Shown: positions 1 through 64,000, counted from the first letter of the stretch. The stretch is DNA of 64,000 nucleotides from Diplonema japonicum (GCA_964019335.1 OZ025660.1:496001-560000); one strand, 5' to 3'. A program made the numbers and translations. Notes: a model not told the origin generated them from the letters alone.

Positions 1-1408
1 ATGGAGTCTTACCGTTGCCCATCTCACCACCAGGGGACGGAGTCTCGCCGTTGCCTTCTTCACTACCAGGAGATGGAGTCCTGCCGTTGCCTTCTTCACC
101 ACCAGGGGATGGAGTCCTACCGCCGTTGCCTTCCTCACCGCCAGGGGATGGAGTCTCGCCGTTGCCTTCCTCACCACCAGGGGACGGACCTTCTTCACCA
201 CCAGGAGATGGACCCTCTTCGGTACCTTCTTCAGTTCCCTCTTCGGTGCCCTCTTCTGTTCCCTCCTCGGTGCCCTCTTCTTTTCCCTCTTCACGGTCTT
301 TTGCGGCTCCCTGTTCACCTTTGTTGCCATTGTTGCCCTCAGGGTTGTTGTTGCCCCCTTCTTCACCGTTGCCGGTGCCCCCTTCTTCACCGCCAGTTGG
401 TGGAGGCATACCGTTACCACCTTCTTCACCACCAGTGGGTGGAGGCATACCGTTACCACCTTCCTCACCACCAGGGGATGGAGTCCTTCCGTTACCACCC
501 TCTTCACCACCAGGGGATGGAGTCCTGCCGTTGCCACCTTCCTCACCACCAGGGGATGGAGTCCTTCCGTTACCACCCTCTTCACCACCAGGGGATGGAG
601 TCCTGCCGTTACCACCCTCTTCACCACCAGGAGATGGAGTCCTACCGTTGCCACCTTCTTCACCGCCGGGAGATGGAGTCCTACCGTTGCCACCCTCCTC
701 ACCACCAGGAGATGGAGTCCTACCGTTGCCACCCTCTTCACCGCCAGGGGATGGAGTCCTACCGTTGCCCTCTTCACCACCAGGGGATGGAGTCCTGCCG
801 TTGCCTTCCTCACCACCAGGGGATGGAGTCTTACCGTTGCCCTCTTCACCACCAGGGGAATCCGTGTTCTGCTCACCGTTCGGACTCGGGGTGTTCTGCT
901 GACCGTTCGGACTAGGAGTGTTCTGTTGACCATTAGGACTCGGGGTGTTCTGCTGGCCGTTAGGACTGGGAGTGTTCTGTTGGCCATTAGGACTAGGAGT
1001 GTTCTGCTGACCATTAGGGCTTGGAGTAGCAGGGGCTCGGGTATCAGGAGTTGAAGTAAAAGGAGCAGAAGTGTCAGGGGCCCGAGTATCAGGAGGCGAA
1101 GTAGCAGGGGCCCGAGTATCAGGGATTGCTGTGTCAGGGGACAAACTCTCACCCGGTTTACACTTCCTCGGGGGGTAGGTCTTCTTCCCGTAGCTCTTCT
1201 TCCCGTAGTAGGTCTTCTTCCCGTAGTACGTCTTCTTCCCGTAACTCTTCTTCCCATAATAGCTCTTCCCGTAGTACTTGCTACTGTAGTGGTTCCCGTT
1301 GCCGTAGCCATAGTTGTATCCCCCCACTTGGCTGCCATAGTAGTGTGCGCTGGCTGGTGCCACCATCGAGGCGGCACACAGCACTAGAAGCAAGCTCCTC
1401 GACCTCAT
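1..1408 (-). CDS. Mucin-like repetitive surface protein, copy 1 (runs off the window's left edge)
   Basis: ATG at 1408; near-identical to 43825..46461: signal peptide MRSRSLLLVLCAASMVAPASA, YYGKK repeats, TPSPNGQQ and GEEGGNGRTPSPG repeats. No stop before position 1, hence absent from the ORF track. Confidence 0.85.
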   Translation of the reverse strand, partial: MRSRSLLLVLCAASMVAPASAHYYGSQVGGYNYGYGNGNHYSSKYYGKSYYGKKSYGKKTYYGKKTYYGKKSYGKKTYPPRKCKPGESLSPDTAIPDTRAPATSPPDTRAPDTSAPFTSTPDTRAPATPSPNGQQNTPSPNGQQNTPSPNGQQNTPSPNGQQNTPSPNGQQNTPSPNGEQNTDSPGGEEGNGKTPSPGGEEGNGRTPSPGGEEGNGRTPSPGGEEGGNGRTPSPGGEEGGNGRTPSPGGEEGGNGRTPSPGGEEGGNGRTPSPGGEEGGNGRTPSPGGEEGGNGRTPSPGGEEGGNGRTPSPGGEEGGNGMPPPTGGEEGGNGMPPPTGGEEGGTGNGEEGGNNNPEGNNGNKGEQGAAKDREEGKEEGTEEGTEEGTEEGTEEGTEEGPSPGGEEGPSPGGEEGNGETPSPGGEEGNGGRTPSPGGEEGNGRTPSPGSEEGNGETPSPGGEMGNGKTP

Positions 1409-1550
1409 ATTTATGTTCAGTAAACCTGTGTGGTGTCATCACTTTTATGAGATTGGGAACAAAATAATTGGATCATGTCCTTTGTGTTGCAAGGCACAGA
1501 GGAGGGTCTACTTCACAAGACAGGTGTGCTTCGGGTGGTGTTGCTGCTTC

Positions 1551-1684
1551 TCAGAAAGGGTTTGTGCAGAGCACCTATCCATCAAACACCTATCATCTGT
1601 GATGACAAGGTCAGAGACTCTAGTCTTTTGTGCTTTGATCATCATTCACAGCGTTGGTGTGTCCCCTTCGACACGGGTCATCAC
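1551..1684 (-). ncRNA. Box C/D snoRNA CD-A (possibly two adjacent RNAs); LSU rRNA guide
   Basis: Minus strand: GTGATGA...TGATGA...AGACTAGAGTC-T-CTGA. The guide is complementary to the conserved LSU sequence (GAGCTT)GACTCTAGTCT. Copies at 35017-35150, 46955-47088, 57230-57363; fragment at 41878-41930. Confidence 0.8.
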
Positions 1685-1961
1685 TTCAAGGAATTTCCTT
1701 GAAGGCAACGAGATTTTCTGGACGAACTGAAAGATCACAGGGGAAGTAGAAGCAAGACAGGCATGTCGTGAAAGGGTCGTTGTCACCATCTTGTCAAAAA
1801 AGAAAAGGAAACCTTTTCCTCAAAAAAGCAAAAGAGAACCACTGGAGTCTCACGCTGATAAAGCTCCCATTCCAAGCATGAGGTAAGTAAACAGAGTAGT
1901 CGGAGGCGGCGTTTACAGCGTTTCGTTGCCTGTCCCTCCACTCCAAGGAGAAGGGTGTGCA

Positions 1962-2050
1962 TCAGACGATGCCGTCTCACTGGTGTCTGCTCAGCACCAA
2001 CAGAAGCCTGCCGGTTCATCAAAAATAGGATCTAAGTGGTGAATCATCAT
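1962..2050 (-). ncRNA. Box C/D snoRNA CD-C
   Basis: C box TGATGA, internal TGATGA and CTGA, terminal GACGGCATCGT-CTGA (complementary to SSU-like AAACGATGCCG). Copies at 35887-35975, 47825-47913, 59944-60032. Confidence 0.75.
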
Positions 2051-2378
2051 CTGCTCATTCCTTGGAGGGTTGCTTGCTGGTTGTCTAATTCCCTTTTCTT
2101 TCGAAGGGCATAAACCATAAACCACAGACACCGGGAAGGAGACAAAAGGTTGGAGATCTTGTACCAGATAAAGGGAACCTGTGCAAGGTACGAGACACCT
2201 CACAGGAGGGTTGCCGGTACTCTGTGTTCCTGTTTTCTTCTTGCTTTTTCTTCTTTTTTTTTTACTTCCTTCTTTCTCTCGCACCAGTATTATCCCGCAA
2301 CCCTTACCACAAAGGGCACTGGTCCTTGATGGCTCTTCTTCCTTTCTGTTCTTTGCTTCAAAAGGCAGAGAAAAACAG

Positions 2379-2445
2379 TAGTCTCACGCTGATAAAGCTC
2401 CCATTCCAAGCATGAGGTGCCCAACGGGTGGTATGTACAGCGTTG
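2379..2445 (-). ncRNA. Single-hairpin box-AGA (H/ACA-like) guide ACA-1, the most amplified module
   Basis: CAACGCTG-TACATACCA-CCCGTTGGGCA-loop-TGCTTGGAATGGG-AGCTTTAT-CAGCGTG-AGA-NNN: basal stem ACGCTG/CAGCGT, internal pocket, apical stem, AGA 3 nt from the end. About 10 copies including variants. Confidence 0.8.
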
Positions 2446-2968
2446 CTGTTCTTCACTCTTCTTTTTCTTCATCTTCTCTCTCTCGCATAGCTTCACAACC
2501 AGCACCCTATTCAGAGAGGGAACAGGCTGTTACAAGCTTGCTGCAAGTTTTCAAACCAAACTGTGTTTTGTGTTTTCAGGTTTCAGTCTCGCAGGTTTTT
2601 GACCCTCACTTGAACCAGCAACATGGGTTCGCAAGGAACACGAAACACTGCTGCGCTCGTGTGTTGTGTGTGCCCACATGTCTCGCACCCCTCCAACGCC
2701 TCTTTCATGTATGAAGAACGCGAAGTGGTGTTAATTAAGGGTGCTCTCCTTCTTTTCGAGTATTCCCCTCCCCCAACCCCCTTCTTTTTTACCCCGCAAC
2801 GTATCTCACGCTGATAAAGCGCCCATTCCAAGCATCAACAGTGCCCAACGGGTGCCGATTACAGCGTTGCCGTTCTTTCTTTGCGGGGTATCGTGTTCTG
2901 CATTTTGTGAAGGTGCTGGCTTTCCCATTGTGGTGGTGCTTCTTCCCTCCCTTTCTTCATGGAAGACA

Positions 2969-3054
2969 TCAGAAGAGGTGTAGTTTGTTGATAATGTTCC
3001 ATTTCACGCCCCCCCAGGGGGAGGTCATCTAACCGCAATATCGTGTCTCATCAT
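2969..3054 (-). ncRNA. Box C/D snoRNA CD-D with two LSU-complementary elements
   Basis: TGATGA...TTAGATGAC (complement of LSU GTCATCTAA)...ACTACACCTCT-T-CTGA (complement of LSU AGAGGTGTAG). Copy at 42343-42428; MITE-disrupted partial copy at ~57822-58056. Confidence 0.82.
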
Positions 3055-3078
3055 CTGTCTCCGTGGGTCGTTCTTTTC

Positions 3079-3145
3079 TTCTCTCGCAAGAAAGCGTAGC
3101 TGGGCAGCGGATGCAGTCCTGCAGCCAGTTTAATAAATCTTGCAA
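3079..3145 (-). ncRNA. Single-hairpin box-AGA guide, predicted SSU target AAAGCG-psi-A-UAAUAAA
   Basis: GCAAGA/TCTTGC basal stem, pocket arms TTTATTA and CGCTTT, AGA box. The arms match the conserved SSU region AGCGTATA(T/A)TAAAG. Confidence 0.72.
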
Positions 3146-3500
3146 CAGCTTGGATCTGTTGTTGTTAACAGCGACAAAAACAGGTTAATAAAAAAGCAAT
3201 TGAAAAATCTTTTCCCACCGAATCAGTACGGTCATGTGACGCCTATAGACGCACACGCACGGCGGAGATGCTTGTGAGGGGAGCAAGAGAGAGAGAGAGA
3301 GAGATGAAGGGGCGAGAATGGCTTCAAGACGTTCCTCGTCCAAAACCTTGCAGCACCACGTACCTATTGTCAGTGTACTGGTGCCACTGCTCTTCGGTCA
3401 GCTTTACAGGTAGCGCAATTTTCGTAGCTTTTGCTCATTTTTGTAGTATATCCTGGAAGTCACTGCACAACCGAAAGCTGTGAAAGATAAAAGACGGCTA

Positions 3501-6053
3501 TTATTCCCTATTACGGAAGAGGAGGTCGAGGATGGATGACCGGAACTTCTCTGAGAAGCGTTGGCAAAGGCGGATGCCGCGGACACTGTTGCCGATGCCG
3601 TCGAGCTTAGGAGACCAGACGCACATCCCAAGGACACCTGGGACCACGACAAAGATCTCACCCGAGACACCTGACTTGGCAGGCATCCCTATGGTGCACG
3701 CCCATTCGCCGCTGTAGTCGTACATCCCACAGGCAGAGAGGATCTGAAGAGTTCTTCGAACTTCTGTATCTGTGACTAAATCCTTCCCTGTTAACGGGCA
3801 CACGCCATGATTTGCGTAGGTTGCAGCAGCAGCAGCCAGCACAGGTGTTGATACCCTCACCGAGCACACGCGCAAGTAGAACTCCACAGCGGCCGTCAGT
3901 TTTTCATGTGTGTTGACGAAGTCGGGGAACGTGTTCTCAGACTTCATGAAGTTCGCCAGCGCGTAGTTTCTGAAAGCGCAGCCTTGTTCACTGTGGTACA
4001 CATCCATGCAATCCCCGACCTCCATCCCGCCCGAGAGGTCTTTCAAGAACTGTTTGTACGGCATCAGCCTCTCCTCAACGTCCTCCACGTCGCTGTTCAG
4101 CATCGAGCACGTCACGATGGCCCCCGCGTTCGTCACAGGGTTAAACGGTGTACCCTTCCGTGTTAACGTGAAATCATTAAACGCCCTGCCGCTTGGCTCC
4201 TGCCCGACGTGCTTGTGCACCCATTTCGATCCGAAAGCCTTCAGAGCCAACGTGTAGGCAAATGTTTTCCCGACAGACTGCACCGAAAAAGTTGTATCAT
4301 TGTCCCCAATGTCGAATCTCTGCCCGTTCACCTGCAAGGGATGTATTTTCAAAAAGAAAATGAGACAATACCGTGAATACGGACACCGCAAATTTGTCGG
4401 AATCAGCGTTCTTCAGCTCTGGTATGTAGTCTGCATTCGCGCCGTCATTTGGTGTGTTTTGCAACACATCTTCGTAACTGTGGGTGTACAGTGTACAGTG
4501 TAGTGTGGTGATGCTGCATACATGTGTGTGAGGTTCGTCGTGAAGGCGTCCCAATTCTTGATAGCCAGCCTGTCGAGGACTATGTTGCTGAGTAGGCTGT
4601 GATGCGGCGATGCGCCTGCTGGGCTAGGCCCCTGGCATTCATGTTCAGGCAGGGCTCCCAACACCAAATCGGAATAGTCCGACCACAAGAACACTGCAGA
4701 GGTGTCCAATTTCTTGTAGTCCCTCTCGAACGGTTTGTAGGAGGCGAGTGCTGTGGCCATCTTCGGGTTCGCCTTCAAAATCATCAAGACCTGCGGGTGG
4801 TCGTGTGGCCTTGCGATGGAAGCAGCCTCTTCCATGAGCACGGTGTTCGTCGAGTCGAAACCAAAATTTGTGCGGAGCCTTTCCAGCAAGCATGTGATGG
4901 GTAGGACGTCAGTGGTGGGGAAGTCGATTGACGCAGCAAGACCGTCGAAAAAATTCCGTGCGCGCCTACAGTAGGCGTTGTACGAGACGGGCTCTGGGAA
5001 CATCTCGCTGACGGCACCGCAGTCCTTCAGGTAGTCGGCAATGTTATTGTGCGTGTTGCGTATGGCCGCCCGCAGCGGCGTGACACCCCACCTGTCCTTC
5101 ACATTGATGTCAGCGTTGTGCTTCACAAGCATCTTCACGACGTCCATGTGGCCTTCCTCTGCTGCAAGGTGTAGGGCGCGTCGTTGGTCGTAGTCGCATT
5201 TATTGACTTTCGCGCCTTTTAAGAGAAGTTTTTCTAACTCAGCGATGTTCCCCTTGGCCGCTGCAGCTATGAGGTCGTCGGTAGGAGTGCTGCGGAAGGA
5301 TCTTGTGGTGGTGGCGTCGAGCTCGCCTGACCGCTTGGCTCCGAGGGTTCTGAGGAAAACGGCCACTTCTTCCTTATGGGATGCCTCCGCACCGGATAAG
5401 GGTGTGGTCCCCCAGCGGTCGGCAGCGTTGATGTCGATGTTGTCCAGTTTTGCAAGAAACTGTGTGCATTCTAGCCGGCCCTCTTCAGCAGCAAGGTGGA
5501 GGGCTGTTCTGCTGTCGTAGTTTGCAGCGGTGATGTCTACCCCGATGGCAAGTAGCTTCTTCAGTGTTTCCACGTCCCCTGCACACGCCGCAGCGCAGGC
5601 AAGAGCTCCGTCTCCGCATTCTTCGACAGGGTTGCGCATTGTCCCCACTGCGTTCTGCAGTTTCATGTACTCCACCACCGCACGGTGCTTGTTGTTCATC
5701 GCGGCAGCTAATGGTGTCGCTTCCCATTTGTCCCTGCTGTTCTTGTTGGCACCCTGTCCTAACAAGTATTTCACCACATCAAGATGGCCTTCAGATGCCG
5801 CAATGTGCAAAGCTGTACGCTTGTTCTGGTCGCACCACTTCACATCAGCACCTCCTTGTACCAACTTCGTCATGGTTTCTATGTCACCCCTCGACGCAGC
5901 CTCGCACAAGGCGAACCCCTGCTCCGTTGGTGAAAGCTGGCTCACGTTTAACTGTTTCAGAGCATACTCCCTTACATATGATTCTAGGTTGCTAGGTTTG
6001 TCACGAGCTACTTGCTTACAGAGCTCATCCATTACCTCATTTACTTTGGCCAT
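3501..6053 (-). CDS. Glutaminase with N-terminal ankyrin repeats and a Dpy-30/RIIa-like N-terminus; 3 exons
   Basis: GT-AG introns at 4478-4521 and 4332-4371 join the two ORFs in frame, giving ...GANADYIPELK...FAVSVFTVNGQRF. Glutaminase motifs QSVGK, NAGAI, GMYDYSG and PAKSGVSG; multiple TALHLAA ankyrin repeats. Confidence 0.93.
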
Positions 6054-6508
6054 TGCACGATTTTCTATATCACTTCGTTGTGGTTTGATTTTTATTGGTC
6101 ATGTTCCTCACCGAACAGAGGCAATGAAACACACTAAGTGTCATGTGAGAAAGAGGGGGGTGTGGAGTACGGAGAGATATTAAAAAAAAAAAAAAAAAAA
6201 CTATTCTGGGTTTTCTTCCTCTTTTTTTTTTCTCTGCGTTCTCATCTCTTTTTCTTCTTCTCTCCCTCCTGCATTTTTTTCCCGTTTCTTTTATAAAAAA
6301 CGCAGTTTTACCCCCCCCTTCTTCGTGCTCCAAATTCTTTTTTTGTTTTCTTTTTTTATTTTTTCTTTTTTCCTTCTTGCATAACAGCGGACACCGTTTG
6401 TGCCCTTTAGCTTCCTTATGCTGTTGCCTGTTATCATTTAAATCTAGTAAAGTAAAAATTAAAAAAAAAACAGGGAACACATAACAAAAAGAAAAAGGGA
6501 TTTTGTCA

Positions 6509-6558
6509 TTAGTCAGTACTGCGTGGTATGCGCCGCCCGGGGCCCTAGTATTGAGTTT

Positions 6559-6594
<36 letters not shown>

Positions 6595-6823
6595 TTGTTT
6601 GGTTCGCACACCTGCACGGAGTTGTGAGTAAGGAAAAGGAGTGCGAGAAGTGCCATAACACAGGACAAGGTAGCGGTGATAACAGTGGCACCCTTCCTGT
6701 TCTTGCCGAGGAAGCAGTTGATGCCTGTCTTGGAGATGACAAGAATGTCGTTGACGCCGTCGTTGTTCGCATCAGCAACAATGACAGGTGCCATGGGAGG
6801 TGAGTCAAGTGTGATTTCATGCT

Positions 6824-6859
<36 letters not shown>

Positions 6860-8400
6860 ACTGTAAAACAAAAATCCACCGGAAGATAAAATATCCGGAC
6901 CGCCGAAACATCCGGTGATTTTTTCTTCCGGACATTCTTTTGGGCACTTTTCTAAGGGGGTACCTCGCCTGCCCTACGCACTGCCCCCTCTGTCTGGAAA
7001 ACTTATATTTCTGTTGCAAGAGTCTTAAGAACGGCAAAAATAAAATTCAAATTAACAGACGAAAGCTGCATGCTCTAAAAAGGGGAAGGACATATCTCGC
7101 GACCCCTCCAGGTGCTGACCTCTTCAGGTGACTGAAACGATATTGCAAGTGGGAATATCTTCAGGTGAGAGGCACCCTTCAATGGCTGCGTCCCAGCAGG
7201 TTGGAGAGTACTTTTCCCGACAATAGAACTAAAAAAGGGGGCGAGGAAAGGGCAGCATCTTACCTGTCCGCACGTCTGGCCGTCTTGTTTGCTGCCTTCG
7301 CAGCCTTGGCAGTGCGCCTGGCCTCGGCCTTAATGGCACAAATAGGTGAGGTCTGGGGGGACAAACGCTAAGTGAACGTTTGTTTCTGAAAACAAGTTCA
7401 CAAAAGCCTGCGTAGTGTGGACATTGTAGTCATCAATGATGAGTAGGATGGGCTCGGTGGGTGCTCAACCCGATGACTCGATGAGGTTGTAGCAAAGGGG
7501 AGAAACAAATCTTTTACCCAGAGTCGAAGCGTTTCCTGGGTGGCCCAGTGAGATTTCGAAGCTGTTAAACTCCAGCCTTTTGGGGGGTGTGCAACACGAG
7601 GGACGGACCCGAGGTATTTCCTGCAGCGAACTGGTTCTGTTTTTCCCGTGTAAATTAACTGCGGGTGCAGTTTGCCACCAGTCAGGGAAACGCAAAACTG
7701 TCCGGTGACGGCGCGCTTGTCCCAAATCCCTAACCTTGACAACCTTGGGACCCCTTTTCGTCTTCTTCCCAGCGGCAGCAGCTGGTCCATGTTCCAGGTC
7801 AACCGGACTGGACATTGGCTCCATGACGCAAACCCGTAAAAAATAAGAACAACCCTAAAGCAAGCACAAGAAGTGGTTTGGTTCAACAAGCTTGGTAGAA
7901 GCAAACAATCAGGATCTGAGGTGTCTTTTAGTTCTTGGAAAAGTCCGTAATTCAATTCTCTGATTTTTGTTTGATTTTCTCTTGCTATAGAAACTAGTTT
8001 CATCTGTTTTCGGGTCCAGCCCTTTAATAAAGGGGGGTCCCAGGAAAAAAATGTCCGGAAGAAAAAATATCCGGACCGCCAGAGCTTCCGGACTTTTTAT
8101 CTTCCGGTGATTTTTGTTTTACAGTATATTCCATTTAAATCGTTTAAAGTTTAGCCACGTACCTCCAGTGCACCGTTTGCAGCATTGAGCACAGCAATCC
8201 TTTTCTGCCCCACAGCAAGGATGTATTGAGTGGGGTATACATTGTATAGGTTCCTGATGGTAACCACATCCTGATAATTTTTCTTTTTTCTTTTTTTTCA
8301 AAGAACACACCTCTTGTGGATCGGGTTCGGTGGGTGTCATCAGAGAGTACGCTTTCAGGTGTGCGTGCGAAGATTCCGCCGCGTGTTCTTTTTCTCTGTT

Positions 8401-8431
<31 letters not shown>

Positions 8432-10409
8432 CCCCATAATCTTGTTCTTGCCAATTGTGTCACACCTGTGTTCTGAGTTAAGTGCTGTCTCCTCGAAGCC
8501 CTGCTTGCCCATCATCTTGGCGAACAGCATGCTTGAGGCGTGTGCGCCGAACACTGCATCGGTGTCTGTGTGCCACCTTACCTTGCCCGTCTTCCCGTTG
8601 AGGCACGTCACGAGCCCCGAACTGATGAAGAACAGCACGTCTGTCCTGTACTTCGCCAGGCCAAGGTAGCTGTCCGCATGCACGTGTCTGTGTGTGTGTT
8701 TTCTTTTTTTTTAAATTAAATGATACCTGTGCACCGCCAGCGGGGGTGCAGAAGTGATTGACTCATCAAAGTGGTCGCGCGACCCGAACCCCGGGATTTC
8801 CAACCTATAGTAAAAGAAAATACGACCTTTTGGTATCATCTGCATACCCGCCCAGGCTGTTGGTCCACGCCCCTTCCTCTTCGTCGTCGCCCTTCAGGAT
8901 GGCGCGGAGGAACTCGAAGCTGTGGAGCAGGCCACCCTCAAGACAGATGGAGTGGTTGTGGATGAGAGACAAGGAAAGCGGCACCCCGGACCAAATCAGT
9001 CCCTTGCAGAGGGTGGTTTGCCCGCCCCATGACCTGGAGTAGGTGTCGAGATGCTGCTTGCCGCCGATCAGCGTTGAGACGGCATCGATCACATTGTCGT
9101 CGTTGACATCTTCGTAAAGCCACCCCGAGCGGAGGGGGCCCACCTGTGCTAAGGTCTTCCCCGTGTACAGGTGCAGTGCCTCGAGACCCGTGTCCCTGTG
9201 CACCACAATGACGTTCGGGGAGGGCATGTGCGCCCTCTTCTTCCTCCACTGCAGCAACGACCACACTTTGGCACCCAGCTGGCCGTAGTCATTGTGCGTT
9301 CTTGTGCGGTCTTTGCTCTTGTCCTTCAGCACAGCCTCGGTTTCGTAGGCACTATGCTCGGCAGCCTTTTTCTTGTTATTCTTTTTAGGAGCGAATCTGT
9401 GAAGCTGCATCTTGAGGTCGTGGTTGTGAGTGTGCTGGAAAGGAAGACTGGCAATGAGGTTGCGTCTGTAGTACCTCCAATCCTGTTCACCAGCGTGGTG
9501 TTCGAGGTGCTGGAGGGTGAGCTTGTAGTTATGCTGGGTCTTCACCTTGTCCTCCTGTGATGTGGCGATCTCGTCCGAGGAGTTGTGGGACCAGCGCAGG
9601 GAGCCGTCCTTTCCGTTGAGGGCAAAGTAAGACACCTGACGGCCGGGCGAACCCATGTTGTCTTCGTCGCCCTCCTCCATGTCCATGGGGATCTCGACAT
9701 CCACGCCAACGACTACTGTACCGAGGTCGTCTGAGTAGATCTTGTTGGGAAGGACCATAACGGTGGCGTAGGTGGGGAGGAACCACCCGTACAGCTCGTC
9801 GGCGTCGTACATTTCATCATACATGAAGTTGTCGCGTGGCTCTGGGACGGGCAGCCGCACTGCCCAGATCTCCGTCAGCTCGTGGTTGTACAGTGTCACC
9901 ACGTAGTCGTCGCTCACGACTGCAATGTGCTGTCTGTACGGCTGGGCAGACGAAGGAGTGGGGGTGGGCGCGCTTGTCGTGTTTGTGGTGTTGCGTATAT
10001 GTTGATGCTGCTTCTTCCACGCTTCAGAGTGCGTCAGGTACCCGCACGAAAACCCTATAATCGGTGCTTGCAGGTGCATCGACTTCTTCGCAACCAGCTC
10101 CTGCACATACCCGCCCACTGCCCGCGCGCTTCTATAATTCTCAAACACTGCTATTTTTTCGGGTGTTGTGACTGCCACCAAGTCGTTGACACCGTCCCCG
10201 TCCACGTCTGTCATCATCGGCTTCGGGAGCTTTTCGAGAGCGTCCTCCGGCATCTCCTCCCCCCAGGGCACCACGAAGCCCCCCTTGAACGTTGCACTCC
10301 CGTCCGACTGGAAAGATAATATTATCCCCAACAAGCACCCCACGCATATCAAGATGTCACGCCGGCGGAACCCCCCATCCTTCTTCACTCTTTTTCTGGT
10401 TTTCTGCAT
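6509..10409 (-). CDS. FG-GAP repeat membrane protein (plant NERD1/At3g51050-like); 7 exons
   Basis: N-terminus RRRDILI...SFQSDG; DVDGDGVND, DVNDDNVID and DANNDGVND motifs; C-terminal TM then GPGRRIPRSTD*. Introns 8805-8826, 8688-8726, 8396-8465, 8271-8310, 6822-8162 and 6545-6611 are all GT-AG and restore the frame. Confidence 0.85.
6861..8124 (-). mobile_element. Degenerate pogo/Tc1-mariner-superfamily DNA transposon inside an intron
   Basis: TA at both flanks (6859-60, 8125-26). Terminal inverted repeats CTGTAAAACAAAAATC(C)ACCGGAAGATAAAA with internal TCCGGA repeats. Frameshifted DDE_1-like transposase remnant (TWNMDQ; GGKLHPQLIY; SHWATQETLRLW; LLIDDYNVH in another frame). Confidence 0.82.
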
Positions 10410-10507
10410 TGCCCCCCACCTCCTATGTTGCGTTTTGTTTTTGTTTTTGTTTTGCCAAAATAGAAAAGGGGTGCGATGGTTAAAAGGAAAATGCTATAAA
10501 GCACCTC

Positions 10508-11644
10508 TCACGGCTTCTTTGGTACATATCGCAGACCCTTCTCCCCGAGACCCGTTGCAACGTGTAAAGCTAGTTTCTTAAATTCTTCAGAGGCGGTATC
10601 TTGCAAGGACAGCTCGTGGAGCATCCAGACAGTCTTGAAGACATGCTCGTCTTGGTGTGTCTCGGCTACGGTAAAGCAAGCCTCCCACGAATTATCCCCT
10701 GAAGGACAACATGTTTTTATATGGGTTAAAAGAGCGCAGGGAGTGGAGGAAAGAAGACATGTGAGAGGGACAGGCGCCCCTTGCGCAATGTAAGTGGCGT
10801 AGTAACCACGAAGCCAACCGGCTATCAGGTCAGCTTTTGTCTCGTATTGAAGATGCCGCAGCTTCGTGACAACGTGGTAGACAGCCCAGAGTGATGTAAA
10901 GCCATGCAGCAGGAAAAACTCATTCTCGCTGATGCAGATTGCAGCTGCTGTGACCAACAACGCTTCTTCTAAAGCTGTGTGAAGGGCATCTTCAGAAGGA
11001 ACCCTGACAGGACACTCCTCAAACACCTTCAGCCCCCCTAGTATCGAATAAGCTCTGTGCTGGAAGCCTCCAAGACCCATGTTGAGACCCTTCGCTCTTT
11101 CCATTGCACGGCTGATGTCGCACTCGCTTCGCCGTGCTTCCCATTGCTTTAAGGTCTCAACCAAACCGTTATGAGGTCCATTCTTCTGTACAGAATATGA
11201 TTCTTCGAGACCCTTCCACGATCGCGTGTACATGTAAGCTAGTCCGTTTGACACAACGGTCGGCAGGTCGCCTTCAACACCAAGCCCTAGCTCGAGGATA
11301 GGGTGGAACGCTGCCGCCCCCAAGCCCCCTGTGATCTTTGGGAGGTATGTTTCACAAACCTGGCTCACCCCGTCCGTTTGTATTTTTGTGTCGAAGAATT
11401 TCAGCAGGGACGCGTATCCGTGGTTGTGCCCTGCAGAACGGGGGCGGATCCGTTCATTATATTGCTTCATAAGCTGGGCCACCTCCTCCTCCCCTTTGCC
11501 CATCCGAAGGTTCGGTACTGCAACCCATGCTACATGGTTGCTGAAGTGCAATTGCCCGTATTCGATACAGTTCCCCCGCTGAGTCTTCATCAGCTTCTCA
11601 GCAGCTCGGAGCACAGAAGATGCAGGGCACCTCATGTGAGCCAT
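10508..11644 (-). CDS. Questin oxidase-like (DUF4243) protein
   Basis: Motifs HFSNH, GLGAAAFHPILELG and FFLLHGFTS. Start MAHMR follows a poly-T...CACAG acceptor at ~11647-11668. Confidence 0.72.
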   Translation of the reverse strand: MAHMRCPASSVLRAAEKLMKTQRGNCIEYGQLHFSNHVAWVAVPNLRMGKGEEEVAQLMKQYNERIRPRSAGHNHGYASLLKFFDTKIQTDGVSQVCETYLPKITGGLGAAAFHPILELGLGVEGDLPTVVSNGLAYMYTRSWKGLEESYSVQKNGPHNGLVETLKQWEARRSECDISRAMERAKGLNMGLGGFQHRAYSILGGLKVFEECPVRVPSEDALHTALEEALLVTAAAICISENEFFLLHGFTSLWAVYHVVTKLRHLQYETKADLIAGWLRGYYATYIAQGAPVPLTCLLSSTPCALLTHIKTCCPSGDNSWEACFTVAETHQDEHVFKTVWMLHELSLQDTASEEFKKLALHVATGLGEKGLRYVPKKP

Positions 11645-11719
11645 CCCTGTGAGAAGAAAAAAAAAAAGGGGAAATGCAAGTGGCAGGGGGCAAGATATAT
11701 AAAAAAAAGTAGAAACCAA

Positions 11720-14278
11720 TCATGGCAGCATGTTGTATGTTAGATTGCCTTTCAAGGTGATCGGCGGGTCCAGCGCAAGGCGAACGCAATTGTGGAAACG
11801 TTGTTTTCTCTGCTTGCGGACGCTGCTGCTGTTGACAAGCTGCTCGCTGAGTTGATCTTCCATTGATGGTTGCTCTTGTTTCGTGTCTCTCCGTGCTCTC
11901 TTTGCAGAACGTATTTCCGCAACCTCGGTGTTGCTCCTTTCCCATTCATCGATTGACACCAGTAGTTCATTGCAGTACCTTGGTGTGGCCTTGTCGCTTA
12001 CCCCCAGCGTCACATGACTCCCTGAGCAGGGTAATCCTGGTGTGATGCACTTCACCCCTAAGCACAGTCCTTTGTTGTCGCAGATGATCTGATCGCACAA
12101 CACAGTGCACTCCGTCCCCTCTAGCTTTTCCTTGTCCCGCATCATTTCGAGAACAGCTTCTGCGGTTGCAGGGTCTTCAGGCAGGGCCCCGCCTGCGTAG
12201 GCCACGGTACAGTGAAGGCTTCCCATATGCGTGTTGATGCCGTACATCGAGTACAGCGCCTCGAGAAGCGTTGTCACTGTAGGGTCTTTGAAGATGAGCT
12301 TGTTGAGACCGCCTTTAAGCCATTGAGGTGTCTCTTGGCCGCTTAAAGGTGTAACGGTGATACTCCCCTGGAAGAGCTCGAGGATGGTGTTAGTCCACGA
12401 CCCTGTGCCGCCTAGAGCACGTGCCATGGAAGACAACACCCGTGAGACGACCGTGTCCCATGCTGTGTTCTGAGGTGTGATTGAGATGTAGTTCAGCGTT
12501 GCGACTGCTGTTGTCGGCGGGGGGGAAAGGTTAAGAGCAGTCAGAAGACCTTCCGATGTAAGATGTCCCGGTGAATAAACCCCCAATATCTCACCGGTCT
12601 GCACAAGCCTTGGCGACACTGCTTGCGGGAACCCAGAGCTGCAATGTTGCGACGTTATTTTTTCCGTTATGGCAGCCACCACCTGCTCTACTGCAAGCTC
12701 TTCCGTGTCGATGTCAAGTACAGTCCCTTCCTTCTCATAAACCAGCCTCTTTCCCATCATTTCTATCACGGCTTTCACATCCCCCTTCAAGGTAGGGTGC
12801 TCCCCCCTCCCCTTGGCACGCTCTGTCGCTGTTGCAACTGAACACTTGAAGTTCGCAACGGTGGACCTTGAGAACAGTTGTGTGAGGATGTTCCTCGCGC
12901 CGTTTGTAAGGTGGCACCCGTCGATAATGACGACAGTAGGCTCCTGGGCATGGCTCAGGACGGCGTGCACCAAGGTAGCTATCTGTGTGTGCACGTGACG
13001 CGTCACGTCTGTCTTCCCGTTGCGCTTGCGACGCTCTGCTTCTGTGATGGCGTCACGGGAGAGGTACACAACGTGCGTGGTGAGTGAGAGGTCAGAAGCG
13101 ATCTTTGTCAAAGCAGTTGATTTCCCACACCCAGGGAGCCCTACGGAGAGGAGGAGTGTGTGCGCAGAGGCAGGGACAGGGGAACGCAGGCCTTGTAAAT
13201 GCTTTGCCCAGACTGCCCTGTGGGCAGGGTCGAGGTGGGCATCGAACTCCTTGAAGAGAGACGTGATTTCAACACGCTTCGCGTCGCCTGTAAAAAGGAA
13301 CTCCTTGCAATGGACCATGCCGTACGCCACCAGCGCCTTTTGGTGAGACAAGAGACCGGACCACATCCGCACGAGGCGTCCCTCGCCGTTCTCCCTGAGC
13401 AGCGAGACAACGTGTCGCATGGCACGCTGTGCCTTGTACCGAAGCGTCTTGATTTTGACGCGGAATATTCTCCCGGTGGAGATCTCTGAAAAGGTGGCGA
13501 CGTACCCTTCTGTCTCGTCCATGTGGCTGGGGGTCCATGTGGAACACGATTTGGTGGTGTCGGCCAGCAGGTCCCATGTCAAGGGTGTTGTATTCACGAT
13601 GGGCAGCCCAGTCACGCGGGAGGCCTCGTCTAGGATAGGTAGGGTTCGTTCTGTTTTGGAATTCTTAACGAGCGCCGTGAGAAGGGTGAGGCCGTGGAAC
13701 CGTTGCGGCTCCGCAACAGGGTGGCAGGAGTCGTTGGTGAGGTCGACACCCTCGCAGACTAACACGCTGTTTGTGTCGTTGAGGAACTTCACAAGGTTCT
13801 CCCTGTCGGGCCGTGCACGGTCGAGCATCTTTGACGCAAGATCAACGTGGTACCCCTCCATCGAGTGTTTCGAGGAGATCACAAGCTCGCCTTTGATCTC
13901 CGCAATGCAGACTACAAACCCGGCCAGTTTCCTCTGCAGTTCCAGCGGTTTAAGAAAGGATCTATTCCGGAGGATCAACCCCCCGATTTCTTCAATTTCG
14001 TAAAATTTATTCAGGCCCCGAAGGGCTATCGCACCAGATGTGTCTACATATAAGGTTCTCGCCCCGCATTCCAGGTCGTTACCTGTGCGGCGTTGGGCTA
14101 GCTCATAGTGTCCTTCGGGGGTTCGCATGCTCCAGAGGTTGTGGAGGGCCTGCACTTTTCTTAAGTTTCTTGTCGTTAGATCGATTGTGTTGTCATCGCG
14201 ATCGTCCGTTTTCTTCCATTCATTTTCGAAGAAAACAGCCTTTTCCAACAGGCTGTCCATATTCTTTGAAAATGGCAC
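11720..14278 (-). CDS. TRL1: Trl1-type trifunctional tRNA ligase (ligase-polynucleotide kinase-cyclic phosphodiesterase)
   Basis: Nucleotidyltransferase motifs RKLAG, SKHS, EGYV and RVKIK; P-loop GLPGCGKS; two 2H motifs HCTV and HVTL in the C-terminal third. Confidence 0.8.
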   Translation of the reverse strand: MPFSKNMDSLLEKAVFFENEWKKTDDRDDNTIDLTTRNLRKVQALHNLWSMRTPEGHYELAQRRTGNDLECGARTLYVDTSGAIALRGLNKFYEIEEIGGLILRNRSFLKPLELQRKLAGFVVCIAEIKGELVISSKHSMEGYHVDLASKMLDRARPDRENLVKFLNDTNSVLVCEGVDLTNDSCHPVAEPQRFHGLTLLTALVKNSKTERTLPILDEASRVTGLPIVNTTPLTWDLLADTTKSCSTWTPSHMDETEGYVATFSEISTGRIFRVKIKTLRYKAQRAMRHVVSLLRENGEGRLVRMWSGLLSHQKALVAYGMVHCKEFLFTGDAKRVEITSLFKEFDAHLDPAHRAVWAKHLQGLRSPVPASAHTLLLSVGLPGCGKSTALTKIASDLSLTTHVVYLSRDAITEAERRKRNGKTDVTRHVHTQIATLVHAVLSHAQEPTVVIIDGCHLTNGARNILTQLFSRSTVANFKCSVATATERAKGRGEHPTLKGDVKAVIEMMGKRLVYEKEGTVLDIDTEELAVEQVVAAITEKITSQHCSSGFPQAVSPRLVQTGEILGVYSPGHLTSEGLLTALNLSPPPTTAVATLNYISITPQNTAWDTVVSRVLSSMARALGGTGSWTNTILELFQGSITVTPLSGQETPQWLKGGLNKLIFKDPTVTTLLEALYSMYGINTHMGSLHCTVAYAGGALPEDPATAEAVLEMMRDKEKLEGTECTVLCDQIICDNKGLCLGVKCITPGLPCSGSHVTLGVSDKATPRYCNELLVSIDEWERSNTEVAEIRSAKRARRDTKQEQPSMEDQLSEQLVNSSSVRKQRKQRFHNCVRLALDPPITLKGNLTYNMLP

Positions 14279-15120
14279 TTTGTGAATATTGCGAGTTTTT
14301 TTTTTTTTTTATCTGCGGCCACACAAAAGTGAATAATAATAAAAAAAAAATAAAAAAAAACAAAGGTGAGGGTTGGAGGGGACAGGGGGACGGGTAAAGG
14401 AAACCAAAACTGCCAATTTAAAAAAAAAAAAAAAAAAGAGAGAGAGAAAAAAAGATTAATAGTTGTACTTTCCCCCCTTTTTCTTTTAGGGGAGGGGGGG
14501 TGTGTTGGAATTAGAAGAATGAAAAGAAAAATCTTCGTAGCATCATGTGCAAGAGGAATAAAAAAAAAGGAGATTTTTGTATTACCTCCTTCGGACCGTT
14601 TACGTTAGGTGTGTGTGTGTGTGTGTTTCTTTTCTTCTTCTTTATCTTTTTTTCTTCTTCTTCTTTTCTTTGAGGGCTGGGGGACGTACTTGTTGTCTGT
14701 ATGCAATTTTTACAGCAACCCATTCCCTTCTTGTCCTTCCATATTGATATTTCCACTTTTTTTTTTGTTCCCCCCCCAAAAAAAAACAACAAAAAAGTAG
14801 GAAAAAAAATCCATCAAAAAATTATTGGCATGAGAAGTGGACCAAACACTGTAAAAAAAAATATAAAGAGGGGGCATGAAAAAAAAAGGGGGGAGGGATA
14901 AAAAGAAAAAAAAGGGGGGGTTTTTTTTTACACGCGTTGTGTCAAAAGAAAAAAAAAAAAAACCGGGAAGAGCAAATATTAAAAAAAAAAAAAATCGAAG
15001 AGAAAAAAAAAAAGTAAAGCTGTATCCCAATGAATAAAAAAAAAAAAAGAAGAGGTAATAAGGGGGGGAGAAGAGGGGGGTTTGAACAATACAATAAAGA
15101 GAAATTCTGGGGGAGGGTGG

Positions 15121-15155
<35 letters not shown>

Positions 15156-15161
15156 GTCCGT

Positions 15162-16981
15162 CTAACTCTCAGTGCACTCAGTAAGACCCTGTTTGATGGC
15201 CCACTCAACGAAAGCCCCGTAGGTGATCTGATTGTTTTGTTTCCCCCATTCTCCCGATTTCAATACCTGCGACTCCATGTCCGACCCGAACGCCTGTTCA
15301 ATATCGTCCATGTCACACCCCCACTTCGAGAGGAGGGGAATGGCCCTCTCAAACTGCTCAGGTTCCATCACCTTCTCAGCCTCCTCACTGACATCTACCT
15401 CCAGCTTCTGGGAAACGGCAATGTACCTGTTCAACGATACCAACAGGACGCGGAACTCAGGCCTGTTGATGTCCCTGTGAGGAGAAAAAAAAAAATATCA
15501 TTATGATGAAAGGGATTAAGGGGTTTTTTTTAAAAAAAAAGTCATACTCAGTGCTGGTGACCTGACTCACCTTCTTGGCAGCCTCTGTGGCCTTCACGAC
15601 GCCTGCCTGGTACGTGTTGTCCATGTCCAGTGTCTCCAGCAGAGCTGTCTTCAAGTACGAAGCAGACAGGTACACGGAGCTGGGTTCAAGGAGCTTGTCG
15701 AAGATCTCCTGTCGCTTCTTCTGCGACTCAGGGGAGAGGTCGACAGGGATGTTGCTGGGCGGCTCGCTGGGCTCGTCGTCTTTGTGCATAGGGGAGGTGG
15801 GGGAGGCGTTCGAGGTGGGCGTGGGAGTGATGGCGTCCTGCACGGCAGCTGCAAGGTCCGCAAGCCCGCCGTCGTTGTTCTCCTCAATCTCGGCATCCTC
15901 TTGAACCGGTTCCTCCTGTTCAGGCTCTTGTGCCTCTTGCTCGGGTTCCTCCACCGCCTCACTAACCTCCTGCTCAGCTTCCACAGGTTCCTCCACCACC
16001 GCCTCTTCCTCCTTCTCCTGTACCTCTTCCTGTACCGGTTCCTGTTCCTGTTCCTGTTCCGGTTCTACCTCTTCTACCTGCACATCTTCTACCTGTGCTT
16101 CCTCAATTTGTGCTTCCTCAACCTGAGCCTCTTCCTCTACTTCCTGGGTGTCCTCCTCGGCAACGCGACGCTGTGCTTTCTGCACACGCGGCTGGCGTGT
16201 CATCGGCTCCTCTGTCGCCTCTTCCTCGGAGTCCTCGGGCGCGAACCTCCCCCAGAACTTCATCATACGCTTGTTCTGTGATGTGTTGACTGACTTAAGG
16301 GGAGCATACCTCTTTCTTGGGGCGTATCTCGCTCATGGAGGTTTTCCACGGCTCCCACGCTGCCTTCCTCGTCACACCGAATGCGGGTCGCTCCTTCATC
16401 TTCAGAATCTGCGACTTCTCGTACTTCCTGATGTTCCTCTCCCAAGTGGGTTTCTTCTTCTTTGGCACCCTGAGCTCCGACTTCCATTCAGGGACATCGG
16501 ACTGCTTCCTGGTGGGTGTTCTCCACTTTTCTTCGGGTGCAGCGGATTCGGTTTCCTCGGCCTCGTCCTCATCCTCCTCGGGCTCAGGAGGGGGTATGTA
16601 AGGGGCTTGCTGCTCCAACCAGTCTAAGTAAGCTGTGGTAATGTGAGGAGGCGTGAAGAGTGGGCATACGTGCGCCTTTACATTTGATGTCAAAGGTTTT
16701 CCCGTGCTTGACCTTGTGCCATTCAGTCTTCACTCTCCTGACAAAGGCCATCTCTGCGGTGGTCTCCTCATCACCCCACGAGATGGTGTAAAGCATCGCC
16801 TCTTCATCAAAAGCCACCACAACACCCCCACTGTACCACTTCTTGTTCTCGTCCCTCACCTCTACAGGTGTGTTCACGGGGATGGGCATCTAAGGAAGGG
16901 GTTAAAAGATTTTTTTTTTAAAAGATTTTTCGTTCATACCAGAGATCCCGGAGACCGAGTGCCCGATCTGTGGCTCGACAT
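15162..16981 (-). CDS. Protein with Tudor-like N-domain, Glu-rich linker and C-terminal calflagin/FCaBP-like EF-hand domain; 5 exons
   Basis: Introns 16890-16939, 16633-16669, 16276-16309 and 15475-15547 (all GTATG...AG) join four ORFs. The C-terminus EFRVLL...EQFERAIPLLSKWG...ITYGAFVEWA resembles trypanosomatid flagellar calcium-binding protein. Confidence 0.72.
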
Positions 16982-18825
16982 CTCTTTCTTTAGTAAACCT
17001 TTACTTTACCCCTGTGCAGGTGTGTGTTTTTAACAGGAAAAAAAAAAGGGGAGGGCAGCAAAGGTATCGTTTCAAAAAAGAAAAACAATAAAAGATGAAC
17101 AAGAAGGTACGGAACATATGGGCGGAGCGGGGAGGGGGGGGGGGGGGAGAAGAAAAAAGAGTGAGATACTTCAAAAAAATGGGAAAGGGGGTCATAGGAA
17201 TTGGAAGTGGAAAAAAAAAGTAAAAACAAAGCAAGGGTATCGCTACCCACCAAGCGTGTGCTCTGTTAAGGAAGAAAAATAAAAAAAAAAAATATATATA
17301 TAAAGAGGAAAATGCCATTCCGTAGCCTCGTGTAGTTGGTCAATACGGCCAGCGAACAAGACCGTAAATTCTTTTTTTTTAATAAATCAGGTGAAATCCA
17401 ATTGTTACTAATCGGTATTTACTTGAAAGGACCAAGGAGCCCTTTAAAAAAAAAATAGATTTCCCCTTGTTTGAACCAGACTGGACCTTTGTGGTGAAGT
17501 TCTATGGGTTTAGTCTCAGATTTAGAATTTTGTGCTAAGATAAACTAACACCTATTGATTCAAACCACGGTAAAAAAAAAAAAAGAATCGCACTTGGGGG
17601 GGGGGGGGGGTCATTTCCCTTCGTTCTTCTTTGTCTTTCTTTTTTCTTCTTCCCCTTATTTCTCCTCTTTTGTTTGTTTGTTTGGATAAGGCTCTCAAGC
17701 TACAATAGAAGGGGGGGGGGGGGGAGAAGTGCTAGCAGCAGCCCTACCACCATATGAGAAGAAAAAAAAAAAAGAAAAATGTGGCACTTTTATGCATTAA
17801 AAAATAAAATAAAACAAAACTCTTTTTTTTTTTTTTTTTTTTTTTTATTCCTTTGTTCTTCCCCCTCTCGATTTCAACTTTTTTTTTTTGAATCCGGGGG
17901 AGGGGGGAGAGGCGGCAGTGACTTTAAATAAGCTGCTAAACTAAAACCTTTTTTTTAAAAAAAAAAAATAAATAATAAATAATAAAAATGTACCTTATTA
18001 AGCACTATAGCCATGATAAGGAAAGATATCATCACCTAACAAAAAGTTTGCAACTCGGAAGCTATCGAAGTTTTTTTTTTTTGATAAAGTCGTAAGAATG
18101 TAAGAAGATGGGGGGCGGTGGGAAAGCACCATGACAATCCCTCCCCCATTTTTTTCTTCTTCTTTTTCTCCATTATATAACTCAAAGTAAAAGACAACCC
18201 ACTGAGGTACACACAGTTGCTATAAATTGCCTTTTCGCCAGGATTTCAGCACTTCCGTTTTTTTCCATCTTTCCATTTTGTAAAAGGTCATTGAAGGGGG
18301 GGGGGTTTTTTTGTTTCACCACTAAGAGTATAAAAAAGGGGGGGGGGCACAAAATACCGTAACACACAGAATTGAAATGAGGAAGAGGGGGGGGAGAGAG
18401 AAGAACAAAAAAAAAAGGAAGGAGGAAAAAATCCAATTTTTTTTTATCGCCATCAATATGATTCATAGCGTTACCAATAGTGTCTTAGGTGTACCCCCCT
18501 TGCTTTTTTGTTTTTGTTTTTTATTTATTTTTTTTTTTTGCTTTTTTACGCATTCTCCCCGCCCGCCCCCTCTCTCGACGAAAAAAAAAAAAAAAAAAAA
18601 CAGATACAACGCAGGCAACCCTCCATTTTCCTCCCCCCCCCTTCTTGTTTCTGACAAACATATAAAAAAAAAGAAAATAACATTTCTGTTTCTTTTTTTT
18701 CTTTTTTTTTTTTGTTTTCCCCTCTTTCTTTTCTTTATTCCTTTTTCTCTTTTAATATTTTTAATTTTTTTTTTTTTTTAAATATATTCTCTGTTTCTAA
18801 TAATCTCTTTTTTTTCTTTTTTTTT

Positions 18826-19720
18826 TTAAAAATCAAGATCCATCAAAGGGGTGGGTTTTTGTTTGCTATTCGGACGGCCAACGGAGAAGTTAGTCTGGCC
18901 CTCAGCAGGAAGACCCGCATAGCTAGGCTTACGTAGCCCAGTGAGGCCAGCATTTGGAGGGAGGGAAGACGGCGGAAGGGATGGCAACGGCTTCAAAGGC
19001 GCCTTTGTAAGCGACCCCACAGCATGGTACCCACTACTGGGCCCAGAACCAGGCAGAGGTGGAGCCCGTCTCCCAGCTACGGGCCCGGGGTTTTTGACAG
19101 GAGATCTAGTGACAGTACCAGGAACGTATCGTGCCTTTGCAAGAGTGGATGACATGCTACCTCCTGACCAGTCGCTGTGCCCTGACCCGACCCTTCCATA
19201 AGACCCTCCAAGGGGTAGGCTGACTAACGGTTTAGACCCCCTTGCATTCCCCATGCTCCCCATGGACCCAAAGGCTGGCTTGTTGACTGGTGACCTTTTC
19301 GGGCTTTCTGATTTCTTCGGTGAAATTGGTTTCATCGCACCCGAGTCCGACCTCCGCATTGGGATTGTCGTGTCTTGAGACAGCCTCGCAGCAGGCTTCT
19401 CACCACCGTACTTCGCCTCTCCCATTGCAGGGATGTCGATGGTGTTTTTATGCTTCGCTGTGGTCTGTGGTTTGACCTGTAAAAAAAGGGGGAATGGGGG
19501 GGGGGGGTTGAAAAAGAAATTACCTGAGCCTCCACATAAGCCTTCCCCCTTCTGTCGGCTTCCGCGATGGAGTTCACAGAAGGTGCGGATGCAGGCGCCT
19601 TCTGCGTCGGCTGCTGTACGAGGAAATCGTTCCCCTCGCCCTCTATCGAGACCTGGAAGAACGGGTGTTGCAGGAGTTGAGACGCTTTGGAACGGCTTTC
19701 TGGATCCCATTGCAGCATCT

Positions 19721-19756
<36 letters not shown>

Positions 19757-20143
19757 AAAAAAAATACCTTATCCATGATGTCAAGCGCCTGCGCACTTGC
19801 GTTGGGGAGGAGCTGTTTTAAAGGCGTGGCCACCATTTGAGGGAAGTTGAACCCGATTTGCTTGGCAAGACGCAGGCCCTCTGGCCAGGTTTTTGCGTTC
19901 GGTGTTCCAAGGACGGAGGTGATCTTGAAAATCTCGTCAGGCTCCGAAGAACCAGGGAACAAAGGCCGCAACGTGAACAGTTCGGCCATGATACACCCCG
20001 CTGCCCAGATATCGATGGGAGAGTTGTAAGCCTTATGCTGAAGAAGGACTTCCGGCGCCCTATACCACCGTGTTGAGACGTATTCTGTGAATGGCGGTCG
20101 AGCTCGGATTTCTTTCGCGAGACCGAAATCCGCAAGTTTTGTC

Positions 20144-20185
<42 letters not shown>

Positions 20186-20624
20186 CAAATTCCCATACCA
20201 CATCTCGGCTTAGCAGCAAGTTTTCCGGTTTTAAATCACGGTGCATGAAGCCTAATTTGTGCATCCAAGATACAGCTTGCATGAGTTGGTACATAACGTT
20301 TCGAATTTTTGCGTGTGGGAGGCCGTTCTGACCTGACATGGCGTGCTGCTTCATAACTTGTAAGAGATCGCCATCCATATGTTCGAATACAAAGTAAAGT
20401 TGATTCTGCTCTCTGATGACCTCTCTCAGCTTTACAACATTGGGGTGATTGTTCAGTTTGCGTAAAGCCTGTACCTCTCGGAGGGCCACGCACTCTTCCC
20501 AGGAATAGAACCGCTGTTTCATCTTCTTTATGGCTACCACTTCCTTTGTTTGTTTATGCACCGCACGCATTACAGACCCATAGGTCCCGTCACCAATTTG
20601 CTTCATTACATTGTACCGCTCCAT
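18826..20624 (-). CDS. MAK/ICK-family (RCK) Ser/Thr kinase; 4 exons
   Basis: [50 protein letters not shown]. Introns 20143-20198, 19719-19767 and 19477-19523. Confidence 0.92.
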
Positions 20625-21342
20625 ATTAAGGGGAGGGGGAGGTGTACTTTTTTTTTGTTGTAGCAATTCAAAAGCAAAGAGAGAGAAAAAAAAAAGAGAA
20701 ATAAATAAATAAAGAATCAACCGTAAAGAAAAAAAAAAGAAGAAAGAGAAAAATCTCTTTAACTGGCAGGGAGGGGGGGTTTTTTTTTTCTTCCACCCCC
20801 TTTTTTTTTTGCCCCCTCTCAATTTTTAGTCTATTCATCACCTTATATTCCGTGATTTGATTAAAAATTCACCCCCCCCCCCCCACCCCGGACTGATCTT
20901 TTTTCTTTTTTTTTTGTAGGGCATTGAAAGGGGGAAAATAATAATAAAAAGAAATTTGAGGAATAAATAAAAAAAAAGAAAATGAGAATCCCAGTTGAAA
21001 CGTAAGTCCATACTAGAATACTATAGCTACTTTTTTTTTTTTTTTTTTTTTCCTTCCGTGTGTACACAACAGGTAACTTCACTTTTGAGGGGAGAAAAGA
21101 AGAATAAAAAAAAAAAAAAAAAAAAAAAAACACCTTTTAGATCAAACTGATAGAAAACCCCCGGGGGTAAGGAAAGGGGGCAAACAAAAGAATAAGAGAG
21201 AGCTGGGTGGAACTAGTCGGCAAAGGGGTGTCTCAGTTTTTTTTTTTTTTTCTCTCCTTTGCAAACGGGGGGGGGGGGGGGGGGGGGAATAGCGATGATC
21301 ATACAAAGAATTTTTAAGTGCTGTGTCCAAGAGAGGGGGAAT

Positions 21343-21386
<44 letters not shown>

Positions 21387-22228
21387 AGATCGCTCGACAG
21401 CGATTTCAAGTAGCGTTTGTTCGCCCCCTCCTCACCACTGACAATACCGATTGAGGGGGAAAAAAGTAGATATCTATAAGATCACCTCATCTCCAAGGTG
21501 TACAGCCATGGAGCGCAAATGCTACATTGTGTTAAACATGAAAGGTGACGGTAGCCGTAGCACCTTGGCACAGATTAACTCTTATCCCTCTTTGCAAGAT
21601 CTCAAGGGAGGGAGAAAAGCACCCTAAAGAAAACATGGATGGAGCAACAAAAAAAATCTTTAAAAAAAATGGGGGGGGGAGACGAAATGGGTAGAGAAGG
21701 AAATCGAACGAGGGTCCCCCTTTTCTCCCCCCCCCCCATTTTTTTAAAGAACTTTTTTTTTTCGGTCCTTATTTTTAATTTTTCTTTGTAGGATTCTTTT
21801 TGAAAATAATTGGGTGAAGAGATATAAAAAAAAAGTAAATGAGAAAAAGAAACATTTTCTTTCTTCTTTTTTTTTTTTTTTTTCTAATTTGCCAATCAAC
21901 ACGTGCTTTTGATTTTTGAGCCTCAGGGTACCGTTTTTTTTTTTCCCCCCTCGACCTACCGTTCAGGGAGGTTGAAAAAAAAAAAATGGCGAACAGGAGA
22001 GCGGGGAAAAGAAGAATCCCCGAATTCCCGAAGGACCCAAAAAACCAGTGTCTTTAGCTGTTTAGCCCCCCCCCCCCCCCCCACCTTTTCTTCCCCACTC
22101 CTCCAGAACTGAACAAAACGTATAAAAGAAGAATTCGGGGGGAACGTGGGGAAAAAAAAAAAAAACAAAAACGTGTTACAAAAAAAAAAAAAAAAAAAAA
22201 AATGGGCAAGGCAAAATAAAAAAAAAAA

Positions 22229-23305
22229 TTAAATAACATGTTTCCTCCCTGACCCTTCCAACCACGGGTACCACAGAATGTTGATGGGCGACGATGCTAG
22301 CCCCCTGGGCAAGAAAGCAGGCCGGTTTTGCACCTGAGCACCCATCTTGTGAGAGTGGTGTTCAGAAAGAACAGCAGGAAGCAAGTTGACGAGACGGGAG
22401 ATTCTCTCTTCTTTGCTCGGGTGCGTCGAAAGAATGGAAGGGATGCTGGACTCCGCAGAAGAAATCAGTTCATGGGCAGATACAATAGTGGCAGGGGTTA
22501 TAGTGTAACCCGCGGCTACACAAAGGTGCAGGCCTATCTCATCTGCTTCTAGTTCATTCGATCGTGAGTATGACAGCTGCATGACACTTGTCGTCGAGCG
22601 AACAGGTGGCGAATCAGGGAAGAGGACAGATGATGCAACTGTTAAAAACGAACGCCAGATAAGCCGTTCAGTCCCGTGGTGTGCTATAGCATGGCCGATT
22701 TCATGTGCAACGAGTAAAGCTATTTTTTCCTCTGTGTCCATTCTGTCTATGAGGCCAGCGTGGACAGCCATGTTCCCTCCAGGGAAACAAAAAGCATTCG
22801 CAACTTGATTTTCCAATACAACAAACTTCCATTCCCACCCTAAGCAGTCTGCTAGCGTTTTGTCGCTTTCCTTCTCCCTGTCAATGGCGAGAAGTATTTT
22901 CGACAGTATCCGGTGTATCAACTGTGAGTACTGATGGTCTGTCGGGAGAACTGCTTCTTTAGCCACAGCGTCCTCGAGCAGCATTCCACCGAAAACTGCA
23001 TCTAAACTTCCAGGAAGCCGCAGGCCTCCTCTTCTATTTGTAAATGGTATCTTGTATCGAGCGACTTCCCATAGCGTCCATGCTCCCACTGCTCCGATAA
23101 AGCAAACCCAGTATTTAATCTGTCTGGCTCTGCTTAGATATGTCCTGCTGTAGTTCCCCATTGAGACTTGGTAGGGTACCGTGCGCTCCATCCTTGCGAA
23201 GTTTGACATGTCGGTGGACATGTCGAAGGTACGGAAGGTAGCCTGCTGTGATCCTAGTTTCTTTTTCAACCTTACCACCCGCCGGGGGCAGTTGGATCTT
23301 TGCAT
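22229..23305 (-). CDS. M48 metallopeptidase, OMA1-like
   Basis: NAFCFPGG, HEIGH zinc motif, YSRSNELEAD, LSTHP. Exact start is uncertain (possible short 5' intron). Confidence 0.88.
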   Translation of the reverse strand: MQRSNCPRRVVRLKKKLGSQQATFRTFDMSTDMSNFARMERTVPYQVSMGNYSRTYLSRARQIKYWVCFIGAVGAWTLWEVARYKIPFTNRRGGLRLPGSLDAVFGGMLLEDAVAKEAVLPTDHQYSQLIHRILSKILLAIDREKESDKTLADCLGWEWKFVVLENQVANAFCFPGGNMAVHAGLIDRMDTEEKIALLVAHEIGHAIAHHGTERLIWRSFLTVASSVLFPDSPPVRSTTSVMQLSYSRSNELEADEIGLHLCVAAGYTITPATIVSAHELISSAESSIPSILSTHPSKEERISRLVNLLPAVLSEHHSHKMGAQVQNRPAFLPRGLASSPINILWYPWLEGSGRKHVI

Positions 23306-23408
23306 TTTTTTCCCCCCCCTTTTCCCCTCCCCCTCCCTTGTTTTTTTGTTTTGAAAGAAATCAAGGGGGGGGGGGGGGGGGAAATGGGAGAAAAAAAATG
23401 AGTGAATA

Positions 23409-23441
<33 letters not shown>

Positions 23442-23571
23442 CATCACCAAGTTGACACGGAAACCTTCTCCACTTCGGCCTTCAATGTACTCCATTGAAT
23501 ATTCGCTACTACAACCAAGATGCAGCTCCCCCTACATTCGTAAGAGGCAGAAAACTGCTTTTTTTTATCCT

Positions 23572-23630
<59 letters not shown>

Positions 23631-24779
23631 AACGGCTGCAATGAACTCGTTTCACGACTCTCAATGATTGAACGCTCAGATTTTTTTTTTTCTTTTTTTT
23701 TTTCGACAATTGGTTTTTTTTGTATCCGGAGTAGAATGTTGGAAGGAGACCTCTCCCGGGAATTGAACAAAACGGGCTTATTTAAGGGAACTGTTCCTTC
23801 CATAGAAGTTTGTCACAAAGTGCCAGAAAGGGTGACGAAATCTTTTCTTAAAAAACTCCCTCAGAAGGGTTGGTTCTTGCGTAATTGGAAGATCTTTCGA
23901 ATTTTCCCAAAATCCCCTCTACTAATATCCCTCACAGCAAATACAGGATTGGCCAGACGGGCTTTAGAGGTATGGGTGTAAAAAAGAGAGAAGATTAGAA
24001 AGAAAATAAAAATAAAAAAAAAAGAAAAAGAGGGTGGGAAGGGAAACAGAGGAGGACGGGATAGACTTGCGACAGAGGCCAGTTTCATTCATAACGTTCC
24101 CCCTCTCTCCTTTCCCATCCCCTCTCTCTCTTTTTTTTTTGTTTACTTTTTTTTTTTTTTTTTTTTCTATCGTAGGGTATTTCTTTGGATGCAAAAAAAA
24201 AAAGAAGAAGAATAGAGAGAGCGAGAGATACCTACATCTGTGCACAGCAGCTGCTTAGCACAGTTTTTTTTTTTTTTTTTTTTTTTTTCGTTCTTCTTCT
24301 TTACCAATATACCAATTTCTTCATTGCTAACCCTCCCCCGAAGCTGACGGTTCTCTATAGAAAAAAGAAAGAAAAAAAAAAAAAGACAACAAAGAAGAAT
24401 AAAAAAAAAAATGAACACCGCATGTGTGGGGGGGGTGGAAAATGTTAGCAAGCCCAAGAAAAGAAAAGAGAGAAAAAAATCATCTTTATCGGTTGGTACT
24501 TAAAAAAAAAAGGCGATGTTTAAGGGCAAATCCCACTTGAGGACCACCCTTAGGGGGAGGGGTCTATCTTTTGATGCTACTTTTTTTTTGGAGCCTCGCT
24601 TTCGTTCCGATGGCGGATACCAGCGTCTTTCGCAGACGATTGATGCGGTCCCTCTTCAGGCTGGTCTTCTGTCATGGGTTTCCTTGATCGGTCTCCTTGC
24701 AAAGCCTATAGCTGCCTTCCCTCCTATGGTCATGAGGGACTTCACTTTCGTTTTAAAACAAACAAACAAAAAAACTTAC

Positions 24780-27700
24780 TCCTTGGCACCCATATCAATT
24801 TTAATATCGGCATCACCCAAAGTATTGTTAAAGGCCTCAGGATAATCTGTGTGTGAGTGTGTGTGTGTCATTTTACCCCTCTTTTTCATCTATCCCCATA
24901 CCCTCGACTAGCTCTTTCATCCTGTCTTGATATTCTTCGATTGTTCGATCGTCATCATCATCATCACCATCACCCCCCACATGGTTGTCACAGGCAACAC
25001 CTTCTTCATCTCCAGTTACATTCACCACAAGAGAAGGGCGGCCTATGGTGTCCGATGCGCGAGGTGCGTTAGCAAAGGCTCTGCCTCTGTCCCTCTTGCG
25101 TCTTCCTAAGGAACTTGCTGAAGAACCTTTAGAAGACCTTGTGGCAATGCCGTTCACATCGGCAATTTCTGCTTTTCCAGCACAAGAACTGCACAGGAAA
25201 AAATGCCCATCAGGACATGCCAAGTACCCTCTTGGGTCGTCCTCGAGGGGTGTGATGTGAACGCTTTCGAACTCCTCTTGTAGCCTGCGCTTGGACAGAC
25301 AACCATCGCCATGACACACCAGCACATGGTCATCGATAGTAGTCAACACGGTGTCTGCTTCACTGGGTTCCGTTGTGGGCGCGGAATCCAAGGCCACAGA
25401 AGGAAACGGCTGTACTTTTTCATACGGCCCTTTTGTTAAAATCAGCAGTTTTCTGCATATCGTCTCGCCAGTGCGGTGCTGGCAACGATGCGACCTTGGT
25501 ATATGAAGGAGCGGGTTCAGAACATTAGTCCTTCCCCGTTCCTCGAGAAGCGGGGGTCTAGGGACCAGTGTAAGAATGCCCGGCTTTCCCCATTCCAAGT
25601 GGTGCAGTGCCCACCTTGTCATCTCCACCCTGTCGAACTGCATGATGACCGACTCCACTGCCAACAGGATCTCATTGAATCCCTCTACTGCGTGCACGTT
25701 GTGCTGCCGCAGGATTTTTTCTGCCTCCGCAAAAACGCTGTCAATGGGGTCCTGCCAGTCATACGACTGCTCCTGCTCCATCGGGTTGTCCTCATGGTCC
25801 CCAACACCATTCTCAAAATACCCTATGCTAAACATCTTCTCTATTGCCAACCCGTTCTTCCTGGGCTGTCTGAAGATCAGAGCGGACAGCCTCTGGTACA
25901 TCTTCTCCCAGTTCTCGACGCCTTTGTACGACTCGTCCAACTTGTATCGCAGCAGCAGCAGGTACAGCTTGTCCATGCATTTCGGCACAGTCACATTCTA
26001 TTATTTTTTCCCCCCTTCGTCGTATTTGAGAACATACCCGTTCCTTTCTCATCTTCCTTAGTTTCTGCACAGCACCGTACTCGCTCCATTTGTACTGTTG
26101 TGGTTGAGTTCGAGGTCCCCATTCACAGTTTCCCATATACATACCCAATTCCATTCAAGCTGTTTTGCTTTGAAGTTTGCGTCTGCAGCAAGGTCATCGT
26201 GGTATTCTTGGGTTTTGATGAGTTCTTTCTCAAGCATGACCCAATCCACGAGCTTGTCGTCGGCGTCCTGCAGGTCTTGCAGGACCTCATCGAGTGCGAT
26301 TTGTTCTGTTGTCGAGATGGCTCTGCGTAGCCGCAGGAGTTCCGGGTCCTGCTGCAGCATCGAGGAGATCTCTGATGCAGGGACAGATGCACTCAGCGTC
26401 CCGTTCACGCGCACGAAGGCTGCCCGCACCACTTCACCGTTCTTCCCCGACCCTTTCCACAGCTCGCTGCACGGCACGTCTAGCAAGCTAGGCGGTACCA
26501 TCGATGCCACTGAGTATGTGGTCGAAACCTCTGATTTCTTCAAAGGGTTGCGCTTCATCCCCGTTCCTATCTTCTCTGCCTGCGTCTGGTGGATCGCAGC
26601 CTCCATGTACCTTGGTGACATGAACTGCTTTGACAGCACGTCCACATATTCATGCTTTTGGTCCTTCAACGCCAGCATTGGGTTGAAGGACACAGACAGC
26701 TCCAGCAGCGCGAGCCTGATGGCAGGATGGTCCTCGTGTCTGTCTTGTTTCTCCTTCTCCTGTGCTCTTTGGTACCCAGTCTGTGATATCTTCTCGCTGA
26801 CCCTCGCCGTGATGTTACCAATCATGCCGATGCCGCTGACCATCAGTAAGCAAGCGAGAAGCCTCCCCAACACATGCTTTGGTACCATGTCTCCGTAACC
26901 CACAGTGGTGGCCGTCACAAAACAGAACCACAGACAGTTCCAGTACGACCCGAAGACAGGCTGCTCGTCTTGCTCCACAACCTTGAGCACAATGGCAACA
27001 GCGACAAGCAGCACAACAACGATGATAGGAAGCAGCCAGTTGCTGTGGTTAAGAACCAGCGATAAGTAAGCGGACTGGTTGGTGACCTTGCGGTACAAGC
27101 GCATCACTCTGAACACCTTGAGGATTCTTATGGTACGGAGTAAACGGGCAATGACCAGCACGTTGAGGCTGGACGTGTTGGTGAGGCCGGGGATGTCGCA
27201 GAGCAGCGAGGGGAAGTCGAACCAGTTCTCGATGAAGAACGCCTTGAACGTGAGGTTTGGGTTGTCGCGATAAACCCACCGGAAGATCAGGTCGATGGCG
27301 AAGATCATAGCGGTGTAGACGTCGATCCATGTGAAGATGACGATAAGCCGTGTGGACATGTGCTCTGTCTCCCAAAGGGGGATGATCACGAGCATCACAG
27401 ACAGAACCGTTAGCAGCAATAGAAAAATCTGCACCGCCGTCTCCACCTTCCTGTAGGTCCCCACCTTGTCACGGATGGCCATGTACTCCTCTAGCTCGCC
27501 GTATAGCTTGCTGTTTGAACCCATGTTCTCGTCCACTATTTGGAAGATGCGCTCGTCAGTCTCTTCAGAAGAGCTTGAAGGTGCCTCCGACATGTGGCCT
27601 TGCTCCATTACATATGCACGCGCACGCCCAATGGCCATTGTGATCACGAAAGTGACGAGAGTGATGCCACCCCATATCATCCACATGATGGGTGTGTCCG

Positions 27701-29258
27701 CAAGACACGATGAAGGGTTTATGAAGATATCGTTTGTGCAGCTTCCGTACACAGTGATGAGGTCCGCTTTGTCCGGCTCACCGTCGTTGTCACTGTCCCA
27801 TGCGAACTCCGTGAACAAGGGGAACCTGTCCTGCCTGTCGAAGAGGCCATCGTTGTCCTTGTCAAGGTCCATCCTCTCAAGCGTGTCGCTCCCCTTCACA
27901 TGCAGGACCACCTGGTCAAGGAACCCTCCCATCATGTCTATTGCCTCCAACGCGCTTCTATTCATGTTATACGCAGTAGTCATGTTGCATGTGTAGTTGT
28001 GCAGGGCAACCGGCAGCCCGGCTTCCAAGACCTCGTCGACCTGCATGCGATGCAACAGGACGCTGCTGCCCTCTTTGAAGATGACGCCGTTTGTGACACC
28101 GCAGTGCAACTCAATACTGTCGTCTGATATATAAAGATCAACCCGTTTTGCGTCAATCGTAAAGCTGCTAAGCAAGGTACCACCTGTAGGCGCGGCTACC
28201 GTGTAGAAAACGTGAGGCCCGCCACCCACCAGACCAGTGAGGATACCGTCTTCAACAGGGAAGTATGTCGTGCTATGTATGGGGAAGGTTTCAAGCACAA
28301 GAATGGGAGGAGCCTGCTTGCCAAGAAAAGTTGAGAGGAGGAAAGGGTACGCCATGTCGGGTGTGGAGGAAGGGTCGTACCCTAGCGCGGTAAGATCCCC
28401 CTGGGAATGGATTGTCTCGACAGGGCTGTCTGTCTCCACCCATGCAAACCCGCACCCGTCCCCATTCCCCATTTCCCAAGCTTCTGTGTGGAACATGTTC
28501 ATATGAACCCCCTCATAGCGGTACTCTGCACCGGTTTCGATGTCATACGAGATGACTCTAGCTGTTTTTGTATGGCTGACTTCAACGAAGACAAGCCGGC
28601 CTCTACACAATGCAGGGGACAGCCTGTGGGCGACACTATCAGGCTTCGATGGTAATTCTTGTTTTCTCCAAAACACAGCAGGCGTGCCCAGCGTTTTAGT
28701 GTACACGATAACGTCCCAGAACCCGTTGAGAAAATCTACCCAAGCGACGGTGACACCGTCGGTGGTGACATGCCGTGCTGACTCGGACTGGTAGGTGATA
28801 GGAATGGTTAAGATATCAGTGCTGTACCGTTGGTAAGCTTTCCATTGGTTTACCGACGACCATGAGAAGAACGAGGCTGCAGGGGATGGGGTGGTTGCTC
28901 GTTGAAAATCGTTCTTCGGAAGGAACAAGATGTGCGGGTCGCCAAGGATCGCGACCTTCACGAACGTCGCATTGTCAACGCCTTCTATCTCATCCACATA
29001 AGCGATGATGTCATTGGCATATGCCACCTCGTGGGTTTTGACAAATGGGACACCCGAAGCAAGCATCTTCGTCTCTCGCCTCAACCTTGCAGTCTCCATT
29101 GTGTACGGGTTGGCATCGCCTTTATCTAAATCTAAATAATCCCAGTCCTCTACCAATGCGTCACAACGCGCCTCTGTCATGTGCGAGACACCCTTGCATG
29201 GTAAAGGGGATAATGTGACCAACAAGAATGCCAATATACGACATACTGTCCTTGTCAT
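24780..29258 (-). CDS. Voltage-gated-type K+ channel with a large signal-peptide-led ectodomain and long C-terminal tail (two track ORFs joined; 3' end unresolved)
   Basis: TTVGYGD filter; S4 RLLRTIRILKVFRVMR. Introns 26095-26144 and 25998-26037 join 26058..29258 to 24873..25994 in frame (WNW|YKWSE...KER|NVTVPKC). A further intron at 24847-24901 and a donor near 24780; the last exon is not resolved. Confidence 0.8.
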
Positions 29259-29530
29259 ATCTCATTTAGGGAAGCATCCTTTTTTTTTTTTTTTTTTTTT
29301 TTTGTTTTGTTTCGTGGAGTGATATTGAGATGGTAATTTTTTTTAAAAAAAAAAAAAAGAATTGCGGGAAAGAAATAAAGAAACAAGAAAAAAAAAAACT
29401 TTTTTTTTTGACAAAGCCAGAAGAGGAGAAGAAGAAGAAAAAGAAAAAGAAGAAAAGAAAGGCTGGGTATTTTTTATGGAAATTAATGGGGGAAAGAAGA
29501 AAGGATACATTGTGAGCGCAAAAGGTAACG

Positions 29531-29562
<32 letters not shown>

Positions 29563-30172
29563 AAGTTGCGCAAGATAAACGCAAATGCTTGTTGCCTCGA
29601 TTTAGAACTTTTTTTTTTTTAAATGGACGTGGACTCGGGGTGTCTGATACAAAGAAGTCTTTGAAGGGAACCTGCAGTATGTGACAGGATCGCCTAACGA
29701 CAGTCAGCTCATCTAGTGTTTGAAAAGATTATTTTGTAACGCATAGCTCCTTTTTTTCCCCCCTCTTTTTTCTTTCGTTTTTATTTTTCCTCTTTTTTTT
29801 TTTGACAATTACAATAACAAGTATTTTCTGCTCACCAAGAAAAAAAAGGGGGGGGGGAGAGTGAAGAGAGGTGGAGAATGCTAGCCATATCATCCCTCAA
29901 AAAATAAGAAACCAGATTGGTAACCGTCTGGTACCACAATTAAAGGCCGCTTTTACAAAGACCAGCCAAGAGTCAACGCCACAAGGGTGTAAGCTTTATT
30001 AATTTATGATTTTCGTTCATTCGGGCGTTTGGTGCCTTATCCCTTTTTGCCTCACGGCAGGGGAAGGGGCATTTTTCCGGAAGGTCTCTTACCATCGGAT
30101 GCCGTTTAGAGTCGAACCCAAGACTAAGAAAGAAAACTCAATATGGGGAAGAAGTGCTGGTAATTCATCACC

Positions 30173-30205
<33 letters not shown>

Positions 30206-32627
30206 GAATGACTTCTCAGAAGAGAGATAAAGTAACCCGTAAAATATAATAAAAAATTTTAAAGCCGTTCCTCTCAGGTTAACTGGGGTACTTCAAATAA
30301 CCCGGCGTGGCTCTATTCTCTTTCTCTTTTCTATTTACTCGAGACGAGCCATTCCCTGGGGGGAATGGAGGGTGAGAATTTAACAGTAGACCCCCTGGCC
30401 CTGGAGGTAAATGTATCCCACTTTCTGAAAAAAAAGCAACAGGGGAGGGAGGGTTTAATAGACCTTTTTTTCGTGTATATGGCTTTCTTCCTGGGGGGGT
30501 GGTGGTAGAGAAAAAAACAGAAAAAAAAACAAAAAAAAAACAAACTCTCTCCCTTTACACCTCTTTCAAGAAGATACATGAGGTGTACTCAAACGAATTT
30601 AGAAAAAAAAAGAAAAAAAGAAAAGAAAAAAGGGGGGGATGAGATAAAGGAGGTTCCTGTCTTGGAACGTCCCCCTTGTCTCTACTTATCTTCTCTGATG
30701 CAAAAACTGGCCTTCTGTTCTTCGCACCTATGGTTCTAAGCGCGTGGTTCTTCTGGCTCTCCGCCGGGAAGATCCGCTTGCCTCTGACCTTCTTCTGTAT
30801 GCGTGCTGTGTCCCACCCTTCTTGGATTCTCTCCAGGATGCCGTGGAAACTCCGTGCCTTCTTCTGTACCATGGCTAGATCACCCTTCTTGATCGGCTCG
30901 ATGGTGACAAGAGTGGGGAAAAAAAAAAGAAATATGGCGGGTAAGAGGACTTTGGAATCGAAATGTTTGCAAAGCTCCACTTCTTTTTTTTTTCTTTTTT
31001 TTTTTTCTCTTCTTTTTCTATATTCTTCCCGGGGTCTGTAGAGGGTTATGAATTATATCTAGGAAGCTGCTAACAGTGACCTTGTGAAGAAAGAAGGGCT
31101 TATTTTTTATATATTTCTTGCAAAAATATATAAAAGAGAATAAAAAAGTAATAATAATAATAATCATCATCACGGCATCACAGCCCCATTAACCACTAAC
31201 GCTCGATATCTCGATATCTCTAAAGCTTGCTCAGCAAAGTCCGTAATGCTCAAGGGCACAAAAGGGGGAATTTGGGATAGGAGAATCCTATGCAAATAAC
31301 CCCTAAACGCCCGGAGCCTATCTACGGTACCCCCCCATTTTCGTTGTTGCTTTGAATACTCAAAAAAAGGGCAGCATGCAACCATAGGAAGGTGCAAGGA
31401 AAGGGTAAACGGTACTAAAATTTTCAATTCCAGGTGCCAGATTCAGATGAGAACACTTAACTATGTGTGTAAGAGGGGGGTTGAGGGGGTACTTTTTATG
31501 CCCGATTTTGGGGGGTCTTGTCGTGGGGCCTCATCGTCTTTTTCTTCTTTATCTGACCAGTCGGGGGAGACTCACGTTTTCGCTGCTATTTTGACCATCT
31601 GATTTCATTTTAAGCCAACCCTGCCGGTTTCAATTAAAACAAAACTTTTAACGCAAAATGTAGTTCCAAGGCAAAATAAACGCGCAACAATGCCATATTT
31701 TGAAGTCCAGGGGCCGTGTTCAAAAAAAAGTACAGCGAAAAAGAAAATTTTGAAATAAGGACAAAAACGTCCGCGCGGGCGTTTAGGGGATAACCAAAAA
31801 TTCAAAAATTCAAAAAAGAAAAAAAAAAAAAGAAAAAAACTAAGAAAAGCTCGATCTATTTTTGCGGCGGCGTACTGGTTGGTCCCTATCGTGGACTGGG
31901 TATCCTAAATTTAAAAAAAAAAAAAAAAAGAAAAAAAGCTAGACCGCGTTCACACGGATCAAGGACTTTCGCCGATTTGAGGTCATCCCGCCACTATTTT
32001 TTTTGAAAATAATAGCAATTTTTCGCCGTCCTCCTACGGAAGGACGGTCAACAACTGGTTTTAGATATGAGGCGTAACTTCTAGGAGTTAAGAAAAGGGC
32101 CCGTGCGCACTGTCTTTCTTTTTTTTTCTCCTTTTATTCTTTTGCATCGTGTATCCCCCTCTTTTTTATTTTTATTTCTATTTCAAAACACATTCACGCA
32201 AAAGAGAGAAAAAAAGAAGAAAAAAACCAAAACGAACAAAAAAAAAACAGGGAAACTTGGGGCGGATTGTGCCCTCCCTTTTTATTTTTTATCGTGATCT
32301 TGCTTTAAAAAGGGGGGAGGGGGGGGGATAAAGAAGAAAGAGAAGAAGAAGAAAAAATCCCCCTCCCCCCGCCCTTTTTGTTTTCGGTCTTCTTTGCTCG
32401 GAAAAAAACTCGTTTTTTTTTTTGTATCATTTGGATTTTACAGCCCCCAAAGTCAATCTCGTTATAAAACGAACTCATATGGAAACACCCCCCCCCCTCA
32501 ACTATTTACTTAAGAAGAGACTGCTTTCGTCTCTCGAGGGTCGATCCACGCATTTCACGAGTAGTAGACAGGCGCCGTTTTTGCAAATCAGCCTTTTCGG
32601 GTTCGTAGCTGTGATGTAATGTTTATT

Positions 32628-33128
32628 TTATCCCCTCCCTTGCCCGTTTCCATACACAGCGGACTTCCCTTGCACTATCTGCACAGCACTCTCGTCGGAC
32701 GAAGTGATGTCAGAAGCTGACTCCCATTCGATGGTCTGTGGTGCCTCTGAAATGGTCTGCGCTGTGGTAGACCGTGGGGAGGCATCGTCGAACAGTCCTG
32801 CAGCAATGAGCTTCTTGACCCTAGTGATGGACCCGTGCTGGCTTGGTGTCTTCCAACAGGCCTCCACGTTGGCCTTCTGCACCCGGTGCCACGTCGTGAA
32901 CGCTTTTTGAAACTTCGAGTATGTCGCTAGCAGAACGTCAAGCTTCTGCTCCAACAACTGCCGTGCCCGCCCGTCAGTCGCCGGCCCTATCACACTGCTC
33001 GCAGGGCTCACACTTGGGCTCCTGTCACTCCGTGCCACCTCCTTCCCTTCCGCTGTATGTACTTTTTTTGTAGGCCGCTCATTCGTCAGCAGCTTTCCCT
33101 CCACAGGCTTCGCGCCGCAGCAACCCAT
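32628..33128 (-). CDS. Small protein with dual-acylation N-terminus (MGCCG), function unknown
   Basis: MGCCGAKP start downstream of an AG-containing spacer. The upstream part of the track ORF is an alternative frame of the neighbouring RD repeat. Confidence 0.65.
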   Translation of the reverse strand: MGCCGAKPVEGKLLTNERPTKKVHTAEGKEVARSDRSPSVSPASSVIGPATDGRARQLLEQKLDVLLATYSKFQKAFTTWHRVQKANVEACWKTPSQHGSITRVKKLIAAGLFDDASPRSTTAQTISEAPQTIEWESASDITSSDESAVQIVQGKSAVYGNGQGRG

Positions 33129-33186
33129 GTTTCCCTGTTTTGTTGTTCGATCTGAAAGATAGATGGAATAATATGTGTTAATGATC

Positions 33187-34503
33187 CTATTCCCGCGAGG
33201 AGGACCCAGATGACGAGGAGGAGGATGAGCTCGAGGTGCTTGATGAGCGCTGTCTCCGCGCGCGTCTTCTGTCCCTGTCACTCCTGTCCCTGTCATTCCT
33301 GTCCCTGTCTCTCCTGTCCCTGTCATTCCTGTTCCTGTCTCTATCCCTTTCCCTTCTGTCTCTGTCATCATCCCTGTTTCTGTAGTCGCTTCTTCGACTT
33401 TTTTCGTTAGTTTCATTTCTTCTACCCCCCCTCCTGTCCTCCCTGTCTCTGTCTCTATTCCTGTCGTTTCTCCAGTTTCTATCCCTGTCCCGATCACGGT
33501 CGCTGTCTCTGTTCCTTCGCTGACTGTTTTGTGTTGGTTGCATCACGCGAGCATACCTCTGTGCCTTCCTCTTGATCATGTCCAGAACCTCTTCGCGGGA
33601 TGTCTTAGTTTCCTTCTCCGGTGCCCTTCGCGTGTCCACCTTCTGCGAGGGTGCCGACTCGATCAGCGTCTGCACGTCCTTCTTCGCCACCATGCGCACC
33701 ACCATGTTCTCCCGCTTGATGGTGTCCTCCTGTCTGATGGATTCCTCCAACTCACGCTTCTTTTTTTGCTTCTGTCGCTTCTCGTTTAGTTGGCTGTAGG
33801 CGGCTTCTGTTTCAAGGCGACCAACTTCGAGAAGGCGCTGTGCCTCCCACGTGACAGGGTCGAGGTTGTGGGGGGACTGGTCGAGGGCGGCCTTGCGTGC
33901 TTGAACGTATAGCTTCGCCGCAGTGGCGGAGGCAGTAGCAATGGCCTCACTGGGGTTGTCCAGCGTTAGCAACTTCTTTGTGATGTCTTCTTCTTGCTTG
34001 TGAGCTGTGTATGCGAGAGTGCGTATCTCTGGCGGTGGCTCGGGGCATGCTGGGAGCTCTGCATTGTCTTCGAAGTCGCTGATGTCGTCGTCGTATGTGC
34101 CCACCTGCAGCGGTGCAGCTACCGGTTTGTCGTTCGGGGAGGGGGGACGCTCCCCCTTCAGCTCCATTGCCTTCTTCACAGATATCTTCTTTATAACGCC
34201 TTTCCGTTTCTCCTGACTCGGCAAGATCGCAGCCAGTTCTTCATCTTCCTCCTCGATCACCTCGTACCCCTCAATGCACTCTCCATTTACAACTAGCACA
34301 CCCAACTCGCATTTGTAGTCGAATGTCTCCATCCCAAAGGGACGCAGCGTTTCGGGTTCGCTGATCATCTTGCCACCCCCCTCCTGTGCGTCTCTTTATA
34401 ACATTGTTATTGGTTCCCAGTGATGGAATACGGCATCGTTTTGTAAGTCCTCCAGACATGAGATATTGGCAAAGCCATCTGGAGGCATCTCATGGTGGTG
34501 CAT
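33187..34503 (-). CDS. RD/RS-rich nuclear, splicing-factor-like protein; 2 exons
   Basis: Exon 1 MHHHEMPPDG...NDA, intron 34384-34431 (GT-AG), then coiled coil and C-terminal RDRDR and poly-Ser tail. Confidence 0.7.
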
Positions 34504-34684
34504 TGCCACGGCGTTGTGCTAGAATATCTTTTTTTGAAATTTCTGTTTGCTGGGCCAAAAATGGTCCGGCCATGGATAAAATAAAAGGTGTTCAGTTTCC
34601 TTGGATCGCAACCATGTCCTTTGTGTTGCCGAAAGTAGGCTCAATAAAAGATCGTTAGCACTCTCCTTCAATGAGAAGTCCTTT

Positions 34685-36135
34685 CCTCCAGGAGCCTGGT
34701 TCCCTTTCCAGAGAATGGACATCAGAACAGATCTTGGTTTGCGAATGGAATGGTTGTACACACCGCACCCATCTTGCCCCTTTGCCTACCTCCCCACCCC
34801 TCCATTGGTCCTCGTGATGGGAATATGAATGGATCAGTTTCCTTCTGTCATTTATGTGTTAAAGGGGAATCAGGAGACTGTGTCTTCATAGAATGGACCA
34901 ATGTTCTTTAACTACGGTGTCATCATGCTTCGGTGTTGCTGCTGTCGGGCACAACACAGATCCTTGAGACAGCAAAGAAAAGCAACTGTGCTTTGGGTGT
35001 TGTTGCTGTTTTCTTTTCAGAAAGGGTTTGTGCAGAGCACCTATCCATCAAACACCTATCATCTGTGATGACAAGGTCAGAGACTCTAGTCTTTTGTGCT
35101 TTGATCATCATTCACAGCGTTGGTGTGTCCCCTTCGACACGGGTCATCACCTCAAAAGACGAAAAAGGCAAAGCAAAGAGAACAAAAAATGGTCTCACGC
35201 TGATAAAGCTCCCATTCCAAGCATGAGGTGCCCAACGGGTGGTATGTACAGCGTTGCGTTGCTGCTTTCTTTGTTCTCACATCCCTCTTCTCGCATTGCT
35301 TCACAACCATCACCCTATTAAGAGGGAACTGGCTCGCTTATAAGCTTGCTGAAAGCTTCCTTCCTTCCTTCCTTCCTTCCTTCTTTCCTTGCTCTCCCAT
35401 GTCTCTCTTCACTTCTCCTCTCGCATCAGGACTGGAGGATGGTATCTTTACTGTGAAAGGCCTTCCGTGGCACCCGTGCTGCTTCTTCTTGTGTCCTCAT
35501 CTCCCGCCCACTTTCACCCTGCAGCACAAACAGAGTGTGACTGCTGCAACGACAGCGGAGGGCGGTGGAAGAGCCAGGATGGAATAAAATTGTGTCGAAT
35601 GAAGAGCCTTGGCTACAAATGGAAAGAAGTCAGAAGTCCTTGTTTGTAAATCATGAATTGAAAGATCAGAAGCAAGACTGGCATGTCGTGAAAGGGTCGT
35701 TGTCATCATCTTGGTTTGTGCAAAAAAGAAAAAGGAAACCTTTTCCTCAAAAAGGCAAAAGAAAACCGCTGGAGTCTCACGCTGATAAAGCTCCCATTCC
35801 AAGCATGAGGTGCCCAACGGGTGGTATGTACAGCGTTGCGTTGTGTTGCGTTGCCTGTCCCTCCACTCCAAGGAGAAGGGTGTGCATCAGACGATGCCGT
35901 CTCACTGGTGTCTGCTCAGCACCAACAGAAGCCTGCCGGTTCATAAAATATAGGATCTAAGTGGTGAATCATCATCTGCTCATTCCTTGGAGGGTATCTA
36001 TTTATTTTATTTCCCCCTAATTCTCTCAGTTTATTTTTCAAAAAAAAACACAGTTCTATCGCAGACCAGCCAACCCTGAAGGGCCGACCGACTAGGATCG
36101 GAGGTGACAGAATGGGTGTGTTGAGTTCTCATCAC
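34685..36135. repeat. Segmental duplication, near-identical to 46623-48073
   Basis: Constant offset of 11938; identical ORF-track entries in both copies. Confidence 0.93.
35416..35480 (-). ncRNA. Single-hairpin box-AGA guide, predicted LSU target ACUGGC-UU-GUGGCA
   Basis: Pocket arms TGCCAC and CCAGT are complementary to the conserved peptidyl-transferase-region sequence GATAACTGGCTTGTGGCAG; basal stem GCACGGG/CCTGATGC; AGA box. Confidence 0.75.
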
Positions 36136-36192
36136 AGAGTTCCCATTCGTAGGAAAGTCCCCGCTTCTCCCAAAACAGAAAAAAAGGAGACA

Positions 36193-36279
36193 TCAGAACA
36201 GATCTTGGTTTGCGAATGGAATGGTTGTACACACTGTACCCAAAGGTGCTTCATACGCCAGGTAAAGTGGTGTCATCAT
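36193..36279 (-). ncRNA. Box C/D snoRNA CD-E; LSU guide
   Basis: TGATGA...AACCAAGATCTG-TT-CTGA; complementary to LSU GCAGATCTTGGT. Full copy also at 60250-60336; half copies at 34722, 41440, 46660 and 63320. Confidence 0.78.
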
Positions 36280-36681
36280 CTTGCCCACGACAGGACCTAC
36301 CCCACCCCAGCAAGCACAGAGTTGTGAATAAACAAGAATAACAAGAAAATACGGTATGTGGCAGGACGCCTCAAAAAAAAGAAAAGAGGAACACCCAAAG
36401 GTGGAATGCCTTTGCTAAAGAAGCAGGTCGAGTTAAAAGGTCTCTCTCTTTCATTTCTCCCATTTTTCTTTTGTCGTTTCATTTGTTTCTCATCTTAAGT
36501 TGTCACACCTACAGACATCATCTCCAGGTACAACGAACTTACTCAAATTGAAGAAGAAAGCAAAAACAACAACGAAAACGAAAAATAAATGGAGGAACAG
36601 AAAAAGAAAAACATCACTGCAACGGAGAAGTGAAAGGCCCACTGTTTTAAAAAATAAAAAAAGGGCGGGCACACAAATGAG

Positions 36682-36712
<31 letters not shown>

Positions 36713-37067
36713 AAAGCACAACCCCCTCAAAGAATGTGGAGTTATATCCACACCTGTTCTGCGGGGGTTCATGAAGTATAGCCCAGCTGTAGTAGGCTAG
36801 CTAGAATGTTGGGAAGAAAGTGTGGTGATCCTTCGGAGGGATGGGAACAGAGAGCAGTGGAGCTGCGGACCACTCTTTCTCATTGTGGTTCGTGGTGTCT
36901 TTCTTTCATTCTCTCCTTTTTTTTTCCCCCCTCTCTGTCCCCTCCTCATCCGGAGGATCGTTTGTTTTTTTTTCTTTTTTTTTTCTCTTTTTTTTCTTCT
37001 TTCTTTTTGTTCTCTCGTGGGAATTTTATTTTTATGCATTTTATCATAAAAACTACGGACTACTGTC

Positions 37068-37382
37068 TCACAGCTTCTTGGCAACCATGGATGTCACCTT
37101 CCCGTCGGAAACAGTGAAGGTCTGCCTCACCTTCAGGGTCACAAGGCCCAGGGCCACCTTTGCCTTCAGGGTGCGTGTGAAGGTGCCCTCAGGGGTCTCC
37201 ACCAGCTCCGTCTCCCCGTAGAAGTCAGGTGCATCATCGCTTGCCATCTGCTTCCTCAAAGCCCCCTTCCCCTTCACCTCCCACCGGGGGGTCTTGAAGT
37301 GCGCATCCTCCGCAACAAGGGCCAGCATCCCATCACGGTCCTTTGCCTTCATGCACTTTACGTACTGCTGCACAACGTCCAT
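37068..37382 (-). CDS. SnoaL/NTF2-like small protein (104 aa), copy 1
   Basis: MDVVQQYVKCMKAKDRDGMLALVAEDAHF...KGKGALR...FTVSDGKV: SnoaL-like pattern; intronless and GC-rich. Confidence 0.78.
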   Translation of the reverse strand: MDVVQQYVKCMKAKDRDGMLALVAEDAHFKTPRWEVKGKGALRKQMASDDAPDFYGETELVETPEGTFTRTLKAKVALGLVTLKVRQTFTVSDGKVTSMVAKKL

Positions 37383-37420
37383 TATTTTGTGTGTTTGGTG
37401 GTTTGTTTTTACCTGCTGTT

Positions 37421-37455
<35 letters not shown>

Positions 37456-38267
37456 AGAGAAACAAAAAAAGAAGAACAAAGAAGAAGAAAAAAAAAGGGA
37501 ACCAAGATAAGAAGAGGAAGACAAGAAGAAGAAGAAGAAAAACGATCGATATGTCGCCAAGAGCGCCAGCTCCACCTAAGTGGGCTGCCAAACGGAGTGT
37601 AATAAAAACATGCAGCAACTATCAAGAAAACAGCTTTCAAAGGAGAAACCACCACTGCGAGTGCCTGCAATGGATGCAGTGGTAGGGCTGCTGCTGCTGA
37701 CAAAAAAAAGAAAAGGAGAGAGAAAAAAAGAGCAAGGAAAAAAAAAAAAAAAAAGAAAATAAAAAAATGAAGGTTGCAAAAACGTAGCAAGCCTGCAAAA
37801 TTGAACAAAAAAGAAGGGGAAGGGAGGGATAACATGTTTGTATATTGGTGGGAGCAAGAATGATCTTTGTGCATGACACCAGGAGCTATGAAAACGTGTG
37901 AGCTGTTTCCTTCTATTCCTTTTTAAGGGGTGCGGTAAGAATAGGTACCGCCGGGTCAAGTAAGGTGCTCTATCTCTTTGTTGTTCGTTTCAACTTTCCG
38001 GCAACCGTGCTTGGCTGCTTTCCAAGTTAAAAAACAAACCTTATAAATCGTCGCGATGGCAAAGGGCTTGCTCGGCTGTTTTTCTAAAGTTTCAAACAAA
38101 CCTTCTTAAAAATCGTCGCGATTGCAAAGGGAACGAAAAGAGAAAGAACAAGAAGAAGAATAAGGGAATAAAAAAAAGGGGGGAAATGGCTTTATTAAAA
38201 AAAAGTCGTTGGTGGTGATTGTTTCATCCCTCGCCCTCTCGTGGCTGGCTGGTGTGGCTTTCCCTTC

Positions 38268-39728
38268 TCAGTTCATGAAAGGAGCCCAGTAGCCTCCATT
38301 ATTGTTGGGGCTCGCTTCAGGGTGGAAGTTGTTGGCCTGCGGGGGGACGTAGTTGGTGTCCACCAAGGTCTGGATGCGGTCCTTGATCTCCCTGACCTTA
38401 TCGGGGTACTGGCCCACAAGGTTCACCCTCTCATTGGGGTCGTCGATGAGGTTGAAGAGGTACTCGTCTGCGACGGAGTCGGGTGCTTCCCAGGTGTACG
38501 GGTTGATGGTCCAGTAGCCGTCGTAGTAGGTGGACTGGTTGAGGTTCGGGTTCACGATGAGCTTCCAGTCCCCGCTGATGAAGGCTGTGTAGTTCTTCCC
38601 GTTGTCGAAGATGTTGATGGGGACCTCCGTGCGCAGCAGCGGGCCTTCCTCCATAATCGCCCTCCACTGCGACACCCCGTCGGAGGTCTGCTCGGGGAGG
38701 GACGCTGCTTCCAACAGGGTGGGGAGCCAGTCCACAGCGTGGATGAGCCCCCTGAAGCCGGTGCCCCTCTTGGTCGAGGGGATCACCCTGTCCCCGCCCT
38801 GCAGGAACCCCACCGCCCGCACCCCGCCGTCGAAGAGCGTGAACTTCCCCGCACGCAGGGGCCAGTTCGACCCTGCAGACCCCACCTCCCCCGACGAGGT
38901 TCCCGTCATCGACACGTCCACCTCCCCCCCGTTGTCCGAGGTGAAGATCATGAGCGTGTTCTCCCAGAGCCCGAGGTCCCTGTAGAGGGCGACGAGCTCC
39001 CCGATCGCCCTGTCCACCTCGTACATCATGTTGCAGTAGACCTTCCTCTTTGCGGGCTGCACCCCGTCGCACTCTGTCGTCGGGGTAGGAGGGTTTTCCA
39101 GCGGGATGTGCATGTTCTGGTGCGAGAAGTACAGGAAGCTCGGGCTGTTCTTCTCCGCGATCTGGTGCAGGTATGTGTTCGCCTCCCTCATGAAGGCCGT
39201 CATCGAGTACTCCCCGACCGTGGCGTTCCTCTCCTTGTTCAGCCAGAAGTCGAACCCGCTCAACCTTCCCATCTCCACCGTGTGGTTGTAGTAGTCCCCC
39301 ATCGCCTGCATGTAGCCCAAGTATTGCTGGAAGCCACGCTCCGTCGGGGTCTGCGCCCATTTCGCGTAGCCGCAGTGCCACTTCCCGATCATGTAGGTGT
39401 CGTACCCGGACGACACAAGGTACTCCGGGAGCGTCTTGTCCGTTGCCGGGATCCCGGCCGAGCTCCCGGGCAGGACCGTTTCCAGGTGCTGCATCCCCGT
39501 GTGGAAGGGATACCTCCCCGTCATGAAGGCTGACCTCGTCGGGCTGCACACAGGTTGCATGTAGTACCTCTCAAGCTTGATTCCATTGTTGGCCAACTCG
39601 TTGATGTTGGGAGACGGCAGGTTGCCCCCTTGGTACCCCACGTCTGCCCACCCCAGGTCGTCCACCACCAGCATCAGGATGTGCGGTTGTGCACTCAAGG
39701 CTGCAGCGAAGCAGAGAACGGACAGCAT
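38268..39728 (-). CDS. Secreted arylsulfatase B-like sulfatase (family S1)
   Basis: Signal peptide, DDLGWAD, formylglycine motif CSPTR, GKWH, FTSDNGG, GSNWPLRAGK; intronless. Confidence 0.95.
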   Translation of the reverse strand: MLSVLCFAAALSAQPHILMLVVDDLGWADVGYQGGNLPSPNINELANNGIKLERYYMQPVCSPTRSAFMTGRYPFHTGMQHLETVLPGSSAGIPATDKTLPEYLVSSGYDTYMIGKWHCGYAKWAQTPTERGFQQYLGYMQAMGDYYNHTVEMGRLSGFDFWLNKERNATVGEYSMTAFMREANTYLHQIAEKNSPSFLYFSHQNMHIPLENPPTPTTECDGVQPAKRKVYCNMMYEVDRAIGELVALYRDLGLWENTLMIFTSDNGGEVDVSMTGTSSGEVGSAGSNWPLRAGKFTLFDGGVRAVGFLQGGDRVIPSTKRGTGFRGLIHAVDWLPTLLEAASLPEQTSDGVSQWRAIMEEGPLLRTEVPINIFDNGKNYTAFISGDWKLIVNPNLNQSTYYDGYWTINPYTWEAPDSVADEYLFNLIDDPNERVNLVGQYPDKVREIKDRIQTLVDTNYVPPQANNFHPEASPNNNGGYWAPFMN

Positions 39729-39739
39729 TGTGTGTGGTT

Positions 39740-39771
<32 letters not shown>

Positions 39772-40277
39772 CCACTTCCTAAACCTGTGTGACTGATTGG
39801 GGGCTATAACTTATTTTCAACAATATTAAAAAACAAGAATTGAAAGGAAAATATTTTTTTTATTTTTATTCCTCAACGAAACAGCGGGAGCCACCATTTG
39901 GTGAGCGTCAAATACGCAATATCACCAGCTGTCCATTGGGAAAATAAAAAAAAAGTTTTAAAGAAAAGGAACAACCGAGAGGGAATGGAGGGAGGGAAAA
40001 GTGTAACCAGACATGTGTCATGGTTACAAGGTATAATAATAGGGGAGGAGGGAGGGAAGCTCTCGGCCCACCACAGGTGGGCGAGGGGAATCATGTTAAC
40101 TAAATGCTTTTTTTTTTCTTCGGACAAAAAAGACACGATGCACAAGTCACAGAAGAAGAAGAATAAGAAGAGGAAGCCTAATAAGTTGGTATTGTTGCTG
40201 TCTTGTCCCAATTAAGAGAGTATGGCGTTGGTCCTCTTCTTGTTGTTGTTGTTGTTGTTGCTGTTCTTGTTGCTGCT

Positions 40278-41327
40278 TCAGCCAATCTTGTAACCCAGGT
40301 GGTTGCTGGTGAGGCACTGGGCGTACCACCTGCTCTGCTTGTAGCAAGAGGCCCCGCCGGAGCAGCAGGTGGGGGCGTGAAGGCAGCTTCCCCACTTCGG
40401 GATCGCCGTGCGGCAACCAGAGGAAGGAGGGGGAACAGGAACGGGGACAGGTGGAACAGGAACAGGAGGAGTGGGAGGGGTGGGGACAGGTGGTGTGTTC
40501 CCGTTCCCCGCTGCAGGGATGCACTGGGCATACCACTGGCTCTGCCTGTCGCACACCGCCCCTTGCGTGCAGCAGTGCATCGCGCTCGTGCAAGCCCCCC
40601 ACATGGGAATCGTCCTCGAGCACCCTGTGGTGGGGGGAACAGGGACAGGGGGAACGGGAACGGGGGGAACAGGAACAGGAGGGACAGGAACAGGAGGAGT
40701 GGGAGGGGTGGGAACAGGAGGAACAGGGTTCCCGCCGCCACCACCACCACCACCACCACCTCCACTGAAGTCCAAGTCAACAGCGTTGTAGAAGCTTGCG
40801 GCGGTGTCACCGACATCCCAGATGGCGAGGACAACGTGGTAGCCCGACTTGGAGGGGAGGGTGCAGGAGTGGGTCGTCACCATCGGGGGCTTCACCATCC
40901 CGCCCGCCGCGGAGCAGAAGGGAGCATCCTCGAAGCTGCCCCTCCCGAGGGGAGCGTTCTGGTTCCACCCATCCTTCGTGATGTAGTACCTCCAGTCCAG
41001 GGTCACGTGGTTCGCCGTGAACTGCCAGGTGAAGTCGGTCCTGCCCCCGCTCGCTGCCGTCTTCGCCCACCTGCTCGAAGACTGCTCGTTCAGAGGGGCC
41101 CAGGTCGCGCTCCCCGCCGCCGCCAGCTGCCCGTCCGGAGGACCGCTCGCTGGGTACCGGTCCGGTCCCTCCACACTCTGCGGCTCGTACTGCACCCCTC
41201 CGCACCCGCTGTTTGTCTTCAGCTTGCACGCGTAGTTCCGAGAAGGCGGGCTCATCACGTAGCCGTGTCCCTCAACCCGCACCACTGCTGCCGCTGCCAG
41301 CAGCATCGGAAGTCCCAGGCGCTTCAT
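40278..41327 (-). CDS. AA10 lytic polysaccharide monooxygenase (GbpA/CBP21-like) with Gly/Pro linker and two CBM1 modules, copy 1
   Basis: Signal peptide then His1 (HGYV); QYEPQSVEG, FTANHVT.DW.YYITK, WDVGDTAASFYN; two WGxC...C..QSxWYAQC modules. Confidence 0.93.
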   Translation of the reverse strand: MKRLGLPMLLAAAAVVRVEGHGYVMSPPSRNYACKLKTNSGCGGVQYEPQSVEGPDRYPASGPPDGQLAAAGSATWAPLNEQSSSRWAKTAASGGRTDFTWQFTANHVTLDWRYYITKDGWNQNAPLGRGSFEDAPFCSAAGGMVKPPMVTTHSCTLPSKSGYHVVLAIWDVGDTAASFYNAVDLDFSGGGGGGGGGGGNPVPPVPTPPTPPVPVPPVPVPPVPVPPVPVPPTTGCSRTIPMWGACTSAMHCCTQGAVCDRQSQWYAQCIPAAGNGNTPPVPTPPTPPVPVPPVPVPVPPPSSGCRTAIPKWGSCLHAPTCCSGGASCYKQSRWYAQCLTSNHLGYKIG

Positions 41328-41429
41328 TTCTCTTCTTCTTTTTTTTTTTTTTTTTTTTTTTTTTTGTTGTGTGGAAACTGTGGAGTGAAAATAGAGACAG
41401 AGTAGCGAGCCCCCTCTTCCAACAAGAGG

Positions 41430-42930
41430 ATGAATGGATCAAAGGTGCTTCATACACCAGGTAAAGTGGTGTCATCATCTTGCCCCTTTGCCTACCCCAT
41501 TGGCCCTCGTGATGGGAATATGAATGGATCAGTTTCCTTCTGTCATTTATGTGTTAAAGGGGAATCAGGAGACTGTGTCTTCATAGAATGGACCAATGTT
41601 CTTTAACTACGGTGTCATCATCTTGCTCTGCACTCCCGCTTGCATCTCCTCTCGCATCAGGACTGGAGGATGGTATCTTTACTGCGAAAGGCCTTCCGTG
41701 GCACCCGTGCTGCCTCTCGAGCTTCCTTTTCTTGTGTTGGTGTATTCTTGAACCAATATTATTCCGTATCCCTTACAGCAAAGGGCAAGGAGGGTTGCAG
41801 GTACGTCCTTGTTGGTGTAGGGTGCTTTCACCTCATTCGCTCTTCTCTTCATCTTTATTTCCCCATCTCCTGCCCGCTCAGACTCTAGTCTTTGGTGTTT
41901 TGATCATCATTCACAGCGTTGGTGTGTCCCCTCTTCGGGAATTCGGGAGAAAAGGTTCCTCATCTCCCGCCCACTTTCACCCTGCAGCACAAACAGAGTG
42001 TGACTGCTGCAACGACAGCGGAGGGCGGTGGAAGAGCCAGGATGGAATAAAGTTGTGTCGAATGAAGAGCCTTGGCTACAAATGGAAAGAAGTCAGAAGT
42101 CCTTGTTTGTAAATCATGAATTGAAAGATCAGAAGCAAGACTGGCATGTCGTGAAAGGGTCGTTGTCATCATCTTGGTTTGTGCAAAAAAGAAAAAGGAA
42201 ACCTTTTCCTCAAAAAGGCAAAAGAAAACCGCTGGAGTCTCACGCTGATAAAGCTCCCATTCCAAGCATGAGGTGCCCAACGGGTGGTATGTACAGCGTT
42301 GCGTTGCCTGTCCCTCCACTCCAAGGAGAAGGGTCGGAGACATCAGAAGAGGTGTAGTTTGTTGATAATGTTCCATTTCACGCCCCCCCAGGGGGAGGTC
42401 ATCTAACCGCAATATCGTGTCTCATCATCTGTCTGCTGAAACCAAACAAATCAAAAAGAAACAAAAAGAAAAGCAGCGTTCTCACCAGCACATCGAACCA
42501 CATGCACCATGATGAGCTGCTGCGGTATTGCAATGCGGGTTTCCTACTGCAACGCTCCTTGGCACTCTCATCTCCCGCCCACTTTCACCCTGCAGCACAA
42601 ACAGAGTGTGACTGCTGCAACGACAGCGGAGGGCGGTGGAAGAGCCAGGATGGAATGAAATTGTGTCGAATGAAGAGCCTGGGCTACAAATGGGAAGAAG
42701 TCAGAAGTCCTTGTTTGTAAATCATGAATTGAAAGATCAGAAGCAAGACTGGCATGTCGTGAAAGGGTCGTTGTCATCATCTTTAAAGAAATTGTGTAGG
42801 AGTTTTTCTCTCTTTTATCTCAGTTTATTTTTCAAAAAAACACAGTTCTATCGCAGACCAGCCGACCCTGAAGGGCCGACCGACTAGGATCGGAGGTGAC
42901 AGAATGGGTGTGTTGAGTTCTCATCATGCA
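41430..42930 (-). ncRNA. snoRNA array 3
   Basis: C/D: 41529-41621, 42093-42172, 42343-42428, 42701-42780, 42820-42927. AGA hairpins: 41647-41711, 41743-41805, 41960-42029, 42235-42301, 42477-42541, 42568-42637. Confidence 0.83.
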
Positions 42931-43824
42931 AAACAGGTGGGTACCTCTCTTTGGTTTCTTCTTTTTTATGTGAAAGCGGGGATCAAATAAAATTAAATAC
43001 ATATCCGTCCGTAAGTGTAAACAGTAAGAAATAGATAGGGAAGGAGGGCAAGGCCAGAGAGGGGTTGCTTCGCATACAGAGCCGAAGCCTCCCCTCTTGC
43101 TGACCCTGATCTGCAAGCCTTCAGAGAAGAAGAACTGGCGTGGGGAAAGGAGGAGAAAAAGAAAAAAAGAATACGGGAGGAATATATGAGAGGAAGATGT
43201 GGGAAAAGAAACAACCTTTGTAATAAGATCTCCATTCTTGTTGCTCATGCCAAAGGCTCTGAGATTTGTTGAACAAAACAGTAGAACTAATATATTATTT
43301 TGAATCACAAAAAGCTCTCAAAGCCAGGACTCTATATCAATTTCTTTTCTTCTTTTTTAACTTTTTGAGAAAGTTTTTAAAACCCAGTTTAAGAAATTCT
43401 TCTTATCTTATCTTTCCACTGGGTTCACCCAAAAAAAAGAAAAGAAACAAGGTACGGGAGGAGGGAAGAAAAGTGTTCCTTTCGTTTCTTTGAGACAAAG
43501 GGGAAAAAAAAAGAGAGAAAAAGCTCTAGTTATCTTAAATATTATATTATAGGTGGGGTTGGGTGAGACACAGCTCACGCCTTGTTCTTGGTGAATGAAC
43601 AATAAAATAAACATATAAGTGGGGGAAAAGATTCACTAAAGAAAATTTTTTAAGTAACAAAAAAGAAACAAAAAGAATCTTACGAACATACCCATAAAAA
43701 GGGAACAGCGGTGGGGGTAAGAGTAAAGGATTCTTCTTCTTATTCTTTTCTTGGTTTTTTTGGTTTTGTTTTTTTGTGTGTATTTTTTTGTTCAATAAGG
43801 TCAGCACTACAACTACTGCTAAAG

Positions 43825-46461
43825 CTAAATGTCAAAGTACACGGTGGAACTGGGCGGTGTCATCTTAACCTCCTGAGAAGGCACAGGAGCTTTCTCCAAG
43901 TCACTCAACAGCATTTCCCGAGGAGCGGTCGTGGTCATGGTAGAGGTTCTCTTCTTGTTGTACACTGTGAGGGCGATGGCGGAACCAATGCACAGGGCAC
44001 CCAAACCACCTGCGAGATACAGCCACGGCATCGAGAAGGAGGAAGAGGAAGAGGAGGAGGAGGAGCCAGACTCGTCATCAGGTTGCGGGGCAGGAACGCT
44101 GACCTTTGCGACAGGCTTCACAACAAGGGAACCCTCGTCGCCGTCCACCAAAGGTCCCTTCCCCTCAGCTGCCTCCTTCACCGCCTCTTCCACTTCCGCC
44201 TCGATCTTGTCCGCATCTTTCCCCTCAATACGGTACTCCACGAACACACCAGTGTCGCTGTCATCCTCCACCTGCTGGACTCCGGCACCTCTGTAACGAC
44301 GCCTCTCCTCGTTCAGGTAGTCCATGTTCCATGAACGGTCCACTTCCACCGCATAGTTCCTCCTCTCCCTCGGTGTCGGACGCCTGTTCCCCGCCTTCAA
44401 CACACCAACAGCAGTCACCACCAACCAGTCGGGCCTCGACCTCAGCCACCTTGAAGCCTTCATCATAGACATCCTGAACTTCCTCAGGAAGTCCCTCGGC
44501 CTCTGCATCACATAGTTCCTGTTACCTCTAAACCTCAAGCACTTCTCCATCTCAGGAGAAGGTGTGGGGTTTGGTGTCGACATTCTTGGAGCTGCGGTGT
44601 TCGGGGCTGAGGTCTCTCTCTGCTCGCTGCCAGGGGATGAAGTCACTTTCTGTTCACCACCAGGGGATGAGGTTTCTTTCTGCTCGCCACCAGGGGATGA
44701 AGTCACTTTCTGCTCGCCACCAGGGGACGAAGTCTCCTTCTGTTCGCCATTAGGGCTTGGAGTCTCACCGTTGCCCATTTCACCACCAGGGGACGGAGTC
44801 TCGCCGTTGCCTTCTTCACCACCAGGGGATGGAGTCCTGCCGTTGCCCTCCTCACCACCAGGGGACGGAGTCTCGCCGTTGCCTTCTTCACCACCAGGAG
44901 ATGGAGTCCTACCGCCGTTGCCTTCCTCACCGCCAGGAGATGGAGTCTCGCCGTTGCCTTCCTCACCACCAGGGGACGGACCTTCTTCACCGCCAGGAGA
45001 TGGACCCTCTTCGGTACCTTCTTCAGTTCCCTCCTCGGTGCCTTCTTCTGTTCCCTCTTCACGGTCTTTTGCGGCTCCCTGTTCACCTTTGTTGCCATTG
45101 TTGCCCTCAGGGTTGTTGTTGCCCCCTTCTTCACCGTTGCCGGTGCCCCCTTCTTCACCGCCAGTTGGTGGAGGCATACCGTTGCCACCTTCTTCACCGC
45201 CAGTGGGTGGAGGCATACCGTTGCCACCCTCCTCACCATCAGGGGATGGAGTCCTGCCGTTACCACCCTCTTCACCGCCAGGGGATGGAGTCCTACCGTT
45301 GCCACTCTCCTCACCGCCAGGAGATGGAGTCCTTCCGTTGCCACCTTCTTCACCACCAGGGGATGGAGTCCTACCGTTACCACCCTCTTCACTGCCAGGG
45401 GATGGAGTCCTACCGTTGCCACCCTCTTCACCGCCAGGAGATGGAGTCCTTCCGTTGCCACCTTCTTCACCACCAGGGGATGGAGTCCTACCGTTACCAC
45501 CCTCTTCACCGCCAGGGGATGGAGTCCTGCCGTTGCCACCCTCCTCACCGCCAGGAGATGGAGTCCTACCGTTGCCACCCTCTTCACCGCCAGGAGATGG
45601 GGTCCTACCGTTGCCACCCTCCTCACCGCCGGGAGATGGAGTCCTACCGTTCCCTTCCTCACCACCAGGGGATGGAGTCCTACCGTTGCCTTCTTCACCA
45701 CCAGGGGATGGAGTCTTACCGTTGCCCTCTTCACCACCAGGGGAATCCGTGTTCTGCTCACCGTTCGGACTGGGGGTGTTCTGCTGACCATTAGGACTGG
45801 GGGTGTTCTGTTGACCATTAGGACTCGGGGTGTTCTGTTGACCATTAGGACTGGGAGTGTTCTGCTGGCCGTTAGGACTGGGGGTGTTCTGCTGACCATT
45901 AGGACTCGGGGTGTTCTGTTGACCATTAGGGCTTGGAGTGTTCTGCTGACCATTAGGACTCGGAGTGTTTTGTTGACCATTAGGACTGGGGGTGTTCTGT
46001 TGACCATTAGGGCTTGGAGTAGCAGGGGCCCGAGTAGCAGGGGCTCGGGTAGCAGGGGCTGAAGTAGCGGGAGCAGAAGTGTCAGGGGCTCGAGTAGCAG
46101 GGGCCCGAGTAGCGGGAGCAGAAGTGTCAGGGGCCCGAGTATCAGGAGGCGAAGTAGCAGGGGCCCGAGTATCAGGGATTGCTGTGTCAGGGGACAAACT
46201 CTCACCCGGTTTACACTTCCTCGGGGGGTAGGTCTTCTTCCCGTAGCTCTTCTTCCCGTAGTAGGTCTTCTTCCCGTAGTACGTCTTCTTCCCGTAACTC
46301 TTTTTCCCATAATAGCTCTTTCCGTAGTACTTGCTACTGTAGTGGTTCCCGTTGCCGTAGCCATAGTTGTATCCCCCCACTTGGCTGCCATAGTAGTGTG
46401 CGCTGGCTGGTGCCACCATCGAGGCGGCACACAGCACTAGAAGCAAGCTCCTCGACCTCAT
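43825..46461 (-). CDS. Type I membrane mucin-like repetitive surface protein (878 aa), copy 2
   Basis: Signal peptide, Tyr/Gly/Lys-rich head, APATR, NTPSPNGQQ and GEEGGNGRTPSPG tandem repeats, short globular segment, TM WLYLAGGLGALCIGSAIALTVY, cytoplasmic tail; intronless. Confidence 0.88.
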   Translation of the reverse strand: MRSRSLLLVLCAASMVAPASAHYYGSQVGGYNYGYGNGNHYSSKYYGKSYYGKKSYGKKTYYGKKTYYGKKSYGKKTYPPRKCKPGESLSPDTAIPDTRAPATSPPDTRAPDTSAPATRAPATRAPDTSAPATSAPATRAPATRAPATPSPNGQQNTPSPNGQQNTPSPNGQQNTPSPNGQQNTPSPNGQQNTPSPNGQQNTPSPNGQQNTPSPNGQQNTPSPNGQQNTPSPNGEQNTDSPGGEEGNGKTPSPGGEEGNGRTPSPGGEEGNGRTPSPGGEEGGNGRTPSPGGEEGGNGRTPSPGGEEGGNGRTPSPGGEEGGNGRTPSPGGEEGGNGRTPSPGGEEGGNGRTPSPGSEEGGNGRTPSPGGEEGGNGRTPSPGGEESGNGRTPSPGGEEGGNGRTPSPDGEEGGNGMPPPTGGEEGGNGMPPPTGGEEGGTGNGEEGGNNNPEGNNGNKGEQGAAKDREEGTEEGTEEGTEEGTEEGPSPGGEEGPSPGGEEGNGETPSPGGEEGNGGRTPSPGGEEGNGETPSPGGEEGNGRTPSPGGEEGNGETPSPGGEMGNGETPSPNGEQKETSSPGGEQKVTSSPGGEQKETSSPGGEQKVTSSPGSEQRETSAPNTAAPRMSTPNPTPSPEMEKCLRFRGNRNYVMQRPRDFLRKFRMSMMKASRWLRSRPDWLVVTAVGVLKAGNRRPTPRERRNYAVEVDRSWNMDYLNEERRRYRGAGVQQVEDDSDTGVFVEYRIEGKDADKIEAEVEEAVKEAAEGKGPLVDGDEGSLVVKPVAKVSVPAPQPDDESGSSSSSSSSSFSMPWLYLAGGLGALCIGSAIALTVYNKKRTSTMTTTAPREMLLSDLEKAPVPSQEVKMTPPSSTVYFDI

Positions 46462-46619
46462 ATTTATGTTCAGTAAACCTGTGTGGTTGTGTCGTTACAA
46501 ATTTGTGAAAAGAAGAATTGGAATCGCCTTTTTGTCCTCACCCATGTGTCCTTGCTGCCGAAAGTAAGCTCAAGAAAATATCGGTGGCACTCTCCTTCAT
46601 GCCCTTGCTGCCGAAGTCC

Positions 46620-48075
46620 CATCCTCCAGGAGCCTGGTTCCCTTTCCAGAGAACGGACATCAGAACAGATCTTGGTTTGCGAATGGAATGGTTGTACACA
46701 CCGCACCCATCTTGCCCCTTTGCCTACCTCCCCACCCCTCCATTGGTCCTCGTGATGGGAATATGAATGGATCAGTTTCCTTCTGTCATTTATGTGTTAA
46801 AGGGGAATCAGGAGACTGTGTCTTCATAGAATGGACCAATGTTCTTTAACTACGGTGTCATCATGCTTCGGTGTTGCTGCTGTCGGGCACAACACAGATC
46901 CTTGAGACAGCAAAGAAAAGCAACTGTGCTTTGGGTGTTGTTGCTGTTTTCTTTTCAGAAAGGGTTTGTGCAGAGCACCTATCCATCAAACACCTATCAT
47001 CTGTGATGACAAGGTCAGAGACTCTAGTCTTTTGTGCTTTGATCATCATTCACAGCGTTGGTGTGTCCCCTTCGACACGGGTCATCACCTCAAAAGACGA
47101 AAAAGGCAAAGCAAAGAGAACAAAAAATGGTCTCACGCTGATAAAGCTCCCATTCCAAGCATGAGGTGCCCAACGGGTGGTATGTACAGCGTTGCGTTGC
47201 TGCTTTCTTTGTTCTCACATCCCTCTTCTCGCATTGCTTCACAACCATCACCCTATTAAGAGGGAACTGGCTCGCTTATAAGCTTGCTGAAAGCTTCCTT
47301 CCTTCCTTCCTTCCTTCCTTCTTTCCTTGCTCTCCCATGTCTCTCTTCACTTCTCCTCTCGCATCAGGACTGGAGGATGGTATCTTTACTGTGAAAGGCC
47401 TTCCGTGGCACCCGTGCTGCTTCTTCTTGTGTCCTCATCTCCCGCCCACTTTCACCCTGCAGCACAAACAGAGTGTGACTGCTGCAACGACAGCGGAGGG
47501 CGGTGGAAGAGCCAGGATGGAATAAAATTGTGTCGAATGAAGAGCCTTGGCTACAAATGGAAAGAAGTCAGAAGTCCTTGTTTGTAAATCATGAATTGAA
47601 AGATCAGAAGCAAGACTGGCATGTCGTGAAAGGGTCGTTGTCATCATCTTGGTTTGTGCAAAAAAGAAAAAGGAAACCTTTTCCTCAAAAAGGCAAAAGA
47701 AAACCGCTGGAGTCTCACGCTGATAAAGCTCCCATTCCAAGCATGAGGTGCCCAACGGGTGGTATGTACAGCGTTGCGTTGTGTTGCGTTGCCTGTCCCT
47801 CCACTCCAAGGAGAAGGGTGTGCATCAGACGATGCCGTCTCACTGGTGTCTGCTCAGCACCAACAGAAGCCTGCCGGTTCATAAAATATAGGATCTAAGT
47901 GGTGAATCATCATCTGCTCATTCCTTGGAGGGTATCTATTTATTTTATTTCCCCCTAATTCTCTCAGTTTATTTTTCAAAAAAAAACACAGTTCTATCGC
48001 AGACCAGCCAACCCTGAAGGGCCGACCGACTAGGATCGGAGGTGACAGAATGGGTGTGTTGAGTTCTCATCACGG
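46620..48075 (-). ncRNA. snoRNA array 4 (copy of most of array 2)
   Basis: Same modules as 34685-36135 at offset +11938. Confidence 0.85.
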
Positions 48076-48535
48076 ACTTTTCTGCTCCATGTGCAAGCCC
48101 TCCAACGCCTCATTCACGTGAAGAAGAGAGGCCTTATCTAGTTTGCTCTACAAAGCGAAATAAGAATCAAGGTTCAAAAGAAAAGAAAACGAAGATAAAA
48201 AAGAAAACACTAAAAAAAAAGGGAGGGTGGGGCTAAGAGTGTTGTTGTAAAGTCACGGATGAAGGGGAGAAAGGGAAACGTATCTCTCCTTCAGAGAAAG
48301 AGCAGTATTTTTGGTATAAAAATTTCCCCGTGTGGTGCTCTGTTCTCTATTTTTTTTCTTTTTTTTTTTTTTAAAAAAAAGAAAAGGGGTTGGAAAGTGG
48401 AGAAAAATAGATAACCCGGGAAATAAAAAAAAACACACTGACTAATATTTCTTTTTTTTTTTTAAAAATGAAAAACGAACGTAACATATTTGAGAAAAAG
48501 AGATTTCTTTTTTTTTGGGGGGGGAGGAGGTCGTT

Positions 48536-49064
48536 CTATTCCAGCTTCGATGCAGGAAGGTGGGGGTACTTCTCCGCCTTTTTAAGTTTTTTTTTTTTTT
48601 TTTTTTTTTTCAAAACAAAAAAAAAAAGAAATTACATACCCAATCATTCGGGATGGTATATTTCCAGTCAGCACTGCACTTTTGTGCCCACCACAATCTG
48701 CGCATCATGGTCGCCTCGGAGTTAGAAGTCACCTGTTTTTTTTTTCTTTTTTTTTTTTTCCTCTCCTCCCGCCATACGTTGGGGTACACGTTCACACCCA
48801 CAGTATTGCCTACGATGGCGCCCCCAAGACCGAAGGAGAGCATCATGAAACCCCCTACCAAAGATGTGTTTTTCCTCATCATGACAGGCCACACCCACCC
48901 CATTGCAGCCCCCGCTGCACCACCGATTCCTGCGAACTTCAGCTGGTCCCTTCTTGTGCTCCTCTGGGTGCCCCACGGGTGGACGGTCGCTTCGAATTCT
49001 TTCTGTTTTTTTTTTTTTTTTTTCACTCCCTCTTCCAATGCCATACGTAATCTGCCGCTTTCAT
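48536..49064 (-). CDS. Small two-TM protein with Gly-rich helices (possibly organellar membrane); 4 exons
   Basis: Introns 49003-49046, 48733-48777 and 48578-48639 (all GTATG...AG) give MKAADY|KEFEATVHPW...YPN|VTSNSE...PNDW|AEKYPHLPASKLE*. Confidence 0.78.
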
Positions 49065-49840
49065 AGGGGGCAGTTCGGCAATTACTTTCTTCGTCATTTT
49101 ATATTATTTTCCTCTCCCCCTTTTTTATTTTTTAAACTGTGAATTTGAACTGCGGTATTATATAATTCAAGAGAAATTTTAAAGTTCAAGTAAAAGGGGA
49201 AAAGAAAAATGGGAGGGGGGGGGAACCAAAAGCAACAATTTCTTGTTTCTGTTTTCACCCCCCCCTTTTTTTGTTCCTAGTTTTTTTTTTTTTTTTTAGA
49301 AGAAAAAAAAATAAAAATATAAGGGAGGTAAGCAGAAGAAAAAATAAGAAAACCCAACCCCCTTACGATTCTCTCTTCTTCTTCTTGCTCTATTTGCTTT
49401 TTTTTTTTTTTTCTCTTTTTCTATTGCTGCCCATTTTTTTTAAATTGGTTTTTCATTTCTCGTCCCAAGAACTTCCACACAATCGTAATCAAAAAAATTC
49501 ATCATGACCAACAAGACAGAGGAGCCTCACTGTGCGCGAAAATAAATATACAACGGGGAGAAAAAAAAGGGGGGGGGGAAAGGAATATCAGTGCTTTTTC
49601 TTGCTTCCTTTTTGCGCGTGTGTGTTAATCTTTTTTTTTTTTGTATTTTCGTAAAAATGGGGTAAATGGAATATAAAAAAAAAAAAAAACAAGAGCGGGA
49701 GAAGAAAAAAAAAAAGAAGGGAAAAAGGGAGAAGAAGAAAAAAAAGTAGTCTGAAGGGCAAAAAAAAGAGCGCCAAACCTGGAAAAGCTGGCCTCGTTTT
49801 TTTTTTCTTTTTTTTTTTCCCCCATTTCTTTTTCTTTTTT

Positions 49841-49908
49841 TTAAATCTTCCTTTCTGCCTTTCCTCTAAGCTGCGATTGTGCATTGGAAAAGCAAATTGA
49901 GGCCAGCA

Positions 49909-49942
<34 letters not shown>

Positions 49943-50236
49943 TTGCATACCTCCCATTCCATCCTGCCTCGCTTCATATAGAGGCAGCAGTCCAAGTTTT
50001 TTATTACATGGCTTCACTAGCTCTACCTGTCCTGAATCAGAGCCCTTCTCTTGCCTCAGTTGCTTTGCTGTATCGGCTAGCTTTGCGCAATCTTGAATGG
50101 TAGTGAAGCCAAGCCCGGACAGCTTCTCAAGCGCGCCTGCAATCGCCTCCAAATCAGTAACATTTAACTTTGCAAGCTGTGGAGATCTCTTGCAAGCCTC
50201 ATCCGTTTGTTCACCCATTTTGCAGTATGTCCCCAC
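49841..50236 (-). CDS. Possible small hypothetical protein or gene fragment
   Basis: About 90 codons of protein-like composition between homopolymer spacers; structure unresolved. Confidence 0.3.
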
Positions 50237-50396
50237 CCCCCTCTCTCGCCCCCTTGTTAGCTCGGAAAACGAAAATTCACAATTTAAAAAAAAAGAAGAA
50301 AAAAAAAAAAAAAAAAAGATGGAAGTGACTGAAAAGCCACATAAAACAGTTACATAATGAGTATATAAAAAAGGGTTGGTTTATAATTACAGTACT

Positions 50397-52598
50397 TCAC
50401 CTGGCAGCCATTCGAAGCACGACCAGTGCGAACTCATCAAAACTGATCATGTCACTAGCTTTGGCTCGGTTGGTCACCTTTTTTATTGTCTTCCCCCACC
50501 GTTGTTTTCAACACACCTGGGCCAGTACCCTGTCTACGTACGACCGGCACTTCACACCTATGTGGTCCATGGTGTCGAAATAGCTGTCCAGCTGCATTCT
50601 GCTGATGGCACCTTTATTGTCAACATCGATACTGTAATGGGTTTATTTTGGGGGAAAGGGGTATAGGGGATACCATTCAAAGACCTGCTTCAGATGTGTT
50701 TCATCAAGCTGCTTAAGCTCCTTCACTTGATACTTTGACTTATACTCCCCAAAGCTCCACCCCCCGCCTACTGGGGCGGAGTTTGGCCTGCTTACACACA
50801 AACTGGTTCTCTTGTTCTGTGGTGGTTCAGGGGCGTATGTGCTACATGGTTGGGTGCTGTGCAGGCCCAGTTGTCTCTCTGGGTGGTACTCGTGGTTCGG
50901 AGGTAGCTTCGTCCACACATCACCGTCTTCCCACCGCAAGATGTGTGTAGTGCTTGTGCCGATGTTCAGCTTGCACCCCAGCAAGGACACGCCGCCAGTG
51001 CCGCTGCTGATATCCCATTCGGAGCCGTACTTGCTCCCGGGCACCTTGAACCTCGCCTTGTCCCCCACCACCGTCACCACAGTGTTGTCCTTCAGTGTCA
51101 CCCAGGGCCCCTGCAGGTATGTCGAGATGTCCGTCCCGCTCTCCGTCAGCTTCACCCCTGACGTCACCCACGTCTCCTTCCCATATGGCGTGTCCGCGTC
51201 CCTTGCAGCACGGGGCGGCTGTACAAACGGCGTCTCCGACACCTGCGGCACCTCATGCGGGGCTTCGTTTGCTGGCTCCTCTGCTTTTTCAATAGGGATG
51301 CTTGGCTCCGTCTCAACCCTTGTTTCCTGTGCCGATCCAGCTTCCTGCGGTGCAGGCTCCTCTTTTGGCTGTGAGGGCTCTTCTTTTGGCTGTACAGGCT
51401 GTGGGGCAGACTCTTCTATTGGCTGTGGTTCAACTTCAGGCTGAGGTGGTTGTGCCCGCATGGAAGGAGGTTGATTTTCCTGAGTTCGGTCTTCAAGATC
51501 CTCTTCCTCTGACTGGCTAGGTGTCCAGGAAGCAGGGGCAACGCTCGCATGCTGCGTGTGATACCGCACCCACTGCAAGAGGATGCCTGCAGACACAGAC
51601 ACCTCCCACACATCATCGTCGGTGATGGTCTCGACGAGCCTCGTGACAGTGTCGAAGGACATCTTGCTCAGGGCGGGCGGGTTGGTGCTAAACCGTTGCA
51701 TGAGCAGCTCGGTGGAGTCGACTGTGCACAGCTCTATGTCTTCGTAGCCTTGCAAGAGGAGCACTGCGGAGAGGATGGAAGGGAGATGGGCCTCCGACCC
51801 TGCAGAGGTACCCGCCATCCGGAAGAGGTTGCGGAGGACTTCGGCGGAAAGCAAAGTTAACCCTTCCTTTATAAGAGTTATGTCGAGACTTGTGTTATTC
51901 CTATACACGGAATGACTTTCCATGCAAGGCAGGTTGCCTGAGGACTGCATGCTGCCATGGATGGCAGACATGTCGAAGGTACTAGCGAGGATGTTGAGCG
52001 ATAGCAGTTCGGGGGTATCGGTAGCTTGTTCAAGGAGAACAAAGCATCCAGGGTAGTCCTCCACCCTGCACTTTTCTTGGTGAGGTTCGCTGGGAGGTGT
52101 TTCCCTACTGCTACCCCGGTCCGGCTCATCGCTGCTGTCGTGTTCCCTTTCCTCGCAAGTAGCTGTTGGGAGGTAACCTACTGTTAATGAGGGGCGGGGG
52201 GCGGTCTTGTTTACGGTAACCAAACGGGACTTTGAATAGTACTCTACCTTGTTTACGGTGAAAAGGTACCCTGCAGAGGCTGTCTGGCTCTCACCTAGTG
52301 GGACTAGGTAGTATTTTCTCGAGGATAGCTGCGACTGGAATTCGTTCTCAGTACAGACCAAGTCGAGCTGGCCGCCTAGAAAGCTCACTAAAAACAATTC
52401 TTCAGACTGACTTCCTGTATTCCTCATCAGCGCCTTCACCACCACCCCTTCCTTCCCTCCCAGCACCCCGTCTTTCAGCACCACCTTCTCCCCTACAGCG
52501 TCCCGTACTGCCACCGCCTGTACAGCTTTTTTCATGGTGTCCTCTTGTACTAGTTCGGAATTTATCGGCCCACTTGCTATGTCCGCAGGTGAAGACAT
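50397..52598 (-). CDS. Hypothetical protein with C-terminal EF-hand pair; 3 exons
   Basis: Introns 50632-50673 and 50478-50516 extend the track ORF to ...VFECIDVDNKGAISRMQL...DMISFDEFALVVLRMAAR*. Confidence 0.72.
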
Positions 52599-53170
52599 GG
52601 TTTATTTTTTTTTTTTTAATTTCTGGATGCAATTGTTCATTTTGGAACAGAAAAAAATGATATGTGGGAGGGGGGTTGGGATGCATGAAGGTTAGTTTAA
52701 AAAAAAAAAAAAAAATGCCGAACAATAGCCTGCTTTTGGGCTTTTTTTTTTTTTTTTTTTTTTTTTGAACCAAAAAAAAAACAATAATTTATTTACAAAA
52801 TTATTGTTTTTTTTTCCCCCCAATGTTCTTGTTCAAAAGAAGAAGGGGGAAAAAAAACGACGTCTGCGCAGATATTTCACACACAGAACCGTCTGCGGGG
52901 GGAACCATAAAAGAAAAGCTAAAACAAACCAATTATACTCTCTCCTCTACACTTTTACTCATTTTTTTAAAAATCTTTTTCCTGTCAACATTTACATTTT
53001 TAAGTTCATCCGTCCAGCTAAGTGCGAAATGAACCTGAGCTTGCGTCCTGACTGTTGATTCAAATACCCCCCCCCCCCCCCCCCCCCCCAAACGTCTTTT
53101 TCTTTCGGCGGTGCCAGAAGAAAAAAAATGGGTTTGACGGGTTTTAACGGGAAAATACGGGGGTCACTGT

Positions 53171-53910
53171 TCAGGTAGAAATCCACACTAATCGGTCACC
53201 GTTCTGCGGTTGCTGTCTGGTGCCTGCGGTGGCTGTTTGTCGCGATGAGATGGACGGCATCTGGGCGAGAAACATTGCTTGGAGTCGTGCTAGGTAGGGG
53301 GGGAGGAGAAGAGTGGTCTCCTGTTGTAGCCGTGTGCCGTCGGGCCCCCAAGATGTCGAAGGGTATGCACCCTTGATTTGGCGTTGGCGGGGAAGGCTGA
53401 CCTTCCACAGCATGCTGAACATTTCTGGATGCGACCTTAGATGTATCGCATCCTTGCGGCCTTCTCCGTGAGCAGGTCTTGATCGTCGAGGGGACCTATG
53501 AGCGACCGGCGGGTGGTCTGCTCATAGTCTATGGCGAGTTCCATTGTCGTGACGGAAATTTTCTTCTTACCATCGTACCATCGTAGGCCTCTTAGCCACT
53601 TGAGGACGTTCTTTAAATGAAAGGTCAGGACCGCGCCTGACGCCCCGTTCGCCTTCAGCAACGCTTCCGTCGGAACATCATGTTGCCTCCCTGTCGTTAC
53701 CTCATCCCAAGGGTTGGAGGTGAGCACTCTCTTGCTTTTTTCCGCTGCTCTGGCGTCACGGACCGTCACTACTTTCAGGAAGTATTGTTGCACCATCCTG
53801 GCACGTTCTTTCCCTGCTTTGTCGGCCCCTCTTGGGACTATCCCGTGAAGGGCTGTGGCAGCTGGGAGGCCTTCTCGCTTCACCTCTGCGTATTGCTCGC
53901 TTTCCAACAC
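53171..53910 (-). pseudogene. Probable relic of the 3' part of a non-LTR retrotransposon ORF
   Basis: Interrupted reading frame with WLRGLRW...MELAIDYE, resembling C-terminal tails of protist LINE ORF2. No RT motifs are visible. Confidence 0.35.
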
Positions 53911-54323
53911 GCTCGCAAAAAAAAGAAAGGGAATCTCCCTTATAAAAAAAAGAAAGAAAAAACGGAAGATTTTTTATTTTGCAAGAACATGTATATTTGG
54001 CCTAGACTAAAGGGGAACGTTGTCCTGGGGTGTGAACTTTTCCAGGTTTCTACCCCAGCGATCCTCTTTGGTAGAAAAAAAAAAAAAAAATGGCTCAACA
54101 GCTAAAAGACTAGCAAAGGTGGCCCACGTCCTTTTTTTTTTTTTTTTTTAAAGTGCTGTAAAAACGAAAAGTTGTTCATCAGAAAAAAAACAAAAAAAAA
54201 GAGAAGAAAAAAGACGGACTTCTTATCTTTCCCTCTCCCCTTTTTTTTCTGCCGAAGCTTTTTTTTCCCCCGTTTTTTACAGTCGTTGCGTAAGAATAAG
54301 AAGGTTTCACTCGTTCACTCGTA

Positions 54324-55256
54324 TCACTGGTAGAAGTACATCACATTGTCAGATGTAGCGATGGCAAGCCTGTTTGAAATGACACAATAAGTATCTACAG
54401 AAGCAGTGGTTCTGGAAAGGAGGCTCCAGGGCGGGGAACGTGGGAGGCGATCCGGGTGGAGGAGCTCCACCCTTGATGAAACGGTAGACGTCTGTACAGG
54501 AAGGAGCTCGGGACAAAGGAGGGGAAGCCGTGTAGCGACAAAGGTTGCACCGCATTCCAAGAGCTCGGTAGAGGAAACCGTAGTGAAGGAAGAGACCTGC
54601 CCAGGGGTAGACTCAATGTCCGTCACCGGTCCTTCCCACACCACAGACAGCTCGTCATATAATGTAATGGTGTCCTGCAAGGGGTCCAGTGTGAAGACCA
54701 AATTAACCCCTAGCACCACTTTGCCTGGGTCGTGGAGGATAGATGCCACAGGGTGCCCCTCCTTCGACCACTGCATGATGCGGTCTCCTGCCTTGCTAGG
54801 GTACGAGGTGACCGTCATCCCATCGGTAGAAGCGACCAAGGCGGCTACACCAACATGATGAGCCACCACCATTCGCAGGCACCGTAGGTCAGTAGAATAC
54901 AAGCGAAGTATTCCCGCCGTGTCCCCGCACCACAGGACGCCTCCCAGTGCTGTTGAACATGTGCATCGTTCTGCGAACCGTACCACTCCTTTTAAACTCA
55001 CCCCCCACCAGCTCTTCACTGTGTCCCCCGTCAGCATCATCATCACGTCCCCCACTTGCAGTAGTGTTTCGGCCCTCCCTCCCTCAAAGGGTACTGCCCC
55101 TACAAGCCTTCCCTCAAACCCAACATATTCCGCAATTCTCCGTACCACCTCCGACGGGAACTTCCCGCACAAGACACAGGCAGCGTCTGCAGTACGTCCA
55201 GGGGTGCTATCCCATGCGCCGTCCGCTTGACGGAACCACGACAGCACCAGACCCAT
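54324..55256 (-). CDS. Predicted beta-propeller (WD40-like) protein with possible N-myristoylation
   Basis: MGLVLSWF start; LWCGDTAGILRLY and AH...VAAL WD-like strands. Confidence 0.6.
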   Translation of the reverse strand: MGLVLSWFRQADGAWDSTPGRTADAACVLCGKFPSEVVRRIAEYVGFEGRLVGAVPFEGGRAETLLQVGDVMMMLTGDTVKSWWGVSLKGVVRFAERCTCSTALGGVLWCGDTAGILRLYSTDLRCLRMVVAHHVGVAALVASTDGMTVTSYPSKAGDRIMQWSKEGHPVASILHDPGKVVLGVNLVFTLDPLQDTITLYDELSVVWEGPVTDIESTPGQVSSFTTVSSTELLECGATFVATRLPLLCPELLPVQTSTVSSRVELLHPDRLPRSPPWSLLSRTTASVDTYCVISNRLAIATSDNVMYFYQ

Positions 55257-55376
55257 ACATGTAGAACCGCCCCCCTGGATGTTTAATCAAATGCTGTGTG
55301 AGCAGAACAAATAGGTGGTAACGTTTTTTTTTTTTTTTTTTTTGGTTTTGTTTGTGCTTCACCCCCTTTTTTTTTT

Positions 55377-56195
55377 TCATGCAACAACGGTCTTGTAAAC
55401 GTCGTGCCGCGTTCCCTTCAGGATGGGGAGGGACGCCCTTGTCTTTTCCACAACAGTGGTGTCGATGTCCGCATAAACAATCTCCTGTGCGTGCCCTGCC
55501 TCTGCGAGGATGTTGCCCCAGGGATCGGCTACGAGGGAATGGCCGTAGGCAACGTAGTCCGCGTCCTCGTCACGAGCAGGGGAGCAAAATATCACAAATT
55601 GCTGGGAATCTATCGCACGGGCACGGGCCATGAGGGACCAGTGCTGTGGACCGGTAACCATGTTAAAGGCACCGGGGAAGACCATAAGGGACGTACCTTG
55701 ATCCGTGTAATGTGCGGCCATTTGAGGGTACCGCACATCGAAGCAGATGCCAAGACCTGTCTTCACGCCGTGGGGGAGCTCAAATGTTGAGAAGGCATCG
55801 CCTGCTGTGAGCGTCTCGCCTTCGTCAAAGGTGAGCTCCGGTGTATTAATTCGGAAGAGGTGAATTTTACGGTACTTAGCAATCATTTCTCCTTCCGGGT
55901 TGAAAGTTGTCGAAGTGTTGTACAGCTTCCCCTCCGACTCCTCTGCAATGGACCCTGCCACCAAGTACACCCTGCACTCCTTCGCTACCGTCGACATCGC
56001 AGCGTATGTCTCACCCTCGGGTATCCTCTCAGCATACTCTGGGAAGTACTTCGGCCCATACGGTGCATTGAAGCATTCTGGCAGCACCACCAGCTCGGCA
56101 CCCCCAGAGGCAGCCTGCCTCACCTGAGCCAACGCATTCGCAACGTTGGTCGCCTTGTTGGCCGTCACCGCTAGCTGGCACAGCGCAACTTTCAT
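55377..56195 (-). CDS. NIT2: Omega-amidase (nitrilase superfamily)
   Basis: Catalytic triad motifs LPECFN, YRKIHLF and GICFD; AFNMVTGP.HW; start MKVALCQL after a CAG acceptor. Confidence 0.92.
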   Translation of the reverse strand: MKVALCQLAVTANKATNVANALAQVRQAASGGAELVVLPECFNAPYGPKYFPEYAERIPEGETYAAMSTVAKECRVYLVAGSIAEESEGKLYNTSTTFNPEGEMIAKYRKIHLFRINTPELTFDEGETLTAGDAFSTFELPHGVKTGLGICFDVRYPQMAAHYTDQGTSLMVFPGAFNMVTGPQHWSLMARARAIDSQQFVIFCSPARDEDADYVAYGHSLVADPWGNILAEAGHAQEIVYADIDTTVVEKTRASLPILKGTRHDVYKTVVA

Positions 56196-56513
56196 CTTCA
56201 CCTGCAAACTAATTTTAAAACACCGGAACAATAATGCGAAAGAAGGGAAAAGAAAAGAAAGGCTTACACACAAAGATGGTCCAGGCTAACTCACCTCCTT
56301 GGCACCACTTCGCACAGGAAGATTGACCGTTGGCCAAGCAAGTCTGCGGGAGGTGCAAGCAGGCAATTTTATACCAAGAAAAAAAAAAACACGCGTAGGT
56401 AGGGTTAACATAGGTTGAGAACCTAAGAAGACACAAAAAAAGAAAGGAAAAAAAAGGGGGGGGGAAGAAAAAGCAAGGGAAGAAATACTCGTTTCTTTTT
56501 TGAAACAAACCAC

Positions 56514-56858
56514 TTACTGCTTGACGGTAAGGTGCTTGATGATCTTGCCGTCGGCGTTGAAGGTGTAGGTCTGCTTCAGGTTGGCCTTGACCATCATCTT
56601 GGAGACGACCATGGTGCGGGTGGCGACGAGCTCGCCCTCAGCCACGAAGTCCGTCTTGGACTTCAGGGTGGGAAGGCTCTTGTCCTGGTTGCCCCAGAAT
56701 GCCACCACGTTCGCCTTCCCGTTGTGTGTCTCGGTCGACATCATGGTCGGCACGGTCCACTCGACGTCGTCAGCAAGGAACTCCCCAGCCTCCTCGTTCT
56801 TCTTCGCCACGCGAAGCTCAACGAACTGGCTTGCGATCGCAACAACGTCAACACCCAT
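56514..56858 (-). CDS. SnoaL/NTF2-like small protein (114 aa), divergent paralog
   Basis: FLADDVEW...HNGKANV...YTFNADGKI; intronless and GC-rich. Confidence 0.78.
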   Translation of the reverse strand: MGVDVVAIASQFVELRVAKKNEEAGEFLADDVEWTVPTMMSTETHNGKANVVAFWGNQDKSLPTLKSKTDFVAEGELVATRTMVVSKMMVKANLKQTYTFNADGKIIKHLTVKQ

Positions 56859-56974
56859 TTTTATTGGTTTTGGTTTTTAGAAAGTAGATAATACTGTAAT
56901 GTGGTGTGGTGGAGTGTTTAGGGAAAATGCTCCAGATATTTTTAATCATATCCCATTTAGAGACACCAGGCAGG

Positions 56975-57174
56975 TTGTTATCTCGCATCAGGACTGGAGG
57001 ATGGTATCTTTATTTGATAAAGGCCTTCCGTGGCACCCGTGCTGCCCTGCTCCCTCCCTCCTACCCCTTACATGTCTCGCACCCCTCCAACGCCTCTTTC
57101 ATGTATGAAGAACGCGAAGTGGTGTTAATTAAGGGTGCTCTCCAGGCCTGTCCGGGTACGTTGGGAAAACAACT

Positions 57175-57211
<37 letters not shown>

Positions 57212-58345
57212 CTGTTTTCTGTTTTCTTTTCAGAAAGGGTTTGTGCAGAGCACCTATCCATCAAACACCTCTCATCTGTGATGACAAGGTCAGAGACTCT
57301 AGTCTTTTGTGCTTTGATCATCATTCACAGCGTTGGTGTGTCCCCTTCGACACGGGTCATCACTTCAAAAGACGAAAAAGACAACAAAATCAGTTCCTTT
57401 CAAAGCAAAGAGAACAAAAAATGGTCTCACGCTGATAAAGCTCCCATTCCAAGCATGAGGTGCCCAACGGGTGGTATGTACAGCGTTGCGTTGCTGCTTT
57501 CTTTGTTCTCACATTCCTCTTCTCGCACTGCTTCACAACCATCACCCTATTAAGAGGGAACTGGCTCGCTTATAAGCTTGCTGAATGAAAGCTCTCTTCA
57601 CTTCTCCTCTCGCATCAGGACTGGAGGATGGTATCTTTACTGCGAAAGGCCTTCCGTGCTGCCTCTCGAGTTTCCTTTTCTTTCGTTGGTGTATTCTTGA
57701 ACCAATATTATTCCGTATCCCTTACAGCAAAGGGCAAGGAGGGTTGCAGGTACTTCCTTGTTGGTGTAGGGCATTCTTCTTCTTTGTGTCCTCATCTCCC
57801 GCCCACTTTCACCCTGCAGCATCCATTTCACGCCCCCCCAGGGCTATGCTGGCAGGAAACGTGGAAACGTTTCCGTTTCCGTTTCCGTTTCCATACTTTT
57901 CAAAATTCTTATGGAAACGCGGTTCCTTCTTAAGGAAACATAAGGAAACGTTTCCGTTTCCGTATCCCTTTTTTTCAAAAAATGCATGGAAACGCGTTTC
58001 CATGCCAGCATAGCCCCAGGGGGAGGTCATCTAACCGCAATATCGTGTCTCATCAGCTGTCTGCTGAAACCAAACAAACCAAAAAGAAACAAAAATAAAA
58101 GCAGGGTTCTCACCAGCACATCGAACCACATGCACTGATGAGCTGCTGCGGTATTGCAATGCGGATTTCCGGGATAGGAGACATGCTGGGGATCTTGTAC
58201 CAGATAAAGGGAACCTGTGCAAGGTACGAGGCACCTCACAGGAGGGTTGCCGGTACTCTGTTCTATTGTTTCTCTTCCTTCTCTCGCACCAGTATTATCC
58301 CGCAACCCTTACCACAAAGGGCACTGGTCCTTGATGGTGCTGTGC
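56975..58345 (-). ncRNA. snoRNA array 5 (reshuffled order, with fragments and a MITE insertion)
   Basis: AGA hairpins at ~56977-57044, 57072-57140, 57422-57488, 57518-57582, 57692-57755, 58105-58167, 58190-58257, 58279-58341; C/D at 57230-57363. Confidence 0.8.
57841..58016. mobile_element. 176-bp MITE inserted in a copy of snoRNA CD-D
   Basis: TIRs GGGCTATGCTGGCA(T)GGAAACG / CGTTTCCATGCCAGCATAGCCC with internal GGAAAC/GTTTCC repeats. The empty site CCCCCCCAGGGGG is visible at 3009-3021 and ~42383-42395. TSD length is ambiguous (CA up to CCCCAGGG). Confidence 0.85.
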
Positions 58346-58959
58346 ATGCATGGAAGAAACCAAATACCATGGATACTTTATTTGTTAGGTTTTGGGAAAA
58401 GTTAATCCACGCTGTCTGTGGAGTAGAGTGGAGAGAATAAGAATTTAAAAAAAAAAAAAAAATGGAAGGAAGAGAAAACGAAAATCAAGGAACTAACTAA
58501 TATATCCTAGAGTTCATTTTTGCATGGTGGGAACGAAATAATTCCTAAAGCGAGAGAGGGAGTGAAGTACGTGTAGAGTGAACCTTTTTTTTTTTTTTTT
58601 TTTTGTTTCGGCAACAGGATCACTGGGGAGAAAAAAATAAAAACCTCAAAAAAAAATCGAAGACAATCCAACTTGAGGCAGAAAAAGAAAGGCGGTGCTT
58701 AAGAACATCTTTTGCTACTCCCATTCTGGAGTTCGTTAAAGGAATAAATAAATAAACAAATAAAAAAGAAAAGCAAGAGTTTAAATATGCCAGGTTTTTT
58801 TCTTTTGTTTGTTTGTTTCTTTCTTTTTTTCTTTTTTTTTTTTTTGCAGTTCCCCTATGCGAAGCGAATTGAAGAGAATAAATAATGCAGGTGTGGAAAG
58901 AAATTGTTTAGCTGGAATAGGATAGAATATATTTGTATTGCCACAAGTTGTGGTTTCTT

Positions 58960-59259
58960 TCAGCTGGTGGTCACTGTCTCATGAACGTGAGTCTTGAACA
59001 CGCCAGTCACTTCGCCGTCTCTTGTTAAGACTGTCTTTTCGTCTATTGTGTGGCTCTTCTCCTTGTCGCCACTGAGCGTCTTCTCTACTGATTCGCAATG
59101 AACGTGGCCTTGCTTGGTATCTTTGTCGGTGACTACCGTGCGAGTTGTCTTGTTCCCGTCGATGTCCGTCACCTCATGGATGTGTGCCCCGTCTTCTACT
59201 TTGTCATCCACGGTGTGTCTCGTGTGCGCTGCAACTGCCTGCTTGTCAGCGGAAGACAT
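58960..59259 (-). CDS. Small 99-aa Thr/His/Asp-rich hypothetical protein
   Basis: Clean ATG-to-stop ORF with strong codon bias, preceded by a CAG acceptor and A-rich leader. Confidence 0.65.
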   Translation of the reverse strand: MSSADKQAVAAHTRHTVDDKVEDGAHIHEVTDIDGNKTTRTVVTDKDTKQGHVHCESVEKTLSGDKEKSHTIDEKTVLTRDGEVTGVFKTHVHETVTTS

Positions 59260-59399
59260 TATTTGTATAGTTTTCTTCTTTTTTTCCTTCTTTCCCGAGA
59301 AAACTGAAGAATAATTTGCGGTGTTTCTTGTGTTAAAGGGGAATCATGATGGTCCCTCCCTCTTCGAGATGGAGCTCACCATTGGGAGCGCTAGCTTGT

Positions 59400-60340
59400 A
59401 AGCTTGCTGCTGAAAGCTTCCTTCCTTCCTTCCTTCCTTCTTTCCTTGCTCTCCCATGTCTCTCTTCACTTCTCCTCTCGCATCAGGACTGGAGGATGGT
59501 ATCTTTACTGTGAAAGGCCTTCCGTGGCACCCGTGCTGCTTCTTCTTGTGTCCTCATCTCCCGCCCACTTTCACCCTGCAGCACAAACAGAGTGTGACTG
59601 CTGCAACGACAGCGGAGGGCGGTGGAAGAGCCAGGATGGAATAAAATTGTGTCGAATGAAGAGCCTTGGCTACAAATGGAAAGAAGTCAGAAGTCCTTGT
59701 TTGTAAATCATGAATTGAAAGATCAGAAGCAAGACTGGCATGTCGTGAAAGGGTCGTTGTCATCATCTTGGTTTGTGCAAAAAAGAAAAAGGAAACCTTT
59801 TCCTCAAAAAGGCAAAAGAAAACCGCTGGAGTCTCACGCTGATAAAGCTCCCATTCCAAGCATGAGGTGCCCAACGGGTGGTATGTACAGCGTTGCGTTG
59901 TGTTGCGTTGCCTGTCCCTCCACTCCAAGGAGAAGGGTGTGCATCAGACGATGCCGTCTCACTGGTGTCTGCTCAGCACCAACAGAAGCCTGCCGGTTCA
60001 TAAAATATAGGATCTAAGTGGTGAATCATCATCTGCTCATTCCTTGGAGGGTATCTATTTATTTTATTTCCCCCTAATTCTCTCAGTTTATTTTTCAAAA
60101 AAAAACACAGTTCTATCGCAGACCAGCCAACCCTGAAGGGCCGACCGACTAGGATCGGAGGTGACAGAATGGGTGTGTTGAGTTCTCATCACAGAGTTCC
60201 CATTCGTAGGAAAGTCCCCGCTTCTCCCAAAACAGAAAAAAAGGAGACATCAGAACAGATCTTGGTTTGCGAATGGAATGGTTGTACACACTGTACCCAA
60301 AGGTGCTTCATACGCCAGGTAAAGTGGTGTCATCATCTTG
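59400..60340 (-). ncRNA. snoRNA array 6 (copy of the right part of array 2)
   Basis: Same modules as 35345-36290. Confidence 0.83.
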
Positions 60341-60736
60341 CCCACGACAGGACCTACCCCACCCCAGCAAGCACAGAGTTGTGAATAAACAAGAATAACA
60401 AGAAAATACGGTATGTGGCAGGACGCCTCAAAAAAAAGAAAAGAGGAACACCCAAAGGTGGAATGCCTTTGCTAAAGAAGCAGGTCGAGTTAAAAGGTCT
60501 CTCTCTTTCATTTCTCCCATTTTTCTTTTGTCGTTTCATTTGTTTCTCATCTTAAGTTGTCACACCTACAGACATCATCTCCAGGTACAACGAACTTACT
60601 CAAATTGAAGAAGAAAGCAAAAACAACAACGAAAACGAAAAATAAATGGAGGAACAGAAAAAGAAAAACATCACTGCAACGGAGAAGTGAAAGGCCCACT
60701 GTTTTAAAAAATAAAAAAAGGGCGGGCACACAAATG

Positions 60737-60775
<39 letters not shown>

Positions 60776-61129
60776 AAAGCACAACCCCCTCAAAGAATGT
60801 GGAGTTATATCCACACCTGTTCTGCGGGGGTTCATGAAGTATAGCCCAGCTGTAGTAGGCTAGCTAGAATGTTGGGAAGAAAGTGTGGTGATCCTTCGGA
60901 GGGATGGGAACAGAGAGCAGTGGAGCTGCGGACCACTCTTTCTCATTGTGGTTCGTGGTGTCTTCTTTCATTCTCTCCTTTTTTTTTTCCCCCTCTCTGT
61001 CCCCTCCTCATCCGGAGGATCGTTTGTTTTTTTTTCTTTTTTTTTTCTCTTTTTTTTCTTCTTTCTTTTTGTTCTCTCGTGGGAATTTTATTTTTATGCA
61101 TTTTATCATAAAAACTACGGACTACTGTC

Positions 61130-61444
61130 TCACAGCTTCTTGGCAACCATGGATGTCACCTTCCCGTCGGAAACAGTGAAGGTCTGCCTCACCTTCAGGG
61201 TCACAAGGCCCAGGGCCACCTTTGCCTTCAGGGTGCGTGTGAAGGTGCCCTCGGGGGTCTCCACCAGCTCCGTCTCCCCGTAGAAGTCAGGTGCATCATC
61301 GCTTGCCATCTGCTTCCTCAAAGCCCCCTTCCCCTTCACCTCCCACCGGGGGGTCTTGAAGTGCGCATCCTCCGCAACAAGGGCCAGCATCCCATCACGG
61401 TCCTTTGCCTTCATGCACTTTACGTACTGCTGCACAACGTCCAT
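61130..61444 (-). CDS. SnoaL/NTF2-like small protein, copy 2
   Basis: Protein identical to 37068..37382, with a different upstream leader. Confidence 0.78.
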   Translation of the reverse strand: MDVVQQYVKCMKAKDRDGMLALVAEDAHFKTPRWEVKGKGALRKQMASDDAPDFYGETELVETPEGTFTRTLKAKVALGLVTLKVRQTFTVSDGKVTSMVAKKL

Positions 61445-62143
61445 TATTTTGTGTGTTTGGTGTTTCACTTCCTAAACCTGTGTGACTGATGGGAGGCTAT
61501 GGCGTATTTCAAACAACAAAAGTAAAAAAACGAGAATTGAAAGGAAAATAAAAATGCGGGAAAAAAAACTCAAAGTACAGGACAAGCCCCCCGCTAGAGG
61601 GCCGCCCTATAAAAAAAAAACTCGAAAAGATTTCAGTGTGCATGGGGTGCTCACTGTTCAAAAAAAAACCTTTTTATCTTCAAAAGAAGAATGTAAAAAA
61701 AAGTATTTTTTTTGGTTTTTTTTTATTTTTTTTATTTATTCCTCAACGAAACAGCGGGAGTCACCATTTGGTGAGCGTCAAATACGCAATATCACCAGCT
61801 GTCCATTGGGAAAATAAAAAAAAGTTAAAGAAAAGGAACAACCGAGAGGGAAAGGAGGGGAGGAAAAGTGTAACCAGACATGTGTCATGGTTACAAGGTA
61901 TAATAATAGGGGAGGAGGGAGGGAAGCTCTAGGCCACCACAGGTGGGCGAGGGGAATCATGTTAACTAAATGCTTTTTTTTTTCTTCGGACAAAAAAGAC
62001 ACGATGCACAAGTCACAGAAGAAGAAGAATAAGAAGAGGAAGCCTAATAAGTTGGTATTGTTGCTGTCTTGTCCCAATTAAGAGAGTATGGCGTTGGTCC
62101 TCTTCTTGTTGTTGTTGTTGTTGTTGCTGTTCTTGTTGCTGCT

Positions 62144-63208
62144 TCAGCCAATCTTGTAACCCAGGTGGTTGCTGGTGAGGCACTGGGCGTACCACCTGCT
62201 CTGCTTGTAGCAAGAGGCCCCGCCGGAGCAGCAGGTGGGGGCGTGAAGGCAGCTTCCCCACTTCGGGATCGCCGTGCGGCAACCAGAGGAAGGAGGGGGA
62301 ACAGGAACGGGGACAGGTGGAACAGGAACAGGAGGAGTGGGAGGGGTGGGGACAGGTGGTGTGTTCCCGTTCCCCGCTGCAGGGATGCACTGGGCATACC
62401 ACTGGCTCTGCCTGTCGCACACCGCCCCTTGCGTGCAGCAGTGCATCGCGCTCGTGCAAGCCCCCCACATGGGAATCGTCCTCGAGCACCCTGTGGTGGG
62501 GGGAACAGGGACAGGGGGAACGGGAACGGGGGGAACAGGAACAGGAGGGACAGGAACAGGAGGAGTGGGAGGGGTGGGAACAGGGGGAACCGGAACAGGA
62601 GGAACAGGGTTCCCGCCGCCACCACCACCACCACCACCACCTCCACTGAAGTCCAAGTCAACAGCGTTGTAGAAGCTTGCGGCGGTGTCACCGACATCCC
62701 AGATGGCGAGGACAACGTGGTAGCCCGACTTGGAGGGGAGGGTGCAGGAGTGGGTCGTCACCATCGGGGGCTTCACCATCCCGCCCGCCGCGGAGCAGAA
62801 GGGAGCATCCTCGAAGCTGCCCCTCCCGAGGGGAGCGTTCTGGTTCCACCCATCCTTCGTGATGTAGTACCTCCAGTCCAGGGTCACGTGGTTCGCCGTG
62901 AACTGCCAGGTGAAGTCGGTCCTGCCCCCGCTCGCTGCCGTCTTCGCCCACCTGCTCGAAGACTGCTCGTTCAGAGGGGCCCAGGTCGCGCTCCCCGCCG
63001 CCGCCAGCTGCCCGTCCGGAGGACCGCTCGCTGGGTACCGGTCCGGTCCCTCCACACTCTGCGGCTCGTACTGCACCCCTCCGCACCCGCTGTTTGTCTT
63101 CAGCTTGCACGCGTAGTTCCGAGAAGGCGGGCTCATCACGTAGCCGTGTCCCTCAACCCGCACCACTGCTGCCGCTGCCAGCAGCATCGGAAGTCCCAGG
63201 CGCTTCAT
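62144..63208 (-). CDS. AA10 LPMO-CBM1x2, copy 2
   Basis: Identical to copy 1 except for one extra 5-aa Pro/Val linker unit. Confidence 0.93.
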   Translation of the reverse strand: MKRLGLPMLLAAAAVVRVEGHGYVMSPPSRNYACKLKTNSGCGGVQYEPQSVEGPDRYPASGPPDGQLAAAGSATWAPLNEQSSSRWAKTAASGGRTDFTWQFTANHVTLDWRYYITKDGWNQNAPLGRGSFEDAPFCSAAGGMVKPPMVTTHSCTLPSKSGYHVVLAIWDVGDTAASFYNAVDLDFSGGGGGGGGGGGNPVPPVPVPPVPTPPTPPVPVPPVPVPPVPVPPVPVPPTTGCSRTIPMWGACTSAMHCCTQGAVCDRQSQWYAQCIPAAGNGNTPPVPTPPTPPVPVPPVPVPVPPPSSGCRTAIPKWGSCLHAPTCCSGGASCYKQSRWYAQCLTSNHLGYKIG

Positions 63209-63309
63209 TTCTCTTCTTCTTTTTTTTTTTTTTTTTTTTTTTTTTGTTGTGTGGAAACTGTGGAGTGAAAATAGAGACAGAGTAGCGAGCCCCCTCTTCC
63301 AACAAGAGG

Positions 63310-64000
63310 ATGAATGGATCAAAGGTGCTTCATACACCAGGTAAAGTGGTGTCATCATCTTGCCCCTTTGCCTACCCCATTGGCCCTCGTGATGGGAATA
63401 TGAATGGATCAGTTTCCTTCTGTCATTTATGTGTTAAAGGGGAATCAGGAGACTGTGTCTTCATAGAATGGACCAATGTTCTTTAACTACGGTGTCATCA
63501 TGTGTTTCCCCCCCCCCCCTCCTCGCAATTGGGCGAGTCACCTCTTCTCGCATTGCTTCACAACCATCACCCTATTAAGAGGGAACTGGCTCGCTTATAA
63601 GCTTGCTGAAAGCGTCTTTCCTTTCCCATCTCTCTCTCTTCACTTCTCCTCTCGCGGACTGGAGGTATCTTTACTGCGAAAGGCCTTCCGTGGTACCCGT
63701 GCTGCCTCTCGAGTTTCCTTTTCTTTCGTTGGTGTATTCTTGAACCAATATTATTCCGTATCCCTTACAGCAAAGGGCAAGGAGGGTTGCAGGTACTTTC
63801 TTGTTTCTTCCTTTTTTCTTTGTTCCCCCGCGTATCTCGCAGGTTTTTGACCCTCACTTGAACCAGCAACATGGGTTCGCAAGGAACACGAAACACTGCT
63901 GCGCTCGTGTGTTGTGTGTGCCCACATGTCTCGCACCCCTCCAACGCCTCTTTCATGTATGAAGAACGCGAAGTGGTGTTAATTAAGGGTGCTCTCCTTT
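63310..64000 (-). ncRNA. snoRNA array 7 (reaches the window edge)
   Basis: C/D at 63409-63501; AGA hairpins at ~63544-63607, 63734-63796, 63832-63904, 63927-63993. Confidence 0.8.

Follow-up and report, generated by a model that had tools for sequence, protein, structure and literature searches.

Mosaic snoRNA clusters and co-amplified protein genes along a Diplonema japonicum contig

In Trypanosoma brucei, VSG conversion is a duplicative transfer with an upstream anchor of 70-bp repeats, a variable downstream end and a single orientation, and in mammalian snoRNA retrogenes (snoRTs) the unit of homology is the mature snoRNA. New guides in Euglena gracilis arise from duplicated or chimeric copies. 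One Euglena study reportedly found multicopy U3 genes, we know of no co-amplified protein-coding cargo described for the E. gracilis arrays, and Moore and Russell are said to have reported in 2012 that this species carries tandem snoRNA arrays with massive local duplication of modification-guide genes.

Among trypanosomatids (T. brucei, L. major, Leptomonas), snoRNA clusters are promoterless, transcribed polycistronically by Pol II and then processed (PMC3273796), and both diplonemids and trypanosomes transcribe their genes together with snoRNA clusters as polycistronic units (PMC10161547, PMC3273796). Dispersed non-coding direct repeats of the SIDER type recombine in Leishmania and alter gene copy number, and the resulting amplicons are for the most part extrachromosomal, circular or linear, and span the entire interval from one repeat to the other (PMC4028189). 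The main text of the one published diplonemid genome paper holds no text match for snoRNA clusters (PMC10161547). We here provide a detailed map of 16 snoRNA families in a diplonemid, centred on a window of 64,000 nt from Diplonema japonicum (GCA_964019335.1 OZ025660.1:496001-560000) and extended over the surrounding region of its contig, C13.

snoRNA clusters and neighbouring protein genes

The seven arrays that the sequence-only reading had marked in the window are genuine snoRNA clusters of the minus strand (Table 1). C-box motifs number 54 on the minus strand of the window vs 10 on the plus strand. The three strings previously seen at array junctions are snoRNA boxes in reverse complement, namely tcatcatc for the C box GATGATGA, tcag for the D box CTGA and tctcgc for GCGAGA, the AGA box of H/ACA-like RNAs. 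Scored as box C/D RNAs, i.e. with a C box (RUGAUGA) near the 5' end, a D box (CUGA) near the 3' end and 60-110 nt between them, families A, B, D, E, F and H possess both boxes, E with clear D' and C' boxes in addition, while family C combines a good C box with an uncertain D box. Exact rRNA-antisense matches of at least 12 nt abut CTGA in 25 of 99 cases on the minus strand vs 1 of 48 on the plus strand. With a guide defined as at least 10 nt of rRNA antisense ending beside a D or D' box, family D has a predicted box-adjacent guide of 14 nt to SSU position 1237 and family B one of 12 nt to LSU position 1503 (LSU 5' half); for A, E, F and H, antisense to the SSU and to LSU positions 1-1651 does not exceed shuffled controls.

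The remaining modules resemble the single-hairpin AGA-box H/ACA-like type known from trypanosomes (PMC3273796), which we scored as a single 60-75-nt hairpin that contains an internal loop and precedes an AGA located ~3 nt before the 3' end. This fold is seen in families b, c, d, e, f and h, and a, g and i, where the hairpin fit is less clean, each terminate in GCGAGA or CAAGA. Judged by sequence, the arrays are ordinary euglenozoan snoRNA clusters composed of predicted box C/D guides and predicted single-hairpin AGA-box pseudouridylation guides.

Along ~300-330 kb of C13 the 16 module families are present in 287 copies (5-33 per family), all 287 in a single orientation, and grouped into nine islands that alternate with single-copy gene blocks. 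As in trypanosomatid clusters, C/D and H/ACA-like genes are mixed, reiterated and close-packed on one strand, at a density of ~12 snoRNA genes to 1.5 kb, exclusively on the minus strand. The same strand carries 173 of the 228 retained non-overlapping ORFs of the region, and a single one of 2439 self-matches is inverted. Same-strand genes extend over at least 355 kb with the snoRNA clusters in their intergenic gaps, an arrangement that is probably one polycistronic transcription unit, from whose long transcript the snoRNAs are presumably excised. Two families, E and b, were checked across the genome contigs and found only on C13, at 390-690 kb.

Table 1. Arrays and protein genes of the window (positions from its first letter; array modules in transcription order)
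Feature	Position	Strand	Remarks
Mucin-like surface protein gene	1..1408	-	5' part only, runs off window start; one of 6 C13 copies
Array 1	1547-3060	-	H b f g d b h e D b' E' F
Single-copy block	3500..34600	-	ordinary eukaryotic genes (ankyrin, RNA ligase/kinase, M48 peptidase, K+ channel, others)
Array 2	34718-36285	-	B C D b E c a d b F A B(3' fragment)
SnoaL_2-domain gene	37068..37874	-	268 aa, intact copy
Sulfatase gene	38268..39728	-	486 aa; four C13 copies, protein 100% identical
AA10 (LPMO_10) lytic polysaccharide monooxygenase gene	40278..41327	-	349 aa; A27 tract in leader
Array 3	41440-42926	-	C / E c H b E c F' i a A B(5' fragment)
Mucin-like type I membrane protein gene	43825..46461	-	878 aa
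Array 4	46656-48072	-	C D b E c a d b F A B(3' fragment)
Small SnoaL_2-domain gene (fam16)	56514..56858	-	114 aa
Array 5	56981-58337	-	h e H' H' c' i a' d b F f a; several truncated modules
99-aa ORF	58960..59259	-	fragment, probably a relic; 42-53% identity to fam13 proteins of the 592-661 kb islands
Array 6	59476-60342	-	B C D b E c a
Truncated SnoaL gene	61130..61465	-	residues 158-268 only; deletion derivative of the 37068-37874 gene
Second LPMO_10 gene	62144..63358	-	block 98.5% identical to 39852-41621
Array 7	63320-63997+	-	...f g i a' d A B(5' fragment); runs past window end

Protein genes are amplified together with the arrays, and the nine islands hold 6 mucin, 4 sulfatase and 5 SnoaL copies as well as 12 of LPMO, a chitin-oxidising enzyme of bacterial type. 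Within the window the duplications of mucin, LPMO and SnoaL noted earlier are real, and a third, truncated SnoaL copy joins them; over the surrounding 360 kb the counts are far higher. Both LPMOs match PF03067 in full length (profile positions 1-183 of 183, E=5e-45); their relatives are first diplonemid transcripts and then bacterial GbpA, the nearest outside diplonemids being gammaproteobacterial GbpA with 50-60% identity over the catalytic domain. The 878-aa mucin has a signal peptide, tandem repeats rich in P/T/S/G/E and a C-terminal TM helix, and the small SnoaL family (fam16) has additional copies at 440.4, 442.7 and 458.6 kb of C13. All 12 LPMO loci and all 4 sulfatase copies are uninterrupted ORFs, while SnoaL is broken in 3 of 5 copies; the 59.4-63.5 kb copy has lost the sulfatase by a 2.4-kb deletion (37404-39852 vs 61465-61724). 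The block at 3.5-34.5 kb is single-copy, as had been described, without any repeat coverage, and the majority of its genes are likewise long single ORFs.

Ends of the copied blocks

Module maps bear out that module order differs from array to array, and the proposed location of junctions at shared boxes also proves correct, with homology between copies ending -1 to +7 nt from a C box and +1 to +10 nt from a D box. Long stretches are nevertheless shared, such as 34624-36135 in array 2 vs 46553-48073 in array 4 (98.7% identity) and 35332-37404 vs 59390-61465 (99%); the core common to arrays 2, 4 and 6 is too alike for a crossover to be mapped.

The two ends of the blocks differ in kind. Eleven block pairs are young (at least 98% identity), the longest spanning ~5.5 kb, and in 7 of these both copies have their upstream end no more than 12 nt from a snoRNA 5' edge (null 0.089, P=1e-5); a snoRNA 3' edge coincides with the downstream end in one of the 11, which is not significant. 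For blocks of at least 95% identity, the unique upstream ends number 70, of which 29 coincide with snoRNA 5' edges vs 6.5-9.6 expected, with module edges taken from the same self-comparison and C-box positions yielding the same picture. A boundary that recurs, the snoRNA A 5' edge before LPMO, accounts for most of the enrichment, and the events are thus not fully independent.

Downstream, the ends are non-homologous and lie inside module d (twice, with the block shared by array 6 ending 23 nt into the module), 23 nt past the SnoaL stop and in the mucin leader, and others are found inside modules, in 3' flanks or in leaders. The B fragment of array 3 (41440-41484) is joined to the LPMO leader via a 2-nt microhomology. 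A unit running A-LPMO-sulfatase-SnoaL-B-C and onward is present at five sites with 98-100% identity; most pairings share homology from the C box of snoRNA A onward, and the downstream truncation point differs in every copy. In the self-comparison of C13 no single-copy block lying between islands is duplicated, and the other islands hold no relics of unique genes. Duplications free of arrays also exist in the region, namely fam2 (415-421 kb) and a pair of 700 nt (360.7/670.7 kb). A PHI-type recombination test within the LPMO cassette gave p=0.014 for 11 copies and 0.94 for 9 copies, and the search for an 'empty site' revealing an insertion was negative.

Reciprocal unequal crossing-over between dispersed arrays is rejected, because no unique block lying between arrays has been duplicated or has left relics elsewhere, the largest copied block being 5.5 kb. 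It further needs homology at both junctions, while snoRNA edges mark 7 of 11 ends upstream and only 1 of 11 downstream.

Origin of the copies

Based on these observations we lean, if by a small margin over even chances, towards the explanation that short cassettes have been copied between otherwise ordinary polycistronic snoRNA clusters, and we infer both the mechanism and the direction of copying. Cassettes of ~1-6 kb would be transferred repeatedly from island to island, always keeping their orientation. Copying is probably homology-primed at a snoRNA: it would start by homologous pairing within the snoRNA gene at the upstream end of the cassette, extend downstream over a variable distance and finish by non-homologous or microhomology joining, a process resembling gene conversion or break-induced replication and unlike reciprocal unequal crossing-over. 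The protein genes would then be cargo, of which LPMO and sulfatase are kept and SnoaL decays. That the copied blocks often begin right at guide-RNA genes hints, short of proof, that these genes guide the copying.

A more specific version, which we put forward tentatively and consider doubtful, takes functional snoRNA genes as the homology anchors of directional copying, i.e. as a snoRNA-based analogue of VSG conversion. Following a break or the collapse of a fork, the affected array would invade the same snoRNA in a different array of its transcription unit, 1-6 kb would be copied downstream, and the end would be rejoined without homology. If so, whichever gene lies behind the anchoring snoRNA is moved and multiplied, the bacterial-type LPMO included.

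Besides the dominance of a single boundary, it speaks against cassette copying that pairs in islands VI and VII share more upstream context once module-sized indels are allowed; later modular turnover of the arrays could accordingly have trimmed homology back to a module edge.

Alternatively, segmental duplications may have carried arrays and genes alike, the arrays having no causal part and conserved snoRNAs amid spacers of fast turnover setting the block ends, which we regard as unlikely. As selection on snoRNAs predicts, 1593 of 2114 module pairs share neither flank and yet have a median identity of 95.8%. Spacer microsatellites and homopolymers break alignments, e.g. (CAA)n after the LPMO stop and poly-T after SnoaL, and the array-free tandem duplications nearby are also in line with such passive copying. 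However, pairs that are 98.7-99.4% identical over 1.5-5.5 kb lose homology abruptly, 0-3 nt from a C box, and since their divergence is only ~1%, decay is excluded as the cause. Decay also leaves the asymmetry between upstream and downstream ends unexplained, and the islands are flanked by unrelated unique blocks without relics of co-duplicated neighbours.

Still less probable is the full model of the sequence-only reading, by which guide recombination amplifies intronless acquired genes and the arrays, as landing pads, boost their transcription. It gains from the co-location of the arrays with multicopy genes for secreted or surface proteins, and from the kinship of LPMO to gammaproteobacterial GbpA, which fits an acquired gene. 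Its claim that guide recombination duplicates genes is supported in part, by the co-amplification and by the upstream ends at snoRNA edges, but not by the downstream junctions, which are non-homologous, or by the unique blocks, which are not doubled. The position of six of the seven arrays upstream of an intronless gene does not exceed chance (P=0.146) against the ~59% of genes that are intronless in the sole annotated diplonemid (PMC10161547), and a position upstream of some gene is inevitable here because all genes lie on the same strand. LPMO genes are also amplified beyond C13: at least 20 contigs together carry ~50 loci, including simple tandem arrays on C58 and C63, the two checked families E and b being absent there. 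Among the 100 listed of 109 matches to a generic two-snoRNA pattern, none lies within 10 kb of an LPMO outside C13, which is weak evidence since the pattern fails to pick up the C13 arrays too. The local boost of transcription that the model proposes has no support and is not expected, given the polycistronic co-transcription of genes and snoRNA clusters in diplonemids and trypanosomes (PMC10161547, PMC3273796). As to landing pads, decay of 3 of the 5 SnoaL copies fits hitch-hiking better than selected landing.

We consider it very improbable that snoRNP-protected fragments of polycistronic RNA were reverse-transcribed by LINE elements and re-inserted. Protection of the RNA 5' end by a snoRNP would entail a fixed upstream end and intronless cargo, and the upstream ends are indeed fixed at snoRNA 5' edges with variable downstream ends, the cargo genes being single ORFs. 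Against this, the eleven downstream junctions examined lack poly(A) tails and target-site duplications, all copies share one contig and one strand, unlike in retroposition, and they retain unprocessed snoRNAs and intergenic spacers. Retroposed snoRNA copies, recognizable by a poly(A) tail, a target-site duplication and random orientation and location, were likewise rejected. Repeats of 97-100% identity are difficult to assemble, but an assembly artefact or collapsed or expanded haplotypes can scarcely account for copies whose structure, unique neighbouring genes and sequence (84-99.9% identity) vary and which stand in order along one contig of 807 kb.

If priming at snoRNAs is real, cassette copying would offer a concrete route to a higher dose of useful genes in a genome that lacks gene-by-gene transcriptional control; equally, growth in snoRNA dosage would drag neighbouring genes along. 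If it is not, the region is still a clear case of birth-and-death evolution involving acquired CAZyme genes in a polycistronic genome.

Comparison with known systems

The arrays on C13 share with those of E. gracilis the massive local duplication of guides, but are mosaic where the latter are plain tandem repeats. The likeness to VSG conversion lies in the variable downstream end, the duplicative transfer in a single orientation and the homologous upstream anchor, which on C13 would be a functional snoRNA gene, with no expression-site or antigenic role implied. With snoRTs they have the unit of homology in common, but the C13 copies lack poly(A) tails, target-site duplications and dispersal to other chromosomes or strands. 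Leishmania likewise offers dispersed direct repeats as recombination substrates in a polycistronic euglenozoan genome (PMC4028189); unlike there, the copies on C13 are chromosomal and at most 5.5 kb long, and the DNA between islands stays single-copy. As in trypanosomatid clusters (PMC3273796), C/D and AGA-box H/ACA-like genes are interspersed and reiterated. However, a trypanosomatid cluster is usually repeated whole at one locus (PMC3273796), whereas on C13 module order varies between arrays, which are scattered over ~330 kb among unrelated genes and have protein genes copied along with them.

Guide RNA genes and repeat islands on one strand

For context, positions 340001-700000 of C13 (contig OZ025660.1, which carries the window at 496001-560000) were analysed, the 360 kb being treated as a single sequence. 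Within the window, RTGATGA occurs 54 times on the minus strand versus 10 times on the plus strand, gathered into seven patches, and the patches, read on the minus strand, contain textbook box C/D units, running from GATGATGA through 60-100 nt to CTGA, some of them with D' and C' boxes too. The scan for these units was made with the strict terminal-stem requirement dropped, since most were missed with it. Runs of ATGATGA at window positions 24958-24967 and 55043-55046 are C-box-like but lie within coding sequence, and were rejected as false positives of the motif scan. The three boxes that the sequence-only reading saw shared between arrays correspond, in reverse complement, to the C box, the D box and GCGAGA; the GCGAGA forms the 3' end of single-hairpin AGA-box RNAs in the arrays.

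Clustering of module-sized self-matches yielded 16 snoRNA families, seven C/D (designated by capitals) and nine H/ACA-like (lower case), and mapping these back gave 287 module copies in the 360 kb, all in one orientation. With the SSU and the first 1651 nt of the LSU as rRNA targets, exact antisense matches of at least 12 nt are followed by CTGA within 3 nt in 25 of 99 cases on the minus strand versus 1 of 48 on the plus strand of the 360 kb, and these CTGA-abutting matches come from two families, D and B (see table). The nine H/ACA-like families are each predicted by folding to form a single hairpin that contains an internal loop and has AGA after it. An Rfam search with gathering and E-value thresholds returned no usable family for any array snoRNA. 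A copy of snoRNA C near position 1916 of C13 660001-670000 is without the CTGA present at the same place in other copies; either this copy is non-functional, or the CTGA seen elsewhere does not act as the D box of snoRNA C.

The region forms a single gene cluster, 355 kb or more in length: 173 of the 228 ORFs kept (non-overlapping, at least 100 aa) are on the minus strand, most plus-strand ORFs fall inside arrays, and a single one of 2439 self-matches in the 360 kb is inverted. Repeats are restricted to nine islands, with single-copy blocks of 6-45 kb between them. Certain module words recur among islands ('B C D b E c a d b F A', 'H b f g d b h e', 'a d A g H b f g i') in varying combinations, interleaved with copies of the LPMO (AA10 lytic polysaccharide monooxygenase), mucin, sulfatase and SnoaL genes and of smaller ORF families. 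Families E and b, the two tested against the whole genome, are found only in this stretch of C13. The locus is real and richly structured, and several initial observations hold: module order varies among its seven arrays, its duplicated genes are genuine, the 3.5-34.5 kb block is single-copy, and homology between copies stops a few nucleotides from boxes.

Islands, interleaved genes and guide targets of the C13 region, with LPMO tandem arrays of two other contigs
Feature	Location	Detail
Island I	C13, 387-398 kb	repeated DNA
Island II	C13, 440-458 kb	repeated DNA
Island III	C13, 465-474 kb	repeated DNA
Island IV	C13, 480-499 kb	repeated DNA
Island V	C13, 530-545 kb	repeated DNA
Island VI	C13, 552-562 kb	repeated DNA
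Island VII	C13, 592-612 kb	repeated DNA
Island VIII	C13, 655-669 kb	repeated DNA
Island IX	C13, 680-688 kb	repeated DNA
LPMO	C13 340001-700000; C13, 719 kb	11 copies; one copy
Mucin		6 copies interleaved with islands
Sulfatase		4 copies interleaved with islands
SnoaL		5 copies interleaved with islands
Family D guide	SSU position 1237	14 nt antisense
Family B guide	position 1503 of the LSU piece	12 nt antisense
LPMO tandem array	C58, 357-375 kb	two genes per 6732-nt unit, three repeats
LPMO tandem array	C63, 267-274 kb	regular

Upstream and downstream ends of the copied blocks

Chaining of self-matches of at least 95% identity gave 58 block pairs of at least 700 nt. With upstream defined by the direction of transcription, 29 of their 70 distinct upstream ends fall no more than 12 nt from a module edge versus 6.5-9.6 expected, an enrichment that leans on a single recurrent boundary, namely A in front of LPMO, while downstream ends show no enrichment at module edges (8 of 72). 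In a young set of 11 array-associated pairs, identity is 98.2-99.9%, so that sequence decay cannot account for abrupt ends; here, the upstream end coincides with a snoRNA 5' edge in both copies of seven pairs (null 0.089, P=1e-5), and the downstream end with a 3' edge in one. In pairs that are 98.7-99.4% identical over 1.5-5.5 kb, all similarity is gone 0-3 nt from the C box of snoRNA A, B or C, and the longest copied block measures approximately 5.5 kb. Five sites carry the unit 'A - LPMO - sulfatase - SnoaL - B - C ...' with 98-100% identity; homology starts at A in most pairings, and downstream truncation differs in extent between copies.

At the downstream ends, the junctions are of the ordinary illegitimate kind. 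Two share the identical position within module d, and one of these is a d/e deletion giving a hybrid hairpin; another lies 23 nt past the SnoaL stop beside unique DNA, and yet another 100 nt into a mucin leader beside a unique gene. At approximately 6030-6170 of C13 460001-470000, the 5' 30 nt of the H/ACA-like module d lead straight into the 3' half of module e, and the sister copy, at C13 443.5 kb, has intact d and e next to each other; deletions of this type could create new guides. SnoRNA B is also found split into two complementary fragments, with one and the same nucleotide as the breakpoint (window 41440-41484 and 34718-34771, also 46656-46709 and 63320-63364), 6.7 kb apart in island V. 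The 5' fragment (45%) runs directly into the LPMO leader, the 3' fragment (56%) keeps only 'ggcaagATG' of the 5' end, and both joins have 1-2 nt of microhomology.

Two misleading signals were discarded: raw HSP ends near the LPMO stop codon, which resemble junctions, are an artefact of a (CAA)n microsatellite, and the 'B-type' 5' leader (gcaag) of one A copy amounts to 5 nt, too short to claim a C-box chimera. A PHI-type recombination test on the LPMO cassettes gave an unstable result, and in the 800-nt core common to arrays 2, 4 and 6 of the window the copies are practically identical and SNPs place no crossover.

Proposed mode of copying

Based on the block structure, we propose that duplicative transfer of short tracts is the best fit. 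Copying would begin with homology at the upstream end, extend over a tract of variable length and be closed non-homologously at the downstream end, and we infer, short of demonstration, that the event type is gene conversion or break-induced replication. Some block pairs share further upstream context once module-sized indels are allowed, hence later modular turnover of the arrays could have made part of the end pattern. Reciprocal unequal crossing-over between arrays is unlikely, since the stretches separating the islands are never themselves duplicated, and translated searches of other islands turned up no relic of a unique gene. The same observations make large-block duplication followed by gene loss (fractionation) unlikely, and this model was rejected for the lack of such relics. 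Assembly error behind the islands is improbable as well, as the copies have distinct flanks and structural differences, all on one contig. Retroposition of snoRNP-capped precursor RNAs, for which a fixed upstream end is expected, is rejected, as the junctions are without poly(A) tails and every copy is on one contig and one strand.

The proposal that arrays serve as an amplification platform is supported in part and not established: the asymmetric junction signature, with upstream ends at snoRNA edges, speaks for it, whereas the downstream ends are illegitimate and inter-island DNA is never copied.

Cargo genes, transcription and known clusters

The platform had also been linked to acquired, intronless and secreted genes. 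The cargo is indeed of a surface or feeding kind: the LPMO is of the bacterial GbpA type, with protist transcriptome proteins as closest relatives, and the mucin is a TM-anchored repeat protein with a signal peptide. Specificity for such genes is, however, not supported. LPMO genes occupy approximately 50 loci on at least 20 contigs, and families E and b are absent where LPMO is amplified on other contigs, including the C58 and C63 arrays. Duplications without arrays exist in the same region, and three of the five SnoaL copies are disrupted, whether through deletion or through truncation (C13 480.7-481.5 kb and 602.4-603.2 kb, window 61130-61465), as expected of hitch-hikers, the adjoining sulfatase copies being 100% identical in protein. 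That six of seven arrays precede an intronless gene has no evidential value, as P(at least 6 of 7) is 0.146 at a baseline of approximately 59% intronless genes, the share in Diplonema papillatum (PMC10161547); moreover, since all genes share a strand, any array must have a gene downstream of it. In the single-copy block, too, long single ORFs make up most of the genes.

A generic two-snoRNA pattern matches 109 sites genome-wide versus 8 for a control. None of the 100 listed sites lies within 10 kb of an LPMO locus outside C13, which is weak evidence since the pattern misses the C13 arrays. Among the sites listed, identical-length C/D-C/D pairs repeat on one strand of C3 (345-376 kb), C23, C29, C60 and C64 with an irregular spacing of roughly 0.5-140 kb, in most cases above 2 kb, so that scattering of arrays along one strand is a genome-wide habit and not specific to C13.

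A 700-nt segment outside arrays, overlapping part of a 130-aa ORF, occurs twice with 98% identity (C13 360687-361377 and 670667-671366), 310 kb apart. Inside a snoRNA array, at positions 2010-2162 of C13 440001-450000, lies an LPMO fragment of 51 residues, 98% identical and with a stop, which is a relic of a deleted copy.

We note that the coding strand carries a run of 26-27 A (window 41339-41365 and 63220-63245). The run precedes the candidate LPMO start codons by a few dozen nt (approximately 115 or less) and follows a pyrimidine-rich ...cacAG resembling a trans-splice acceptor; it is an unusual poly(A) tract for a 5' leader.

The suggested boost of transcription by the arrays is not supported; diplonemids and trypanosomes transcribe their genes and snoRNA clusters together in long units (PMC10161547, PMC3273796). 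Trypanosomes have guide RNAs of the single-hairpin AGA type (PMC3273796), and the nine AGA-ending hairpin families described here are of that same type. The AGA-box guides, the gene cluster running in a single direction and the protist transcriptome proteins nearest to the LPMO all agree with a diplonemid. In conclusion, the layout is a new version of the known euglenozoan snoRNA cluster.
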